Below, piece after piece: positions 1-64,000 of a stretch of DNA of 64,000 nucleotides; positions within the stretch are counted from its first letter, which is position 1; each line of letters begins with the position of its first letter. A program made the position numbers and the translations under genes. The stretch is from Candidatus Cloacimonadales bacterium. GTDB lineage: Bacteria; Cloacimonadota; Cloacimonadia; Cloacimonadales; JAIOQZ01. The DNA is taken from positions 2,176,001 to 2,240,000 of the forward strand of contig CAXXTU010000002.1 of assembly GCA_963662655.2 (NCBI GenBank), given 5' to 3'. The notes under the pieces were generated by a model, which was not told the origin of the DNA, did no database searches, and saw nothing but the letters and a program-made list of their open reading frames with translations.

Positions 1-142
1 CAGGGCTGATACCCTTATTGCGATCGGGTTGTTCAGGATATTCAAGAGACTGGTTGTACAAGAAGTAGCCCCGTACACCAAAAGCAATCAGCATCAAAAA
101 GATCAGGGCGATGGTGAAATCTTTAATGTATCTGCCTTCCAT
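1..142 (-). CDS. Partial membrane-anchored type IV pilus operon protein (PilP position); runs off the window edge
   Basis: ATG at 142-140 overlaps the pilO stop (TGATG). Frame is open to the edge: MEGRYIKDFTIALIFLMLIAFGVRGYFLY... with one N-terminal TM. Not in the ORF track. Confidence 0.6.
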   Translation of the reverse strand, partial: MEGRYIKDFTIALIFLMLIAFGVRGYFLYNQSLEYPEQPDRNKGISP

Positions 143-735
143 CACGCCTCCTTCCTGATTTTGAATGTTGTCAGATCAAGCGTAACGATGTAGCGTGTAA
201 CATCTTCTTCATCGCTGGCCTCTTCACCGAGTTCGGCTTTGAGACGTTTCGCTTTTTCGTCGATACGTTTCGGCTTCACATCGATGAGTCCAACCTTGAT
301 GATCTGATCTGATTTTTCAAGCTTCGTGATATATTTTCCCAACTGGACGTAGGTACAATCCAGCGTTATTGTAAACTGGTGTTGCAGTACTTTTCCGGGA
401 GAAAATACTTCCTTCGGAGTTAAAGATTCAATCGGTATAGCCAGGGAATCTGCAAAGGCAGCGAGCGTCTTCGCAAACTGATTGATCTCGTCGGAGTTGA
501 ATTCGATAATCTCGTCGTCGACCATGATGTTGCGGATTACCCGGGATACGCCACTGAGTTCTTTATTCAAAACTTCAGCGCTATTAAGCTGTTCCTGTTG
601 CTTCTCGATACGTTTATCAAGCTTCTTGATCTCTTTTGCCTTTTCGCTGATCATCGTACTTGCATAATAGAAATAGAACACTGTCGAAGCGGCAATCAGG
701 AATAACAGCACCAAGTATCTTTCTTTCATCTTCAT
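142..735 (-). CDS. pilO: Type IV pilus assembly protein PilO-like
   Basis: N-terminal TM, coiled coil, then a C-terminal domain with 'TYVQLGKYITKLE' (PilO-type Y..L..F...LE). Follows pilM-pilN with an ATGA overlap. Confidence 0.75.
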   Translation of the reverse strand: MKMKERYLVLLFLIAASTVFYFYYASTMISEKAKEIKKLDKRIEKQQEQLNSAEVLNKELSGVSRVIRNIMVDDEIIEFNSDEINQFAKTLAAFADSLAIPIESLTPKEVFSPGKVLQHQFTITLDCTYVQLGKYITKLEKSDQIIKVGLIDVKPKRIDEKAKRLKAELGEEASDEEDVTRYIVTLDLTTFKIRKEA

Positions 736-1334
736 TGCCGGCTCCTTTTCAGTGATTTCTTACCGGATTCCATCGAGTAACAGTCAATCTGGAATCTGAT
801 GATATCCGTGTCTTTTTCTTTGTCGCGCCGGTATTGTTCGTAGAAAATCTCGGGGAAGTCCGAGCTGATTTGATCATTCTGTTTCAAATCTTCAATAAAC
901 TGATCGATCAGGCTGTACTCTTTCACATCCTTATCGACCTGAGTGATGCCGTAGAGCGTCAGAACGCCGCGTTTGAACTGGAAGTGGGTGATGGCTATCT
1001 TGTCGCTGGTCTTCTCGGCCAGAGCGACGAGTTTCTTCGCCCAGAAAATACGGTTCAAACTAACGTCAGCGATGGTTTTCAGGTCGTCGGAAGAAAGGTA
1101 GTCGCCACTCGTCTGCGTCGCTTCGATTCGTTCCTTGATTTCGTTGAGGAACGTCTTGCGAGCGTCAATCTTTTCATCCATTTGTTGCTGGATGTAATAG
1201 ATGAAGCCGTACATGACCAACGAGATCACGAAGAAGCTGATGACAGAGTTACGAAAAGTCTTCTTTTCCTGTTCCATTTTGAGCTTCAGCTCACCGAAGC
1301 GGTTCAAGTTGATTTTGAAATATAATTGCGTCAT
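732..1334 (-). CDS. pilN: Type IV pilus assembly protein PilN-like
   Basis: N-terminal 'KINL' PilM-binding-like motif, TM, coiled coil and 'W..KL..LA...' domain. Directly after pilM. Confidence 0.8.
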   Translation of the reverse strand: MTQLYFKINLNRFGELKLKMEQEKKTFRNSVISFFVISLVMYGFIYYIQQQMDEKIDARKTFLNEIKERIEATQTSGDYLSSDDLKTIADVSLNRIFWAKKLVALAEKTSDKIAITHFQFKRGVLTLYGITQVDKDVKEYSLIDQFIEDLKQNDQISSDFPEIFYEQYRRDKEKDTDIIRFQIDCYSMESGKKSLKRSRQ

Positions 1335-1343
1335 ATTCCACTC

Positions 1344-2411
1344 CTATTCCGGCCGCATGGCCAATCCAAGCGCCAGCGCCAGTTGAGGGTCTTTTTTGTC
1401 TTGGAACTTCTCCGGCATCTCCAGGTTCGTGTATGGATTGTACACTTCTGTCTCGATGTTCAAGGCCTGCTGCAAATACTCGGGAAGTCCTTTCATTTTC
1501 GCGGAACCGCCAACGAGGTAGATCTTTCTAAAGTCGCTGTTACCAGCCTCTTTCACATAGAAACGAAGCGATCTGCGAACTTCGACTGCGATCTGTTCCT
1601 CTGTTGATTTTTCGGAGATATCGAGCATCTTGAGTGAAGTCTCTTCTTGTTCCTTCTCTTCTTCAAGACCGTTCTCGATTTTGTAATTTTCCGCTTCGCT
1701 GAAGGACATGTCCTTCTTGTTCATGATATCGCGGGTGAAGTTGTAGCCACCCCACGGGATATCGCGCGCGAAAAATTTGGCTTTGGGGCCATAAACCACC
1801 ATGTTGGTTTTGTGTCCGCCAATGTTCAGGATGATGAACGTCCCGTCTTCCACATACGTGTTGAGCGCAAACGAGTTCGCCACCGCCAGGGATTCGATAT
1901 CCACGATGCCGGGCTGGAGCTGGGCGTCCTGAAGGACATCCGTGTGCTCTTTGAGAAGCGATTTCGTTGCTGCCGCAAGCAGGATGTTCATATTGTTTGT
2001 CTGTTCTTCCACGCTGATCACCTGGAAATCGAGCAGCATTTCGCTACCGCTGATGGGCAGGTGCTTCTTCGCCTCGAAGAACAGTGCAGATTCAAGCTCT
2101 TCCTCCGGAAGAAAGATTGTTTTGATCTGCTTGATACTGGTATTGTCTCCTCCGATTGAAGACACAAGACGTTTCACACCCTTGGGTTTGATCTTCAGAG
2201 ATTTAAGAATCTCGATCAGAACCGGGGCAAAACGTTCTTTGCGAAGATCGGACGGGACATACTCGACTCCGGAAGGAACCGTAGGGCGAATTTCATAGTT
2301 CAACAGCTTGTAACCTTCGTGCAGCTTACGAAGATGCACGAGCTTGATGCTGTGAGTACCGATATCCACACCAATGGATTCCCTGAACCTTGTTTTCTTC
2401 TGCTTAGCCAT
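1344..2411 (-). CDS. pilM: Type IV pilus assembly protein PilM
   Basis: Actin-like motifs 'IGVDIGTHSIK' and 'LVGGSAK', and C-terminal 'ALALGLAMR'. Confidence 0.93.
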   Translation of the reverse strand: MAKQKKTRFRESIGVDIGTHSIKLVHLRKLHEGYKLLNYEIRPTVPSGVEYVPSDLRKERFAPVLIEILKSLKIKPKGVKRLVSSIGGDNTSIKQIKTIFLPEEELESALFFEAKKHLPISGSEMLLDFQVISVEEQTNNMNILLAAATKSLLKEHTDVLQDAQLQPGIVDIESLAVANSFALNTYVEDGTFIILNIGGHKTNMVVYGPKAKFFARDIPWGGYNFTRDIMNKKDMSFSEAENYKIENGLEEEKEQEETSLKMLDISEKSTEEQIAVEVRRSLRFYVKEAGNSDFRKIYLVGGSAKMKGLPEYLQQALNIETEVYNPYTNLEMPEKFQDKKDPQLALALGLAMRPE

Positions 2412-2454
2412 AGTACCTCTTTTCTATGTTAATTATCGAAATTTCTACACACGG

Positions 2455-4293
2455 TCAGAAGTTCGGAGGCGGTGGAATGAAATAATAGGCCACCTGCTCG
2501 AGCTGAGACTGACCACCTTCTAAATGTACCTCTGGATAATCCGGAGGAGGTGTTTCTACAAAGCGATGATCGTAGTAATAAGCCTTGTTATATCCGATAC
2601 CCGATCCAGTAGCCCCGGGAGCGTTAACTCCCTGAACTGGCATGGGCCCGAACCTGAAGTTTTCCACATCCCACCAGCCGTTATCCTGGTCGGTGTTTCC
2701 GCTACGGTGAACAAAGCCTCTTCTCCGCTGCGCGACGGATCCCCACAGGAAGATGTAGCCTCTTTCGAGGTAGGGTGTCCATTGCGGCCAAAGCGGATTG
2801 TACCACGGGTAATCGGGAGCGGTTCCCGGATAGCCGTTAAAGCCCGTTGCGGTCTTGGCCGGCCAGGGCCAGTTATGACCTGCTGTCGGCGGATACTGGC
2901 AGAGGTGGAAATCGATGAACGAGTAGTCATCGGTATCCGGCGTGCTTCTGTGCGGGAACTGGTACTCGAAGGTGAAGATTCCGTCATCGACCATTTCGTC
3001 GCCGTCTCCCATCGCGCACAGTGCAGCATAGATTCTGATACCGCTGTAGGTGTCACCGAGGTTGCCGCAGTTCGGCATACGCCTGTCCCTAGCTTCAGGA
3101 TGCACGTAGCCATAACTGATGTAAATACTGTTCTCGGAAACAAGGCCCAGGAAGTCGGATTGATTCACGGGTGTGCCATCCGTACCGTCGGGAGCATTTC
3201 CTCGGACTGTACCCGTATAATAAATATCGTCAAGTAAATAGATGTCACCGGAGCAACCCCAGGTTTGCGCGCCATGGAATCGGCCTTTTATCCACAAATC
3301 GGAATAGATCATAACCGAGCCTTCGTTTATGTTCCAGATGTGCGGACCCGACCACAGGGTATCCTGAAACGTTACGTTGCTTTCACCAATCGCATTGCCT
3401 ACCGCTCCGTATGGCGGGTAGGAATCGTAGATCGTAAAGCTCGTTGCCGTTGGTTGCGAAGATACGTTGCCCGAGTAGTAGGTCACCTGCATATCGTTCA
3501 CTTCGCAGTAAAGGATATCGGTATTGTTCCATTCCACCGGGAAGTTCTGCCCATTCCTGCGGATCAAGTCGGCAGTGGGTGAAAAGACTACAGGAGCTGC
3601 GTTCTCGTCCCATCCCCCCAAGAAAAGCTCGTCATACTGAGGTGGGGTGGGATAGAAAACAAATGATTGCGGAGTTGAAACAAAATCATGGAACAGGGGC
3701 CATCCGCCAACATTCTTGAAATGGATATCGCCGTTACTGTGCACCTTACCCCAAAGTTCGTCGTATCCGTAGAACCAGACTTCGGTGTCGAAGATCGACA
3801 TGTCGATATCGGTGAAATACATATAGCCGGCGAGGGTTTTGGTTGAGTATGTTCTAACGGCGGCGCACTCGACCGGTGATTTGTCAAGATTGCTGTAATA
3901 GCTAACGCTCGTTGCCGGGCGACGGAAGGTTTTCGCCTTTGTCATGACTCTTCGAAAATTCTTGTGAAGGACATCGGTTGCATCGATCGATCTGGAAATC
4001 TCCGTCTTTATTGTATGGGTAGACCTCGTCATACCGCTACGTATCTCGACCTCCCGAATCGGAAGTGTGATATGGTTCGCAGCCGTACCCATATACATCG
4101 TGGATATCAATCCACGCATAAGCTCGGAACGAACCAGATGCAGTTGTTGCGACATATCTAGTTGGTAGTTCGCGAATATTGAATCGCGATGTGCTATTGA
4201 AGAGAACACCAGACCGGAAACTACAGCCACAACAGCGATTACTACGGATAGTAATATATTACCCTTTTCTTGTGTCAACATAGTATTCTCCAT
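2455..4293 (-). CDS. Large PilX/GspK-like pilin-domain protein, paralog 3 (DUF4900-like C-terminal domain)
   Basis: Prepilin-like N-terminus 'QEKG|NILLSVVIAVV' lacking Glu5. Motifs GKVHSN, LGLVSE, GSVAQRRRG and YDHRF..PPPDYP are shared with the two neighbouring genes. Confidence 0.75.
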   Translation of the reverse strand: MENTMLTQEKGNILLSVVIAVVAVVSGLVFSSIAHRDSIFANYQLDMSQQLHLVRSELMRGLISTMYMGTAANHITLPIREVEIRSGMTRSTHTIKTEISRSIDATDVLHKNFRRVMTKAKTFRRPATSVSYYSNLDKSPVECAAVRTYSTKTLAGYMYFTDIDMSIFDTEVWFYGYDELWGKVHSNGDIHFKNVGGWPLFHDFVSTPQSFVFYPTPPQYDELFLGGWDENAAPVVFSPTADLIRRNGQNFPVEWNNTDILYCEVNDMQVTYYSGNVSSQPTATSFTIYDSYPPYGAVGNAIGESNVTFQDTLWSGPHIWNINEGSVMIYSDLWIKGRFHGAQTWGCSGDIYLLDDIYYTGTVRGNAPDGTDGTPVNQSDFLGLVSENSIYISYGYVHPEARDRRMPNCGNLGDTYSGIRIYAALCAMGDGDEMVDDGIFTFEYQFPHRSTPDTDDYSFIDFHLCQYPPTAGHNWPWPAKTATGFNGYPGTAPDYPWYNPLWPQWTPYLERGYIFLWGSVAQRRRGFVHRSGNTDQDNGWWDVENFRFGPMPVQGVNAPGATGSGIGYNKAYYYDHRFVETPPPDYPEVHLEGGQSQLEQVAYYFIPPPPNF

Positions 4294-4319
4294 GTTAATG
4301 CGTTAATTTCCCATACGGA

Positions 4320-6131
4320 TCAGAAGTTCTTCGGAGACTCGGTTATACAAAATTCGAGCTCCTGAAGCCTTGCCAAACCACCTTCTATAAACACCTCTGG
4401 ATAATCCGGAGGTGGGTTTTCCATCATTCGGTAATCCGCATGATAATTTTTTCTGTAACCAACCCCACTGCCATATGAGTCAGGGGCGTTGACTCCCTCG
4501 ATGGGGAGATTTCCATAGAAGTGATTCTCGATATCCCAGTGACCCGAATCCAATGGATCCGTTCCGCTACGATGCAAGAATCCCCGTCTGCGCTGGGCCA
4601 CGCTGCCCCAAAGGTTGATGGTTCCTCTTTCGAGGTATGGTTCCCACTCAGGCCAGAGTGGATTGTACCAGGGGTAATCTGGGCGATTGCTCGCGAAACC
4701 GATACCCTCTTCCGTATCTGCCGGCCATGGCCAGTACAACGGGTTCTCCGGCGGATATTTGCACAGGTGGAGATCGATCATCGAATAGCCGTCCTGATCC
4801 GGGGTGCTGCGATGAGGATAATGGTATTCGAACGTGAACACGCCCGAGTTATACGGATCTGGATCGTCATGCCCAAAGGCGCAAAGCGCGCCGTAGATGA
4901 ACATATCGCCCCCACAGTTCGGGTGCAAGCGTTCTCCGGTTGCTGGGTGTTTGTAGCCGTAGCTCACGTAGATACTGCCTTCCGAAACCAGTCCGAGATA
5001 ATCGGTGTAGTTGAGCGGCGAGCCGTCAGAGCCGTCCGGCGCGCTACCGGCGGGTGTGTTCTGATACAGGAGATCATCCACGATACGAATATCCTCAGTA
5101 CAACCCCAGCACATCGCGGTTCCCACAACGCCTTTGATCCATAACTCCGCTTCGACCAGCGTCGACTGGTTGTGCATGATCCAACTGTAAGCGCCCGACC
5201 ATACCGTATCGCGAAGCGTCACTTGAGAAGTTTCGATCTGCTCGCCGATCTCGCCATAGGGCGGATAGGAATTGTACACTGGTAAGCATGTCGGATTCTC
5301 GTCGACGAGGATTTCACCGGTGTAAATGATTACTTCTGTACCGTGGATATCGGCAAAAACGATGTCTACATCATCAAAATCGATCGGCATAGACACGCCG
5401 TTATTGCGAATGCCAACAGCCGTTCTTGTAAACTCAATAGCCGGTGCATGTTCCATATAACCGGCCAGGAAAATTTCATTTATATTCGCGGGACTCCCGT
5501 TTACGAACTGGATTTGTCCGGCTGTGGTAACACAATCATGAAACGTCGGCCAGCCAGCAATGTTTTTGAGCCAGATATCTGTGTTGCTGTGAACGCGCCC
5601 CCATACTTCATCGTAACCGTAGTAGTAAACAGGATCGCCATTAACCGACTCATCGATGTCGGTGAAGAAGCCATAGCTGGCAAACGTTACGGACTGATAG
5701 CTCTTGAATGCGCAACTCTCGACGGGAGATTTCCTGCGATCGCTGTAATAATCGGTGTACGTTGCATCGCAACGATACGATTTGGCTTTTGTGAGAACCT
5801 TACGCAAATTGCGAGACAGAATGTAGCTTTTTTTCACTGTACGGAAAATACTCGTCTTGAGAGCAACAGTCCCCACAGATATACCGTTATTAATTTCGAT
5901 CTTCCGGATAGGAAGCGTTTCTGAGTCTATGCTCTCGGACAGCCGCTGTGCGTTCATGAAACCACGTAGCATCTCAGACCTGACAAGGTGCAACTGCTGA
6001 ACCGAATCGAGCTGATATAATGAGAAAGTCACATCGCGCTGGGCGATCATAGGGAAAACAAGTGCAGAAGCAGTAGCCAGAACAGTAATCAAAATAGAAA
6101 TCATAATGTTACCATTTTCATTCTTCAACAT
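4320..6131 (-). CDS. Large PilX/GspK-like pilin-domain protein, paralog 2
   Basis: 'NENG|NIMISILITVL' N-terminus and the same conserved motifs (GRVHSNTDI, LGLVSEG, PDYPWYNPLWP, GSVAQRRRG). Confidence 0.75.
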   Translation of the reverse strand: MLKNENGNIMISILITVLATASALVFPMIAQRDVTFSLYQLDSVQQLHLVRSEMLRGFMNAQRLSESIDSETLPIRKIEINNGISVGTVALKTSIFRTVKKSYILSRNLRKVLTKAKSYRCDATYTDYYSDRRKSPVESCAFKSYQSVTFASYGFFTDIDESVNGDPVYYYGYDEVWGRVHSNTDIWLKNIAGWPTFHDCVTTAGQIQFVNGSPANINEIFLAGYMEHAPAIEFTRTAVGIRNNGVSMPIDFDDVDIVFADIHGTEVIIYTGEILVDENPTCLPVYNSYPPYGEIGEQIETSQVTLRDTVWSGAYSWIMHNQSTLVEAELWIKGVVGTAMCWGCTEDIRIVDDLLYQNTPAGSAPDGSDGSPLNYTDYLGLVSEGSIYVSYGYKHPATGERLHPNCGGDMFIYGALCAFGHDDPDPYNSGVFTFEYHYPHRSTPDQDGYSMIDLHLCKYPPENPLYWPWPADTEEGIGFASNRPDYPWYNPLWPEWEPYLERGTINLWGSVAQRRRGFLHRSGTDPLDSGHWDIENHFYGNLPIEGVNAPDSYGSGVGYRKNYHADYRMMENPPPDYPEVFIEGGLARLQELEFCITESPKNF

Positions 6132-6172
6132 TGTTCCCCCTTTTCGTTATTTTTTTCAGCTCAAATCAAATA

Positions 6173-8026
6173 TTAGAAGTCCCGCGGAGGTCGCTTGATA
6201 TTGATCGCGACGCTCTTGAACTGGCCACCCTTACCCCGGATACTGACTTCGGGGAAATCGGGCGGAGGACTCTCCATGAAACGGTAGTCGTAGTGATAGC
6301 TTTTGTCGTAGCCGACGCCATCGTGGGTAGCCCCCGGGACGTTCTGTCCCCAGGCGTTCGTTCCATAGATATAGTTTTCAATATCCCAGTATGTATTCGA
6401 GTCCATGACGTCCGAACCGCTTCGATGGACGAATCCACGACGTACCTGGGCAACGGAGCCAAACAGGTAGATGACGCCGCGTTCTTTCCAGGGCCTCGAT
6501 TCAGGCCATATCGGATTGTACCAGGGATAGTCCGGCGCCATTGGATCCCCAGATACCGCAAAGATACCGTGCCCTGCAGGTGCAGGCCAGTAAGGCGGAT
6601 TATCCGGCGGATACCAGCAAAGGTGCAAATCGGGATAAGTGAAAACTTCCGTACCATGCCAGAAGTTCGGCGTGGCGAAGTGCGGATACTGGTATTGGAA
6701 CGAGAACACGCCATCCAGATGGGAGTCGCCCTCACCGTCCCCAAGCGCACACAGTGCGCCATAGATATAAATATCGTCACAATTGTAGTGGTGCCTTGTC
6801 GAGTCGGCAAGAACATCCCGCAATCCATATTGAATCAGGATGCTTTTCTCGGACACGATTCCGAGGTAGTCGGACGTGTTCAGCGGCTCGTCGCCGCTTC
6901 CGTCGGGGGCTTCACCCATTGTTGTTCCCGAGTACCAGATGTTGTCGACGAGGTAAATGTTCTCGGCGCAGCCCCAAGTTTGCGCGCCCATAATCGGGCC
7001 CTTGATCCAGAGCTCATCATAAGCGAAAACGGAGCTTCCGGACGGGATATTACCGGAGTTGCCCATCGTCCAGGTCGTATCGACAAACTCAATGAGGTTG
7101 TAACCGATTGAATCGCCGACTTCCCCATATGGCGGGTACATATTGTAAACAAAAAGTGTTTCAGGCTGGGGAGGATACGACTTCGTATCGATGTCCCCGA
7201 AAATTACGTTGTACGTTTGGCCGTTGAATTCGACATAGATAATTTCATGCGTAGTCGATGGTCCATCGCCAAACGGTTTCATACTGTTACGCCGCAGCTC
7301 GACAGCCGAAGGATTGAATTCTATCACCCCGGCGCCTTCCGTGTAGCCATCCAGGAACGCCTCATCGTAATCGATGGTTCCGCTCGGCGTGCAGAATTCC
7401 CCTGCCGTACTCACGTGATCGTGAAACGTTGGCCAACCGCCAATGTTTTTCATCCAGATGTCCGTATTGCTATGGACGCGGCCCCAAATCTCATCGTAGC
7501 CATAGAAATAGACAGGGTCGTCGTTCACGGATTCGTCCGTGTTGGTGAGATACATGTATCCGGCAAACGTCTCCTGCTGTAAAATTCTTTCACCGTATTT
7601 CTCGATGGGCGATTTGTTGACAGTGCCGTAATAATTGGTATTGGTGGGGGCTAATCTGAAGCCCTTGATTTTTGTACGTATCACGCGTCGGTTTGCTGTA
7701 TTCATGCCACTTGAGGAGGTATATCTTCCAAGTTGCGTCTTCATGGCGTAGGTCGTTTTCGAAATGCCATGATTGATCTGCACCTTCTTGATCGGTAGCA
7801 GATAGACATCCGATGCTCCCTGGTACTCCAGGTTTGTTCTGACGCCCCTGGTCACTTCGGATCTAAGCCAGTGCAACTCTTGCGTTGCATCCAAACACAT
7901 CAGGGTCGATGTGTGATCACGGGCAGCGACCAAAGACAAAGTTAAGCCTGAAATGACTGCCAGGATAGACACAAGGATCGATATTGCTAAGTCCCCTCTT
8001 TGATTCTTAAGCATTTTCATCCACAT
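6173..8026 (-). CDS. Large PilX/GspK-like pilin-domain protein, paralog 1
   Basis: GGAGG RBS precedes the ATG at 8026 (alternative start 8098). N-terminus 'NQRG|DLAISILVSIL' and the same motifs. Confidence 0.75.
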   Translation of the reverse strand: MWMKMLKNQRGDLAISILVSILAVISGLTLSLVAARDHTSTLMCLDATQELHWLRSEVTRGVRTNLEYQGASDVYLLPIKKVQINHGISKTTYAMKTQLGRYTSSSGMNTANRRVIRTKIKGFRLAPTNTNYYGTVNKSPIEKYGERILQQETFAGYMYLTNTDESVNDDPVYFYGYDEIWGRVHSNTDIWMKNIGGWPTFHDHVSTAGEFCTPSGTIDYDEAFLDGYTEGAGVIEFNPSAVELRRNSMKPFGDGPSTTHEIIYVEFNGQTYNVIFGDIDTKSYPPQPETLFVYNMYPPYGEVGDSIGYNLIEFVDTTWTMGNSGNIPSGSSVFAYDELWIKGPIMGAQTWGCAENIYLVDNIWYSGTTMGEAPDGSGDEPLNTSDYLGIVSEKSILIQYGLRDVLADSTRHHYNCDDIYIYGALCALGDGEGDSHLDGVFSFQYQYPHFATPNFWHGTEVFTYPDLHLCWYPPDNPPYWPAPAGHGIFAVSGDPMAPDYPWYNPIWPESRPWKERGVIYLFGSVAQVRRGFVHRSGSDVMDSNTYWDIENYIYGTNAWGQNVPGATHDGVGYDKSYHYDYRFMESPPPDFPEVSIRGKGGQFKSVAINIKRPPRDF

Positions 8027-8100
8027 AGTGCCTCCAAATGACTGATGACTTCCAACAGCAGAGATATTCTGCTCAGTAATATTATTCAATCCGCTCATTA

Positions 8101-8700
8101 TTATCTAACTTTTATTCTCGTCTCGAAGTGTACTTGCTTCACCAGATCGTCACCAATGTCCATTTCGGCGTCGAGGTGTACCCCGATGAGTCTCTCGCCA
8201 CCGTTAATCCAGTCGCTATCGGTGAAATACAGGTTCGTTACCCTGATATCATCTGCGTGTTCTACCGGGAACACGGTAATTGGTGTCGAAGGATGATCGT
8301 TGCCATAACGATAGTTCGCTTTGACTGCACGATCGCCAGAATCATAGTAGAATTCGACGTAATCGCTATGGTGGAGCGTTTCCACGCCCTTGAACGAACA
8401 TTTTATTTTACGGAAAACATTCATGGATGTTTCATCGTAAAAGAAAACTGTATCGGCCACCATGATTCCGAGGAATTCTTGCGAGTCGGATCCTTCGATA
8501 ATCATACCGTGCTTGAATGTATGCATGGTATCAAACGCGTCGTTTTGAAGGTCAGCGTACATATTGAGCTGTTCAAACTTAGAGAAGAAAATCGCTATTC
8601 CGACACCCGCCATGAAGATCATGATCCCGGTGATGGTCAGTGCGACGATCAATTCGATCAACGTGAAGCCACGATCATTTGTGCATTTCAAGTTAAACAT
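8101..8700 (-). CDS. Minor pilin (PilW-like), prepilin N-terminal cleavage/methylation domain
   Basis: Class III signal peptide 'RG|FTLIELIVALTI'. Confidence 0.85.
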   Translation of the reverse strand: MFNLKCTNDRGFTLIELIVALTITGIMIFMAGVGIAIFFSKFEQLNMYADLQNDAFDTMHTFKHGMIIEGSDSQEFLGIMVADTVFFYDETSMNVFRKIKCSFKGVETLHHSDYVEFYYDSGDRAVKANYRYGNDHPSTPITVFPVEHADDIRVTNLYFTDSDWINGGERLIGVHLDAEMDIGDDLVKQVHFETRIKVR

Positions 8701-8702
8701 CC

Positions 8703-9140
8703 TTATGAATCAGTTTCGAGGAAATAGTCTTCTCGAAGAACGACCTTTTGGTTTTTCTTATTCGCTGGATTCTTCCAGCTGATCGTAACCTCGACGGCAT
8801 GGAACTCCATGGAGGCGAACCCTGTGGAGGAATCGGTATCCATCCAGGTACGCATGCTGATCGTGCCGTTGAGGTGATGGCTGCCATCTTCGTCGATGGT
8901 GACGGTTTTAGGTACAAATACTCTCGGGTTTCCTGTCCTCTCGATGCGGAGCATCTGATGGTCGAGCTCACCGGAAGCAAGCAGGATCGCGACCCTGTTG
9001 TGGTAATTTTCCACCAGGGTCGCCTCTGCATATAAAATTCCAATGTACAGCCCGATGAAGGCGATCAGGATAATGATGCCTTCCAACAGAACCGATATCA
9101 GTGTAAAACCGCCATCCGATTGTAGAATGGGTTTACTCAT
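8703..9140 (-). CDS. Minor pilin (PilV-like)
   Basis: 'GG|FTLISVLLEG' prepilin-like N-terminus with Ser instead of Glu at +5; C-terminal 'VEVTISW'. Confidence 0.75.
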   Translation of the reverse strand: MSKPILQSDGGFTLISVLLEGIIILIAFIGLYIGILYAEATLVENYHNRVAILLASGELDHQMLRIERTGNPRVFVPKTVTIDEDGSHHLNGTISMRTWMDTDSSTGFASMEFHAVEVTISWKNPANKKNQKVVLREDYFLETDS

Positions 9141-10195
9141 TAAAAACCAACTCCGGTTACGAACATTTTGTCGTTATCTGCTGCACGCTCCGCTGCGGAA
9201 CGGTCCAGCAACCCGTTCATGACCAGGTTGTAAAGGGACTGATCCAGGGACTGCATACCTTCTTTGGTACCAGACTGGATAACGGAAGGAATCTGATAGG
9301 TTTTTTCTTCACGAATCAGGTTTCTCACCGCCGCGTTTGCAATCATGATTTCAGTTGCAGGGACGCGTCCCTTTCCATCCTTCTTCGGCATCAGTCTCTG
9401 TGCGATGACAGCTTCCAGGGATTCTGAAAGCATCGATCGTACCTGAGCCTGCTGCTCCTTCGGATACATGTCGATAACACGGTCGATGGATTTGGTCGCA
9501 CTGCTGGTGTGCAGTGTGGCCAGCACGAGGTGGCCGGTCTCAGCCGCTGTAAGAGCGAGAGAGACAGTCTCCAGGTCGCGCATCTCACCCACCAGGATCA
9601 CATCCGGATCTTCACGAAGCGCCGAGCGAAGCGCTGCCACGAACGACCAGGTGTCCCTTCCCAGCTCGCGCTGGTTGATCAATGAGTTCTTACTCTTGTG
9701 TACGAACTCGATCGGGTCTTCGATCGTAATGATGTGGCAGTAGCGGTTCTCGTTGATCGTGTCGATCATCGATGCGAGGGTGGTGGATTTACCACTACCG
9801 GTTGGTCCTGTTACCAGGATCAGGCCCTTTTCCTTCATGGCAAGCTTGCGAAGGATATCGGGAATGAACAATTCCTCAAAGGATTTCACTTCGTTGGGGA
9901 TCACGCGGAATGCAGCTGCAAGTCCGTTGATCTGGTGAAATGCGTTTACACGAAAGCGCACTTCGTTGTCGAGTTTCGTTGAGAAGTCCAGCTCCAGCTT
10001 TTCCTTGAAGATAGCCCTTTGGGATTCATTCATGACACCGAAAATCAGGTCTTCGACTTCTTTCTGCGACAGTTTTGGAAGGTTTAGGGGCTTCATGAGC
10101 CCGTGAACCCGCACCATCGGTACCGAATCCGTACTGATGTGGAGATCGGAAGCTCCGGCATCAGATGTGAATTCGAGCAGTTTTTGTATAGTCAA
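9140..10195 (-). CDS. pilT: Type IV pilus retraction ATPase PilT
   Basis: ASDLH, Walker A GPTGSGKST, 'ALREDPDVILVGEMRD', TLH His box and AVRNLIRE motif. TTG start. Confidence 0.95.
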   Translation of the reverse strand: MTIQKLLEFTSDAGASDLHISTDSVPMVRVHGLMKPLNLPKLSQKEVEDLIFGVMNESQRAIFKEKLELDFSTKLDNEVRFRVNAFHQINGLAAAFRVIPNEVKSFEELFIPDILRKLAMKEKGLILVTGPTGSGKSTTLASMIDTINENRYCHIITIEDPIEFVHKSKNSLINQRELGRDTWSFVAALRSALREDPDVILVGEMRDLETVSLALTAAETGHLVLATLHTSSATKSIDRVIDMYPKEQQAQVRSMLSESLEAVIAQRLMPKKDGKGRVPATEIMIANAAVRNLIREEKTYQIPSVIQSGTKEGMQSLDQSLYNLVMNGLLDRSAAERAADNDKMFVTGVGF

Positions 10196-10210
10196 GAATT
10201 CCCCCTGTGG

Positions 10211-10633
10211 TTATTCTTCCTCGTCATCCGAGTATTCATCAACTCCCCAGCCAAAGAAGACAGCTTCGTCTGTGTCATAGGTAACTTGATGACCTTCGCC
10301 TGCCGGATGATCTGCTGTAGATGTGGCAACAAACTTCTTGGGTGGGTTGCCGACGACTTCAAAATCCCAGTTTTTTTCTGTTGATTCGCCAAGCTGGCAA
10401 TCTTCCATTGCTTCCTCTACAGTGTAATCATCGGTGTTTCCGAATTTCTGTCTGTAGATGTTATAAGCGTTGCGGATTGAACGAATTGCAGATTGAGGTT
10501 CGGTTGCACGAGCCTGCTCCACGTAACGCATATAGATAGGTACCGCGATCGCCGCAAGGATTGCCACGATGATAACGACAACAAGGATCTCAATCAGTGT
10601 AAATCCTTTTTGGGTTTTCAGGAACTTTGACAT
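10211..10633 (-). CDS. pilA: Major type IV pilin
   Basis: 'QKG|FTLIEILVVVIIVAILAAIAVP'. First gene of the operon, with a strong AGGAGG RBS. Confidence 0.85.
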   Translation of the reverse strand: MSKFLKTQKGFTLIEILVVVIIVAILAAIAVPIYMRYVEQARATEPQSAIRSIRNAYNIYRQKFGNTDDYTVEEAMEDCQLGESTEKNWDFEVVGNPPKKFVATSTADHPAGEGHQVTYDTDEAVFFGWGVDEYSDDEEE

Positions 10634-10675
10634 TTTTCCTCCTTAGATTTGGTTTTTTTATGTCGTGTTTTGAAT

Positions 10676-10692
10676 TGCAAATAATATTCCAA
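10676..10692 (-). promoter_or_regulatory. Sigma54 (-24/-12) promoter of the pilin operon
   Basis: Minus strand reads TTGGAATATTATTTGCA, i.e. GG-N10-GC, about 45 bp upstream of the pilin ATG. Imperfect palindrome TGTAAAgataaTTTGCA further upstream (10737-10753). Confidence 0.6.
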
Positions 10693-10874
10693 CACGAATT
10701 CCATTCGATGTCATTTACTAATATGCACCGTGAAATTGTAAAGATAATTTGCAGAACCTTTACCGTGGGCCGCCCAATTTATTCCTTGACGGGAATACCA
10801 AAGATTTTTGTAACTTCCAAATCTAACGAGCGTTTGAATACAAAAACGAATAGATCACGTAAGAGGAGAAACTT

Positions 10875-12884
10875 ATGAGGTGTTCTTTCAAAGCGATGTT
10901 TTTCATTCTCGGCGCCTGCTTCATCTTCGCGAATGTCGCGTTTCTGCAGGCTGAAGAACTCAAAGAAGACGAGGTACTTGCCGAGTACGACGGCGGCAAG
11001 ATAACCAATTCGGACTTAGACCAGAAACTCGAGAAGATTCCCCCGATGCAAAGGAATCGTTATGAGACCATCGATGGCAAGAAGCAGGTTCTCGACGTCA
11101 TTTGCACGGAACGCATGTTTTACATGGAAGGGCTTGAGCTCGGAAAAGAAAACGATCCGCAGGTTCTCGAACAGATCGACAGCAAGACAAGACCCATTGT
11201 CATCCGCTCATACCGCGAAAACGAGTTCAAGAAAGGCCTTGTGATTTCCGATGAAGAGAAGCGCGCGTACTACGATGAACATCGGGAAAAAGATTTCCGG
11301 GAACAACCGCGCTATGCTATCATGTACATACGCGTGGAAGACTGGGACACGGCTCAAAAAGCGCAAGAAATGTTCGAGGAAGGGAAAGACTTCGTCGACG
11401 TCATGAATATGTACTCGGACAACAAATACTCCCGTGAACGCGGTGGACGCATCGATCGAATCCGCAACAACGGATATATCCCGGGAATCGGTCGTGACGC
11501 CGTTCTGGACAGCCTTATCGCGAACGCTTCCATGAATGAATTGATCGGGCCGGACTCCACCGAGACCGGTATCCACTTCTTCAAGGTCGTCGATTTCCAG
11601 CCGGCTCGATACAAAGAGTTTGACGAGGTTGCCGACACGATCGAGCAACGCATTCGTCCGATCAAGGAAAGCGAACTGTACATGAGTGAGACGGAGAAGC
11701 TTTTCAAGGAATTCAACATTGTGATTGACAACGAGGCGATAGAGGCTGTAAACTTCAATGACGATTCACTCGCAACGGAGGTTCTCCAGCAAAACGTTGT
11801 GACCAGCAGCAATCCTGAATTCGTATTCACCGTTGCCGATCTCAAGGGAATGCAGAAAGAAATCAGCGCGGAGCAACGCGCGCAATTCAGCGACCCCAAG
11901 GCTCGTGTCAGCATCGTGAAGAAGAATCTCGAAGACCGCGTGTTCTATTTCGATGCGAAACGAAAGGGATACCTGGATTCCGAAGACGTGAAAGAGTCCC
12001 TGGAGCAAATCCGCTACGCCGCGATTCTTCGTGCCGCGTACAACGCACAGGTGATGGAGAAGGTGGTCGTTACCGACGAAGACATTGCCCGGCTGTACGA
12101 AGAAACCAAGGAAAATTACGCCGTCAAGCCGACTCGCAAGATACAGACTTTCCACTTTGAGACGGAGAAGCAAGCCAGTAAGGCCCTGAAAAAAGTGAGG
12201 AAGTATGCGAAGAAGGATCAGCAGGACAAGATCGCAGAGCTGATACAAGAGTCGTCTTTGTTTACACGGAATGATGGAATAATTGACAACATCAGAGACA
12301 ACGGGCTGATTCCAAACGTCGGCAAGGATGCAAACTACTCCGCGCTCGTTTGGTCGACAGAACCCGGCGAGTTTTCCGAAGTGTTCGAAGGTGCGAACGG
12401 CGAATTCGTATTCTTCCATGTGCTGGAGGAAACTCCACTCACCTACAAGGATTTCGAGGAAGTGAAGTCCACGATATCCTCCAATGAATACCGCAAACAG
12501 GTTCGCGAGAAATTCGAAGCCTTCACAAAAGAGCTGGAAGAGAAATTCCATCTGGTCAAATATACGGACAAGCTGGACATGAGCCTTACCGCGAAGGAAC
12601 TCTTCGATATGGCCGAGGACGCCCAGAAGCGTAAACGCTACAACGACGCCGTATCCTACTACGATCAGATCATCAAAGTATACAACAACGGCGCCGACGA
12701 TTATAAGGCAACCTTCATGAAGGCGTTCCTTTACTCGGAAGAACTTAAAGACACGGACAAGGCAAAGGAACTTTTCCAGGCTGTCCTCGACAACTTCCCG
12801 CAGGGCGATCTGCATGAGTCGGCTGAATTCATGCTCCAGACTCTGAACGGCGAAGTGAACTTCCTTGAAGAGATCAAGGAATAA
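10875..12884 (+). CDS. Exported SurA/PrsA-type chaperone with two parvulin-like PPIase domains and a C-terminal TPR
   Basis: Signal peptide, 'VLAEYDGGKIT', two rotamase-like domains ('SRERGGRI..', 'GIHFFKV', 'KEFDEV') and a TPR tail ('YNDAVSYYDQII', 'KAKELFQAVLDNFPQG'). Confidence 0.8.
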   Translation: MRCSFKAMFFILGACFIFANVAFLQAEELKEDEVLAEYDGGKITNSDLDQKLEKIPPMQRNRYETIDGKKQVLDVICTERMFYMEGLELGKENDPQVLEQIDSKTRPIVIRSYRENEFKKGLVISDEEKRAYYDEHREKDFREQPRYAIMYIRVEDWDTAQKAQEMFEEGKDFVDVMNMYSDNKYSRERGGRIDRIRNNGYIPGIGRDAVLDSLIANASMNELIGPDSTETGIHFFKVVDFQPARYKEFDEVADTIEQRIRPIKESELYMSETEKLFKEFNIVIDNEAIEAVNFNDDSLATEVLQQNVVTSSNPEFVFTVADLKGMQKEISAEQRAQFSDPKARVSIVKKNLEDRVFYFDAKRKGYLDSEDVKESLEQIRYAAILRAAYNAQVMEKVVVTDEDIARLYEETKENYAVKPTRKIQTFHFETEKQASKALKKVRKYAKKDQQDKIAELIQESSLFTRNDGIIDNIRDNGLIPNVGKDANYSALVWSTEPGEFSEVFEGANGEFVFFHVLEETPLTYKDFEEVKSTISSNEYRKQVREKFEAFTKELEEKFHLVKYTDKLDMSLTAKELFDMAEDAQKRKRYNDAVSYYDQIIKVYNNGADDYKATFMKAFLYSEELKDTDKAKELFQAVLDNFPQGDLHESAEFMLQTLNGEVNFLEEIKE

Positions 12885-12908
12885 CATATAGAATTTAAAC
12901 AAACAAAT

Positions 12909-12939
12909 AACGGGATTGAAAAGTTTCAATCCCGTTTTT
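12909..12939 (+). terminator. Rho-independent terminator
   Basis: AACGGGATTGAA-aagt-TTCAATCCCGTT followed by a T run. Confidence 0.75.
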
Positions 12940-12999
12940 CATTTTGCTTGACAACCCAATGCTAAACGGTTGAATTGATTACAAAAAAGGAGGTAGAAG

Positions 13000-13980
13000 A
13001 TGTTTCTATCTGGATCCGAACTTAAAAAGGTGTTTCTTAAAGCAAAGAAAGAACGTTTTGGAATCATCGCCTCGAATGTCGTCTTTGACGGCGTAATTCG
13101 TGGCGTTATTCAGGGATATGAAGCCAAGAAATCTGACGGTCTCCTTCAAATGAGCAGCGGTGCGGTAAAATATGCTGCCGGTATGACAGGCGACATCCAG
13201 GTCGGCGCTCAAATGATCTCCAGCATGATCAAAATCATAGCAAATCAGTATAAACAGTCCGGAGTAGGTTTACATATCGATCACGCAACGCCCAACTATT
13301 TCGACTTCATCGTTTACTGTGTCGAGAACGGCCTGGTTACATCCGTCATGATCGACGCGTCCAAGGAAGAGCTCGCGGAGAACATCCGCATCACGAAGGA
13401 AGTGGTGAAAGTCGCGCATCAGCACGATGTCCTCGTTGAAGGCGAGATCGGCTACATCAAGGGCGAGGAAGACGAGATCGTCTCCGACACCGAGCTTTAC
13501 ACGAATCCGTCGGAAGCGCTCGAGTTCGTCACCAAGACAGGTGTGGACCTCTTCGCGGCGTCCGTGGGAACCAATCACGGCGTCACCAAGGGAGCGAAAA
13601 TCGTCCTCAACCTCGACCTCATCAAGAAAATCGACGACCTCTTGATCTCCAAGGGCGTCGAGACCGGTATCGTCCTTCACGGCGCATCCGGGCTCACCGA
13701 CCAGCAACAGATAACGGCAATCCGTAACGGCGTTGTGAAAATCAACAAAGACACGCAGTACCAGATGGACTTTGCCGAAGCAATCCAGGCATACTGGGAA
13801 AAGAATAAAGACAGTATCGTGAGGCCGACTGGCGTATCGGAAGACGACTATATGCCCGACAAGAAGCGCTTCGATCCGAGAAAGTGGATCGCTCAGGGCG
13901 AAAACCTTGTCCAGAAGAGCGTGGAATCGCTTGTAACCGTTTCGGGTAGCGCCGGACACAGCATTTTTCTCGATAAATAA
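13000..13980 (+). CDS. fba: Class II fructose-bisphosphate aldolase
   Basis: HIDH, SVMIDAS, VEGEIG, GTNHG and VLHGASG motifs. Operonic with gap. Confidence 0.9.
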   Translation: MFLSGSELKKVFLKAKKERFGIIASNVVFDGVIRGVIQGYEAKKSDGLLQMSSGAVKYAAGMTGDIQVGAQMISSMIKIIANQYKQSGVGLHIDHATPNYFDFIVYCVENGLVTSVMIDASKEELAENIRITKEVVKVAHQHDVLVEGEIGYIKGEEDEIVSDTELYTNPSEALEFVTKTGVDLFAASVGTNHGVTKGAKIVLNLDLIKKIDDLLISKGVETGIVLHGASGLTDQQQITAIRNGVVKINKDTQYQMDFAEAIQAYWEKNKDSIVRPTGVSEDDYMPDKKRFDPRKWIAQGENLVQKSVESLVTVSGSAGHSIFLDK

Positions 13981-14988
<1,008 letters not shown>

Positions 14989-15007
14989 TCAAACGACTTC
15001 ATACAGC

Positions 15008-15037
15008 AAAAGGGACGACGCAATGTCGTCCCTTTTT
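15008..15037 (+). terminator. Rho-independent (bidirectional) terminator after gap
   Basis: AAAAGGGACGAC-gcaat-GTCGTCCCTTTTT. Confidence 0.8.
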
Positions 15038-15355
15038 CGTTAACGTGTGTATTGCCTGTTATTCTCCGATTCGTAGCATAAGAAATTCCTTATGGTGATT
15101 TGTGGCGTTTTCGGAGAATAAGGAATCATTGTATGATGGCGACTCATGGTCGCCTACCGCGATCAGGACAGCGATGGTTCCGAGGGACGGGGCTGGTAGT
15201 CGCGTATCTCGCCAAACGATGGCTTCTGGTGCCGTTTTCTCGTGTTGTCTTGCTGCAAGCTGGCTTCAACGACCTGCAAAGAATACCTAATAGATCGGTA
15301 TCAGGATATCCGTTTTTTCAGGCTGCTGAAGGATAAACAGTTAAAAAGCTTCTTA

Positions 15356-16687
15356 TCATTCTTCTACTCGTTTATAATCAGCAGGGATTGGAATCAGTTC
15401 GCGGCGTGAAGAAAATCCAAGTTCAGATAGGCGAATCCTGGTTGATAGCGAAGAATTATGGAATTTTTTAGGAGAAACACGCGTGTTCAAAGCGGAAATG
15501 CTTTGATTCTTTGAGTATAATGCTATGACATCATCTTCCGTCATTTTTGTTATGTATTTGATCTTGCTGTTCCTGCTTTTCCTGAATGTTATCTGGTAAA
15601 TGACATCCGATTGTTCTGAAACGTATTGTTTCAGTGAATCGATAAACTCATGAAAGCATGGGCTATATATTGCTACAGCATCGAAATAGGCTTCTTCAGA
15701 GTAAAGATATTCATCATAAAAACATTCCGATTCTATAGCAAGTGGTTTAAGCTTATCAATAAGATTCTCTTCGCTGAAATTCTGTGCTTGATCGATAAAA
15801 GCGTTATCTCCCAGATATCCAATATTGAAAAGTTGCTTATAGTCATCAAGCCAGCCTTGTATCTTCTCATCATCGACGTATTTCAGTTCTACACGCATCT
15901 TAAACTGGGTCTGCATGATAATCGGATTATGCCATTTAACCGATGATCCATTTTCTATCTTTTTTGTATATGCGACGACTTGCTCCACATCCAAATTGCT
16001 GTGCATGTAAACGGTTCGGAATTTCTGCCCATTGCCAAGAATGGAATCAACTTCTGTAACATAGAAAGGAGACGAATGGACGATAATGTAATCGCCGATG
16101 TCAGTCTTGGATATATCTTGGGGTTTCCTGCTTAGGATAGAGAAGATCGTTGAATCGCTAATGCTCTTTTTCAGCAATATCCCATTACTTGCTTCACGTT
16201 CTTTGAATGTCTCTTGTGATTCCGTATGTTTCGAATGATTATATGTGGTAATCAGGCTGTCATTCATATTGAAGATGTAGTCATTCTGGAGTTCGTTACT
16301 TAAAGCGCCCAACAAAGCAAAGTTTGAGTTGGTTGTGTAATAACTCCTTTCGTGAATACTCCTATTGTCGGGGTCATAGATCATTTTAATGTTTGCATCG
16401 ACAAGGAATTGGATCGTTTTCCCTTTTAGGGCGTGATTAGTTATTTCTGATAACGTGGAGGAGATTGTTTCCATGCATGGATATCGCAATGTATCTTGAG
16501 GAGTTGTGAACTCATTAGAGGGAGGTCCGCTACTCACAGGAATGTAATAGTATTCCGGTATTTTTCCAACGCTGGACATTGACCCTGTGATACAGCCGGT
16601 CAGCGAAAGAGCAAAGAAGGCTAATCCCAGCAAGAAACGAATAGTATAAACGTCGTTCCTGGATATGAATGTTTTTCTGTTATTCAT
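15356..16687 (-). CDS. Hypothetical lipoprotein, AT-rich
   Basis: Long ORF with AGGAG RBS before the ATG at 16687, lipobox 'LSLTGC' and an upstream TTGACA-16-TATTAT promoter. Confidence 0.7.
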   Translation of the reverse strand: MNNRKTFISRNDVYTIRFLLGLAFFALSLTGCITGSMSSVGKIPEYYYIPVSSGPPSNEFTTPQDTLRYPCMETISSTLSEITNHALKGKTIQFLVDANIKMIYDPDNRSIHERSYYTTNSNFALLGALSNELQNDYIFNMNDSLITTYNHSKHTESQETFKEREASNGILLKKSISDSTIFSILSRKPQDISKTDIGDYIIVHSSPFYVTEVDSILGNGQKFRTVYMHSNLDVEQVVAYTKKIENGSSVKWHNPIIMQTQFKMRVELKYVDDEKIQGWLDDYKQLFNIGYLGDNAFIDQAQNFSEENLIDKLKPLAIESECFYDEYLYSEEAYFDAVAIYSPCFHEFIDSLKQYVSEQSDVIYQITFRKSRNSKIKYITKMTEDDVIALYSKNQSISALNTRVSPKKFHNSSLSTRIRLSELGFSSRRELIPIPADYKRVEE

Positions 16688-16816
16688 AGCAATCTCCTTC
16701 TGGTGCATAGTTGATATTCCGCAGTTTACTTACACGTTGTAATATCTTATAATACTAAGGTTATTCTATTTGTCAAGCGAAAATGAATGCCTAGTTTATT
16801 CATAAAAAATCAAGGA

Positions 16817-17190
16817 TCATCGCCATTTAAGTCCCCACCCCAACTGGGAAGACCATTCACATACCACCCATCGAAATAATCGCCAAAGCCGAAACTTTCT
16901 GTTGGCTGCCCAATGATCTCTTCCCCTCCAAAGTATATATATAAAATGTTCCTCCATCCGGATCGTCAGCATATCCATAGATGAAATCATCAAAACCGTC
17001 TGCATTGACAATCGTTACATAACAGTTCGATTTTATCCTCATCCTGAACAGACATATTGACTTTTTCTGCACCTCGTAACCTACCGGTAGTGCCTGTTTC
17101 TTTCAACCAATCGTAAACAAATTTCGGTATCAAGTGACTTCATCTCAAAGTTGCTTCTCTCTGGCACAGTCTGCATTTACTCATACTCAT
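16817..17190 (-). pseudogene. Chimeric relic: 5' part of a Zn-binding HNH-like gene fused to an FG-GAP repeat fragment
   Basis: Translates MSKCRLCQREATLR*SHLIPKFVYDWLKETGTTGRLR...LLCNDC (in-frame TGA at 17140-17142), then VNADGFDDFIYG...FYIY/FGG...GDLNGDD with a frameshift in an (AT)n run. Confidence 0.6.
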
Positions 17191-17269
17191 AACCCATTGG
17201 GACGTCTTTGATGATCTCCCCGACCCTCCATCACAGAGCGTCGGGGTAATCGATAACAACCTTCCTCGC

Positions 17270-17827
17270 CTAATCCCTTCTGAACTTCTCCACGCCGAGT
17301 TTGTAGATGTCGTTGCCGGAGGTATCGTTGGCGACGATGCAGGGGAAGTCTTCCACTTTGAGTTCGCGGATGGCTTCGGGGCCGAGGTCGTCGTAGGCGA
17401 TGATTTTTGCTTCTTTGATCGACTTGGCGACCACCACCGCCGCGCCACCGATGGCAGCCAGATAAACGGCGTGGTTCTTCTTCATCGAATCCACAACCTT
17501 CTCGCCGCGCGGACCTTTACCGATCATGGCTTTCATGCCTGCGTCGAGCAGGGCGGGTGCGTAGGGATCCATGCGGTAACTGGTGGTCGGTCCGGCGGAA
17601 CCGATGGGCTTTCCGGGCGGCGCGGGAGCCGGTCCCACGTAGTAGATGACCGAGCCCTGGGCGTCGAAGGGAAGCGGTTTATTTTCGTCGAGCAGCGCCA
17701 CAAGCCGTTTGTGCGCGGCGTCCCGACCGGTGTAGATGATGCCTGACAGATAGACCTTGTCGCCCACTTCGAGCTTGTCGAGGTCTTCCGATTTCAAAGG
17801 AGTGTTCAGATAGACGGTCTTTGCCAT
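17270..17827 (-). CDS. Fe-S hydro-lyase (fumarate hydratase class I) beta subunit
   Basis: 'GIIYTGRDAAHKRL', 'GPTTSYRM' and 'MIGKG' motifs. Confidence 0.93.
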   Translation of the reverse strand: MAKTVYLNTPLKSEDLDKLEVGDKVYLSGIIYTGRDAAHKRLVALLDENKPLPFDAQGSVIYYVGPAPAPPGKPIGSAGPTTSYRMDPYAPALLDAGMKAMIGKGPRGEKVVDSMKKNHAVYLAAIGGAAVVVAKSIKEAKIIAYDDLGPEAIRELKVEDFPCIVANDTSGNDIYKLGVEKFRRD

Positions 17828-17836
17828 GGTCTCTCC

Positions 17837-18553
17837 TTAAAGCTTGGTTGCTCTGACCCACAGGATGCGCGGCCCGGCGGGGACGGTCTTCGGTGGATCG
17901 TACATGTGACGGTAGGTATCGCCGTCGGGGCCCTTGGGAGCCGAGATCATGCGCTCGATGCGGAGTTTGTCCAGCAGATGCCTGTTGAGCTTCTTCACGG
18001 TGAGTGTGGTTGGCTCGGCAGCGCTCATCTCCTCCTCCAGTCCGAAGGATGCGACGAGCAGCGCGCCCGGCTTCATCACGCGCAGGATTTCCCGGCATGA
18101 GCTCTTGAGGTCGGAGCAGTGGTCCAGTGCGTTGATCACGAACATGACGTCGATGCTGCTTTCCGGCAGCGGGATATGCCGCTCGGTGTTGCATACATAG
18201 ACCATGTCATGCTGCGATATTCCCAGTTTCGCGTACTGGTCGACGAGCACGTCGATACCGATGCGCTGCCGGGCTTCCTTCGCCCAGCAGAGGCTTCCAC
18301 GCGGCCCGCAGCCGAAATCGGCCACGACCTTGTCGCGCAGGAATCCCGCATCGTTCTCGCCGGCCACCGCCAGCATCAATGGTTGATAGTGGTTGTTTGC
18401 GAAGGCGCCGCCTTCCTTCTCCCACTGCTCTTTCCAGTAGGTGAATTCCGCCCAGCGCTTGATCCGCGTCTTGAAGAACGGACGCAGAAAGGGCAGGGCG
18501 ATCAGCTTGAGGTTGCGGAAGAGCCGCGTTCTGCGGAAGGCGCTGAAGCTCAT
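17837..18553 (-). CDS. Class I SAM-dependent methyltransferase
   Basis: 'VADFGCGPRG', 'NALDH' and 'EILRVMKPGA' motifs. ATG overlaps the alpha-subunit stop (ATGA). Confidence 0.85.
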   Translation of the reverse strand: MSFSAFRRTRLFRNLKLIALPFLRPFFKTRIKRWAEFTYWKEQWEKEGGAFANNHYQPLMLAVAGENDAGFLRDKVVADFGCGPRGSLCWAKEARQRIGIDVLVDQYAKLGISQHDMVYVCNTERHIPLPESSIDVMFVINALDHCSDLKSSCREILRVMKPGALLVASFGLEEEMSAAEPTTLTVKKLNRHLLDKLRIERMISAPKGPDGDTYRHMYDPPKTVPAGPRILWVRATKL

Positions 18554-19395
18554 ATCACCGCGCTCTTGTGCCGTGCCGCGTGGCACTGTACGTTGACCGC
18601 CACCGGCATGGAGGCGATGTGGCACGGTTTGTGGAGGATGCTCACGCCCAGCGCGGTGGTCCTGCCACCGAAGCCCTGCGGACCGATCCCCAGTTTATTG
18701 ACCTTCTCCAGAATCTCTTTCTCTACCTTCGCCCACTTCGAATCCGGATTCTCCTGATCCAGGGGACGCAGCAACGATTTCTTCGCGAGCAGCGCGCTCT
18801 GCTCGAAATTACCGCCAAGCCCGACGCCTACAACCACCGGCGGACAGGGATTGCCGCCCGACCGTCTGATGCGGTCCACCACGAATTCGATCACGCCTTC
18901 GATGCCGTCGGCGGCCTTCATCATCCTGACTTCGCTCATATTTTCGCTGCCGCCGCCCTTGGGCGCGACGGTGATCTTGAGGTTGTCACCCGGGACAATA
19001 TCGGTGTAGATCAATGCCGGCGTGTTGTCGCCGGTATTTTTCCGATCGATGATTGGGTCATTAACCAGCGATTTGCGCAGATAGCCGTCCTTGTAGCCCT
19101 GCCGGACTCCCTCGTTGATGGCCTCGACGAAATCGCCGCCTTCAATATGAACCTCCTGTCCCAGTTCGATGAAAACGACCGCCACTCCGGTATCCTGGCA
19201 GGATGGCATCTTCTCTTCCGCCGCCAGCTTGTAGTTATCGAGCATAATGTCCAGCACCTCGCGCGCGGTGTCCGATTCCTCGGCTTCGCGCATCTCTTTG
19301 ATGCGATTCAGGACATCCTCCCCGATGTAGTAGTTGGCGTCGATGCAAAGTTGCCGGACCACCGGAATGATCTCATTCACGTTGATGTTCCGCAT
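18550..19395 (-). CDS. Fe-S hydro-lyase (fumarate hydratase class I) alpha subunit
   Basis: 'CQDTG', 'KGGGSEN', 'CPP', 'HIASMPVAV' and 'QCHAARH' motifs. Confidence 0.93.
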   Translation of the reverse strand: MRNINVNEIIPVVRQLCIDANYYIGEDVLNRIKEMREAEESDTAREVLDIMLDNYKLAAEEKMPSCQDTGVAVVFIELGQEVHIEGGDFVEAINEGVRQGYKDGYLRKSLVNDPIIDRKNTGDNTPALIYTDIVPGDNLKITVAPKGGGSENMSEVRMMKAADGIEGVIEFVVDRIRRSGGNPCPPVVVGVGLGGNFEQSALLAKKSLLRPLDQENPDSKWAKVEKEILEKVNKLGIGPQGFGGRTTALGVSILHKPCHIASMPVAVNVQCHAARHKSAVI

Positions 19396-19416
19396 AAGCA
19401 TCTCCTTGTGGGGTTG

Positions 19417-20292
19417 TTATGGTTTCGTGAGTCTATTCTTTGCCGTCGTTCCGATCTCCGCCGGTGAATCGACCACCGATACACCCGCGGCCCGGAGCGC
19501 GTCCATTTTCTCCTTTGCTGTACCCTTGCTTCCGGCGATGATCGCGCCGGCGTGTCCCATGCGCTTGCCCTTGGGAGCGGTTTGCCCGGCGATGAAAGAG
19601 ATCACCGGCTTGGTCACGTTATCCTTGATGTAGCTCGCCGCCTGGATTTCGAGGTCGCCGCCGATCTCGCCGATCATAACGATGGCGTCCGTCTCGGGAT
19701 CGTTCTCGAACATCTTCAGGAGATCGATGAATCCGGTTCCGATGATGGGATCGCCGCCAATACCCACCGCGGTGGAAACGCCCAGTCCGGCTTGAACCAC
19801 CTGATTGGCCGCTTCGTATGTGAGGGTCCCGGATTTACTGATAACGCCCACGCGTCCCTTTTTGAAGACAAATCCGGGCATGATGCCGATCTTGGCTTCG
19901 TTCGGTGTTATGATGCCGGGGCAGTTGGGCCCGACAAGCCGTACGCCACGCGCATTGCAGAGCTTTTTGGCGATCATCATGTCTTTTACGGGAATGCCTT
20001 CCGTGATGCAGACGATCACTTCGACGCCGGCTTCAGCGGCTTCCATGACCGCGTCCGCTGCGAATTTGGGCGGAACGAAGATGAGAGAGACATTCGCGCC
20101 GGTGGCTTCCACGGCGTCCCTGCATGTGTCGAAAACAGGCTTGCCGAGGTGCTCCTGGCCGCCCTTGCCCGGTGTCACGCCACCGACTACGTTGGTGCCG
20201 TACTCGATGCACTGCTCTGCGTGGAAGGTTCCCTCTTTACCGGTGAATCCCTGAACGATGACTTTCGAATCTTTGTTGACCAGTATCGACAT
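19417..20292 (-). CDS. sucD: Succinyl-CoA synthetase alpha subunit
   Basis: Real start MSILVNK at 20292. Motifs [17 protein letters not shown] and RMGHAGA (phospho-His). Confidence 0.96.
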
Positions 20293-20293
20293 G

Positions 20294-21463
20294 CTACGCT
20301 CCTTTCGCTGCCTGAACCGCTTTCTTTGCGCCGTCGGCAAGGTCGCTCGCGGTGATGATGTTTTCGATGGTCGATGCCTTAAGGATTTCAGCGGCTTCCT
20401 TCGCGTTGGTTCCGTCAAGCCTCACGATGATCGGAACTTTGACTTCCGTCACCTGCGTCGCTTCCAGAATGCCGTTCGCAATGCGGTCACAGCGCACGAT
20501 TCCGCCAAAAATGTTCACGAAGATCGCCTTCACGTTGGGATCGCGCAGAATGATCTCGAAGCCCTTGGCGACCGTCTCCGCGCTGGCTCCGCCGCCAACG
20601 TCCAGGAAGTTCGCCGGTTCGCCGCCGGAGAGTTTTATTATATCCATCGTAGACATCGCCAGCCCCGCGCCGTTGACCATGCAACCGACGTTGCCGTCCA
20701 GCTTGACGTAGCTGAGGCCGTAGTTGCCGGCCTCGGTCTCGGTGGGCTCTTCCTCGTCCAGATCGCGCATCTCCTCGATAGCCGGATGGCGGTAGAGCGC
20801 GTTGTCGTCGAAATTCATCTTTGCGTCGAGCGCGATGAAGCGGTCGTCGCCGGTGAGCACCAGCGGATTGATCTCGATGAGGCTGGCGTCGTTCTCGATG
20901 TAAACCTTGTAAAGCGCTTGCACGAACTTCCCGAAGTCCTTCATCTGCGCGGAGGTAAGGTTCAATCCGAACGCCAGCTCACGCGCGTGGAACGACTGGA
21001 AGCCGGTCAGCGGATCGACTCCGACCTTGATGATCTTCTCGGGCGTCTCGGCAGCAACCTTTTCGATCTCCATTCCGCCTTCAGTCGAGGCAATGAAGAC
21101 CGGCATTTCTCTTGCACGGTCCAGTACCACGCCGAGGTAGTATTCCTTCGCGATATCCGCGGCTGCCTCGATGTAGAGCTTCTTGACCAGCTTGCCCTGC
21201 GGTCCCGTCTGGTGCGTGACCAGCGTCATGCCCAGGATCGCATCCGCGTGCTGTTTCACTTCATCCAGCGTCTTGGCCAGCTTCACGCCGCCGCCTTTAC
21301 CGCGACCACCCGCATGGATCTGCGCTTTGACCACCCATTTCTCACCGCCGATTTCCTTTGCGGCTTCCACCGCTTCATCGACCGTGAACGCTACCTTCCC
21401 CTTGCTCAGGGGAACGCCGTACTTCGCGAAAATCTCTTTCGCCTGATACTCGTGAATGTTCAT
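20294..21463 (-). CDS. sucC: Succinyl-CoA synthetase beta subunit
   Basis: [30 protein letters not shown] and ANFLDVGG motifs. Confidence 0.97.
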
Positions 21464-21697
21464 AGTGTGTCCTTTCCAACATAGTGTATATGTGCATTAA
21501 TAGTATTGTAGGCATTGATATGTATAATCTTAAATATTTCAGGATGATTCATCTTCAGTAAAACATCCCCCTTTCGCTTCCTTGGAAATTTATTGTTAAA
21601 CGACAGAGTTTTAGCAGGTGTGTCAAGGTTTTTTGGAAGAATCTGGGCTAAAGGCGGAAATCGAACAATTTCAATGTCCGAAAGAACAAGCCGATAT

Positions 21698-21731
21698 AAA
21701 AAAGAGCGAAGCCAGGTATCCGGCTTCGCTC
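21698..21731 (-). terminator. Rho-independent terminator for the GLUG-protein gene
   Basis: GAGCGAAGCC/GGCTTCGCTC stem preceded by A6, which is a U tract on the minus strand. Confidence 0.7.
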
Positions 21732-21776
21732 CATAATTCAGTGCTCAGTTTATCTGAGACTCCGCCTCATCTCACC

Positions 21777-24776
21777 CTAACGAGCAGACTCCGATTCATT
21801 CGCATCGTTGTTCTGAGTGGATATCTGAGGCGGCGCGCCTACGCAGGTCAGCACCTTATAGAACATGCTCGCGTTGGAAAGCGTTACGTTGGCATGTGTG
21901 AAGGTGAGATCGGTCGTAAGGCCGAGGAAGATATAATCATCCGTGGCAGCGTCGGGAATAACGCTGTAGAGCACGATGTAACCGGTGGGCACAATCGAAA
22001 CACCATCGGTATTTTCGGTAACAGGACTCCAGCTCAGATTGACGTCATTACCGCTCTTCTGGATATGAATATTCTGCGGCGCAAGGGGACCCACAGGGAT
22101 ACCGTAACCGGTAAGGGATACCTCGAATATTGCGCTGCTGTAATTGTTGGATTCGATTTGCAGAAGGTCTGTCAATGTACCTGAATTCATGGGCTGAAAC
22201 GACAATGTTATCTCCTGCGATTCGAAAGGCAGGATGCTCAGCGGCGTTTCCGTCTCGATTCCGAAACCTAAACTCCCGTCGGCAAAGCTGAATTGCGTAA
22301 TGACCAATACCGCGTCGCCATCGTTGTGGATCGTCAACGGCATGGTCGAGGCCGCCTGACCGAGATAATGGTTACCGAAATCGATTTCCGGCACCTCGTT
22401 GCGTATCACTGCACGATCGCCAACGACAATCAGATACGGGAAGCTCCCCATGCCCCAGTAATCGTTTGTCCCGTTCCCGGTCTCACCGATAAAATCCCAG
22501 CCAGCGTCCGTAAAGATCGATTGATCACGCATCTGCGCTGTTGTGAGCCCTGTTCCTGGATCGCCTTCTCCGCCAAAACTCCAGCCGCTGGTCTCGGTGT
22601 TCCAGAAGCATGATGTCCAGGAGTCGGAACTCGCGTAACCCGTCAATCCACCGGGGCTGTTCTGCCCGGTTACATAGCCACTTGAAAAACATCTGGTAAC
22701 GCCGTCCGGGATCGAACTTGCGCTATACCCAATCAATCCCCCGGCGTAATTGGTGCCAGTTACATCTCCGGTCACGAAGCAATCGGAGACACATAAGCTC
22801 GATTCACTCACGTGATATCCGATCAATCCGCCCACATCCTCATAGCCGCTCACGTCGGCTGTTGAAAAGCACAGGTAAACCCGGTTATTGTTGTAGCCAA
22901 CCACGCCACCAACATCTCTATGACCGGAAACGCTTCCTGCCGAATTGCAATACCGCACCTCGCTGTCAAATGACCTTCCGACAATCCCGCCTGTTGAATT
23001 CAGGCCATGCACGACTCCGTTGAATCGGCAATGATCGACGGTTCCGTTGTACAAGTAGCTTACCATGCCACCGACGGTAATATAGGAAGAATAGACTGTT
23101 CCCGAAGCAGAGCAATCGGTGATTATCGAAAAGCCACACTGGCTTGCCAAAGCGCTTGTATTGGCATTTCCTCGTACATATACATCAGGCAGATTTACGC
23201 GGCTTATCTCCGCGTAGTAGGTCATACCAAACAAGCCCTGGTAATACGATGTGGGACGATTGATATACAGATTGCTGATCGAATAGCCCTGCCCATCGAA
23301 ATTGCCACTGAAACTCGTATCCGTATTGCCGATCGGCATCCATCCGGTGTTTTCGTTCCAGGTCGCGGTTTCGGAAGCGTCGATATCAGCGGTCTGAATG
23401 AACCATTTATTCCAGAGAACCGGTAAGCTCTGCAACCACTTCAGCTTGGAGAGGTTGTCGATCTGAAACGGATCAACTCCGGTTCCTGCTCCCAACACCG
23501 GCGCACCGTATGCCAGATATTGACATTCTCCCGTGATGACAATCTCGACGGGCTCCAGTGGAGCTACCCAGGAGACGACCAGCGTATCGCAGAAATCGAC
23601 ACCGTCGCTCGGATCAAAGTATATATTGAAGTTATATGATTCGCCAGTTGCGATCGCGATAGGAAAATCCTGCCCGGCGATGGTGAAACCCTGGCTGCCG
23701 CTTTGTAAAATCATGTTGTCCACAGAAAGGCCAGCCGGCCAGTTGTTGGTGATCGATACCATCAAAGTATCGACTTCACCAAATGCTACAGCGCCGAAAT
23801 CCACGGAACTGGGATTGAAGGTATAGAAATCCGGAATGATCGGCCAGTTCAGGAAGGGATAGCCATCGTTGGTCGCGCTTTCCATCGCCCAGTGATTCAC
23901 GAAATCCCAGCCGGCATTGACGAAGGTCGAATCCGCCTGCATTTGTTCCGTGGTCAACCCTGTACCGCCGCTACTCGCGGCCTGACCGCTGGTCTCGGTA
24001 TTCCAGAAGCATCCGGTGGCAGTCCCGGAATTTGATCCCGTGAGGCCGCCCGTGCTCGATGAACCCGTAACATGACCGGTCGAATAGCAGTTGAGAATCG
24101 TTCCCTCCTGTCTTCCGACACATCCGCCAACAGCGCTATAGCCCCTGACGTTTCCCCGGGCATAGCTGTCACTGACCGTTCCCGAGTTTTGGCCAACAAG
24201 GCCACCAACATACCTTTCCCCATCGACGAAAGCATTGGAGAAGCAATCGGTCATTGAGTAATCGGACAAAAAGGATCCTGCCAGCCCACCGACAAAGGAA
24301 TCACCCTGCACGACACCTTCAGTATGGCAGTTGCGAATAGTTGAATTGCAATAGCCTGTAAGAATCCCAATCCTATCCTCTCCGCTGATTATAGCGTCGA
24401 CCAGATTCAGATCTGATATCTCGGCAAACATCGTAAAGCCGATGAAGCCCTGATTGTTACTTTCCGGACGATGGATATACAACCCGGTAATCGTGTGCCC
24501 CTGTCCGAGGTAGTGCCCATAGAAATAATACGTGGAGTTGCCGATCGGACTCCAGCCCTGGCCGTTGTTCCACGTCGAAGTAGCGCTGGCGTCGATGTCG
24601 GCTACCTGGATATACCAGCGTCCCCACTGATACTGGTTTTCGCTCATCCACTGGAGGTTGCCCAGTGAAGAGATTTGATAAGGATTGGATTCGGTTCCAA
24701 CACCATATGGCGGAATCGCCGTTGCACTCGCGGCAACGATAATGGCAAGATACACAAGAGTTAATGTGACCCTCAT
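21777..24776 (-). CDS. Secreted GLUG-repeat protein with two Ig-like (ASH/choice-of-anchor D-like) domains and an FN3-like C-terminal domain
   Basis: Signal peptide, then two modules 'G.GT..PYQI..L..L' with VGGL.G repeats, each followed by a 'DFG' Ig domain. C-terminus 'APQNIHI...VNLSWSPV...FYKV'. Confidence 0.85.
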   Translation of the reverse strand: MRVTLTLVYLAIIVAASATAIPPYGVGTESNPYQISSLGNLQWMSENQYQWGRWYIQVADIDASATSTWNNGQGWSPIGNSTYYFYGHYLGQGHTITGLYIHRPESNNQGFIGFTMFAEISDLNLVDAIISGEDRIGILTGYCNSTIRNCHTEGVVQGDSFVGGLAGSFLSDYSMTDCFSNAFVDGERYVGGLVGQNSGTVSDSYARGNVRGYSAVGGCVGRQEGTILNCYSTGHVTGSSSTGGLTGSNSGTATGCFWNTETSGQAASSGGTGLTTEQMQADSTFVNAGWDFVNHWAMESATNDGYPFLNWPIIPDFYTFNPSSVDFGAVAFGEVDTLMVSITNNWPAGLSVDNMILQSGSQGFTIAGQDFPIAIATGESYNFNIYFDPSDGVDFCDTLVVSWVAPLEPVEIVITGECQYLAYGAPVLGAGTGVDPFQIDNLSKLKWLQSLPVLWNKWFIQTADIDASETATWNENTGWMPIGNTDTSFSGNFDGQGYSISNLYINRPTSYYQGLFGMTYYAEISRVNLPDVYVRGNANTSALASQCGFSIITDCSASGTVYSSYITVGGMVSYLYNGTVDHCRFNGVVHGLNSTGGIVGRSFDSEVRYCNSAGSVSGHRDVGGVVGYNNNRVYLCFSTADVSGYEDVGGLIGYHVSESSLCVSDCFVTGDVTGTNYAGGLIGYSASSIPDGVTRCFSSGYVTGQNSPGGLTGYASSDSWTSCFWNTETSGWSFGGEGDPGTGLTTAQMRDQSIFTDAGWDFIGETGNGTNDYWGMGSFPYLIVVGDRAVIRNEVPEIDFGNHYLGQAASTMPLTIHNDGDAVLVITQFSFADGSLGFGIETETPLSILPFESQEITLSFQPMNSGTLTDLLQIESNNYSSAIFEVSLTGYGIPVGPLAPQNIHIQKSGNDVNLSWSPVTENTDGVSIVPTGYIVLYSVIPDAATDDYIFLGLTTDLTFTHANVTLSNASMFYKVLTCVGAPPQISTQNNDANESESAR

Positions 24777-24917
24777 TCTTACTCCATAATTTTTTTATTC
24801 AAATCGGTGCGAACAAGAATTAAAGTGTCAAATAAATCATGACGATTGTATTAATATTCTTTATGAACGCAATTCACATATTAACAAAACCCGTTCTGCA
24901 GGCTCGTCGAGGTCACA

Positions 24918-25532
24918 TCATCGCTTGCCTTTCCACGCCTCATTAACGACCGGATTCTTCTCGAAGAATTTCCGACGAATCTCACGATCCACTCGATTGA
25001 GCGGACAGGCGAAGTTCATGCAGCGGTTGCAAAAATAGTTTCGCAACATGAGAATTGCAAAGATCAACGCCAGCGCGTATCCGACAACCCAGTAGTTACC
25101 GTGGGCGCGCAAACCCAGCACGACTGGAAAGAATACGATAACAAAGAATCCCAGGAAGAAGAAGAATTTCTCCGTCATACTCATCGGCCCCGGGCGATAC
25201 TTCCACTTCTTCGGGGAACCATAGTTCGCCCAGCACTTGAGAGATTTAAGTCCCGGCTCCGCGTAGTGCGGACAGTGGGAGCACATCACCCGGATCTCCA
25301 CGAAACCGAAGAAGATCACGCAGAGCCCAAGCCAGGAGATCAGGTTGATGGGATTGTTCAGCACAATCAGGACGATACCGAGCGTAAATGCCGGCAGCAT
25401 CGCGAGAAGGAACCGGGCGAGTTGTTTTCCAGTGAAATGGCATACGACCTTTCCCGGCATATCGCAGCCGTCGCAGCTCGTTTCTTTGCAGGTTGAAAGC
25501 GGCTTCTTCGGATCTAGAAATTTTTCGGGCAT
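24918..25532 (-). CDS. Cys-rich 4-TM membrane protein
   Basis: AAGGAG RBS before MPEKF. Cys clusters C..C..C, CSHCPHY..C and CNRCMNFACPLN flank two TM hairpins. Confidence 0.7.
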   Translation of the reverse strand: MPEKFLDPKKPLSTCKETSCDGCDMPGKVVCHFTGKQLARFLLAMLPAFTLGIVLIVLNNPINLISWLGLCVIFFGFVEIRVMCSHCPHYAEPGLKSLKCWANYGSPKKWKYRPGPMSMTEKFFFFLGFFVIVFFPVVLGLRAHGNYWVVGYALALIFAILMLRNYFCNRCMNFACPLNRVDREIRRKFFEKNPVVNEAWKGKR

Positions 25533-25725
25533 GGCGTTCTCCTTGTTCCTGCGGTGGCAGGGCCCAGTCAATATTCTTAATCACAATGATGCCAGAGAAT
25601 TCTGCATTGTGTCAACTGAAAAAGCGTCCCACCTTATTATCTTTTCATTTGACATCAACACTCGGCACCGTAATTTTTCTGTAATTCACAAATCAAGATG
25701 AACATTATACACGAAAGGATATCCC

Positions 25726-26496
25726 ATGAAAACAAGATTTCTGTTAATCGCCGTACTTGCAGCGCTCCTTCTTGCAGGCTGTACTCCTCGTGAGAAATAC
25801 GACAACCTCCAGCAACTCGCGGAGAAAGAGTTTGCCGTCCCCAACGGAACCATCGCCGATCAACTGGTGCTCACGAAATTCCCGAACGCCACGTTCAAGT
25901 ACTTCAATACGGTGCTGGATTGCTCTATGGCCGTCAAGACCGGCAAGGCGGACGCCGTTGCCTACGATGAACCGCTGCTTCGCAACATTGCCGCGAACAT
26001 CCCGGGACTCAAGGTTCTTCCGGACATGATCACGATCGACCACTACGGGTTTGCAGTGCGTCTGGGCGAAGACGTCCTCAAGCAGGGAATCGACGAGGTG
26101 CTGGACGAGATCAACGCCAACGGTTACTACGACGGCATGATGAAACGCTGGTTGCCGGAAGAAGGTAAACCCGCGCCCATGCCGGAGATCGCGCTGGAGG
26201 ACAGCGACGACGTTCTCGTGTTTGGGACTTCAGCCACCACGGAGCCGTTCTCCTTTGTGACCGACGGGCAGAACATCGTGGGCATCGATATCGAGATTGC
26301 GAAGCTGGTGGCAAAGCACATGAACAAGAAGCTGGATATTGTGAACATGGATTTCAGCGCGCTCATTCCTGCGCTGGCAGCGGGTAAGGTCGATATGATC
26401 GGCGCGTGTATCACCATCTCCGAGGAGCGCAAGCAGAAGGTTCTTTTCTCCAAGCCGTACTACACCGGTGGCATCGCCGCGCTGGTGCAAGAGTAA
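25726..26496 (+). CDS. Polar amino-acid ABC transporter substrate-binding lipoprotein (SBP family 3), circularly permuted
   Basis: Lipobox LAGC. Contains 'GTSA..EPFSF', 'GIDIEIA', 'FSALIPAL..GKVD' and 'ITISEER...FSKPY' in the C-terminal half. Confidence 0.88.
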   Translation: MKTRFLLIAVLAALLLAGCTPREKYDNLQQLAEKEFAVPNGTIADQLVLTKFPNATFKYFNTVLDCSMAVKTGKADAVAYDEPLLRNIAANIPGLKVLPDMITIDHYGFAVRLGEDVLKQGIDEVLDEINANGYYDGMMKRWLPEEGKPAPMPEIALEDSDDVLVFGTSATTEPFSFVTDGQNIVGIDIEIAKLVAKHMNKKLDIVNMDFSALIPALAAGKVDMIGACITISEERKQKVLFSKPYYTGGIAALVQE

Positions 26497-26518
26497 TCGA
26501 TTTTCGCATCAAGCTTTG

Positions 26519-26543
26519 AACGCCGGCCCAAGTCGGCGTTTTA
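26519..26543 (+). terminator. Probable rho-independent terminator
   Basis: AACGCCGGC-ccaa-GTCGGCGTT followed by T's. Confidence 0.55.
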
Positions 26544-26645
26544 TATTACCAAGAAAAATGCAGACTGCTGATAGCAAGGCTATCGCCTACCCGGCGAATA
26601 GGTATGGCGGGGTGGTATATTGATTATCGCATATCCTGTTATGAA

Positions 26646-27584
26646 TTAGTTGAAGGAAGTCAGCTTGCCATTCTTGAAATATAAATATGTATTGCCATAC
26701 ACCCACTGATCGCCATAAGATGCACGGTTTATTTTCTTCGGTTCTCCCCACGACATTTTCGTCATTTCCTCAGTAAAACCTATTGCTACTAAATCTTGCA
26801 AGATTTTCTTCCACGATTCAACACCAAACTTGTTTATGTAAAATATCGAATCATCAATTGTGTATCCTCTTTGCCAATTGCTTTCTCCATTTAGAAACTC
26901 AATGGGAATTGCTATCTTTGTGCTATCACAAACCAATATTGCTGAACATTCAAAATCATCTTTTGTCACAGTGACATCAATACATTCCCAGACCGAAAGT
27001 TCAACATAGTCAACTGGCTTGCCTGAAACAATATCTTTAGTGTTATTCAACGCTTTTTTTCGAAGAACGTAGCATTCTCCTATCATGCAACTCCGCATTT
27101 TCTCATAGTACTCAACCGTAAGAAATGGGAAAGAATGCTTGTACTTATGGCTATATCGAAAGTATACAATTACTTTATCATTACCTGCATGGACTAATTT
27201 CAAAATTGATTCATCTGAATTGATAGGATATACCTCTTCAACAATGAAATATTGATCTACCAATGCTTCGTAGCGGGTATTAAATTGAGAATCACCCTTT
27301 CCTCTCATAAATACGGAATTATGCTTTCGATTCTTTGCGCCTTTATTATTCTTATAGAATCCATCATATCCATATTTCTGCAAACTCTCGCTTCTTCCAA
27401 GTACAAATAATTTCTTTCCTATATATTGTTGGACATCATTTCCTAGAAAATTTCTTGTACTATCATACGGAGCTACTTCCTCAATCGCAGGCTCAGCAAC
27501 TTCGGTGAGTGTTATTTGAGAATATAAATGCACTGAAGACATGAAAAGAATCATTAGGAATATGCATCGATTTCCTATTGTCAT
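26646..27584 (-). CDS. Exported hypothetical protein with a C-terminal SmpA/BamE-like (BLIP-type) domain; AT-rich
   Basis: Signal peptide and C-terminal 'IGFTEEMTKMSWGEP..IN...QWVY..YLYFKNGKL'. GGAG RBS and TTGACA-17-AATAAT promoter. Confidence 0.7.
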   Translation of the reverse strand: MTIGNRCIFLMILFMSSVHLYSQITLTEVAEPAIEEVAPYDSTRNFLGNDVQQYIGKKLFVLGRSESLQKYGYDGFYKNNKGAKNRKHNSVFMRGKGDSQFNTRYEALVDQYFIVEEVYPINSDESILKLVHAGNDKVIVYFRYSHKYKHSFPFLTVEYYEKMRSCMIGECYVLRKKALNNTKDIVSGKPVDYVELSVWECIDVTVTKDDFECSAILVCDSTKIAIPIEFLNGESNWQRGYTIDDSIFYINKFGVESWKKILQDLVAIGFTEEMTKMSWGEPKKINRASYGDQWVYGNTYLYFKNGKLTSFN

Positions 27585-27719
27585 AGCGATCTCCCGATAA
27601 GTCATTGAGATATAAAAACAAACATATACAAAATTATTTACTGACTCGTCGAGATGTCAACATAAATCCCCCTCCACATACCTGCAGAGGGGGAACAAAA
27701 TCTATCCTGATTAACTACC

Positions 27720-28631
27720 CTACTTCTTCACGCTCTCGAAGGCGGTCTTGACCACGGAAGTTACCGAAGCGATGTCGGTGACGTTGGTGGGGATGATGAG
27801 CGTGTTGTTTTCCTTGGCGAGCTTGGCAAACGACTGGATCCAGTCCTGTGCAATACTGAGTTGCACGGCCTGCTGTCCGCCCGGCTCGTTGATGGCGGCA
27901 GCGATTTCGCGGATACTCATCGCGGTGGCTTTGGCGACGGCTTCGATGGCGAATGCCTCACCCGTTGCCTCGTTCTCGCGTTTCAAACGCTCGCCCTCGG
28001 ACTGCTTGATGGCTTCCTGCTTGTTACCCTCGGCGCGATTGATCCTGGCCAGCTTGTCACCTTCCGAGAGGTAAATCTGCTCGCGCTTCTCGCGCTCGGC
28101 GCGCATCTGCTTCTCCATGGCGTCGATGATGGTCGGCGGCGGCGTGATGTTCTTGATCTCGTAGCGCGTAACCTTGATGCCCCACGGGTCGGACGCCTCG
28201 TCGATGGCCAGCACGATGGCGGCATTGATCACATCGCGTGATTCGAAAGTGACGTCGAGGTCCAGCTTACCGATCTCCGAACGCATGGTGGTCTGCGCGA
28301 GCTGGATAATGGCATAACGGTAGTCGTTGATACCGTAGGCCGATTTGATCGGGTCCACGATCTTCACGTACAGCACCCCGTCGATCTCGATGGATATATT
28401 GTCCTTGGTGATACAAACCTGAGGCGGAACATCGATGGCGGTTTCCTTCAGAGAGAATTTGTAGGACACCTTGTCGATGAACGGAGCAAGGATGTGGAAG
28501 CCGGCTTCCAGCGTTTGCGAGTATTTTCCCAGCCGCTCCACGATATACGCGTGCTGGTTCGGCACGATGCGGATGGTCTTGAAAAAGGTTATGATTACCA
28601 GCACACCGATGATGATTAATGCGTATGACAT
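27720..28631 (-). CDS. SPFH/band-7 (QmcA/paraslipin-like) protein
   Basis: 'IVERLGKY', 'ITKDN', 'QTTMRSEIG', 'WGIKVTRYEI' and 'MEKQMRAER' motifs. Confidence 0.92.
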   Translation of the reverse strand: MSYALIIIGVLVIITFFKTIRIVPNQHAYIVERLGKYSQTLEAGFHILAPFIDKVSYKFSLKETAIDVPPQVCITKDNISIEIDGVLYVKIVDPIKSAYGINDYRYAIIQLAQTTMRSEIGKLDLDVTFESRDVINAAIVLAIDEASDPWGIKVTRYEIKNITPPPTIIDAMEKQMRAEREKREQIYLSEGDKLARINRAEGNKQEAIKQSEGERLKRENEATGEAFAIEAVAKATAMSIREIAAAINEPGGQQAVQLSIAQDWIQSFAKLAKENNTLIIPTNVTDIASVTSVVKTAFESVKK

Positions 28632-28639
28632 GATTCCTC

Positions 28640-29092
28640 CTACGATTCGATCTTCTCGACCTTGATGGTTATGTTCTGGCGACCGACGATCTTCACCGAT
28701 TCGCCCTCGGGAATCACCTCGTCTGCCGTCGCGCTCCAGAGCGTTCCCTGATACTTGATCTTGCCTGTGCTCTTGTGCGGGTCAATCGTCTGCACGACCG
28801 GCACGACCTTCCCGACATCCAGATTGAACTCGTTCACCGAGTCGCCTTCCTTCTTCCCCATGAAAACCTTCTTCACATAACGGCGCAGCAAGAATAGCGA
28901 CGCCAGCGACGCCACGATGAATACGGCCACCTGCCAGTTGAAACCGGTAGTCAGGCCGATACCGGTTGTTAACGCGGTTATCATGGCCCCAATGCCGAAA
29001 AACGCGATGACCAGTCCCGGAATGATGAACTCCAGCGCTACGAATAAAATGCCGATGATCAGCCATATCAATGCCGGTGATAATCCAAACAT
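28640..29092 (-). CDS. NfeD family membrane protein
   Basis: 'WLIIG..LE.IIPG' TM region and OB-fold 'GKIKYQGTLWSA'. Canonical partner of the downstream SPFH gene. Confidence 0.9.
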   Translation of the reverse strand: MFGLSPALIWLIIGILFVALEFIIPGLVIAFFGIGAMITALTTGIGLTTGFNWQVAVFIVASLASLFLLRRYVKKVFMGKKEGDSVNEFNLDVGKVVPVVQTIDPHKSTGKIKYQGTLWSATADEVIPEGESVKIVGRQNITIKVEKIES

Positions 29093-29406
29093 AGTCCCTC
29101 CACTGAGTGTTTTATCTTAGTAAGGAAGTTCTGCGGGAGTTCGTCAATCTTTTTTTATCTTTCGATGAATCGTAATCATTTGAAATCGCCAATTCCCGGA
29201 GGCAGATTCGTTCGATCCCCACGGAGGCGTGGTGTTTCACACCCAATTTTCCTCTTTGAAGTAATCAATTCCAGGTTTTGCGAAGCGATAACCTGGAATC
29301 CACCAATGAAATCATGTTCGTGGATAATTGGGTGTGGTATATCCACGATGAAGTGGGAGATCGGGCGAAGATGCCCCGGGGCTGAAAATGTGGTAAACGC
29401 TTCTCT

Positions 29407-29445
29407 CCCCTCTCTTGAAACCAAGAGAGGGGCCAGGGGTGAGTT
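29407..29445. repeat. REP-like palindrome (CCCCTCTC...GAGAGGGG...GGGGTGAG type)
   Basis: 11-bp stem CCCCTCTCTTG-aaac-CAAGAGAGGGG followed by CCAGGGGTGAGTT, just downstream of the antiporter gene. Confidence 0.5.
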
Positions 29446-29480
29446 TCATTCCATCCTGTAAATCCTAATTCTGACTATCC

Positions 29481-31205
29481 CTAATCCTCGAAATAAGGAT
29501 TCAGCTTTTCCACTTCCTCGCGCTGTAGAATCTCGTAGACCTCTTCCGGGGTTCGCGCATGGATAATCAGCTCTTTGATGTGTGAGTGATGCCCGAAGAT
29601 TTTCGCCACATTGGCAAGCACCTGCAAGTGGAGCTCATAGCGATCTTTCGGTGTAGCAATCAGGATAATGATATGCACCGGCTCGTCGTCGAGCGAATGG
29701 AAGTCGATACCCTTCTTGCAAATACCGATAACGCCCCGGATCGCGGGGCCGCCGTCGATAATCACATGCGGTATCGCGATATTTCCGCCGATACCGGTGG
29801 TGATTTCGTTCTCACGGGCAACCACGCCTTTCTTCAGCTCTTCCAGCGAGGCTTCCTTGATATTGTGCACCTTGTGCATGAACTCCGACATGCTGTCCAA
29901 CGCTTCCCACTTGTCCTTCGCATCGATGTCCAGGCGGATGTACTCTTCCTGCAGGAAATCCAGCAACCGAAGCCGGTTTTTCTGTGATTCACCCGCCTTG
30001 CTGATCGTCATTCCGGTGAGGATCGGTCCGAGGATTTCATAGAATATCACTGCGCTCAACACAATCGCCGAGAACACGGAAGCGTACGGCGCGAAGATCG
30101 GCGTATCGGTAATGATAAGCATTAAACCGATCGCGACACCCGCCAGCGGAAACATCGAGAGCCCGATCCACTTGCGAACGGTAATCGTCGAATCGGCAAA
30201 ATGCGAGCCCATCGTCGGCCCGATGAATTTCCCGATGAAGCGGGTCACGATGAGGATCAATCCGGCAAATCCGGCGATCTTCAGCGCGTGGAAATCAAGG
30301 TGCGTTCCCGCCAGAACGAAGAACGTGGCGAAGATGATTCCCTCCAGATCGTGGAACGCGGAGAAGAAGTCATCCCTGTATCGTGAATAGTTGGTGATAA
30401 TCATGCCCAGAATCAAGCTGGTCAGCAGACCCGAGAAGTGCAGCGTCTGCGATATCCCCACGGAGAGAACCAGTGCGAAAAGCACCATCGCGGGAAAAGA
30501 GAAAATGACCTTCTTCCGCTTCTCGGTGAGAAAGATGAGGGCAAAACCAACCGTTCCGCCGGTTATAAACGATTCGGACAAGTACAGAAAAGGCCGCAAC
30601 AACGTTTGCACGAGCGAAACGTCGCCGGGTTTCAAGCGACCAACCACATAGTAGTACAGCGTGTAGAACAACAGGATCACGACCACGTTGTTGAAAGCGA
30701 CCACCGCCAGGATGGTTTTGGTGAACATCCCCTTGGCTTTCTTCTCTTTCACCACGTGCAGAACGGAGCCCGGCGCAGTGGCGCAGGCAATCGCACTGAG
30801 CAAAAGTGAAATCTCCATAGGCAGTCCGGCGAAATGATGCAATCCGAAATATACCAGAGGCGCTGTTACCAGAATATCCATGAAGGTGATCCAGGTGATC
30901 CGCTTCCCGGCATTGTGCAGCTTGCGGAAATCGAGGTGACTACCGATCGTCAAGCCGATCAGTCCCAAAACGAAATGTGTGATCGGCGAAAATGCCTCGT
31001 ACGCTGATTCCGTGAAGATATTCAGCACATAAGGTCCTAAAAGTACACCGCCGATAATGCTGCCGGTCACTGTGGGAAGCCGGAACTTCTTCGCGAGGTT
31101 TCCCACAACGATTCCGGTGAGTATCAACACCGAGAGCACCAGCAACGCGTTTGCGTTAGCAATCAGTGAAGTATCATGCTGAATCCAGGCAAGAACATGA
31201 TTCAT
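29481..31205 (-). CDS. Cation:proton antiporter fused to a C-terminal PTS EIIA (Ntr/Fru-type) domain
   Basis: About 12 TM with 'LPTVTG.IIGG.LLGP' and 'FFVLAG'. C-terminal 'RE..TTGIG..IAIPH' phospho-His motif. Confidence 0.88.
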   Translation of the reverse strand: MNHVLAWIQHDTSLIANANALLVLSVLILTGIVVGNLAKKFRLPTVTGSIIGGVLLGPYVLNIFTESAYEAFSPITHFVLGLIGLTIGSHLDFRKLHNAGKRITWITFMDILVTAPLVYFGLHHFAGLPMEISLLLSAIACATAPGSVLHVVKEKKAKGMFTKTILAVVAFNNVVVILLFYTLYYYVVGRLKPGDVSLVQTLLRPFLYLSESFITGGTVGFALIFLTEKRKKVIFSFPAMVLFALVLSVGISQTLHFSGLLTSLILGMIITNYSRYRDDFFSAFHDLEGIIFATFFVLAGTHLDFHALKIAGFAGLILIVTRFIGKFIGPTMGSHFADSTITVRKWIGLSMFPLAGVAIGLMLIITDTPIFAPYASVFSAIVLSAVIFYEILGPILTGMTISKAGESQKNRLRLLDFLQEEYIRLDIDAKDKWEALDSMSEFMHKVHNIKEASLEELKKGVVARENEITTGIGGNIAIPHVIIDGGPAIRGVIGICKKGIDFHSLDDEPVHIIILIATPKDRYELHLQVLANVAKIFGHHSHIKELIIHARTPEEVYEILQREEVEKLNPYFED

Positions 31206-31207
31206 TG

Positions 31208-32521
31208 TTACTGTCCGTTATTCTCTTCGATAAGATGCCCTTTCAAAGTCCACCCGACGGCATCGACGATTTTCACTTTCACAAAGGTTCCAATCTGCGA
31301 TGGATCACCCCTGAATACAACGATTTTGAAATCTCGCGTCTTACCGGAAATCTCCTTGGTCGAGTGCTTGCTCACCTTCTCGACATAGACTTCCACTTCA
31401 CGCCCGATCTGCTCGCGGTATTTCTTCAGCGTGATCTCGCCTTGTAGCTCGATCATCCGGTTCAGGCGTTCCAGCCGAACAGATTCGTCCACCTGATCCG
31501 GCATCTCCGCTGCAGGTGTCCCTTCGCGAGGGGAATACTTGAACATGAAAGCGAAATCGAATTCTACTTCACGCATCATGCGGAGCGTATCCTCGAATGC
31601 CTCCTCCGTTTCTCCCGGGAAACCGGTCATGATGTCCGTGGTTACGGCTATATCCGGGACTTGCGCTTTGAGCTTCTTGATCAGGTTTAGGTAGTGTTCC
31701 GAAGTATAACCCCGATTCATGCGATTTAGAACCTCATCGTTGCCGGCTTGCATGGGCAGGTGAATGTGCTTGCACACCTTCTCACAATTGGCAATCGCCT
31801 CGATGAGCTCATCGGAAAGGTCCTTCGGATGCGACGTAACGAAGCGCAGGCGCTCGATTTCCTCAACGTCGTTCAATCGCCAAAGCAGCATGGGGAAGTT
31901 GATATCCCGCCAGTTGTATGAATTGACGTTTTGACCCAGCAGGGTCACATCCTTGAATCCATCTTTACCAGCCTGGATCACCTCGTTGATGATCGCCTGC
32001 GTATTGCGGCTTCTTTCCCTGCCCCGAACGTGCGGTACGATGCAATAGGAACAGAAGTTGTCGCAACCGCGCATGATCGTAACAAAAGCGTTGTTATGAC
32101 CACCGCGTACCGGAATCATGTTCTCGTAGTTCTCGGATTCGTGGAAGTCAGTGTTCACCCGCACGCCATAGTTTCCGAGCATGCGGATCATGATCGGCAG
32201 CATTCGATACTGGTCAACGCCGGCGACGAGATCGAGGCCGGGAATCATTTCCAGAAGCTTGTCTCCATGCCGCTGCGCCACGCATCCGATCATGATGAAG
32301 ATCAGGTTGGGATTCTCCCTCTTGCGCGCAAGTTCACTGGTGAGGCGACCGATCACACGGTCTTCGGCGTGTTGCCGGACCGTACATGTATTGAAGATTA
32401 TGATATCGGCGTGATGAATTGAACTGACAGGCCTGAAGCCTTCCCGTTTCAGGATGCCGCTAACGGTCTCCGAATCGGCCACATTCATCTGACAGCCATA
32501 AGTTTCGATAAAGTAATTCAA
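31208..32521 (-). CDS. miaB: tRNA-2-methylthio-N6-dimethylallyladenosine synthase MiaB
   Basis: TYGCQMN..DSE, NTC.VR, GCDNFCSYC and C-terminal TRAM domain. Confidence 0.95.
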   Translation of the reverse strand: MNYFIETYGCQMNVADSETVSGILKREGFRPVSSIHHADIIIFNTCTVRQHAEDRVIGRLTSELARKRENPNLIFIMIGCVAQRHGDKLLEMIPGLDLVAGVDQYRMLPIMIRMLGNYGVRVNTDFHESENYENMIPVRGGHNNAFVTIMRGCDNFCSYCIVPHVRGRERSRNTQAIINEVIQAGKDGFKDVTLLGQNVNSYNWRDINFPMLLWRLNDVEEIERLRFVTSHPKDLSDELIEAIANCEKVCKHIHLPMQAGNDEVLNRMNRGYTSEHYLNLIKKLKAQVPDIAVTTDIMTGFPGETEEAFEDTLRMMREVEFDFAFMFKYSPREGTPAAEMPDQVDESVRLERLNRMIELQGEITLKKYREQIGREVEVYVEKVSKHSTKEISGKTRDFKIVVFRGDPSQIGTFVKVKIVDAVGWTLKGHLIEENNGQ

Positions 32522-32672
32522 AGCGATTCCTTCTTCCGTATATTTCCATTATAGATAGAACGAGAAACAAGCCTGAAAAGGAATTTGTCAATCAAATCCA
32601 ACGATTTCTTTTGACATCGAACAATACATGATAAAAATCGATAGATAATAATGATTCATGCAAGGAAACCAA

Positions 32673-33260
32673 ATGGACACAAGAAGAAGACCTAATCAAG
32701 GCCTGAAGAAGCCCAAACGCTCCAACAGCAAGTATGCTTGGATATCCATATCCGCGATGGTCGTTTTTTTGGCGATCATGACGGTATTGTATATGAGATT
32801 GACCGCGAAGACGAAAGTAGAGCAGGAACCGCAGGATGCGAAAAAGTATTCGGTGCATACAGCGCCAGAAATTCAGTTCAGGAAAGACGGTACGCTACAG
32901 TTCAAGAATGACGAAGGTTTTGTAAAATCCGAGATCGAGATCGAAATTGTCTCAACCGAGATTTCTCGCATGAGAGGCTTGATGTTTCGTAAAGAGATGC
33001 AGGAGAATCGAGGGATGCTTTTCATCTTCCCATCCGAAGACGAGCGTTCATTCTGGATGAAGAACACCATTATTCCGCTCGACATCATCTTCACGGATAA
33101 CGGGGGCAAAATCGTTTATATCGCACGCAATACCACACCCTTCAGCGAAGAGATGATCCCCTGCCCGGATCCGGCGATCTTCGTGGTTGAGGTCAACGCA
33201 GGATTTGCGGAGCGAAACGATATCAAAGCCGGAGACTTCATTTCCTGGGTGGAAGAATAA
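32673..33260 (+). CDS. DUF192 domain membrane-anchored protein
   Basis: 'RGLMFR', 'GMLFIF', 'FWMKNT.IPLDIIF' and 'VVEVNAG' motifs. Confidence 0.9.
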   Translation: MDTRRRPNQGLKKPKRSNSKYAWISISAMVVFLAIMTVLYMRLTAKTKVEQEPQDAKKYSVHTAPEIQFRKDGTLQFKNDEGFVKSEIEIEIVSTEISRMRGLMFRKEMQENRGMLFIFPSEDERSFWMKNTIIPLDIIFTDNGGKIVYIARNTTPFSEEMIPCPDPAIFVVEVNAGFAERNDIKAGDFISWVEE

Positions 33261-33285
33261 AAAAAAGCCCGGCATAACCGGGCTT
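33259..33285. terminator. Bidirectional terminator between convergent genes
   Basis: A8-GCCCGG-cataa-CCGGGC-TT. Confidence 0.7.
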
Positions 33286-33305
33286 GCAAATCAGTAAGAA
33301 AACCT

Positions 33306-33800
33306 TTATTCATCAAGAAATTCTTTGATCGATTCCACTTGCTCTTGCAGATCCTTAATTCCATTTCTTGCAACGGTCAATTCCAGACGAATCGTGTCCT
33401 GATAATTCAAGAAGCTTCCTGAACCTGCTACAGGAACAAACCAGCTATAGCGATATGTTTGCAGATAGGCAGGATAGGAAAATCCCTTTTGAAGAAGCGT
33501 TATCGGCTGAATTCCCTCAAAGCCTTCCGGTGGATTCAATCGCTCGTATTTTATCTTGATTTCATCGCCTTCTTTCACATCGATTGCAGTGCGATATACT
33601 TTATCGACTCGCGCTACAACATCGACATTGCAATATTCACCAGGCTCACAGTCTTCAGCCTTCACGGAAATGACGGTGATATCATACTTTTCTGGAGCAA
33701 TATCCTGCGCTTCAAGAAATTGCATGGGCGGTATTTCTGCGGTTAACGCACCGATTGCTACGATCATCAACAACATGCAGGTCCAGATTCTCAGGCTCAT
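33306..33800 (-). CDS. Exported hypothetical protein with a C-terminal coiled coil
   Basis: AGGAGG RBS, signal peptide and upstream TTGACG-16-TATTTT promoter. Confidence 0.7.
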   Translation of the reverse strand: MSLRIWTCMLLMIVAIGALTAEIPPMQFLEAQDIAPEKYDITVISVKAEDCEPGEYCNVDVVARVDKVYRTAIDVKEGDEIKIKYERLNPPEGFEGIQPITLLQKGFSYPAYLQTYRYSWFVPVAGSGSFLNYQDTIRLELTVARNGIKDLQEQVESIKEFLDE

Positions 33801-33921
33801 AAATCCTCCTATAACAAACATTCATTAATAAAATACCCCCATCCGTTCTGTCGTCAAGCAAATAATTCAACTTTTCAGTATTTATCGGATTTACGACTCA
33901 CTCGTGATGGATTTTCCGCCA

Positions 33922-34141
33922 GTCCGGAGCGCTTTGCACGTTCCGCGGCGGGACGGTGCATGCGCTAAGCTTCTGCGCTCGGAAGTCTCAATATAATGTG
34001 GTCTTCCACGTTGAAAAGAGAGACAGGGCATAGATGCCAAGCCGGTAAGCCACTTGCATTACAGCGAAGCATTCTGGGCCGCTCGACCCCCCAGACGGGT
34101 AGCACCCCGTTTTCAACGGGAATGAACCCGTCTGTGGGGTC
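33922..34141 (+). repeat. Degenerate copy of the structured intergenic element, plus an adjoining long hairpin
   Basis: Left-arm-like GCGGCGGGACGGTG (33945-33958), termini GTC..GAGCG / CGCTCGAC (ending 34087), internal hairpins and hairpin GACCCC..CAGACGGGT/ACCCGTCTG..GGGGTC (34085-34141). Confidence 0.45.
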
Positions 34142-35348
34142 AACCGACGCCAGACTGTCTCCGCTTCGCAGACAGTTTCAGCGTCTTATAATCAAGGATG
34201 CCGTGATTGAGAATGATGTCTTGCAGGAATGATGTCAGCTTCCTGTTTCCAAGAAGCTTCATCAGCTCATCGCTTTCAGCAAGATAAATTAGCTTTCTTT
34301 CAAGCTCCAATTGCGTTGCTTTACGCTTGCGATAGAGGTATCGTTTTTCTTCATCCAGCCAGGAAGCGTAACGCTTGAACGCGAGTTTCAGTCGCTGTAC
34401 GTTGATGCCCCTCACTTTAAACAGTTCGATCATGTGTGATAGTAGAACGTAGACCGAATCGTACGCAGGCATCATGTCACGGTAAACTTGGTGGGGGATC
34501 ATATTCGGGAAGCTGAATTGGGTTGACAGGCTGTTCATCCTGCCGTAAATAATGGATGCTTGGGATTTTACCATGTTACCGGAAGCCCTTTCTTCCTTGT
34601 ATAGATTTCGGTAGGCTTCGACAAGATGAGGGTAGTGAGTCTTGACAACGCTCATGTAACAATCTTTCTGGACTCCGGGACGTAGCGTCAGGCCGGAGGA
34701 CAGGACGAAATCGACGTCGAGCTCTTGCATTTTCGTGTAGAAATCAATCAGGTTATCTTCCGTGTCGCTGATGTGTGGGAGAAAGGGCATAGCGCTTATT
34801 CCTACAACGCAACCAGCTTCCTTGAATGTCTGGATCATTCTGACGCGGTCTTCGACGCTGGATGCGTTTGGCTCGAAGTGCTGCCGAATCCGATCGTCCA
34901 GCGTGGTCAACGAGACCATCAGAATGAACCTGCTCTGCTCGTTTACGCGCCTCCAGTTGTCGAGGTCGCGTATTGCAAGGGCAGATTTAGTCATTACGGC
35001 TACGGGGTGATTGTATTCCGCCAGCAATTTGGATGCCTTCGACATGAGGCGGCATTGTTCCTCGATCGGCTGATAGGGGTCCGTCACGCCACTGCTGAGG
35101 AAGAGAATCCCGCGCTCTTTCAGCTTTGGAAGCTCAATCTCAAGCCTCTCGACGAAGTTGGTACGGACGACGATGTCTCTCTCGAAGTCGCCCTCCACGT
35201 AATACTTCTCTGCTCTGCCGTCGCAATACATGCAGGCGTGCTGGCAGGCCCGGTAGGGCGCGCACGAATGCTTAATGAGAAAATATGTGTCGATGGTTCG
35301 ACTACGCCGAAGAAGATTCTTTACTTCACAGTATCTCGGATTGATCAT
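34140..35348 (-). CDS. Radical SAM protein (SplB/Rv2578c-like family)
   Basis: 'PYRACQHACMYC' (CxxxCxxC), 'TDPYQPIE', 'TKS..RDLD' and 'FEP.AS' motifs. Confidence 0.88.
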   Translation of the reverse strand: MINPRYCEVKNLLRRSRTIDTYFLIKHSCAPYRACQHACMYCDGRAEKYYVEGDFERDIVVRTNFVERLEIELPKLKERGILFLSSGVTDPYQPIEEQCRLMSKASKLLAEYNHPVAVMTKSALAIRDLDNWRRVNEQSRFILMVSLTTLDDRIRQHFEPNASSVEDRVRMIQTFKEAGCVVGISAMPFLPHISDTEDNLIDFYTKMQELDVDFVLSSGLTLRPGVQKDCYMSVVKTHYPHLVEAYRNLYKEERASGNMVKSQASIIYGRMNSLSTQFSFPNMIPHQVYRDMMPAYDSVYVLLSHMIELFKVRGINVQRLKLAFKRYASWLDEEKRYLYRKRKATQLELERKLIYLAESDELMKLLGNRKLTSFLQDIILNHGILDYKTLKLSAKRRQSGVG

Positions 35349-35354
35349 GCGACT

Positions 35355-36452
35355 CTATTCGATTCCCATGTACTCCAACGCATGATTGAAGGTGTCTGGA
35401 TTGATTTGGTGGCCGCCGTCAAAGGTGTCTAGTCTGTGATCGATAGCATGTTTCTCGAGCGCTTCTGCCGCCTTATAGGCTGATTCGACCGATATGACAT
35501 TGTCATGTTCACCGTGGCCGATGAATACACGCAGGTTTTTGGCATCGGGTAGATGCGACTCAACAATGTCCATGAACATCTCGCCACCAAAACTGATAAG
35601 TCCCGTAAACCGTTCGGGATGGGTGATTCCGGTCACGTAGGTCAGAATGCAACCTTGCGAGAATCCCATGAGGAATACTTGATTGATGGCGTATTTCGTC
35701 CTCACTTCATCGAGAACATTCAGAACATGGTCTATTGAAAGCTCGGTGGACCGCAAAAATGATTCATCGTTATCACTCAAACCCCACAGAGACCAGCTAT
35801 AGCCTATTTTCTCACCAACCTTAAGCGGGTATGGGGCTTCCGGAACCACATAAATTACCTGCCTGTTTCTCAGAAGATTCCAGAGCTTCGCGAAGCCGGC
35901 AATATCACCACCATAACCGTGCAGTCCGATTATCAATGGATATTGCCTTTCTGCTGAATAGCCTTCAGGAAGAAAAACCTGATACTCCAGGAGACTGGAT
36001 GCCTCAAGATAGGATTTCTGTCCCGTGAGTGGTTTCTTCTGATTATCCCAGGTTTGTAGAGAATCCATAATGGCTGCAAATTTCTCACTCTCTCGCACCT
36101 TCTCGAAATCCGGGTCGTTTTTGATATGCTGAATATTGCGGAATCCCGCCATATATGCTTTTTCAAGATAGATCGACGCGAGTTCTCCATTCCCCATCAG
36201 ACCAAAGCAGCATGCCAGGTTGTAAAGAGAATTATCGTCTTCGATATTGTATTTCAATGCCGCAAGGTAACAAGCGGCGGATTTATCATATTGTCCGGCC
36301 TGGTAGGCTTGATGAGCTTCCAGCCTTAAGCTGTCGATGTTCACATTGAATATCTCCGCGTTGCCGATATCGAATGGATCGGGAAGCGGCTGTGCCGCAA
36401 GTGAACAGAACGCAACGATCATCATGACTAAAAGAATAGTGGTTACTCTCAT
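35355..36452 (-). CDS. Exported TPR + alpha/beta-hydrolase (phospholipase/carboxylesterase)
   Basis: Signal peptide, 'YNLACC..DPDF' TPR end, LHGYG, GFSQG nucleophile elbow, HG..D and GGH catalytic residues. Confidence 0.88.
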   Translation of the reverse strand: MRVTTILLVMMIVAFCSLAAQPLPDPFDIGNAEIFNVNIDSLRLEAHQAYQAGQYDKSAACYLAALKYNIEDDNSLYNLACCFGLMGNGELASIYLEKAYMAGFRNIQHIKNDPDFEKVRESEKFAAIMDSLQTWDNQKKPLTGQKSYLEASSLLEYQVFLPEGYSAERQYPLIIGLHGYGGDIAGFAKLWNLLRNRQVIYVVPEAPYPLKVGEKIGYSWSLWGLSDNDESFLRSTELSIDHVLNVLDEVRTKYAINQVFLMGFSQGCILTYVTGITHPERFTGLISFGGEMFMDIVESHLPDAKNLRVFIGHGEHDNVISVESAYKAAEALEKHAIDHRLDTFDGGHQINPDTFNHALEYMGIE

Positions 36453-36692
36453 GGGCTCTCCTTTTTCTTTGATCCTATCAAGCGGGGTGAAATGTCAATA
36501 AAAAAAAGGAAAGCAAACAGTATCTACAGCCGCAAAAGAAGAATCGACAGGATACGCTTATCGGGGTGCTCCGATCCCAGTTAAGCTTAAACGGTTTTTG
36601 TTTGAAATGCCAAAAATCATTTGCCTGTTTTTTCCTTGACAAACAACCAGAAAGTGCAAAATAAGCGTATATCTTAACAAAGGAGTCAAACC

Positions 36693-36863
36693 ATGGCAGT
36701 GAAAGTTGACCTTGGAAAGTGCATTGGGTGCGGTGCTTGCATCGATACATGCCCCGTAAGCGCGCTTGAAATGGATGGCGATAAAGTTAAAGTCGACGAA
36801 GATACTTGCGTTGATTGTGGCGCATGCGTCGATGGATGTCCAGTAGAAGCTTTAGCTTTGTAA
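36693..36863 (+). CDS. 2[4Fe-4S] clostridial-type ferredoxin (56 aa; missed by the ORF track)
   Basis: [21 protein letters not shown]...[27 protein letters not shown], upstream TTGACA and downstream terminator. Confidence 0.95.
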
Positions 36864-36880
36864 TTTAAAACACTTTTCTT

Positions 36881-36910
36881 AAGGCAGGGCATTTGCTCTG
36901 CCTTTTTTTT
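36881..36910 (+). terminator. Rho-independent terminator after the ferredoxin gene
   Basis: AAGGCAGGGC-attt-GCTCTGCCTT followed by a T run. Confidence 0.75.
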
Positions 36911-37068
36911 GTGAAATCCCCGCCAATTCATACGATTTTCCGATTGAAGAATCCCCCATGAATCGTCAAAGCGGAAATGGTAATACAACGCTGGTTTACC
37001 GGTTTGGCATTTTCGCCCGATCGCGCGCTCCTTGCGTAGGCGGCAGGTTATCGGACGCGATTCCTTTC

Positions 37069-38274
37069 TTATTCGCCCATCATCTTCAGCAGCTCAGAGT
37101 ATAGTGATTCCAGGCCTTTGCGTTTCGCATCATTGATCGAGTGTTGCGAGTATGCCTCGATCTCTTTGGGCGTCCATCGCCGTAAGATTTTCCCATTCTT
37201 CTCGCGTAATGTGAACTCGCCTTGCACCGTTACCCAGAATCCCGGGAACTCGCTACGTTTTAAGGGGTCTCCCTCGACCACTCCCCGCGGGAATTCAGTT
37301 TCACGAACATCGATGTCGAGGCAATGCGTCGCTTCATCCAGATTTGATGCCGGCAGGAATCCCTGACTGTAACAGCTGGTCTTGATCGCTTCGAGAACGT
37401 CCTTTTCGGGGGAGATGAACAGCCGGGCGGAGGCGAGTCTTTCGACCTCGAACAAACCTGATATGCCGGATATGTTCTTCTCAATAATTTCCTTGGCCAA
37501 CGTGGGGAAGGGGCTGAAATCAATCTTCCAGCCAACCCGGTAAGAATTCTTCGTATCGGGCTCGAAGAGCGAAACATCACCGTTCAGGTCGGATGTTATC
37601 TTCTTTCCGTTAACAGTGAACCGTATTCCCTGCATCGGGATATTGCGCCCGTCCTCAGAACGATAGTAAATACGCAGCTTTCCGTCAAGCGGTTCCCCCT
37701 CGGGCAGTGCAATGGAACGAGGCTCCGTTATGGCAACGCGATGAAGGAACGCCGCCATCGTCTCAACCATTTTGGCCAGGGTAGAATCCGTGGGTGACGC
37801 AGGCAGGGGAATCGAGACCGCGGCGCTCAAAGCTTGGAGATACTCGTTCAGGGCAGTTGTGGGATTTACGATGCCTTTCCGACCTTGCCGGAAGTGGATT
37901 GATACATCCTTGATCATTGGTTGGGAAATCTGTTGCAAGGCCATCTCCACATCATTCCGGTTGACAGACAATACGGCATTGTCCCGATCGCCGGGATGAT
38001 AGAACTTGTGGGGCAGCGAGTCGATAAAATGTTTGGGAAGAATGATATTCGGCTCGACCTGTATCGGGATCAACAGAGGATACAGGTTTTGCGAACAAAG
38101 CAATCGAATGTGCATGAGCATGAAACTGCGCGCATACTCGAATTGGATTGCCGGATTACGTTCGTGAATTGTTACCCGTATCGAATCGGGCGTTGAAAGG
38201 TTCTCATAGAGCTCCATCGCGATGACGTTCATGCACAAAGCGAGAATGAGCAAGATGAGAGTCAGTCTTCTCAT
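37069..38274 (-). CDS. Exported hypothetical protein
   Basis: 401-aa ORF with signal peptide; ATGA overlap with the FHA gene. Confidence 0.7.
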   Translation of the reverse strand: MRRLTLILLILALCMNVIAMELYENLSTPDSIRVTIHERNPAIQFEYARSFMLMHIRLLCSQNLYPLLIPIQVEPNIILPKHFIDSLPHKFYHPGDRDNAVLSVNRNDVEMALQQISQPMIKDVSIHFRQGRKGIVNPTTALNEYLQALSAAVSIPLPASPTDSTLAKMVETMAAFLHRVAITEPRSIALPEGEPLDGKLRIYYRSEDGRNIPMQGIRFTVNGKKITSDLNGDVSLFEPDTKNSYRVGWKIDFSPFPTLAKEIIEKNISGISGLFEVERLASARLFISPEKDVLEAIKTSCYSQGFLPASNLDEATHCLDIDVRETEFPRGVVEGDPLKRSEFPGFWVTVQGEFTLREKNGKILRRWTPKEIEAYSQHSINDAKRKGLESLYSELLKMMGE

Positions 38275-40472
38275 GAGAGGTTAAGAGAGAATCTCTCCGT
38301 AAGGACGTCGGATATGTATTCGACTGGCTTCTCGATGATTCCTTCCAGGTGATCGCTGAAGAAGAAATTGCCTTGCTCATACTTGATCAGGATCACCTCG
38401 TTGAGGTTCTGGTACGATTCGTCGATGTTCCCCGAAACCTTGTGGATGCTGAGGGTGTCGCCCTCGCTCAGTCGAACGAACTCGGTATTCATCAGCGATT
38501 GCACGTATTCTCTCCGGTCGGGATCGTCCATGAGCTTCTTGTCGAGAACCTTCTGCATTCGGAAGAAATGGCTGTTCTGGAAATGCTTGAGCGAGAATAG
38601 CGCTTCTCCGGCGATGTTGAAGTATTCGACGTTTTCGAGCTTCTCCGAAGTCATTCGATCGTCGCTGCCGTTGACAAAGGTTCCGTTCGTGCTGTTCAAA
38701 TCTTTGAGGATTCCGCTCGTGAAATCCATTTCGAGGTGGTTGCCGGAAATCCACTCGCTCAGGAGGATCACGTCGTTATCTTGATTTCTGCCGAATCGTA
38801 GCGTGTTCTGAGTGAAAATAACATAGTTGCGCAGACTGAATTTATCGAGGATCACCATACGCAGCTGAGTTGCCTCGGAGGCTTCCGTAATGGAGACGCT
38901 TCGCTTGAGCCGGGAAGCGGTTCTGCGGAATTCATCCAGTTCCGGAGTATGGAAATCGGTTGTGATGTTGACGGCGTGCTCGTATTGCTCGACGAGTCTT
39001 TGCAGATCGGTATTCCCCGATTCGCCTTCATCGAGTTGATCGAGGCGCGCTTGCAATTTACGGAGCTCCCGGAGTTTGTTGATGAGCTTCTTCTTCTGCT
39101 GCTGGAAGGTCTCGATGCGCTCGATATCCGCGATTTTCATCAGGAAATCGAGTATGTCATCGAACGCCTCGATGATGTGCTTGTCCGTCTGGGCCGCCTC
39201 GAGTTTGTCCTGCAAGCTTCGCTCGAAAAACGTATCCAGATCTTCGCGGATCTGCGAGCGCATCTCCGAGAGCTTGTCCTTGATATATTCGGAGATGGAA
39301 TCGTCATCCACCTTTTCGCTTAGATGAAGGTAGAACGCGATCATCTCCTCGATTTTCCCGTCGTCGTCTTCCACGTTGATCATGCGGTTGAATATCTTGT
39401 AGTAGTCCATCAAGTCGCGTCGGTAGACATTCGAAAGCGCTTTCTCGAATCGTTCCGAGATGTCGCTCAGGGACGGCTTGAGGGTCTTCATCTCAATGTA
39501 GTCGGAATCGACGAGATGATGGAAGCTTCTGATCTTGTGGTAGAGGGATATCAGCTTGCGCGTGTCGTTAATTTCACGGGGCAGGGAGAGGTATTTGTAC
39601 ATCTGAATCAGCTCGGGGTAGTCCTCGTTGATGAATTTCATGAACGCGTCGTATCGCTCCTTCTGGTTGATGAAATCGCGATACCTCTTGGCGTAAACGT
39701 ACTGTCGCAGTGGCTGGTAGATGGTCTCGAAATCTCCCACGATAGCGATAAGCTTATGCAGGGAAGGCTCTTTTTTCTTTTCTTCCTGCTCGTAGAGCTT
39801 GCGCGTGTTGAGGAATACTTCTTCCATCTTTGTCCGCAAGAAGCTGACAATGTGTTCGAGCAGCTTCGGATTTTTTCGCAGGGAGAACTCGTGCAATTGC
39901 AGGATTCCTTTCAGGCGCACTGCGATGGTAGGCGTGATGTCTTCCACGGGCGTGTTGAGCATGTTTTCGACAATGTCCTTTACCTCTTCCTGCTGCATGA
40001 ACTGGTTCAGGATGTTGTAATAACCGGTTGCGAGGCGTTTGTTCATCTCCGCGAGCGCGGCGATGGCCTGCTGGATATCGGCAAGATGATTTGTTCTTCG
40101 GGATTCGTCGTGGATGGTCTCTTCCAGGAAATCCAGGATCGTATTGAAGTAGGAACTCTCGACTTTCTCTTTCAGGGAATAGACGCTTTCATCTTTCATC
40201 CGGCTGCTTTCCATCCGGAATTCGCACCGATAGATATTGAAGAGGGACGAGACGAGGTAATTCAAGCGCTCGAGGCCGTAGTAGGAGGTCGATGTGTTGT
40301 AGTGCCGATAGGCGGTGCTGAGCCAGTCGCGGTTCGTTGCCGCCGTACCGATGACCATGTTGATGACTTTCTTTGCATTGTTCCAGCGTTCAACGTGGCT
40401 TGCAACATCGTTCTTCGCTTTCTTTTTCAAATCGGAAATCCGGTAAATTTGATTTCGCATCGATCGCTCCAC
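38271..40472 (-). CDS. Large helical/coiled-coil protein with a C-terminal FHA domain
   Basis: FHA signature 'FGR...NDV.L....ISGNH...LKDLNSTNGTFVNG'. Confidence 0.85.
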   Translation of the reverse strand: MERSMRNQIYRISDLKKKAKNDVASHVERWNNAKKVINMVIGTAATNRDWLSTAYRHYNTSTSYYGLERLNYLVSSLFNIYRCEFRMESSRMKDESVYSLKEKVESSYFNTILDFLEETIHDESRRTNHLADIQQAIAALAEMNKRLATGYYNILNQFMQQEEVKDIVENMLNTPVEDITPTIAVRLKGILQLHEFSLRKNPKLLEHIVSFLRTKMEEVFLNTRKLYEQEEKKKEPSLHKLIAIVGDFETIYQPLRQYVYAKRYRDFINQKERYDAFMKFINEDYPELIQMYKYLSLPREINDTRKLISLYHKIRSFHHLVDSDYIEMKTLKPSLSDISERFEKALSNVYRRDLMDYYKIFNRMINVEDDDGKIEEMIAFYLHLSEKVDDDSISEYIKDKLSEMRSQIREDLDTFFERSLQDKLEAAQTDKHIIEAFDDILDFLMKIADIERIETFQQQKKKLINKLRELRKLQARLDQLDEGESGNTDLQRLVEQYEHAVNITTDFHTPELDEFRRTASRLKRSVSITEASEATQLRMVILDKFSLRNYVIFTQNTLRFGRNQDNDVILLSEWISGNHLEMDFTSGILKDLNSTNGTFVNGSDDRMTSEKLENVEYFNIAGEALFSLKHFQNSHFFRMQKVLDKKLMDDPDRREYVQSLMNTEFVRLSEGDTLSIHKVSGNIDESYQNLNEVILIKYEQGNFFFSDHLEGIIEKPVEYISDVLTERFSLNLS

Positions 40473-40481
40473 TTACAGAAT

Positions 40482-41117
40482 TTACAGGAAAAACTGCCAC
40501 GCGATAACGAGCAGGTTTTCGAGGAGAAAACCTGCGCTCAGCCATCCGGCATAATATCCTCGCGTAACACGGTTGGCAATGAACAGCGCGAGAAAGGACG
40601 CACCGAGATTGATCAGGAAAAACCAGACGGGCGGTTCATCGGTGTGAGACAGGAGGAAACTCGATTTCAGGTAGACTTCTCCCGTTTCGATTTTATCAAT
40701 GGTTTCCTTCACGCTCAGCTCGTATCGTTTTTTGAACATTCTCGTGTTCTGACGAAGCATAACTTCGCTAATGATCAACCATTTTGCTGGAATGAATACG
40801 CCGATTTCGGGTGTTTTCCCGTTATCATATATCCGATTCTGCTGTTCCATGTTTTCTTTGAATAATTTATGCAGATTCAGGTGATCCACCAGCTTGAATT
40901 CTTGCGCAGCCGATATCCGGACTGCCAACCGGGCATCGAAGGCACGGCCTATATCGTTCTCGGCGGGAGAAAATCTCAATACTTCACCCATCGGGATTTT
41001 CTGGCGCATCTCTGAATAAGCGCGCTCCACCGCCTGATCTATCAGCTGTTCGACGACATCTACAGCGTGGATGTACGACACAATGAGTGCAAAAAAAACG
41101 ATGATGTATTTCTTCAT
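40482..41117 (-). CDS. Exported CsgG/LpoB-like domain protein with a C-terminal TM anchor
   Basis: Signal peptide, 'FKLVD..NL.KLF.E...Q....D...EIG' (CsgG/HfaB-like pattern) and two C-terminal TMs. Confidence 0.6.
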   Translation of the reverse strand: MKKYIIVFFALIVSYIHAVDVVEQLIDQAVERAYSEMRQKIPMGEVLRFSPAENDIGRAFDARLAVRISAAQEFKLVDHLNLHKLFKENMEQQNRIYDNGKTPEIGVFIPAKWLIISEVMLRQNTRMFKKRYELSVKETIDKIETGEVYLKSSFLLSHTDEPPVWFFLINLGASFLALFIANRVTRGYYAGWLSAGFLLENLLVIAWQFFL

Positions 41118-41361
41118 TACCGTAACCAGTTTTTGTTTGAATAATTGCCGGGTAACCCACATGCTGTCAAATACTTTCATGTTCGACACTATCCAATCCG
41201 CCTAAAAAACGATAAAAAAAATGGAAATAAATGGTTGTCAATAGATAGTCGTACGATTTATTTGGTATTATTGATTGCCAGCTGTTGCAGATGTTGTATT
41301 ATATTATTGAAGCAATTAGGGATGATTCCACACACAGAAATCTGAATTTCGGAGTAAAAGC

Positions 41362-41571
41362 ATGGAAAAAGTACGTGTTAAGAAGAAACGTCATAAGGGC
41401 AAACATCGTCATCATTCTCATTCTGACCACGTCAACGATGCGTTTCATATCAACAAGTCACGCTATCAAGCTGAGCGATTAATCGATTCCGCGGGAAAGC
41501 TGATCGCATTTTTCGTGGGAGTCGGATTTGTTTTCTTCGTGCTTTACATCATTTTACAATTTATCAAATAA
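41362..41571 (+). CDS. Small Lys/His-rich membrane protein
   Basis: GGAG RBS, KKKRHKGKHRHHSHSDH N-terminus and C-terminal TM. Confidence 0.6.
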   Translation: MEKVRVKKKRHKGKHRHHSHSDHVNDAFHINKSRYQAERLIDSAGKLIAFFVGVGFVFFVLYIILQFIK

Positions 41572-41574
41572 CTT

Positions 41575-42597
41575 CTACTTGATTCTTGCTACACGTTCAC
41601 CCATATGGACGGATGTCTCGATTCTTATCTTTGATTTCTCGCTAATATCTGAGTCAATGGTGATCTTCCCAGGCTCGAACAGCAAAATAACGGTTGACCC
41701 GCCAAAGAAGAAATAACCCTTTTCTTCACCCTTTGCGACCGGATTTCCCGGGAGATATTCTTGCTTAATGCCACCTGTAAGCGTTGATCCCACTTCCATC
41801 ATCAGGACATCGCCAAGCGTGTTATTGCGAATCGTGCAATACTCGCGCTTGTTTTCGCTAAACGCCTTTGCCTTTTTGAGAAGAGCCAGGGGTGAAACGG
41901 AGTAGTATTTTCCTGCGATTTTCGTCGCTTCAGACGGTACTCCGTCCACCGGGAAATGGAATCGATGGTAATCGGCGGGACTTAGCCGAAAGATCAGCAT
42001 GGAGCCTTGCCTGTACTTCTCCGCGAGGGCGGGATTGCCCAGGAGTTCCTGCAGGTTATAATCGAAGCCTTTGATGGGGTATTTACGGTCCAGGCTTATA
42101 TCGCTGAATCCGAGGACTTTGGAATCGGCCGGAGAAACGATGGCGCAGCTGCTGCTTGCGATGGGACGAAACGCTAAGTCGATTCTCCGGGTGAAGAACT
42201 CGTTGAATGTGGTGAATCCTTCGATCGGCTGCGGAAAGGGCGTCATGTCTATCTCGAGTTGCTTGATGAATCCGGGTATTTTCTTCGCGCTGGAAGGCTT
42301 GTCCATCATTTTCCCGTAACAGTCCGAGACAAATTTCCGCGAGACCATGCCTTCCAGAGTCAGCTTACCCAACGGGGCATTGTACAGCCAACGAATCCAG
42401 TATTTGCCAGGAACGATTTCCTCTTTCATGGCTCCGGTCTCCCGGTCGTAGTAGTTTACCGGATCGTTCGTGTAGAGTGTGAAAAAGGCTGAAACGACGG
42501 TCACACCAATTAACAACAGAAGGCTGAATACAAACATGCCGGTGAAATTGTATTTAAATCTCGATTTCTTCTTCAGTTTAACTCGGGAATGTCCCAT
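41575..42597 (-). CDS. psd: Phosphatidylserine decarboxylase proenzyme
   Basis: 'FNEFFTR', 'SPAD', 'RLSPADYHRFHFP' and 'GYFFFGGST' self-cleavage motif. GAGGAG RBS. Confidence 0.93.
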   Translation of the reverse strand: MGHSRVKLKKKSRFKYNFTGMFVFSLLLLIGVTVVSAFFTLYTNDPVNYYDRETGAMKEEIVPGKYWIRWLYNAPLGKLTLEGMVSRKFVSDCYGKMMDKPSSAKKIPGFIKQLEIDMTPFPQPIEGFTTFNEFFTRRIDLAFRPIASSSCAIVSPADSKVLGFSDISLDRKYPIKGFDYNLQELLGNPALAEKYRQGSMLIFRLSPADYHRFHFPVDGVPSEATKIAGKYYSVSPLALLKKAKAFSENKREYCTIRNNTLGDVLMMEVGSTLTGGIKQEYLPGNPVAKGEEKGYFFFGGSTVILLFEPGKITIDSDISEKSKIRIETSVHMGERVARIK

Positions 42598-42685
42598 TGC
42601 ACTTTCTCCTCAATTCATTGCAAACTAATTTAGCAGCTTCGCAATTTCCGGCAAGCTTTTTGAAGGGAGTTTTTCGAGATTGGAG

Positions 42686-42868
42686 GTCGCGCGCCCAAGC
42701 CGCGCGGCGGGACGGCGTTGGAAGCCTTACGGCTTCCTGCCTCCCTGTCCTTTGCAAACATTTGGTTTGCAAAGGACAGGGAGGCGTTTGCTTAGCAAAC
42801 ACGCCGTCCCGCCGCGCTCGCTGGCGAGCGCGCAAAGAGCCCCGCGAGGATACCTCGCGGGGCTCGAC
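42686..42868 (+). repeat. Structured four-way-junction intergenic element, copy A
   Basis: Perfect 17-bp closing stem (42702-42718 / 42801-42817) enclosing three hairpins, with two more hairpins 3'. Termini GTCG...CGAC flanked by AG/AG. Confidence 0.8.
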
Positions 42869-42881
42869 AGACCGGTAACGG

Positions 42882-45800
42882 TTATTGGGTGGATTTGCGT
42901 AAGGAGCGGACAGCTTCTGTGCTGGCCGTGACGCGGTAATAACGATTTCCTGAAGGAAGCAGGCAATCCCATGATGTTGCGGCGGTGATTGCTTCCAGGG
43001 TCCATTGATCGCCTTGTGCAGTTGGATTCGAAATGGAATAGACTTTGTAGGATGTCGCCCCCGCGACGGAATCCCAGCTCAGGCTGACGTTCCCGCTTTG
43101 TATCGATATCCGCAGGTTTTTCGGTGCGCTCAGGATGCCGGTTGGTAACTGGAATTCGTGCGGATTCACCGGATCACCGATGATCTGATTGCTAACAATG
43201 CTCAGGGTGTCGTCCAGGTCGCAGAATTCACCCGTTTGCTCGTTCCAGGCCTTGAAAGTTACAGTATCGAAGTACTGGTTTGAGTACACCGTGAGGAAAT
43301 ATAGGTAATTTCCCTGTACCTGAATTGGAGAAGCGATTCCCCGGCATTCCTCTCCCACGAAAGCACCGATGACGATGTCCGGGTCGTTCAGAAGCACTTC
43401 ATCTAGCCAAAGGTTTCCTGTGATGTTCGCCGAATACTCGTAATCGAGCGGGTCGAGTTCCCAGCCCGGGATATCCGGTATCGCCGCGATGGCGCGTTGC
43501 GATGTCGCCTGACTGGTCAGTCCGCGCGTCAGGTTGTAGTCAGGGTAGTGGAACGAACCGGAATTCTGCGTGTTAAGCATGTAACCTTCTCCGGGATTCA
43601 TGAACAGCAGTGAACCGACCCAGCCGTAGCCTTCGATGAATTGAGCAAAGCCTTTCTGGCTCTTGATCAGATCGCCGGTCACCGGATTATCGATGTCGTC
43701 GAGCGCTTCGGTGACGCTTACGCTAACGTGCGGGATAAATCCAATCCAGTTCCATCCGCTTCCGTACGTGATACTCGCGGTATATGGGTCTTCCAACAAA
43801 CCGGTAAGCAGAAGCTCATCGTCTGTCGTGAGCTTGATCTTCACCATCTCGGTTGTCGATATCTCAGCCAGAGATCCAACCCATCCGACCCCGTCCACGT
43901 ACTGCGCGTATTCGGTCTGGTTCTTGATTAAATCGCCGGCAACCGGATTCAGGCTCGCGAGCAGCGAATCGACAGACATGGATGTCTGGTTATCCAGATT
44001 CGTGGAGAGCCAGGTCCAGCCCTGGTTGCAGGAGATTGAACGAACCAGATCCGGTTCTGCATGAACAACGGTTGGAGCAACCGGCGTCCCGTAAACCGCT
44101 CCTTCGAGGAACACAAAAGACTCCGCGATTCCATAATGCTCCTTGCATTCGGAGGCGTCCCACACACGGAAGATGATCTCCTCGCCGTACTCGATATCGC
44201 TCTGAACGGTGAGGAAGAAAGCATAGGTGTTCTCGAGGTACGGAACAAGCTCCGTCTGCGCGTAACCGTGGCAGACCAGATTCCCTTGCGCGTCTTCGAT
44301 AAACGCGCCGATAACATCGTTGAGATCGTTCGAGACGACGCCTTCGATAGACATTTGCCCGGTGATCGACATCGAATAATCGTAGCCCCCGATCATCTGC
44401 ATCGACCACGCGGGAGGGTCGGCCAGCACCCCGATCTCGATTACCAGCGGTTCCGATCCCAGTCCGGGGATATTGGCGTAAATCGTATCGCGATAGGTGC
44501 CGAAACCAAGTTGCTCGCTGATGGTGAAGGTCAAAACCTCCGAATCCAGCGGCAACAACGATCCGGACATGGGATTGACGGTAAGCCACACCGGGATGCT
44601 CTCGATGGCGAATGACGAAAGTTGTCCGCCACTGTTGATCAACTGGTTGGTCAGAAGCATCTCCTCTCCCAACGGCTTGATGATCTCCATCTTCGTTGTT
44701 TCCCAGTATACCGGGTTGGCGTTTACGAAGAATTCCCACTCCACCGGCGCTTCGAGCGCGTTGCCGTACAGGTCGTTAACATTCGAAACCGTCACCTCAA
44801 GCGTCTGGTTCTCAATGAAGTGGTTCGCGCTGAGGATCGTAACGACAATCTTGTTCTCGAAACAGCCTACGCCGTATACCACATCGCCGATTCCTCCGAT
44901 AATATCGACCGATACATTCTCGATCGTGACGCTCAAAGGATCGATCAACTCGTCGAAAAAGATGGAAATCTCATCTCCCCTTTGCAGGATTCCGTCGGCA
45001 GGTTCAGGGAGCCCAAGAACCTCCGGACTGTGCTGGTCGATTACGCCGGGAACCGGGGCTGTGTAATACACTCCCAGCAAGCTGTCCACCGCCGCGGCAC
45101 GAATCTCGTACGCATCGTCGCTGAGTTGGTCCACGTACCACGGATAGCGGATGTAATGCGGGGCGGATTCCAGCTCCTCGCGCAGGATTTCGAATCCCGG
45201 ATTCCATATCGTCTCTTCCAGGCGTTTGTACTGGAGCTTGAGCGAATAGAACGAAGGTTTGTCCGTATCGTATTCGCTCAGCAGGACAAACAAGCTGTCT
45301 CCGGCGGCCTGATTGATGATCCAGTTCTCGTGAGGCGACTCAATCGCAACACGGCTGTACGGCGCTTCCCAGGAAACGTCGAACGAGCGCTCGAACTCGA
45401 AGAAGTGGTCGTCTGGGCCATCGTTGCCCCGGTCGCCTTCGCTGTAGAATAGGAGGGTGAGATCATTGTAAACATACTCGGTAGGCCCCTGGCCGACCGT
45501 CATGACCGCCTGGACAGCGCTGTTCCCAAGAACGTCGAACGCCATCGCATCCTCGACCGGCACACCGTTGATCCTGATTTCCGCGCCGTGGGGATTCGTC
45601 TCATTCATCACCGAGAGGTAGTATCGGCGATCCTCGCCCGTCTGGCTCGTGTTGCCCAATGTAAGGACGAATGCGGCCTCTTCTCCTTCAAGAAGGCCGG
45701 TCTCGGTATACCTGTTTGCCGACATGGTCACGCCCTCGCGCGGTTGCGTGTTGGGCTCCCACGGGCAGGATGAAGCGCCCGAAACCAGTTCGAACACCGG

Positions 45801-48800
45801 CGTACCATAGACCGGGTCCACCAGTACATCCACGGTGAAATAGTCAGCGAGCTCGTTCAGATCCGAGGTTTCGTCGTCGTCCGCGAGGGTGAATGACGTC
45901 GTTGTGGTCGTTGTTGTTTCGGAGCTGCTGGATTTGCCTATCGTTACAGCCGTACTGAACTGATAACCCACTTCGCCACCGATTCCGTCTACCGTTCCGC
46001 CAATTTCCAGGCCGAACTCGCCGCTTACCGTGCTGGTGAATTCTATCGTCGCTCCTTCCGTGGATTCGCACTCTTCTTCGTAGGTGTATCCCGCTCCCGC
46101 GTTGAACGAGAGGTTCTCGGGATGATTCGGATTCGGAAGGGCGTTCGCCTTGTTCGTCTCGTTCATATCGAGGAAGCTCTGCCACAAATCGGCGCTCTCC
46201 GCATCTCCGATGGTGATGAGGTTGGGGATAACCGTATTGCGTATCTGATTGTCCGTATATACGTAGACGGTCGCGAATCCGTTGGGGGAGACCATCACGC
46301 TGGTCTCGACATCCACGCTTTGGGTCGTATCATTGTAGCTGATTTCGTTCGTCACGCCCCATATCAGGTTGAGCGCACCGCCGACGAAGAGGTCGGATCC
46401 GTCACCGATAACCTGATCTTCTTCCGATGTTGCATATTCGGTCGAGGTGGTGAACGTGAGCGTCTGTTCCATGCTTTCGGTTTGCTCCGTTCCCACGGTG
46501 ATGCCCATTCCTATGTCCGCCACGATGTCCACTTCGTGCTCCACGCTCATCACGGCGCAACCCGTTTCCCAGGTGAAATCCGGCCCGAGATGAATGTTCA
46601 TGTAGGCGTTGTGCTCCTGACTGGTGCAGACAGCCGCTTCGAAGGAGATGGAGTGACTGCTGCTCTGCGAGAACACGCCCTGGCTGGCGTCTCCGGGAGG
46701 ATCGTGAAGAACCAGGAACGGAATGTCCGGCGATGTTGAGGCGTAGGTAGATTCGAGCGGCTTCACGCCTTCGGTGAGAGCCCAGTCCGTTTGAATGACC
46801 GCGTTGTCGAGGTTGGGATCGTCCACGCGGAATTCGATGCTGTTCTGGTATTGCCGGTTGAATCCGCTGAGCGTGTTGGGCAAGTGCGGTGCGAAACGGT
46901 AAATAACGGATGTTTCACCAGCGAAGTCATGCACGGTTTCGCCCTGCGTTCCGATGTCGTCCTGTACGGTCAGCTCGCAATCCGTGAGCCATGTGACGTG
47001 ATCGGTGAATGAGCCGAAATTGTAGTCTTCAAACGCGCCGATCTCGATCTCGTACCAGATGTTCTGCTGCAACACGTAGAACGGATATTCGGGATACTCC
47101 GCAAACGTGTGTGCTGACAGCGTATCCGGCCATGTGACGCTGATTTCCATGGGAGCTCGCCAAACGTAGGTGAGGGTGTCGGTCACTTCGTCGGGATTCA
47201 GAAGGTCCAGCGCGGCAGTCTTCATGTTCTGGAACTGGTTGTCGATGACCAGGCCGAACGGATCGGAGCCTCTGGGCTCGACGGTTACATTGTAGCTGAG
47301 CGGAGGTACGTTGGTGACCAGATGGGTGCCGTCGAGCCAGCTACCTGTGGTTATCGTGTCACGGTAGCACCCGCAAACCGAATTCAGGTAGATATCAAAT
47401 TCTCCTAACGGCCAGCGGTCGCTTCCGCCTACGACTTCACATCGGAACTGCGTCCGCAGGATGTCCTCGAAATTGATATTGGTGCGCGGATAGGTGACAA
47501 CGCCCAAATCCCAGGTGCGATTCATGGGATGTTCGTTGTAGCTTACCGAGAGTTGGGTATTCTGGCCATGTTCCACTTCCATCGTGTAGTACCCATCTTC
47601 GTCGGTGGTTACGACAGGGATGGTCGTCTCGCCGTTCAGGAGGATCGTGGCTCCATCCACCGCGCAATTCGTTCCCATGAAGATCGCCCTGCCGGTGATG
47701 GGGATCAGCGAGTTATCCGTGAAATCGATGCCGTTCTGCGCGATATTGCTCTCGCTCAGGGTCACGTTGCGCGATTCCGGCTGGAAAAGGTGGCCGGTCT
47801 TGCTGGGGGTAACGGCGAAGGTCGTTACTGCACCGTACGGTATCTGATTAATCTCGTACTCGCCCCACTCGTCCGAGATCGCGCCCAATTGGATATCCGG
47901 ATCGGCAAGCGACCAGTCTGGATTGGCGATTGCGCCGTTGTGGGCGTTGCTGGTGCCGTCGTAGGCGACGCTTCCGGTTCCCTCGTTGAGCGGCCAGTAA
48001 CCTTCAAGTCCCTGCGAATCCCAGGCGACGACGATATTCATGGCTGTCATGATATCGTCCTGCGTACGCGCCGTGCTCCAAACGCGGATGTCGTCGATGT
48101 ATCCCGCGTATCCGGCGCCCGAGACGATGTTCCCGCTCAGCGGGGCGTTCATCAGGAAGGTGCTGTTGGAAGCAACTTCGATACCGTCGATGTAGAGGTA
48201 TGTCGAGGTATTGGCATAGTCGCTGACCATCGCGATATGATGCCAGCCGTTGTCGGAGACGTCGACCGAATCGACAACCTCGGTTATCGTGTGGACTCCA
48301 TCGGTATAGGATAGCGCGCCTCCGCCAATGCTGAACCCGTGGTTCCCCTGGGAGATGACGGGAGTGTTGGCAAGCGGCGTGCGCAGCCAGAGCTCGAAGG
48401 TGCAGTCGTAGGCGTTGTCGCACAGCGGATCCTCGATTTCGAATGAAGAATTTTCGTCGAGTTCCAAGCAGAATCCGTTCGATGGATTGATGGATACTTT
48501 GACGCCGGCAACCGGATTGTTGTTGCTGGTCGTAATCGTTCCGGTGATGACGCCGTTGGGTTTCAGATAGCCGGAATCGCAGTTGGAATCGCCTTCCTCG
48601 TTTCCGTAATATGACTGGACATAGTAGTTGTAGACCTGGCCGGGAACGGCGGTGTAATCCGAATAGGCGTGAGTCTGGCCTTCGAGGGTCACGATGCTGA
48701 TATCGTTCCTGAAAACGCGGAAGCCGGTGGGGACCATATCGTAATCGGGATTGAAGTCCCATAAGAGTTGAACGTATCCCGGATACTCGTTGGCTCCGTC

Positions 48801-51800
48801 CGAGGCGGCCAGATGCCCGGGAGCGAGGTAACCCTGGTGTTCGTACGCGCCCATGTCGACGCGGTCGAATGACGACTCGTCATGCGCGTAGATGCGCGGA
48901 TTGCCGAGAATATCGTTTGCCGGAAGGGCGAGTCCCGTTGTGTCCTCCGTCGCAACGTTGATACAGAACGACCATGCCTCGAGGTCGTAGGGATCGTCGC
49001 CGGATTCCTTGAAATCGGGATCGACGTCGATGTTACCGTCTCCGGCATAACCGCCTTCGATGTCCGACCACGTGATTTCCGTGAGGGTACCGTTCACAGG
49101 ATAGACCGGATCGTTTCCGTTGCCCCAGACGACGCAGTTGGTGATAACGGGCTGGGGATTATGGGTGGAGAAGTTGAGCGCGCCGGAGCCAAGATTCGAG
49201 TTGCCGGCGATCGTGCAGTTTATCAGGCTCACCTCCGACTCGTTGCTGCAGATCGCCCCACCGTCGTCCGGGCAGTAGTTTTCGGCAATGAGGCATCCGG
49301 TCATGTGAAGGTTTGTGTTGTCCAGGTAGATCGCGCCGCCGTCGTCGTAGCTGCTACCATACAAAAGCTTGCAATTGACGAACGTCAAATCCTCGTAGTC
49401 TTCCGCATGGATAATGCCGCCGTCGTTGTGAGAAACATAGTTTCCGGTCAGAAAGTCGGGATAGCTTATGTAGCTTTGCTGTCGGGAGTATTCGATGGTA
49501 CAGTATTCGAAGTGGGAAGATGAAGGGATATCGTCCATGACATCCCGGAAGATGAGGCCACACCACGTTTCGTATTCGGAAGTACGGGTGAATGTTATGG
49601 GCTCGTTGGCGGTTCCGTCCGCGATCAGGTTGCCATAAACGATGAATTCAGAATTGATTGACATGTCGATGGTTACGCCCGGATCGATCGTCACCGTAAA
49701 GCCGGGATAGATGTAGAATCTCCCTTGGAGCGTCTGATCTTCTTCGATTACGGTTCCATCAGGGATGTTGTTGTATCCGAATACCTCGTAAGCTCCGATG
49801 TCGATGCGGTCAAGGGCGTCGTCCAGGCTGCCGACAGCGACTTCGCTATCCATAAAGCGTCCGAAACCGTCGAGTCCTTCCAGCGCTACCCCACTCATGG
49901 AAGTATTGGGATCGCCAGCGTTGATACATGGTGAATTGGAACCCAGTTTCCACGGGAGGTCGCCCGTCTCGCGGAAATTCGGCTGTAAATCAAAGCAGTG
50001 AAGGTAGCTGCCGCCGACCTGCCCCTGATCCTGATACGAGAAGCCTGCCATTCCGCCTTCGATATCGCAGTAAGTGAAATTGATCGCGCTGTATTCCTGA
50101 AAGCTCATCTGATTGCCGTCGGAAGCGGTGTTTCCCCATATGATACAGTTCTTTATGTATCCGTAGACGCTGTAGTAGTACAAACCTCCACCGTGCTCCA
50201 TAGCTGTGTTGCCGGCGATGGTACAGTTGAGGAGATTGACGTCGCAGAGTGTCCAGAGCGCGCCACCCTCCCTGGCGGTGTTATCGACAAACAGGCAGTT
50301 CGTGAACCAGTTTGCGGAGGTGGACCCGCTTTGCGAGACGGCGCCTCCCTTGTTTTGGCATTCGTTGTTCTTGAAGATGCAATTGATGAAGTCGGTATCG
50401 GAGTCGTAAAGGTTGACCGCTCCACCGTCGGCATCGGCGTAGTTGTTCTCGAACACACAGTTTTCTATTACCGGCGTGCCGTGTCCGATGTATATGGCTC
50501 CGCCTTTACCATTGGTTGCTGGCGCGCGGTTGTTCCTGAAAGCACAGTCCTTAACGAGGACTTTATCGACATTGTAGAAAAGGATTCCTCCTCCTTGTAT
50601 ATCGAGTCCACTTCCTCCGGTTTTCCCATTTTCGATAATGCAGTGAATGACTTTGCTGCTGTCATTTGTCGTTGGGGTATTGTAGAAACGTATCGCTCCC
50701 CATCCTGTCGAGGCATCAGCCGTGAAACGAATCGAATCCTGGTGAGAACCGATGGCAAGTAAGCGTCCGTCGATATCGAGCTTATATCGTCCCAGAAATC
50801 TGACGGTCACCCCCGGTTCGATCGTCAGCGTGGCACCGCTTTCAACTGTGATATCGGCGGCGATGTAGATCGTTTCGTCCGACCACACGGTGTCCGAAGC
50901 GATCGATCCGCCCTGTACCTCGTAAGCTGGGATGCCGCTTCCGACCCAATCGGTGTCGTCCATGTTCTGCAGGAATCCCGTATTGCCGTTAGCGATGTCG
51001 TTGAGCTCGGCGCTGGAACCTTCATTGAACTTCCAGCATGCGACAAGGCCGTCTTCGTCGCCCTGAAGGCTGCCATACATTTCCATGCCGATCTCGCTTG
51101 TGGAGAGTGCGCGACTGTAGATATGAAGCTCGTCGATGCAGCCCTCCATGTTGTTGGTAAGTCCCGATCGGTAGATTCCGCCTATCGTCGAGCGGTCGAA
51201 GTTTATCGCTTGCCTGGTGTAACTGAAGTCTGTAGGATCTTCCGTGCCGTCAATATAGAGGTGGGCGTCGCCGTTGTTGTCCGTGAAACAAACGTGATGC
51301 CATGTATCGTCGAACACCACGCCAGCGGATTGGGCTGTATTGATAACGGAGCCCGTCGCGGTGCGAATGTATATCCTGAATGTTCCATCGTGCCCCTGGC
51401 CGAAGCAGAAGAGCGGGTCGTTAACGCCCGTCGTGGATTCGGAGTAGATGCGATCATCGTAGACGGGGGGAGACTTCACCCATGCGCTGATGGTCAACTG
51501 GCTTCCGTTTCCGTAGATCGGCAATCCGCAGTTCTGTTCGACAACAACATAGTCGTCGATTCCGTCGAAATCCAGGGTGGTTCCGGCCAGGACGCCGGTA
51601 GCGGGGATCGTGGAGGCGTGACGCGTGTCTTCACCCATGCCAAACATGTCTCCGTCGCAGGATCCGGCACTATCGTAAACGTATAGCTGGAAGGTCTCGT
51701 CAAGATTCCAGAGCGCAAGGAGCCCGGACTCGGATCCAGTGAGTGATTGAAAACGATTGGCCTTGATCTCTTCCTGCGTTCGAACATCGTTCCACAGGCG

Positions 51801-52292
51801 CACTTCATCGATGAAGCCGTCCATGGTCTCGCTGTAGCCGCTGATCTCGTAATCGCCATTGAACGAATACAGCCCTCCGACAGGCGCAGTTCCTTCACCG
51901 ATCAGGTTACCGTTCAAATAGAGCTTCAAGGTTGTGCCGTCGTAGGATGCGGCAACGTGCTGCCAGGAATCAACCGGCATAACCTGCGGGACTATGATGC
52001 TTTCGAGAAGACCGTCTGATTGCTTGATGATAAATTCCAGGCTGTTATTGTTTTGACAGCGGAGAATAACCGTTTGGGCCTTGAGCGCAACATATCGCTG
52101 GTTCGAGGTGACGTCGCCATTGTGTTTGACCCAGCATTCGAGAGTGAACTCGCTCATGCTCGATGGTATTCCGGAGCCGAGAACGAAGTCGTCAACGCCG
52201 TCGAATTCCAGACAGTTTCCCGGGAAATCCGCATAGAGCAGCGCTCCCGCAACGATGAAAAGGATAAGAAACAATACGTTTGTGCCTTTCAT
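42882..52292 (-). CDS. Giant (3136 aa) secreted/surface protein: LamG x3, right-handed beta-helix repeats, Ig/FN3-like domains, FN3-like C-terminal domain
   Basis: Signal peptide; 'LEFDGVDD...WQHVA..G.IDEVR.W' LamG units; GGA/N.A beta-helix repeats; 'SPCINAG..DIGAYE'; 'LHDPPG' block; GWTW/GWNW repeats; C-terminal 'APKNLRI..VSLSWDSV.GATSYKVY..YYRVTA'. Confidence 0.9.
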   Translation of the reverse strand: MKGTNVLFLILFIVAGALLYADFPGNCLEFDGVDDFVLGSGIPSSMSEFTLECWVKHNGDVTSNQRYVALKAQTVILRCQNNNSLEFIIKQSDGLLESIIVPQVMPVDSWQHVAASYDGTTLKLYLNGNLIGEGTAPVGGLYSFNGDYEISGYSETMDGFIDEVRLWNDVRTQEEIKANRFQSLTGSESGLLALWNLDETFQLYVYDSAGSCDGDMFGMGEDTRHASTIPATGVLAGTTLDFDGIDDYVVVEQNCGLPIYGNGSQLTISAWVKSPPVYDDRIYSESTTGVNDPLFCFGQGHDGTFRIYIRTATGSVINTAQSAGVVFDDTWHHVCFTDNNGDAHLYIDGTEDPTDFSYTRQAINFDRSTIGGIYRSGLTNNMEGCIDELHIYSRALSTSEIGMEMYGSLQGDEDGLVACWKFNEGSSAELNDIANGNTGFLQNMDDTDWVGSGIPAYEVQGGSIASDTVWSDETIYIAADITVESGATLTIEPGVTVRFLGRYKLDIDGRLLAIGSHQDSIRFTADASTGWGAIRFYNTPTTNDSSKVIHCIIENGKTGGSGLDIQGGGILFYNVDKVLVKDCAFRNNRAPATNGKGGAIYIGHGTPVIENCVFENNYADADGGAVNLYDSDTDFINCIFKNNECQNKGGAVSQSGSTSANWFTNCLFVDNTAREGGALWTLCDVNLLNCTIAGNTAMEHGGGLYYYSVYGYIKNCIIWGNTASDGNQMSFQEYSAINFTYCDIEGGMAGFSYQDQGQVGGSYLHCFDLQPNFRETGDLPWKLGSNSPCINAGDPNTSMSGVALEGLDGFGRFMDSEVAVGSLDDALDRIDIGAYEVFGYNNIPDGTVIEEDQTLQGRFYIYPGFTVTIDPGVTIDMSINSEFIVYGNLIADGTANEPITFTRTSEYETWCGLIFRDVMDDIPSSSHFEYCTIEYSRQQSYISYPDFLTGNYVSHNDGGIIHAEDYEDLTFVNCKLLYGSSYDDGGAIYLDNTNLHMTGCLIAENYCPDDGGAICSNESEVSLINCTIAGNSNLGSGALNFSTHNPQPVITNCVVWGNGNDPVYPVNGTLTEITWSDIEGGYAGDGNIDVDPDFKESGDDPYDLEAWSFCINVATEDTTGLALPANDILGNPRIYAHDESSFDRVDMGAYEHQGYLAPGHLAASDGANEYPGYVQLLWDFNPDYDMVPTGFRVFRNDISIVTLEGQTHAYSDYTAVPGQVYNYYVQSYYGNEEGDSNCDSGYLKPNGVITGTITTSNNNPVAGVKVSINPSNGFCLELDENSSFEIEDPLCDNAYDCTFELWLRTPLANTPVISQGNHGFSIGGGALSYTDGVHTITEVVDSVDVSDNGWHHIAMVSDYANTSTYLYIDGIEVASNSTFLMNAPLSGNIVSGAGYAGYIDDIRVWSTARTQDDIMTAMNIVVAWDSQGLEGYWPLNEGTGSVAYDGTSNAHNGAIANPDWSLADPDIQLGAISDEWGEYEINQIPYGAVTTFAVTPSKTGHLFQPESRNVTLSESNIAQNGIDFTDNSLIPITGRAIFMGTNCAVDGATILLNGETTIPVVTTDEDGYYTMEVEHGQNTQLSVSYNEHPMNRTWDLGVVTYPRTNINFEDILRTQFRCEVVGGSDRWPLGEFDIYLNSVCGCYRDTITTGSWLDGTHLVTNVPPLSYNVTVEPRGSDPFGLVIDNQFQNMKTAALDLLNPDEVTDTLTYVWRAPMEISVTWPDTLSAHTFAEYPEYPFYVLQQNIWYEIEIGAFEDYNFGSFTDHVTWLTDCELTVQDDIGTQGETVHDFAGETSVIYRFAPHLPNTLSGFNRQYQNSIEFRVDDPNLDNAVIQTDWALTEGVKPLESTYASTSPDIPFLVLHDPPGDASQGVFSQSSSHSISFEAAVCTSQEHNAYMNIHLGPDFTWETGCAVMSVEHEVDIVADIGMGITVGTEQTESMEQTLTFTTSTEYATSEEDQVIGDGSDLFVGGALNLIWGVTNEISYNDTTQSVDVETSVMVSPNGFATVYVYTDNQIRNTVIPNLITIGDAESADLWQSFLDMNETNKANALPNPNHPENLSFNAGAGYTYEEECESTEGATIEFTSTVSGEFGLEIGGTVDGIGGEVGYQFSTAVTIGKSSSSETTTTTTTSFTLADDDETSDLNELADYFTVDVLVDPVYGTPVFELVSGASSCPWEPNTQPREGVTMSANRYTETGLLEGEEAAFVLTLGNTSQTGEDRRYYLSVMNETNPHGAEIRINGVPVEDAMAFDVLGNSAVQAVMTVGQGPTEYVYNDLTLLFYSEGDRGNDGPDDHFFEFERSFDVSWEAPYSRVAIESPHENWIINQAAGDSLFVLLSEYDTDKPSFYSLKLQYKRLEETIWNPGFEILREELESAPHYIRYPWYVDQLSDDAYEIRAAAVDSLLGVYYTAPVPGVIDQHSPEVLGLPEPADGILQRGDEISIFFDELIDPLSVTIENVSVDIIGGIGDVVYGVGCFENKIVVTILSANHFIENQTLEVTVSNVNDLYGNALEAPVEWEFFVNANPVYWETTKMEIIKPLGEEMLLTNQLINSGGQLSSFAIESIPVWLTVNPMSGSLLPLDSEVLTFTISEQLGFGTYRDTIYANIPGLGSEPLVIEIGVLADPPAWSMQMIGGYDYSMSITGQMSIEGVVSNDLNDVIGAFIEDAQGNLVCHGYAQTELVPYLENTYAFFLTVQSDIEYGEEIIFRVWDASECKEHYGIAESFVFLEGAVYGTPVAPTVVHAEPDLVRSISCNQGWTWLSTNLDNQTSMSVDSLLASLNPVAGDLIKNQTEYAQYVDGVGWVGSLAEISTTEMVKIKLTTDDELLLTGLLEDPYTASITYGSGWNWIGFIPHVSVSVTEALDDIDNPVTGDLIKSQKGFAQFIEGYGWVGSLLFMNPGEGYMLNTQNSGSFHYPDYNLTRGLTSQATSQRAIAAIPDIPGWELDPLDYEYSANITGNLWLDEVLLNDPDIVIGAFVGEECRGIASPIQVQGNYLYFLTVYSNQYFDTVTFKAWNEQTGEFCDLDDTLSIVSNQIIGDPVNPHEFQLPTGILSAPKNLRISIQSGNVSLSWDSVAGATSYKVYSISNPTAQGDQWTLEAITAATSWDCLLPSGNRYYRVTASTEAVRSLRKSTQ

Positions 52293-52310
52293 GGATTACT
52301 CCTTTGTATG

Positions 52311-52604
52311 TTATTGTACAATTTTATATTGGCCTTCTTTGATTGTCGTGAGCAGATGCCTCGTGGTGCAGTCGGTTACAAGTCGAACTTCAACGTTCGG
52401 GTAGGTGTTGATGATGAAATCGAGAAGCGCGATATCCGAGAGCGACTTGATCTCCAGAAGAACGAGATCGATTTTTTGACGATCCAGAATGGATGCAATC
52501 TGGTGGATCGTATCGGCAGAGAAAACGCTATTGTCAAGATCGGAAAGCAGGTTCCCGAATTTCTCGAACATCGGCTGTGTGCGATTGACAATGAGGATAT
52601 TCAT
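52311..52604 (-). CDS. Stand-alone atypical (pseudo-)receiver domain protein
   Basis: Receiver-like pattern 'MNILIV...IDLVLLE'. The acidic pair is NR and the phosphoacceptor position is Glu. AGGAG RBS. Confidence 0.65.
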   Translation of the reverse strand: MNILIVNRTQPMFEKFGNLLSDLDNSVFSADTIHQIASILDRQKIDLVLLEIKSLSDIALLDFIINTYPNVEVRLVTDCTTRHLLTTIKEGQYKIVQ

Positions 52605-52631
52605 TATTCTATACTCCTGAAGGAGATATAG

Positions 52632-52647
52632 GCAATACGCAGGCCAA
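52632..52647 (-). promoter_or_regulatory. Sigma54 (-24/-12) promoter for the pseudo-receiver/giant-protein operon
   Basis: Minus strand reads TTGGCCTGCGTATTGC, i.e. GG-N10-GC with the consensus TGGC and TTGC flanks. Confidence 0.7.
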
Positions 52648-52738
52648 TGCGAACCATTAGATGTTGATCTAATGTAAATATTTATAATAAAAAAAGATGG
52701 ACAGATTTTTCCAGTCCCGGGCCAATCTGGAATGACCG

Positions 52739-52780
52739 TGCGATTTCGCTATGCCTGCGATATCGCATAGCATTTTCGCA
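52739..52780. promoter_or_regulatory. Triplicated palindromic operator/enhancer TGCGAnnTCGCA
   Basis: TGCGATTTCGCT (52739), TGCGATATCGCA (52756) and AGCATTTTCGCA (52769), about 90-135 bp upstream of the sigma54 motif. Confidence 0.55.
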
Positions 52781-52801
52781 GAGAACGAGTTTGGGGAGAA
52801 T

Positions 52802-55189
52802 ATGACGCACGCGCCGAAATTCATGAGAATGTGGCTGAAGGAACCTCTACTGAGCATCATACTGATTCTGTGCCTGGCTATTGGAATGTCCGCCTATATC
52901 CTGATCACGGTTTACCTTTCGTACCAGCTATCCTGGGACAGGCATCAGCCCAATGGGGAAAACACCTATACATTGCAGACCATCTATACCAAGAACGGCG
53001 AGTGCGGCGGTCCGATGGTTTCCCTGGAACTGGCGAGAACCCTACTGGCGCGGCTTCCGCAGATCAAGGATGTCTACACGGTGATGGCGACCAACTTTAA
53101 TATGCTGTTCATCTACAACGATCAGCCCATCGATATGCGCTCGATATGCATTACATCGAAGAATGCGCTGCAATACCTCGGACTGGATATGCTGTATGGA
53201 GATGCCGCCACGTGCCTGGAGGACAAGAAAAGCCTGGTTATCTCCGAATCAATGGCCCAGAAGATTTTTGGTAATGAAGAGCCCATCGGACAGGTCATTG
53301 AGCAGATGTGGGAAGGGAAGAAGATATCTCGCTTTGTCGTGACGGGTGTTTTTGCCGATTTGCCCGAGAACCGGCATATTCAGACGCAGAGTTTCGTCTG
53401 GATCGACTCGTATGATATAACATTGAAAGAATCATCAACCATGTGCGATCCTGAAGAGTTCAACAAGTCGAGCAGTCGCGTATTCTTCATCCTCGAGGAA
53501 GGTACGGATCCGTCGATTCTGGAAAGGGAAGCGCATAAGATTTTCGATGAAGTGAAAGAGGCCACGCCAAACTACGATCCATCCATCGTACGAATCTTCA
53601 GAGCGGTGCCACTCAAAGAAATCCACTACCAGAATCTGTACTACGAGGAGTTGGAGACCTTCGACAGGAAGAAGCTCGTGAAATTCGGAATTCTCGCGCT
53701 GGCAATTCTCATGGTTCTGGTCAGCAATACGATCATCCTCTTTCTGGTGCGAATTCTCGGGCGCCGCGGCGAAATGGAGATCAGGAGAAGCGTCGGCGCT
53801 TCGGGTACGGATATCGTCAGACAATTTCTGGCAGAACATTCCATTCTTTATATGCTGGTGCTTGTCGTAACATTTGTAACTACCTGGCTAACGATGCCCT
53901 ATATGAAATCCTGGATTCCAGGACTCCCGCATCAGATGTCCATCGATTCGTCATTCTGGCTGTATACGGTCCTCGGGCTGGCGGTTGGCGGTATTGTAAC
54001 GGTGGTTTATCCAGCGCTTCTCGCCAGAATGATGACCGGGAAAAATTCCCGAACAAATCACTGGAAGCTGTTCATGACGATCCAGCTTGTCATTTCTCTT
54101 GTGTTGATGACGAGTTCCATGCTGCTATTCCGGCAGGTTGATCACATCACGAAGAAAGATAACGGTCTCGATGCAAGAAACGTCATGAGCTACCGGTTTG
54201 TGCTGTGCCAGGAAGAGTTTCAGAAACTCGCGCTAGAGCGCACCCGTGATCTACCTGGTGTTGAAAGTGCGGCAGTCACCAATCTGATGCCTACGATGAA
54301 TACGCCATCGACACGCGTAGTTATTCGCGGAAACAAATCCACTGGAGATTATTCCCTTTGTAATATCGGGCTAACAACTCCTGGGCTGTTCGATGTGTTC
54401 AAGATACCCCTCGTGAAAGGACGAGTTTGGGATGACGCCGATTCACCTGGCGTGATCGTCAATGAGGAGTTTGTGAGACGCTATGGACATCACGGGATTG
54501 ACCTGGGGGTTGAAGTCAAAATGGGCGAGGACAACCCAACCGTCGACCATTCCGCGGGTGAAATCATCGGAATTGTGAAGGATTGCTGGTGGACGGATGT
54601 GCGGAAGCCCGTCGATCCGATCGTTTACTGCAACGACAGGATTTATGAAGTGAATTTCCATTACCGCTTACGGCCCGGATACGAGAAAGAGACCATTGCT
54701 GAGATCAAGAAGGTATTCTACGAGTTGGAGAAGCAGTATCAATTCCGTGAGGTGGATTACGATACCCAGTGGACAATCGATCACGACTTCGATGCGGAAA
54801 GGGCGTTCCTGCAGATCGTTCTCGTCGCTTCTCTGATCGGCGTGTTCTTCACCTTTGTTGGCGTCTATGGATTGACGGCGTACACGTTGAAGCGCCAGAT
54901 GCGCGGAATGGCGATTCGGAAAGTGTTGGGCGCTACTTCCTGGGATATGCTGAAACACCTTCTGAAAGATTACACCCTTATCCTCGGTATCGCGCTGGGA
55001 ATCTCGATTCCGTTTTCTTACTATCTGCTTACCCGATGGCTTTACGGGTTCGCAAGCAGGGTGCAGCTGTGCATCGTCGATTTCGCATTTGGCTTGATCT
55101 GCACATTTCTGATCGTCTTCATCGCGGTTTTGATCAATTGGAGCAGGCTCAATCGATCGGATTTATTTGATATCTCGAGAACCGAGTAA
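52802..55189 (+). CDS. MacB/FtsX-family ABC transporter permease (duplicated permease domains)
   Basis: 'ILCLAIG', 'EMEIRRSVGAS..I.RQFL.E', 'Q.VIS.VL' and 'AIRKVLGA' motifs. GGGGAG RBS before the ATG at 52802. Confidence 0.9.
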   Translation: MTHAPKFMRMWLKEPLLSIILILCLAIGMSAYILITVYLSYQLSWDRHQPNGENTYTLQTIYTKNGECGGPMVSLELARTLLARLPQIKDVYTVMATNFNMLFIYNDQPIDMRSICITSKNALQYLGLDMLYGDAATCLEDKKSLVISESMAQKIFGNEEPIGQVIEQMWEGKKISRFVVTGVFADLPENRHIQTQSFVWIDSYDITLKESSTMCDPEEFNKSSSRVFFILEEGTDPSILEREAHKIFDEVKEATPNYDPSIVRIFRAVPLKEIHYQNLYYEELETFDRKKLVKFGILALAILMVLVSNTIILFLVRILGRRGEMEIRRSVGASGTDIVRQFLAEHSILYMLVLVVTFVTTWLTMPYMKSWIPGLPHQMSIDSSFWLYTVLGLAVGGIVTVVYPALLARMMTGKNSRTNHWKLFMTIQLVISLVLMTSSMLLFRQVDHITKKDNGLDARNVMSYRFVLCQEEFQKLALERTRDLPGVESAAVTNLMPTMNTPSTRVVIRGNKSTGDYSLCNIGLTTPGLFDVFKIPLVKGRVWDDADSPGVIVNEEFVRRYGHHGIDLGVEVKMGEDNPTVDHSAGEIIGIVKDCWWTDVRKPVDPIVYCNDRIYEVNFHYRLRPGYEKETIAEIKKVFYELEKQYQFREVDYDTQWTIDHDFDAERAFLQIVLVASLIGVFFTFVGVYGLTAYTLKRQMRGMAIRKVLGATSWDMLKHLLKDYTLILGIALGISIPFSYYLLTRWLYGFASRVQLCIVDFAFGLICTFLIVFIAVLINWSRLNRSDLFDISRTE

Positions 55190-55332
55190 ATAATGAGTTA
55201 TCTTCAATAATATCTAGTAATTACAGGAATTCTCTGCCTCGAATACCTAAATTAATCCTGGATTATTAATTTGCTTGACATGAAGTGTGATATATGCAAG
55301 CTTTAATCTTGATTAACCGCATGGAGGCAGCA

Positions 55333-56835
55333 ATGAAGACGTTACTGGTATTTTTCTTACTCGTATTGGCTTTGCAATTGGCAGCAGAAATGGAATTCAC
55401 CCAGCAGGGGACGATTCCTGTGTCGAACGGAACTTTTGCTTATGCGGAACTGAAAAACTATCACGGCGATGAGCGAATCCTCGTTTATTCGCAAACGACA
55501 ACGAGTATCTACGTCAAAGTATGTGATCCGGAAGGCAACTTAATCGAATCGTTTACTTTGACAACGACGGACAATACCGATGAACGGAAGATGAGTTATT
55601 TTGAATACGATGACACTGGTTACATGGTTGTGAATTATACGATTAGGGGTCAACGATCATATAATGGAGATAATTGGACAAGATCAGAAAGGGCATACAG
55701 TGACATATACAATCTGGAAACGGGTTCTCTTGTTGATCATCAAAACGTTGCCAGTAAAACGAGTTCTTATTCTCAGTATGAAGATCCTTATGAACCATGG
55801 TACAATTATGATTCAACAATAACCTGGACGCTAAACCCACAGCAACCTGTCACTCAGTACTTCGGTTCCGGATATTGCAAACTGAATGTACCATTCAGGT
55901 TTAGAAGACATTCATATTACACAGCCTATGATCAGATCAATGAGGAGGATGAAGTTCTCTATCCATTATACGAAGAAGTATTTGATGTGACATCTGTTAA
56001 TTACCAGTATTTTGAAGATACCGGGATGTACATATTGAGTGGGCAGGATGAGCAGCTACCTAAGATTTCTGCAGGATACAATAGGACTTTTTACGATTAC
56101 AACGATGCATGGCCAATTCGGCAATGGGTTGTTTGGGGTTTTATCTATGATGATTCACTGATAATGTCAGAACTGTTAGCGGCTGAAGCAGATTTTTCCT
56201 TTTTCGGAGTCTATGAAACCAGTAGATATGTTTTACTGTCTGATTACTACCCTGAGAGTAGTCAGTCGTTTACATTGTTAACCATTACTGACTACGAAGA
56301 CTTTGAATTCGGTGAACGAGATCTTTCAGGCAACATTATCTGGTCAAGCAGTGAGACGACTTTGGATATGTATGACGACCTTATAGCAAAACAATATCAC
56401 TCCTGTTGCTTCATCAATTGTGAAGGGAATCCTTGTACTCTCTATTACAGGGATGAGGGCAGCTCTTGGGAAGCCAGGAACAGGCTTGACGGTAGTATTG
56501 TAGATCACGGGACTTTTAGCTTTCCCACGCCCGTAAATTTAGGGAGGTTGCTGGACGGAACGATCGTGCTATTATCGGAAGGCGACTCCGATGTGGTGGT
56601 GTATCACGCAAATACAGGAATCATTGAGATTGAGCTGAACATAGAGGCCGGTTCTGGATTTGTGAATCTGGATTGGAATGACATCGAGGGCGCCACAGGT
56701 TACAAGGTCTACTCGGCGGATACGCCCGACGGCGTGTTCACGTTTCTTGCCGATGCGAGCATGAGCCAGCATTACATCACGACTTTACCGGATACGCAGA
56801 AGTATTACAAAGTGACGGCGGTATTTGGGGAATAG
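55333..56835 (+). CDS. Secreted Tyr/acidic-rich hypothetical protein with an FN3-like C-terminal domain
   Basis: GGAGG RBS, signal peptide and C-terminal 'VNLDWNDIEGATGYKVYS...YYKVTA'. Confidence 0.8.
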   Translation: MKTLLVFFLLVLALQLAAEMEFTQQGTIPVSNGTFAYAELKNYHGDERILVYSQTTTSIYVKVCDPEGNLIESFTLTTTDNTDERKMSYFEYDDTGYMVVNYTIRGQRSYNGDNWTRSERAYSDIYNLETGSLVDHQNVASKTSSYSQYEDPYEPWYNYDSTITWTLNPQQPVTQYFGSGYCKLNVPFRFRRHSYYTAYDQINEEDEVLYPLYEEVFDVTSVNYQYFEDTGMYILSGQDEQLPKISAGYNRTFYDYNDAWPIRQWVVWGFIYDDSLIMSELLAAEADFSFFGVYETSRYVLLSDYYPESSQSFTLLTITDYEDFEFGERDLSGNIIWSSSETTLDMYDDLIAKQYHSCCFINCEGNPCTLYYRDEGSSWEARNRLDGSIVDHGTFSFPTPVNLGRLLDGTIVLLSEGDSDVVVYHANTGIIEIELNIEAGSGFVNLDWNDIEGATGYKVYSADTPDGVFTFLADASMSQHYITTLPDTQKYYKVTAVFGE

Positions 56836-56925
56836 GAGTCGGAATCATCTTGTTCAGAGCCGGTTCGGAGTAAATATTCATTGACACGGCATCGTGTCTG
56901 CTCACGCTCTTGGTGAGGAGATCCC

Positions 56926-58980
56926 ATGGAACTAACAACCAGAAAATTTCTGCAAGAGCGCGCAGCCATGATCCTCACCGCAGCGCTGGTGGTGCCCATT
57001 TCCATATTTCTTGTAACCGGCTACTTACTGCTCAGTACCATTGCAAAACAGAAGGATGTAACTACCCTGAACAGCCTGGCGCAAAACGTGCGGTTTCTCG
57101 AAAGCAAGCGCACCAGCCAGTCGATCCAGATGCAGGCGGCCATCACCGATACGTTGTATGCTTTCTTCGACGAGAAGCCCGACAGCCGGATTATTTCCTT
57201 TCTGACGCGCGAGAATCCCGACCTGGATTCGTATGTTCTATTCACCGAAGATCATGTCGTTGGCTCAGGGATTCAACTCTCGAAGGAGCAGCGCGAGAAG
57301 CTGATCGAGATTTCCGCAGAGAAGAAGGAAGGCTCGGGCTATTACCTCGGAAGCGGGAAGCGGTACATCATGACTTATTCGGTTATCAACGCCGAATCCA
57401 CGAATCCGACGATCCTTGTTCTGTACTGGAACTACACGCTTCCGGAGAACCTGTACATCAATACACTCAAGGATTTCCACACCATGCGCATCGACTGGGA
57501 TCGCATCAAAACAGCTCCTCAGGACAAGTATGAAACCGAGCGCCGATTGATCGACAACATCAACGCAACTTCGGAAGGTATATTCATCGAGGAGTTGCCC
57601 GGGAATCTACTGTCGGCCCATTTCTTCCTGCACGATGTATTCGGTAAGCCGATTGCGATTGTAACCATGCAGACCGAGCGCTACTTTGTCTTGCAGATGA
57701 AGCGCCTCTTCTGGATCGGAGGGCTCTCGCTTTCGTTCCTCTCGATCGTGTCGGCATTGTTGCTTGCACGCAAGGCCGCGTCCTATCTGATGAATCCGGT
57801 GGAGAAGCTCAGCTATCAGATGAATCAAATCGCGAGCAATCCCGTGCATTCGGAAGAGATCAATCAGGGCGAGTTTTCGCAGTTGGATTTGCTCGTTTCG
57901 TCGTTCAACGGAATTCTTCGATCCTTCAAGGAATATTACGGTTCGGTGCAAAAATACGAGAGCATCGTCACGAACATCAAAGAGGGGATTTTCTGGAGCG
58001 ACGACAAGGGGTACATGGTTATCTCCAACAAAGCCTTCGACGATATCTTCAAGAATCAGGGGCCGATCGGCAATCTCAGCGAGATATGGGGGGGGGGCAA
58101 GGATGATTTCAAGCAAAGGATAGCCGGATTCGAGGACGGGAACGAGATTGAAATCGATGGCCGGTACTATCTGCTTTTCGTTAACGAGTACAGGCAGAAC
58201 GGGAAAGCGAATTACCTCGGTCTCATTTCCGAGATAACCCAGCAAAAGGAAGCCGAGATCGAGCGACAGCGCCTCGAGATGCAGCTTCAGACCACGAAGA
58301 AGCTTGCCGAGATCGGTCTGTTGATTGAAGGGATTTCTCACAACCTCAATTCCCCGCTTCACAACATGCTCGCCTATGTTCACTTCCTTCGGGGTGAGTT
58401 CGGCGACCACAAGGACCTCATCAAACTACAGGAAAACGGTCAACGAATGGCCGAGATCATCAAATCGCTGATGAACAGGATGTCCGAGGCGGTGGTTTTT
58501 TCCGCGAGGCCGATAGACATCAACGAGCTGGTCGGGCTGGAGTTGGCGTTCTTCGAGCATAACTTGTATTTCAAGAACAACGTTCGCAAGGTCATTCGTC
58601 TTCAGGAAAATCTTCCTGATGTGATGGCCGTTTACAGCGATATCAGTCAAGCACTGTCCAATCTGATTTCCAATGCGGTGGATGCCGTGAAGGGCACGCG
58701 GGACAAGACGATTACAATCGAGACCTTTCTGCGCGACGAGAATCTGGTTATCTCCGTGGAAGACACAGGTGTGGGGATTCCGGAAGAAAGGCTGGGAAGC
58801 ATTTTCGAGCCGTTCCAGTCGTCAAAGGAAACCGCCAACGGGATTGGTCGGGGAATAGGCCTGGCGATTTCGAGGCAGTTGTTGGAAAGCTACGACGCCA
58901 AGGTCAATGTGGAAAGCGTTGTCAACCAGGGGAGCCGATTCGAAATCGTCTTCCCGAAGGAGCGCTTTGTCGACGAGTAG
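56926..58980 (+). CDS. Membrane sensor histidine kinase (periplasmic sensor, HAMP, PAS-like, HisKA, HATPase)
   Basis: Two TMs, H-box 'GISHNLNSPL', N-box 'NLISNAVDA', 'DTGVGIP' and 'GRGIGL'. Confidence 0.92.
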   Translation: MELTTRKFLQERAAMILTAALVVPISIFLVTGYLLLSTIAKQKDVTTLNSLAQNVRFLESKRTSQSIQMQAAITDTLYAFFDEKPDSRIISFLTRENPDLDSYVLFTEDHVVGSGIQLSKEQREKLIEISAEKKEGSGYYLGSGKRYIMTYSVINAESTNPTILVLYWNYTLPENLYINTLKDFHTMRIDWDRIKTAPQDKYETERRLIDNINATSEGIFIEELPGNLLSAHFFLHDVFGKPIAIVTMQTERYFVLQMKRLFWIGGLSLSFLSIVSALLLARKAASYLMNPVEKLSYQMNQIASNPVHSEEINQGEFSQLDLLVSSFNGILRSFKEYYGSVQKYESIVTNIKEGIFWSDDKGYMVISNKAFDDIFKNQGPIGNLSEIWGGGKDDFKQRIAGFEDGNEIEIDGRYYLLFVNEYRQNGKANYLGLISEITQQKEAEIERQRLEMQLQTTKKLAEIGLLIEGISHNLNSPLHNMLAYVHFLRGEFGDHKDLIKLQENGQRMAEIIKSLMNRMSEAVVFSARPIDINELVGLELAFFEHNLYFKNNVRKVIRLQENLPDVMAVYSDISQALSNLISNAVDAVKGTRDKTITIETFLRDENLVISVEDTGVGIPEERLGSIFEPFQSSKETANGIGRGIGLAISRQLLESYDAKVNVESVVNQGSRFEIVFPKERFVDE

Positions 58981-59154
58981 GTGACTCTGAGATTCAGCAC
59001 CGACTCAGCGCCGGGGGGGCGGCGTCTGCGCGGAGCGCAGTGAAACCATGGGGCGTCAGAAGGATTACTTCTGACGCCCCATGGTTTTCGGGAGCCGAAT
59101 GCTTCCGCATCGGTTCCCACGCCGCCCCCCCGGCGCGGGGTTAGCTCGCTCGAC
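58969..59154 (-). repeat. Structured four-way-junction intergenic element, copy B (reverse orientation)
   Basis: Perfect 18-bp closing stem (59008-59025 / 59119-59136) enclosing three hairpins. Termini GTCGA...TCGAC flanked by TT/TT. Overlaps the kinase stop codon. Confidence 0.8.
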
Positions 59155-59176
59155 TTCATTCAATCGGATTCGTGGA

Positions 59177-60289
59177 TCAGAAAGCCTCTTTCACGTTGAA
59201 GTACAAGCCGGTCCTCATCTCGCTTTGATCCGAATCGTCGTAACGATCGCTTGCATTGTTGTAAGAGATGTCCAGGCGAATATTCAGATTCTGCTTCGTG
59301 TCCCACGCATAGCGGAAACCAACGCCTCCTGCGACTTTCGGATCGCCCGATGAGAATTTGTCGAACCTGGAAGCGACGTCCCCCACACCGCCAAAAACGG
59401 CAGCACCAAAACGATAGAATAGAGGGAAACGATATTCGGCTTGCAGCATCAAGGCGTTGTGATCGCGGTAGCGTCCTTCGTAGAACCCACGCATGGTGTC
59501 GTGATCGCAGAGCTCGGCCAATTCTTGAAATGGGGCTGAGCCATCCGTGAAAAGGTATACGTACTGGAAGGCAAGCACATGCTTCTTGAAGAGCGTGTAG
59601 TAGGCGCGAGCGTCGAGAGAAGATTTCGAGAACGTGAAATCGCTGCCCCAGCCTTCGTGGTACTGCATCGATTGCGCTTGAATCAGGTAACCGGATGTCG
59701 GGAAGATGACTGCGTTGCGTACATCGTACGCAGCTTTCAAGCCGATGCCGTGAACCGTAAACGATTCACTGCCGGGCAGGAAGCCGCTGTCGAGAGCTCC
59801 TCCGTTCTCAACTCTGGTAATGTATGATCGGAGCACCCGGTAGTTCGGGCCAATCGAGAGGCTGCCTGAAATGTCGCGCATGACGCCCAGTTCAAACTCG
59901 AGACTGTTGTCCGTGTAGTCTTCCTCTTCCATGATGGTGGTGTCGTTTCCAATTCCGCAATATTGATTAGGGTATTTTCGCAGGTCTATTTCCAGAATGC
60001 CTTGATAGTCGGGGGAAAGGTAATGCTCGGCAGAGATGTTTATTCTGATTTGTTTCTCGGTTGTGTACAGCCCGACCGCGCTATACATGTTCATCGGATT
60101 GGCAAGTCCGGGCGTATCCATGTCATAAGCCTCCCGATAGCGCAAAACATACGCGCCAAGTCCCCAGCCGGTTTCAGGAGAGTGCATGATTACCGGCAGG
60201 ATGGACAGGCCAGAGGTTTCTTCTTCATCCACGGAGAATAAAAAAGTTGCAACCAGAAACAGATAAACAATAAGACAGATTTTTTTCAC
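59177..60289 (-). CDS. Omp85 (BamA/TamA) family beta-barrel without POTRA domains
   Basis: 'MRGFYEGRYRD' (VRGF-like loop 6), 'AEYRFPL', 'GVGFRY' and terminal 'EAF'. Confidence 0.85.
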   Translation of the reverse strand: MKKICLIVYLFLVATFLFSVDEEETSGLSILPVIMHSPETGWGLGAYVLRYREAYDMDTPGLANPMNMYSAVGLYTTEKQIRINISAEHYLSPDYQGILEIDLRKYPNQYCGIGNDTTIMEEEDYTDNSLEFELGVMRDISGSLSIGPNYRVLRSYITRVENGGALDSGFLPGSESFTVHGIGLKAAYDVRNAVIFPTSGYLIQAQSMQYHEGWGSDFTFSKSSLDARAYYTLFKKHVLAFQYVYLFTDGSAPFQELAELCDHDTMRGFYEGRYRDHNALMLQAEYRFPLFYRFGAAVFGGVGDVASRFDKFSSGDPKVAGGVGFRYAWDTKQNLNIRLDISYNNASDRYDDSDQSEMRTGLYFNVKEAF

Positions 60290-60301
60290 GAGCTTTCTCC
60301 A

Positions 60302-61492
60302 CTAAAAAGCTTCCATGAGTGCAACATAAATACCGTAATAGGTGTCGTCCTCACTGGAAATACCTGGAATTCTGCGAATGTTATTGATGGCGAAATCGAT
60401 CCGGAGGTTGAGGTTCTGCGTTTTTTCGAGCCGATAGCGCAGTCCCATTCCTGCCGCCAGTTTCACTCTTTGCAGGTTTAGCTCTTCCAGATCATGGTAC
60501 ACGTCGCCGATCGCTCCGAATAGGTCTCCTCCGAAGGAACGGTAGATTGGGAAGCGATACTCGAGCTGAGCCGAAAGGTAGTTGCGATCGCGGAAACGCG
60601 TTTGATGGTACCCACGCAGCATCTCGATGCCGCCGAGTTTGTATAGCTGAAGAAACGGAACCTCGCCGAAGCTGTTCTTCGAAATGAGTTGCAGGGCGAG
60701 AATGTGTTTTCTTGCAAGTGTGATGAATTTGCGCATGTCCAGACTTGACTGCGCGAAATTGTAATCGCTGCCGAGCGATTTATGGTGCGACGTGAAATCC
60801 CATGAGACCAGTAAGCCCTTCGATGCGAAGTAAATGTTGTCGCGGGTGTCCCAGTCGGTAGAAATCCCCAGGCCGACAATCTTATAAGTGTCCGATCCTT
60901 CAATGTTCCCATTTCTCAGCATGCCGTCATCGTCTCGCTCCTTGATGTCGGATGAAAAGAAATGGATGCTGGGTCCAAGCGACCAATCGCTGAGTAGTTT
61001 TCGCATTATGGAGAGGTTTGCGCCGTATTGCAGGGACAGGAAGCTTTCTTCGTCTTCGGAACGGGTATCGTTTCCAATACCGTAAAATGATTCCGGGAAA
61101 TGCTTACCCTGGATTAGAAATTTCATGCGGGTTTTATCGAAGATATCACCGTCGAACTGGGCCATGACAATCGCCTGCTCTTCTTGTGTACCGAAGCCCG
61201 TAAAGGTAAAATGGTCGGTTAATTGATGGTTCCGTTCACGGAAGTAAACAACGGAAGCTCCCAGCCCGGTCCCGGTTTCCGGTGCGTAGAAAGCGATCGG
61301 CACGAACACGAATTTGCGATCGTTTTTGCCAGAATCTTCCTTCGGCTTATTCGGTTCGAGATTCAGGATTTCACGTATTCTGCGCACGGATTCCCGGTGA
61401 TCCCGTTCGTCTTCCTCCTTTTCATCCGCGAAAAGGGAGAAAGCCAAAACGAGGAGCAGAACCAGGAAAAACAGTTTATCGTAGATTTTCAT
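60302..61492 (-). CDS. Omp85 (BamA/TamA) family beta-barrel without POTRA domains, paralog
   Basis: 'YAPETG', 'LGG..LRGY..RFRD', 'EYRFPI', 'GLRY' and terminal 'EAF'. Confidence 0.85.
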   Translation of the reverse strand: MKIYDKLFFLVLLLVLAFSLFADEKEEDERDHRESVRRIREILNLEPNKPKEDSGKNDRKFVFVPIAFYAPETGTGLGASVVYFRERNHQLTDHFTFTGFGTQEEQAIVMAQFDGDIFDKTRMKFLIQGKHFPESFYGIGNDTRSEDEESFLSLQYGANLSIMRKLLSDWSLGPSIHFFSSDIKERDDDGMLRNGNIEGSDTYKIVGLGISTDWDTRDNIYFASKGLLVSWDFTSHHKSLGSDYNFAQSSLDMRKFITLARKHILALQLISKNSFGEVPFLQLYKLGGIEMLRGYHQTRFRDRNYLSAQLEYRFPIYRSFGGDLFGAIGDVYHDLEELNLQRVKLAAGMGLRYRLEKTQNLNLRIDFAINNIRRIPGISSEDDTYYGIYVALMEAF

Positions 61493-61563
61493 CGGCTGAA
61501 GTTAAAAATGTCCCGTCATTGCATGTCAAGCGAAAAGGCATGGTTGCTTCACATCTTTCCGCG

Positions 61564-62514
61564 TCACGAATACGTGTCCTCCGGTTCGTCATCTTCATCG
61601 ACTCCGAACATTTTCCGGAAGGAGCCGCCTAGATTCTTGAATGCTCCCCATGTCTTTTTTCCGCTCATGACGATCAGGTCCCGGTAGATGCGTTGCAAGA
61701 CATCCGAGAGGATGTTACGGGTGGTGTCCGCAATTACATGAACGGCGGGGAACAGTTCGTTTTCCTTTTTGATGTAGAGCATGGTACAATATCGTTCCGT
61801 GATGATCGAGATTCGGGTGAGGAGCGCTGCGTTCACCATGCCGTCGGCTAGGGAGCTTAGCATGATGTTCGCTCCCGGGAGCTTTTTCATGCCGTCGGTG
61901 GCGTATTTGGAGAAGAGCTCGGTAATGAAGTATTCTACGCCTTCCGATCCTGCGATCATGGTGGAGAGCATGACCAGCCTGCCAATGGATAGCAAATCGC
62001 GATTGGTAACTCTGCCCCGGTAGAGCTTGAAGAGCTCTCGTACCATGTTTATACTGCCCGATAGCATGAGAAACGCGTCGATGAATCCATTTTGGGAAAG
62101 ACTGGTGCTATAGAATAGCGCTGTTACGTACCTTTTCCGAATGCGCGCGCCTTCCTTCTTCAGTTCCTTTACAACGGTATTGTATCCCTTCTCGTCGGCC
62201 GTTATGGAGGAAAAATCGAATGATTGCTCGATAAGGTAATGGTTCCTTCTGAAGCATTGCATCCGTTTTTCGATCAATTCCGGGACCTTGCTCTTATCCT
62301 TGGCCGGAGGCTGATTCGGCTTCAACATGATGATCCGGGTTAAAGGTATTATCACGAAGTACACCGTTAGTCCGGCAAGCAAGACGAGGAAGCCGTACCC
62401 GGCATACGGGTGCAGGAGATAGAGCGATGTGTAGAGTTGCAGGAATTCTTTAATCACGAAGTAGATCAGGAATAGCGACAGGAAAAACAGGATTCGCTGG
62501 ATCGTTTTCATCAT
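61564..62514 (-). CDS. YcjF/DUF697-like membrane protein
   Basis: Two N-terminal TMs and 'TSLSQNG.IDA', 'LY.GR' and 'DG.VNA.L..R' motifs. Confidence 0.7.
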   Translation of the reverse strand: MMKTIQRILFFLSLFLIYFVIKEFLQLYTSLYLLHPYAGYGFLVLLAGLTVYFVIIPLTRIIMLKPNQPPAKDKSKVPELIEKRMQCFRRNHYLIEQSFDFSSITADEKGYNTVVKELKKEGARIRKRYVTALFYSTSLSQNGFIDAFLMLSGSINMVRELFKLYRGRVTNRDLLSIGRLVMLSTMIAGSEGVEYFITELFSKYATDGMKKLPGANIMLSSLADGMVNAALLTRISIITERYCTMLYIKKENELFPAVHVIADTTRNILSDVLQRIYRDLIVMSGKKTWGAFKNLGGSFRKMFGVDEDDEPEDTYS

Positions 62515-62523
62515 TCACCTCGT

Positions 62524-63096
62524 TTATTGTGGGAAATGTGTCTTGGATACCCTGCCGTCCGCACCAAAACTGACATACGCTTTCTGCGAAAAATCCCACT
62601 TGTATATCCACAGGCCTTTATCCGGTACCTCAAAGCGAGAGTCGGGAGGGAATCCCAAGGTTCTGATTACTGCTTCTTTACTCATCCCGGGTAAAACGGA
62701 GCCACGAAGGATGTTCTGTCTCTCGGTGTCGGTGAGATTGCCGGTCAGCTCCTCAAAGGTGTTCGAGGTAAACATTCTATGCAGCAGGTCTTCCGTCTGA
62801 AGATGCTTGTCGCTGTCCCGATCGATAATTACAGTAAACAGCTTACCTCGTACCTCGAAGGAAACCTGCGGATTGCTGGATACGGACAGGTCGTCGATGA
62901 CATCAAGTTTCGTGATCATGGTTCCAGCAGGCAGGAACCGGCCGGATATGAAATTGACCGATTCGATATGGGTCGGATCCGTGTACCATAGATTGTGAGC
63001 CAGATACCAGGTTTTGGTTCTGTCGAGTTCATGGCCCTGCGCAATCAGGACCATGGCACAAATCAGGATCATTTGAGCAATAACGAATTTCTTCAT
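62524..63096 (-). CDS. Exported protein with a C-terminal SmpA/BamE-like domain
   Basis: Signal peptide and 'GMSKEAV..LGFPP....W.Y....VSF..GRV'. Confidence 0.7.
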   Translation of the reverse strand: MKKFVIAQMILICAMVLIAQGHELDRTKTWYLAHNLWYTDPTHIESVNFISGRFLPAGTMITKLDVIDDLSVSSNPQVSFEVRGKLFTVIIDRDSDKHLQTEDLLHRMFTSNTFEELTGNLTDTERQNILRGSVLPGMSKEAVIRTLGFPPDSRFEVPDKGLWIYKWDFSQKAYVSFGADGRVSKTHFPQ

Positions 63097-63165
63097 CTTG
63101 TCGTCCTTATCATTTCATGAATGCAATATTGACCTCCTCTTCAAGCAGGCAAGAAAAAAATAATA

Positions 63166-63387
63166 CGAGTTACCGACCGCGCGGCGGGGCGGCGGAAGAA
63201 GCCCTACGAATCCAGCATCATGCTTGCACAGGTCGGATCAAATCGGAACAACCATGTGCTGGATATTCCGTAGGGCTTCTTGGTATATTTCCCCATGTAA
63301 ACAATACGCTTACATGGGAAATCTACCGTGTGCGAAGCACACCCGCCGCCCCGCCGCGCTGAGCTGGTGCGCATTCTCGAGTCGGAC
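63166..63387 (+). repeat. Structured four-way-junction intergenic element, copy C
   Basis: Perfect 17-bp closing stem (63179-63195 / 63343-63359) enclosing three hairpins. The 3' tail TGAGCTGGTGC..CTCGAGTC resembles the copy B tail. Confidence 0.75.
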
Positions 63388-63501
63388 ATTCAGTACAGCC
63401 GGGGTGAACATGAAGATATAGAGATTGGGGCGGTTAAATTTTTCTGGACAAGTCGCGGAAAGAATCTCCTGATTGAGATATCATCCATATTGAGGAAATC
63501 A

Positions 63502-63715
63502 ATGGAACGAAGTGAGCACTTGAAAACAATTTTGGAGAAAGCCAACCAGAAGAGGGACGACGGTGAATATAGCGCAGCGCTGGGAATTCTTGATGGAATT
63601 ATTCAAGAAGCTGACAAGTATCAGGAAGAAACCACGTTGATCAGTTTCTACACACTGAGCGCCACCTGTTGCATGCATCTTCGCGAGTTTGAACGAGCGT
63701 TTCGATTTGCCCATT
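63502..63715 (+). pseudogene. 5' fragment of a TPR-like gene truncated by the IS relic
   Basis: GAGGA RBS and ATG at 63502. Helical repeat 'GEYSAALGILDGII...CMHLREFERAF', after which the sequence becomes antisense transposase. Confidence 0.5.
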
Positions 63716-64000
63716 GTCAGGTCGATCACACGCCCGTCCTCATGGTTTGTGATAACCGTTGCATACTTATGCCTTCGCTTATAACCAATCTCGTCAATTG
63801 CAATCTGATCGACATTCGGAACTCGTCCTCTATAACCCTTTTCCAACTTGGATAACTCAATTTTGTCGATTCGATAAATCGTACTCCGATCCACACCGAA
63901 TATCCGTGCTACAGAAGCATTGTCTGAACGAAGCGTGAACTGGAGAACCTTATTGCCGAAGTCTTTAGAGTGTCGATTGAGACCCTCGGCAATATCCTGT
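63690..64000 (-). mobile_element. ISL3-family transposase, 3'-truncated and running off the window edge
   Basis: Open frame from the edge: '...SVARIFGVDRSTIYRID...QIAIDEIGYKRRHKYATVITN...GRVI'. This is the ISL3 HTH plus the first DDE segment; similarity stops near 63690. Confidence 0.8.

Follow-up and report, generated by a model that had tools for sequence, protein, structure and literature searches.

The 64,000-nucleotide stretch of DNA analysed here (the window) contains three copies of F1, a genus-restricted family of about 75 intergenic copies. F1 is probably a mobile DNA element that is not autonomous. As single-stranded DNA it is predicted to form a four-way junction, and a nuclease or recombinase that recognises structure and acts in trans likely spread it.

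F1 copies share one branched architecture

The core of F1 is 105-190 bp long, and its GC-rich closing stem encloses exactly three hairpins. An initial annotation of the window, made from the letters alone, had described three elements of one architecture, here called A, B and C, and all three were confirmed in the sequence. The features of the window are as follows:

42702..42817, + strand: core of copy A (F1), 116 bp, 104.5 bits with the family model
42702-42718 with 42801-42817, + strand: closing stem of copy A
42720-42737, + strand: arm 1 of copy A
42739-42785, + strand: arm 2 of copy A
42786-42800, + strand: arm 3 of copy A
42818..42840, + strand: 3' tail of copy A, weakly conserved
59008..59136, - strand: core of copy B, 129 bp, with an 18-bp closing stem and a 20-bp perfect arm 2, 70.7 bits
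63179..63359, + strand: core of copy C, 181 bp, long-arm-1 class, arm-3 loop GAA
33942..33970, - strand: possible fourth copy, decayed right half, weak match (E 5.4)
33956-34048, + strand: partial copy of a second repeat family, F2, fused to the possible fourth F1 copy

The closing stems, reported as perfect over 17-18 bp, measure 17, 18 and 17 perfect bp in A, B and C. Arm 2, given as about 20 bp and perfect in A and B, is indeed perfect over 21 and 20 bp in these copies and imperfect in C, and arm 3 is a 6-bp stem with a triloop in all three, as had been stated. Copy A belongs to the class with a short arm 1 and a long arm 2, and the arm-3 loop of copy B is TCC, the inverted form. Other claims had to be dropped: lengths of 183 and 186 bp, GTCG...CGAC ends and extra 3' hairpins are not family traits, as all that lies 3' of the closing stem across the 72 parsed copies is a weak tail of about 20 nt, and the hairpin at about 42836-42864, after the tail of copy A, lies outside the family features. 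Arm 2 is also not unrelated in every copy, since it forms subfamilies up to 91% alike.

Folding z-scores ranged from -10.6 to -19.1 against dinucleotide shuffles, on both strands and with RNA and DNA parameters alike; for copy A (z = -16) 0/200 shuffles folded as well. Contigs assembled from short reads of the source sample span A and B without differences, thus the junctions of these copies are not assembly chimeras. Copy C is located within a 557-bp segmental duplicate (97.8% identical, twin at C2:2158699-2159255) which abuts an ISL3 copy. There are 13 ISL3 copies, and we regard the one beside copy C as a bystander. Across the family the closing stem has a median of 15 perfect bp and covaries between copies, at most two bases are unpaired at the junction in 50/72 copies, and 1195 of 1243 arm-2 pairs are Watson-Crick (in a parser that favours pairing).

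The family is dispersed in one genome and nearly confined to it

The proposal that the elements form a dispersed family, in which the fold is kept and the stems covary, was borne out. The model search gave 80 matches, or about 75 loci, in this genome (G000) and one locus in each of three congeners (G001-G003). The same search found no F1 in 27 other relatives, and the F1 pattern was absent from the other 228 of 232 genomes of the phylum, barring one chance match in coding sequence. Genome contigs yielded at least 76 loci, and among the matches listed the fold was seen only in two congener loci. Metagenomes gave 0 matches and then 4 chance matches, viral contigs one chance match only, and plasmids and phages none (one copy was used as query against each). 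Literature searches, which covered few subscription papers, returned no description of a three-hairpin junction repeat and none of repeats in Cloacimonadota.

The nearest-neighbour identity among copies has a median of 76%, and the only pair more than 90% alike is the duplicate beside ISL3, which indicates that the movement was not recent. The copy of G002 is 91% identical over 120 bp to a copy in this genome, with different flanks. Empty orthologous sites were found in both directions: at queD, G001 and G003 carry a copy and this genome has an empty site, and at C2:2900540, where this genome has a copy, the site of G001 is empty. In at least two places the copy is simply inserted, with no rearrangement; the exact ends of the element are undefined, because the congeners are only about 70-75% identical.

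The copies are dispersed rather than clustered, and no gene was found between two copies within 2.5 kb. Two stretches covered by contigs of essentially one sample showed neither excision nor a circle nor an empty allele, and a search for an intergenic pool of empty target motifs found none. Single-strand transposition of the IS200/IS605 type is expected to leave a replication-strand bias, which is absent in F1 (38/75).

Loop types favour single-stranded DNA, and the stems appear self-copied

The evidence favours single-stranded DNA over RNA as the folded form. GNA accounts for 52/68 arm-3 triloops, which gives a GC-GNA-GC mini-hairpin; this motif is extra-stable as DNA, whereas the RNA form of a related one is much weaker (PMC13037366). 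The preference is polar, with a GNA:TNC ratio of 52:5 in arm 3 versus 6:5 in arm 1 (p = 0.007).

We consider it very improbable that the copies act as, or spread through, structured RNA, be it as an RNA gene family or as a retroposed SINE-like unit. It is true that the fold is equally stable under RNA parameters, that two copies lacking the 5' part (C2:3617689 and 1165290) retain arm 3, the right stem and the tail, and that the genome encodes one reverse transcriptase, although a split one. However, the best scores of this enzyme are with defence-type families and fall short of their cut-offs; it lies about 10 kb from the nearest copy, and no link to F1 was found. Moreover, both strands fold alike, and the orientation of copies to neighbouring genes is not fixed (30/18/17/13). 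G-T wobbles are rare (29 G-T versus 18 A-C, p = 0.14), and neither GNRA nor UNCG occurs among 31 arm-1 and 38 arm-2 short loops. In the window Rfam gave 0 matches at the gathering threshold; ten copies gave 46 sub-threshold matches, mostly generic microRNA hairpins, and no family at threshold. Together with the DNA-type triloops and the loop inversions described below, these features disfavour the non-coding RNA proposed at first as one candidate, while the single-stranded DNA substrate proposed beside it is the form we favour.

Pairing kept under changing sequence had been taken to imply either selection on structure or structure-preserving copying. The second part is directly supported. Exact inversion to TNC accounts for 5/16 of the non-GNA triloops (p = 0.003), the interior is inverted relative to the flanks in 7/49 classifiable copies, and two sister copies show a TTC/GAA difference in arm 1 accompanied by a two-base compensation in arm 2. 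Such inversions and compensations are the signature of template switching (PMC8604942, PMC8794818). The inverted loops and the compensations of more than one base point to self-copying of this kind, so that covariation alone is no proof of selection, which is clear only for the loop of arm 3 and the layout of three arms.

F1 copies lie at gene-order breakpoints

Among the F1 junctions testable against one congener (62% of its genome, our own ORF calls), neighbours were kept in 0/21, compared with 12.9-14.4 expected, and under a lenient rule in 2/26, compared with 17.6. The far sides of the F1-flanking genes were kept in 35/43. Not one of the three window junctions occurs in any of the three congeners; they include the junction of copy A, between psd and the gene of a 3136-aa surface protein, and that of copy B, between convergent histidine kinase and Omp85 genes.

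The breakpoint association is not unique to F1, as other repeats here lean likewise. F2 junctions were kept in 11/52 cases (35.2 expected), F4 junctions in 9/19 overall (11.4 expected) and in 2/11 at convergent or divergent junctions, and IS junctions in 0/5 (2.8 expected). For this reason, repeats may simply settle at young junctions. This link with gene order was invisible to the reader who made the initial annotation.

One could propose that the copies are recombination sites used by the host and defined by structure, in the logic of attC, where a recombinase (XerCD or other), either of the host or since lost, would act on the pre-folded four-way junction of single-stranded DNA and operon blocks would be cut and rejoined. 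The near-complete association with breakpoints is what such sites would produce, and the small number of unpaired junction bases in most copies fits them as well. The modules of F1 have been shuffled, with uncorrelated arm-1 and arm-2 identities (rho 0.02) and flanks not co-inherited with interiors, which also agrees with this proposal, and xerC is followed at 28 bp by an F1 copy and xerD directly by an F2 copy. Nevertheless, we find it unlikely. Former neighbours of F1-side genes bear F1 in 4/39 cases, with about 2.7 expected, and reciprocal exchanges number 0/9 among testable F1 junctions, so that same-family reciprocal crossover is unsupported. Paired attC cores occur in 1/72 copies, and the four recombinases scanned include no integron integrase, all being far under the integron cut-off (two prophage or fragment matches were left out). 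F1 is unlike the dif-like site found where the skew turns, the xer adjacency was noted post hoc, and a single copy suffices in the congeners.

No partner enzyme was found among the classes searched

A partner of the HUH/Y1 or tyrosine recombinase kind, suggested by the initial annotation, was not found among the classes searched. No Y1_Tnp, RAYT or IS200 protein was found in this genome, where one weak match (E 0.38) runs antisense to an unrelated ORF, and RAYT proteins of relatives gave no tblastn match at E < 0.01, though a RAYT gene may have been lost or be very distant. The RAYT genes of congeners are flanked by repeats other than F1, and F1, F2 or F3 occur at 0/11 Y1 loci of relatives. 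The HUH motif scan found nothing, and the IS91 Y2 search carries no weight, as its control matched nothing anywhere. In this genome no TnpB, MobA/MobL relaxase, DUF559 protein or serine recombinase was found; MobA/MobL was included because the sequence preceding arm 3 resembles a MOBQ nick motif in some copies. IS110 is present in G002 only (none in G000, G001 or G003), and, contrary to an IS110/IS1111 bridge or seekRNA scheme, the arms show no closer match to the flanks of their own copy than to those of other copies. No link to F1 was shown for the six tyrosine recombinase matches in the genome. Guide-target pairing, captured genomic spacers and long target duplications were looked for, and none was found. 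Proteins of neighbouring genes below 420 aa were inspected by eye. Two further candidates were rejected: a GIY-YIG gene is broken, with F4 rather than F1 in its flanks, and the CRISPR repeat of the genome is unlike F1.

The copies might be ordinary MITEs, the 15-18 bp closing stem being the terminal inverted repeat for a now-absent DDE transposase and the internal hairpins being kept by template switching alone. Perfect terminal stems and intergenic placement agree with this, as do the IS-like association with breakpoints and a collapsed copy (C2:100928) in which the stem alone is retained; moreover, excerpts of the bcr1 description present this Bacillus repeat as MITE-like with compensatory changes (PMC3184786). 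Still, we hold it to be quite unlikely. Direct repeats of at least 7 nt flank 9 copies, compared with 14.2 expected, in a count which skipped 8 nt beside the stem core and is weak for duplications of 2-5 bp; short target duplications are invisible here, given the distance of the congeners and the rearrangement of most junctions. The stem also covaries in its sequence, and it is unlike the ISL3, IS3-like and Mu-like ends of the genome (compared by eye, one Mu-like end). Finally, the strand polarity of arm 3 would be needless for a double-stranded substrate. The foldback MITE of the initial annotation is disfavoured, with no long target duplication and no matching IS end found.

F1 compared with known systems

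F1 works like REPIN/BIME or bcr1, yet the tests for membership of the REP, attC and classical MITE classes place it outside them; the initial annotation, which did not recognise it as a named REP, attC, tRNA or riboswitch class, is supported in that F1 is not in Rfam and is neither an attC nor a tagged REP. According to excerpts of the reports on REPIN/REP/BIME repeats and their RAYT (PMC3116915, PMC3333891, PMC3733652), these too are high-copy, extragenic, lineage-restricted and gene-less, their hairpin pairing is held by compensatory change while the sequence varies, and a single-stranded DNA fold is the proposed substrate. Unlike the REPIN hairpin doublet described there, F1 is branched, and it has no conserved GTAG or CGTC tag: GTAG occurs within 40 nt outside the stem in 12/72 copies and CGTC in 22/72, at no fixed position, and GTAG at the joint of the stem and arm 1 in 8/72. 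The absence of a recognisable RAYT, the unclustered copies and the strong breakpoint association also separate F1 from that group.

The bcr1 repeats of the Bacillus cereus group are, in the excerpted description (PMC3184786), about 155 bp long, dispersed at non-conserved positions and without a transposase of their own, and their cruciform-like fold is held by compensatory changes, all of which resembles F1. They are, however, described there as transcribed, bounded by 5-bp direct repeats and folded as RNA, whereas F1 shows no sign of duplication, has loops of the DNA type and three internal arms that fall into size classes, and its copies are far less identical. With integron attC sites, as partial sources present them, F1 shares a kept structure, a variable sequence and the logic of single-stranded recombination; it differs in being branched rather than linear and in its lack of paired RYYYAAC/GTTRRRY cores, and neither a cassette array nor an integron integrase was found.

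A possible route of spread and its meaning

In the mechanism that we propose, the recognised form would be the strand bearing the arm-3 GC-GNA-GC mini-hairpin. The stems would be perfect mostly through template switching, by which one arm is copied onto the other, while the junction and the arm-3 loop would be retained by selection. Insertion may usually be coupled to break-and-rejoin, or provoke it later, leaving one copy on one of two new junctions. The break could come from cleavage by the enzyme at a distance, as for TnpA(REP), which in excerpts of the reports cited above cuts in this way and can carry flanking DNA, or from host hairpin nucleases cutting the 20-bp arm.

A broader reading, which we offer as doubtful, is that F1 belongs to a widespread undescribed class in bacteria and archaea, namely pre-folded single-stranded mimics of the Holliday junction that serve as structure-defined recombination sites, are read through a DNA mini-hairpin and shuffle operon blocks by break-and-rejoin upon insertion.

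It is an open question, stated likewise for CGTC repeats in an excerpted report (PMC3733652), by what means palindromic repeats that carry no gene spread where there is no RAYT. F1 offers a tight test substrate for it, with a fixed three-arm junction and one polar DNA mini-hairpin, and its genomic effect is measurable, since gene order is near-totally lost at F1 sites. It also calls for caution in RNA discovery, as the strong covariation seen here probably comes from DNA self-copying rather than from selection on RNA. Should the mechanism be common to similar repeats in other phyla, these would be an unrecognised driver of chromosome shuffling.

F1 copies in the window and across the genome

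The three intergenic elements that the initial annotation had described in this stretch were all found in the sequence, and two copies of a second repeat family, F2, lie in the same window. The F1 cores are given as bounded by their closing stems:

29194-29385, + strand: F2 copy
33956-34048, + strand: F2 copy, partial
42702-42817, + strand: F1 copy A, core
59008-59136, - strand: F1 copy B, core
63179-63359, + strand: F1 copy C, core

Two features that had been counted as parts of the element, extra hairpins on its 3' side and GTCG...CGAC ends, are not conserved across the F1 family and do not belong to it. Contigs of the source sample span copies A and B with zero differences. Copy C, together with the start of a TPR-like gene, is duplicated (557 bp, 97.8%) beside ISL3 (window 63154-64000; source genome, G000, C2:2158699-2160588), and the two versions occur at unequal depth in the sample contigs (about 2 and 6), which points to either strain heterogeneity or a recent ISL3 rearrangement. 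Window 42882-52292 (-) encodes a surface protein of 3136 aa that combines laminin-G, PMP-repeat and Ig-like domains; the congeners have several paralogs.

In G000 (3.81 Mb, completeness 98.95%), 72 F1 copies were parsed in full by script, and the working list comprises 78 loci (67 scripted and 11 hand-added, two partial). A covariance model built on 17 short copies, a kind of search proposed by the initial annotation, gave 80 matches at about 75 loci in G000, one locus in each of the three congeners (G001, G002 and G003), and no match in 27 other relatives. A pattern search of 232 genomes of the phylum returned 64 matches in G000, one per congener and one coding chance hit. Scans of public collections returned no further sequence with the F1 fold, for the genome collection among the matches listed, and our literature search found no description of a three-hairpin junction repeat of this kind. 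In G002, the copy is on a contig of 38 kb where the F2 copies are also unusually similar to those of G000; it possibly stems from transfer or mis-binning.

F1 has a constant predicted fold with a DNA-type mini-hairpin

Across the 72 copies, the median closing stem is 15 perfect pairs long, and the junction leaves at most two bases unpaired in 50. Median arm-2 length is 19 pairs, and almost every position shows all four pair types. By size class, arms 1 and 2 are short and long, respectively, in 32 copies, both long in 31, and long and short in 9; no copy has two short arms. A weak tail extends outside the stem, for about 20 nt next to arm 3 and for about 8 nt at the opposite end. Some copies are nested in larger outer inverted repeats (G000:C2:1165276-1165439, and the queD site of two congeners, L002 and L004), an arrangement suggestive of insertion into hairpins already present.

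Of the 68 copies with a triloop in arm 3, 52 have GNA with a GC...GC closure. PMC13037366 describes GCGNAGC as an extra-stable DNA mini-hairpin that occurs where single strands are primed and in N4 promoters. It states that the RNA form of its four-base-loop version melts much lower. No GNRA or UNCG loop occurs among the 31 arm-1 and 38 arm-2 short loops, G-T shows no clear excess over A-C (29 vs 18, p = 0.14), orientation relative to adjacent genes is mixed, and no replication-strand bias was found (38/75). Copies A, B and C fold with z-scores between -10.6 and -19.1, whichever strand and whichever parameter set (RNA or DNA) is used, and comparison with Rfam gave no family at threshold, in agreement with the placement of F1 outside the named RNA classes. 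We regard an RNA element as very improbable. F1 also stays outside REP and attC, as previously held: the former is ruled against by failed tag and partner tests, the latter by a failed core test.

Template switching may account for most of the covariation

Copies match their nearest neighbour at a median identity of 0.76 (maximum 0.90), the identities of arm 1 and arm 2 do not correlate (rho 0.02), and interiors and flanks are not inherited together. In a MAFFT alignment of the 17 short copies, both sides changed in 31 of 46 pairs; covariation, with the structure drawn from the same sequences, was 0.340 vs 0.137 for shuffled (0/500) and 0.09-0.18 for slid controls.

Five of the 16 non-GNA arm-3 triloops, that of copy B included, read TNC, which inverts GNA exactly (p = 0.003), and the interior is inverted relative to the flanks in 7 of 49 classifiable copies (23/72 were unclassifiable). 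The sister copies C1:133588 and C2:1914628 differ in the arm-1 loop (TTC vs GAA) and in arm 2, where two bases have changed with compensation. PMC8604942 and PMC8794818 describe template switching as recognisable by two marks, spacer inversion and arm homogenisation. Since the inversions and arm compensation in F1 match these marks, most of the covariation can arise without selection. The initial annotation had attributed the conserved pairing to selection or to structure-preserving copying; these observations support copying. We infer selection at arm 3, where GNA:TNC is 52:5 vs 6:5 at arm 1 (p = 0.007), and in the constant three-arm layout.

F1 sites are variably occupied

Empty orthologous sites, another check suggested earlier, were found. 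Between queD and a gene for a zinc-ribbon protein, G001 and G003 carry copies that differ in their arms, and G000 has an empty site; at C2:2900540, F1 is present in G000 and the site is empty in G001. Two truncated copies are without the 5' part and a third is without the interior. We found neither an excess of direct repeats nor complementarity between arms and flanks. A classical MITE is quite unlikely, as F1 fails the shared-end test.

Other repeat families in the genome

F2 is fold-conserved and sequence-variable, with about 139 loci in G000; its fold is a long interrupted hairpin (about 135-190 nt) whose internal loop is fixed and whose tip varies. Its pattern gave about 10 matches per congener and no match in the family's other genera. 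Replication-strand bias is strong (35/134, p = 3e-8), and copies often form inverted pairs and also lie at breakpoints. F3, a third structured family with 13 loci (e.g., C2:59002-59169) and 4 copies in the compared part of G001, combines a long inner arm with a GGGTGGGTGGG tract, and twice abuts F2 gaplessly. F4 consists of CGTC-type palindromes (49 motif matches across G000), a class said in a passage of PMC3733652 to be without transposase. F4 flanks a broken GIY-YIG nuclease gene (G000:C2:884761-885479), a candidate partner of this repeat class.

F1 junctions coincide with gene-order breakpoints

We asked whether the genes flanking each copy adjoin in G001, a comparison that covered 2.4 of 3.9 Mb of that genome. 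Junctions free of elements and of like gap and orientation supplied the expectation. Under the strict rule 0 of 21 F1 junctions were kept (12.9-14.4 expected), vs 822/962 element-free junctions, and under the lenient rule 2 of 26 (17.6 expected, 0/200,000 simulations); these counts leave out 52-57 loci without a flanking-gene ortholog in the compared part of G001, as well as the plain insertion at C2:2900540. Both junctions kept have extra DNA at the site in G001. The far sides of F1-flanking genes were kept in 35/43 cases (10/16 for gaps of at least 100 bp), and among convergent/divergent junctions 1/16 were kept with F1 vs 153/224. The junctions of copies A, B and C are absent from all three congeners, which mostly agree among themselves, and G001's own elements follow the same trend (2/13 vs 255/472). 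Overall gene order is strongly shuffled between G000 and G001 (392 blocks, median 2 genes); GC skew is still two-armed, and a dif-like site lies at G000:C2:796601 (-), near the skew turn at about 809 kb.

Counting against a special role of F1, F2 junctions behave alike (11/52 kept, 35.2 expected), F4 junctions, neutral overall (9/19, 11.4 expected), are low at convergent/divergent positions (2/11), and 167 of 244 breaks are without any element. Where a gene once adjoined an F1-side gene, it now has F1 in 4/39 cases, near the 7% background, and no reciprocal exchange was found in 9 testable cases; thus, simple crossover between copies is not supported as the cause of the breaks. At F1 junctions, each break leaves a copy on one side. 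The breakpoint link speaks for another reading, a structure-defined recombination site used by the host, which on the whole we hold to be unlikely.

Search for a partner enzyme

Searches of G000 for Y1/RAYT, IS110, TnpB, MobA/MobL, DUF559 and serine recombinase found none. Its tyrosine recombinases are XerC, XerD and others that appear to be prophage genes. The congeners do have RAYTs, flanked by repeats other than F1. Mobile elements of G000 include ISL3 (13 copies), IS3-like elements (8) and Mu-like prophages, the last two labels being our own reading, and the ends of all are unlike F1. The partner has possibly been lost or gone unrecognised.

xerC is followed 28 bp on by an F1 copy and xerD directly by an F2 copy (G000:C2:1847635-1848712; C2:1153442-1154485), and uvrC by another F1 copy; this adjacency was noticed post hoc and may be chance. 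One end of a Mu-like prophage (G000:C2:502000-511026), of which G000 has several related copies, is 16 bp from an F1 stem, within the tail. At L144 (G000:C2:981049-982608), a reverse transcriptase is cut into two ORFs by a single TGA; its top scores are Drt3b and Drt4, both below their cut-offs, and the adjoining 217-aa ORF looks SatD-like in our reading.

A proposed mechanism

We think it fairly likely that F1 is a non-autonomous element that would fold as single-stranded DNA, would have spread in trans, would keep its stems perfect by self-copying and would be linked to break-and-rejoin events. TnpA-REP is described in part of PMC3333891 as cleaving away from its hairpin and recombining single strands, and SbcCD in PMC3733652, likewise in part, as cleaving stems of 8-16 bp; distant cutting like the former or stem cutting like the latter could each leave F1 on one new junction. 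F1 would work like REPIN/BIME and resembles bcr1, as these are presented in PMC3116915 and PMC3184786, respectively. What F1 adds of its own is the breakpoint link and the polarity of the mini-hairpin.
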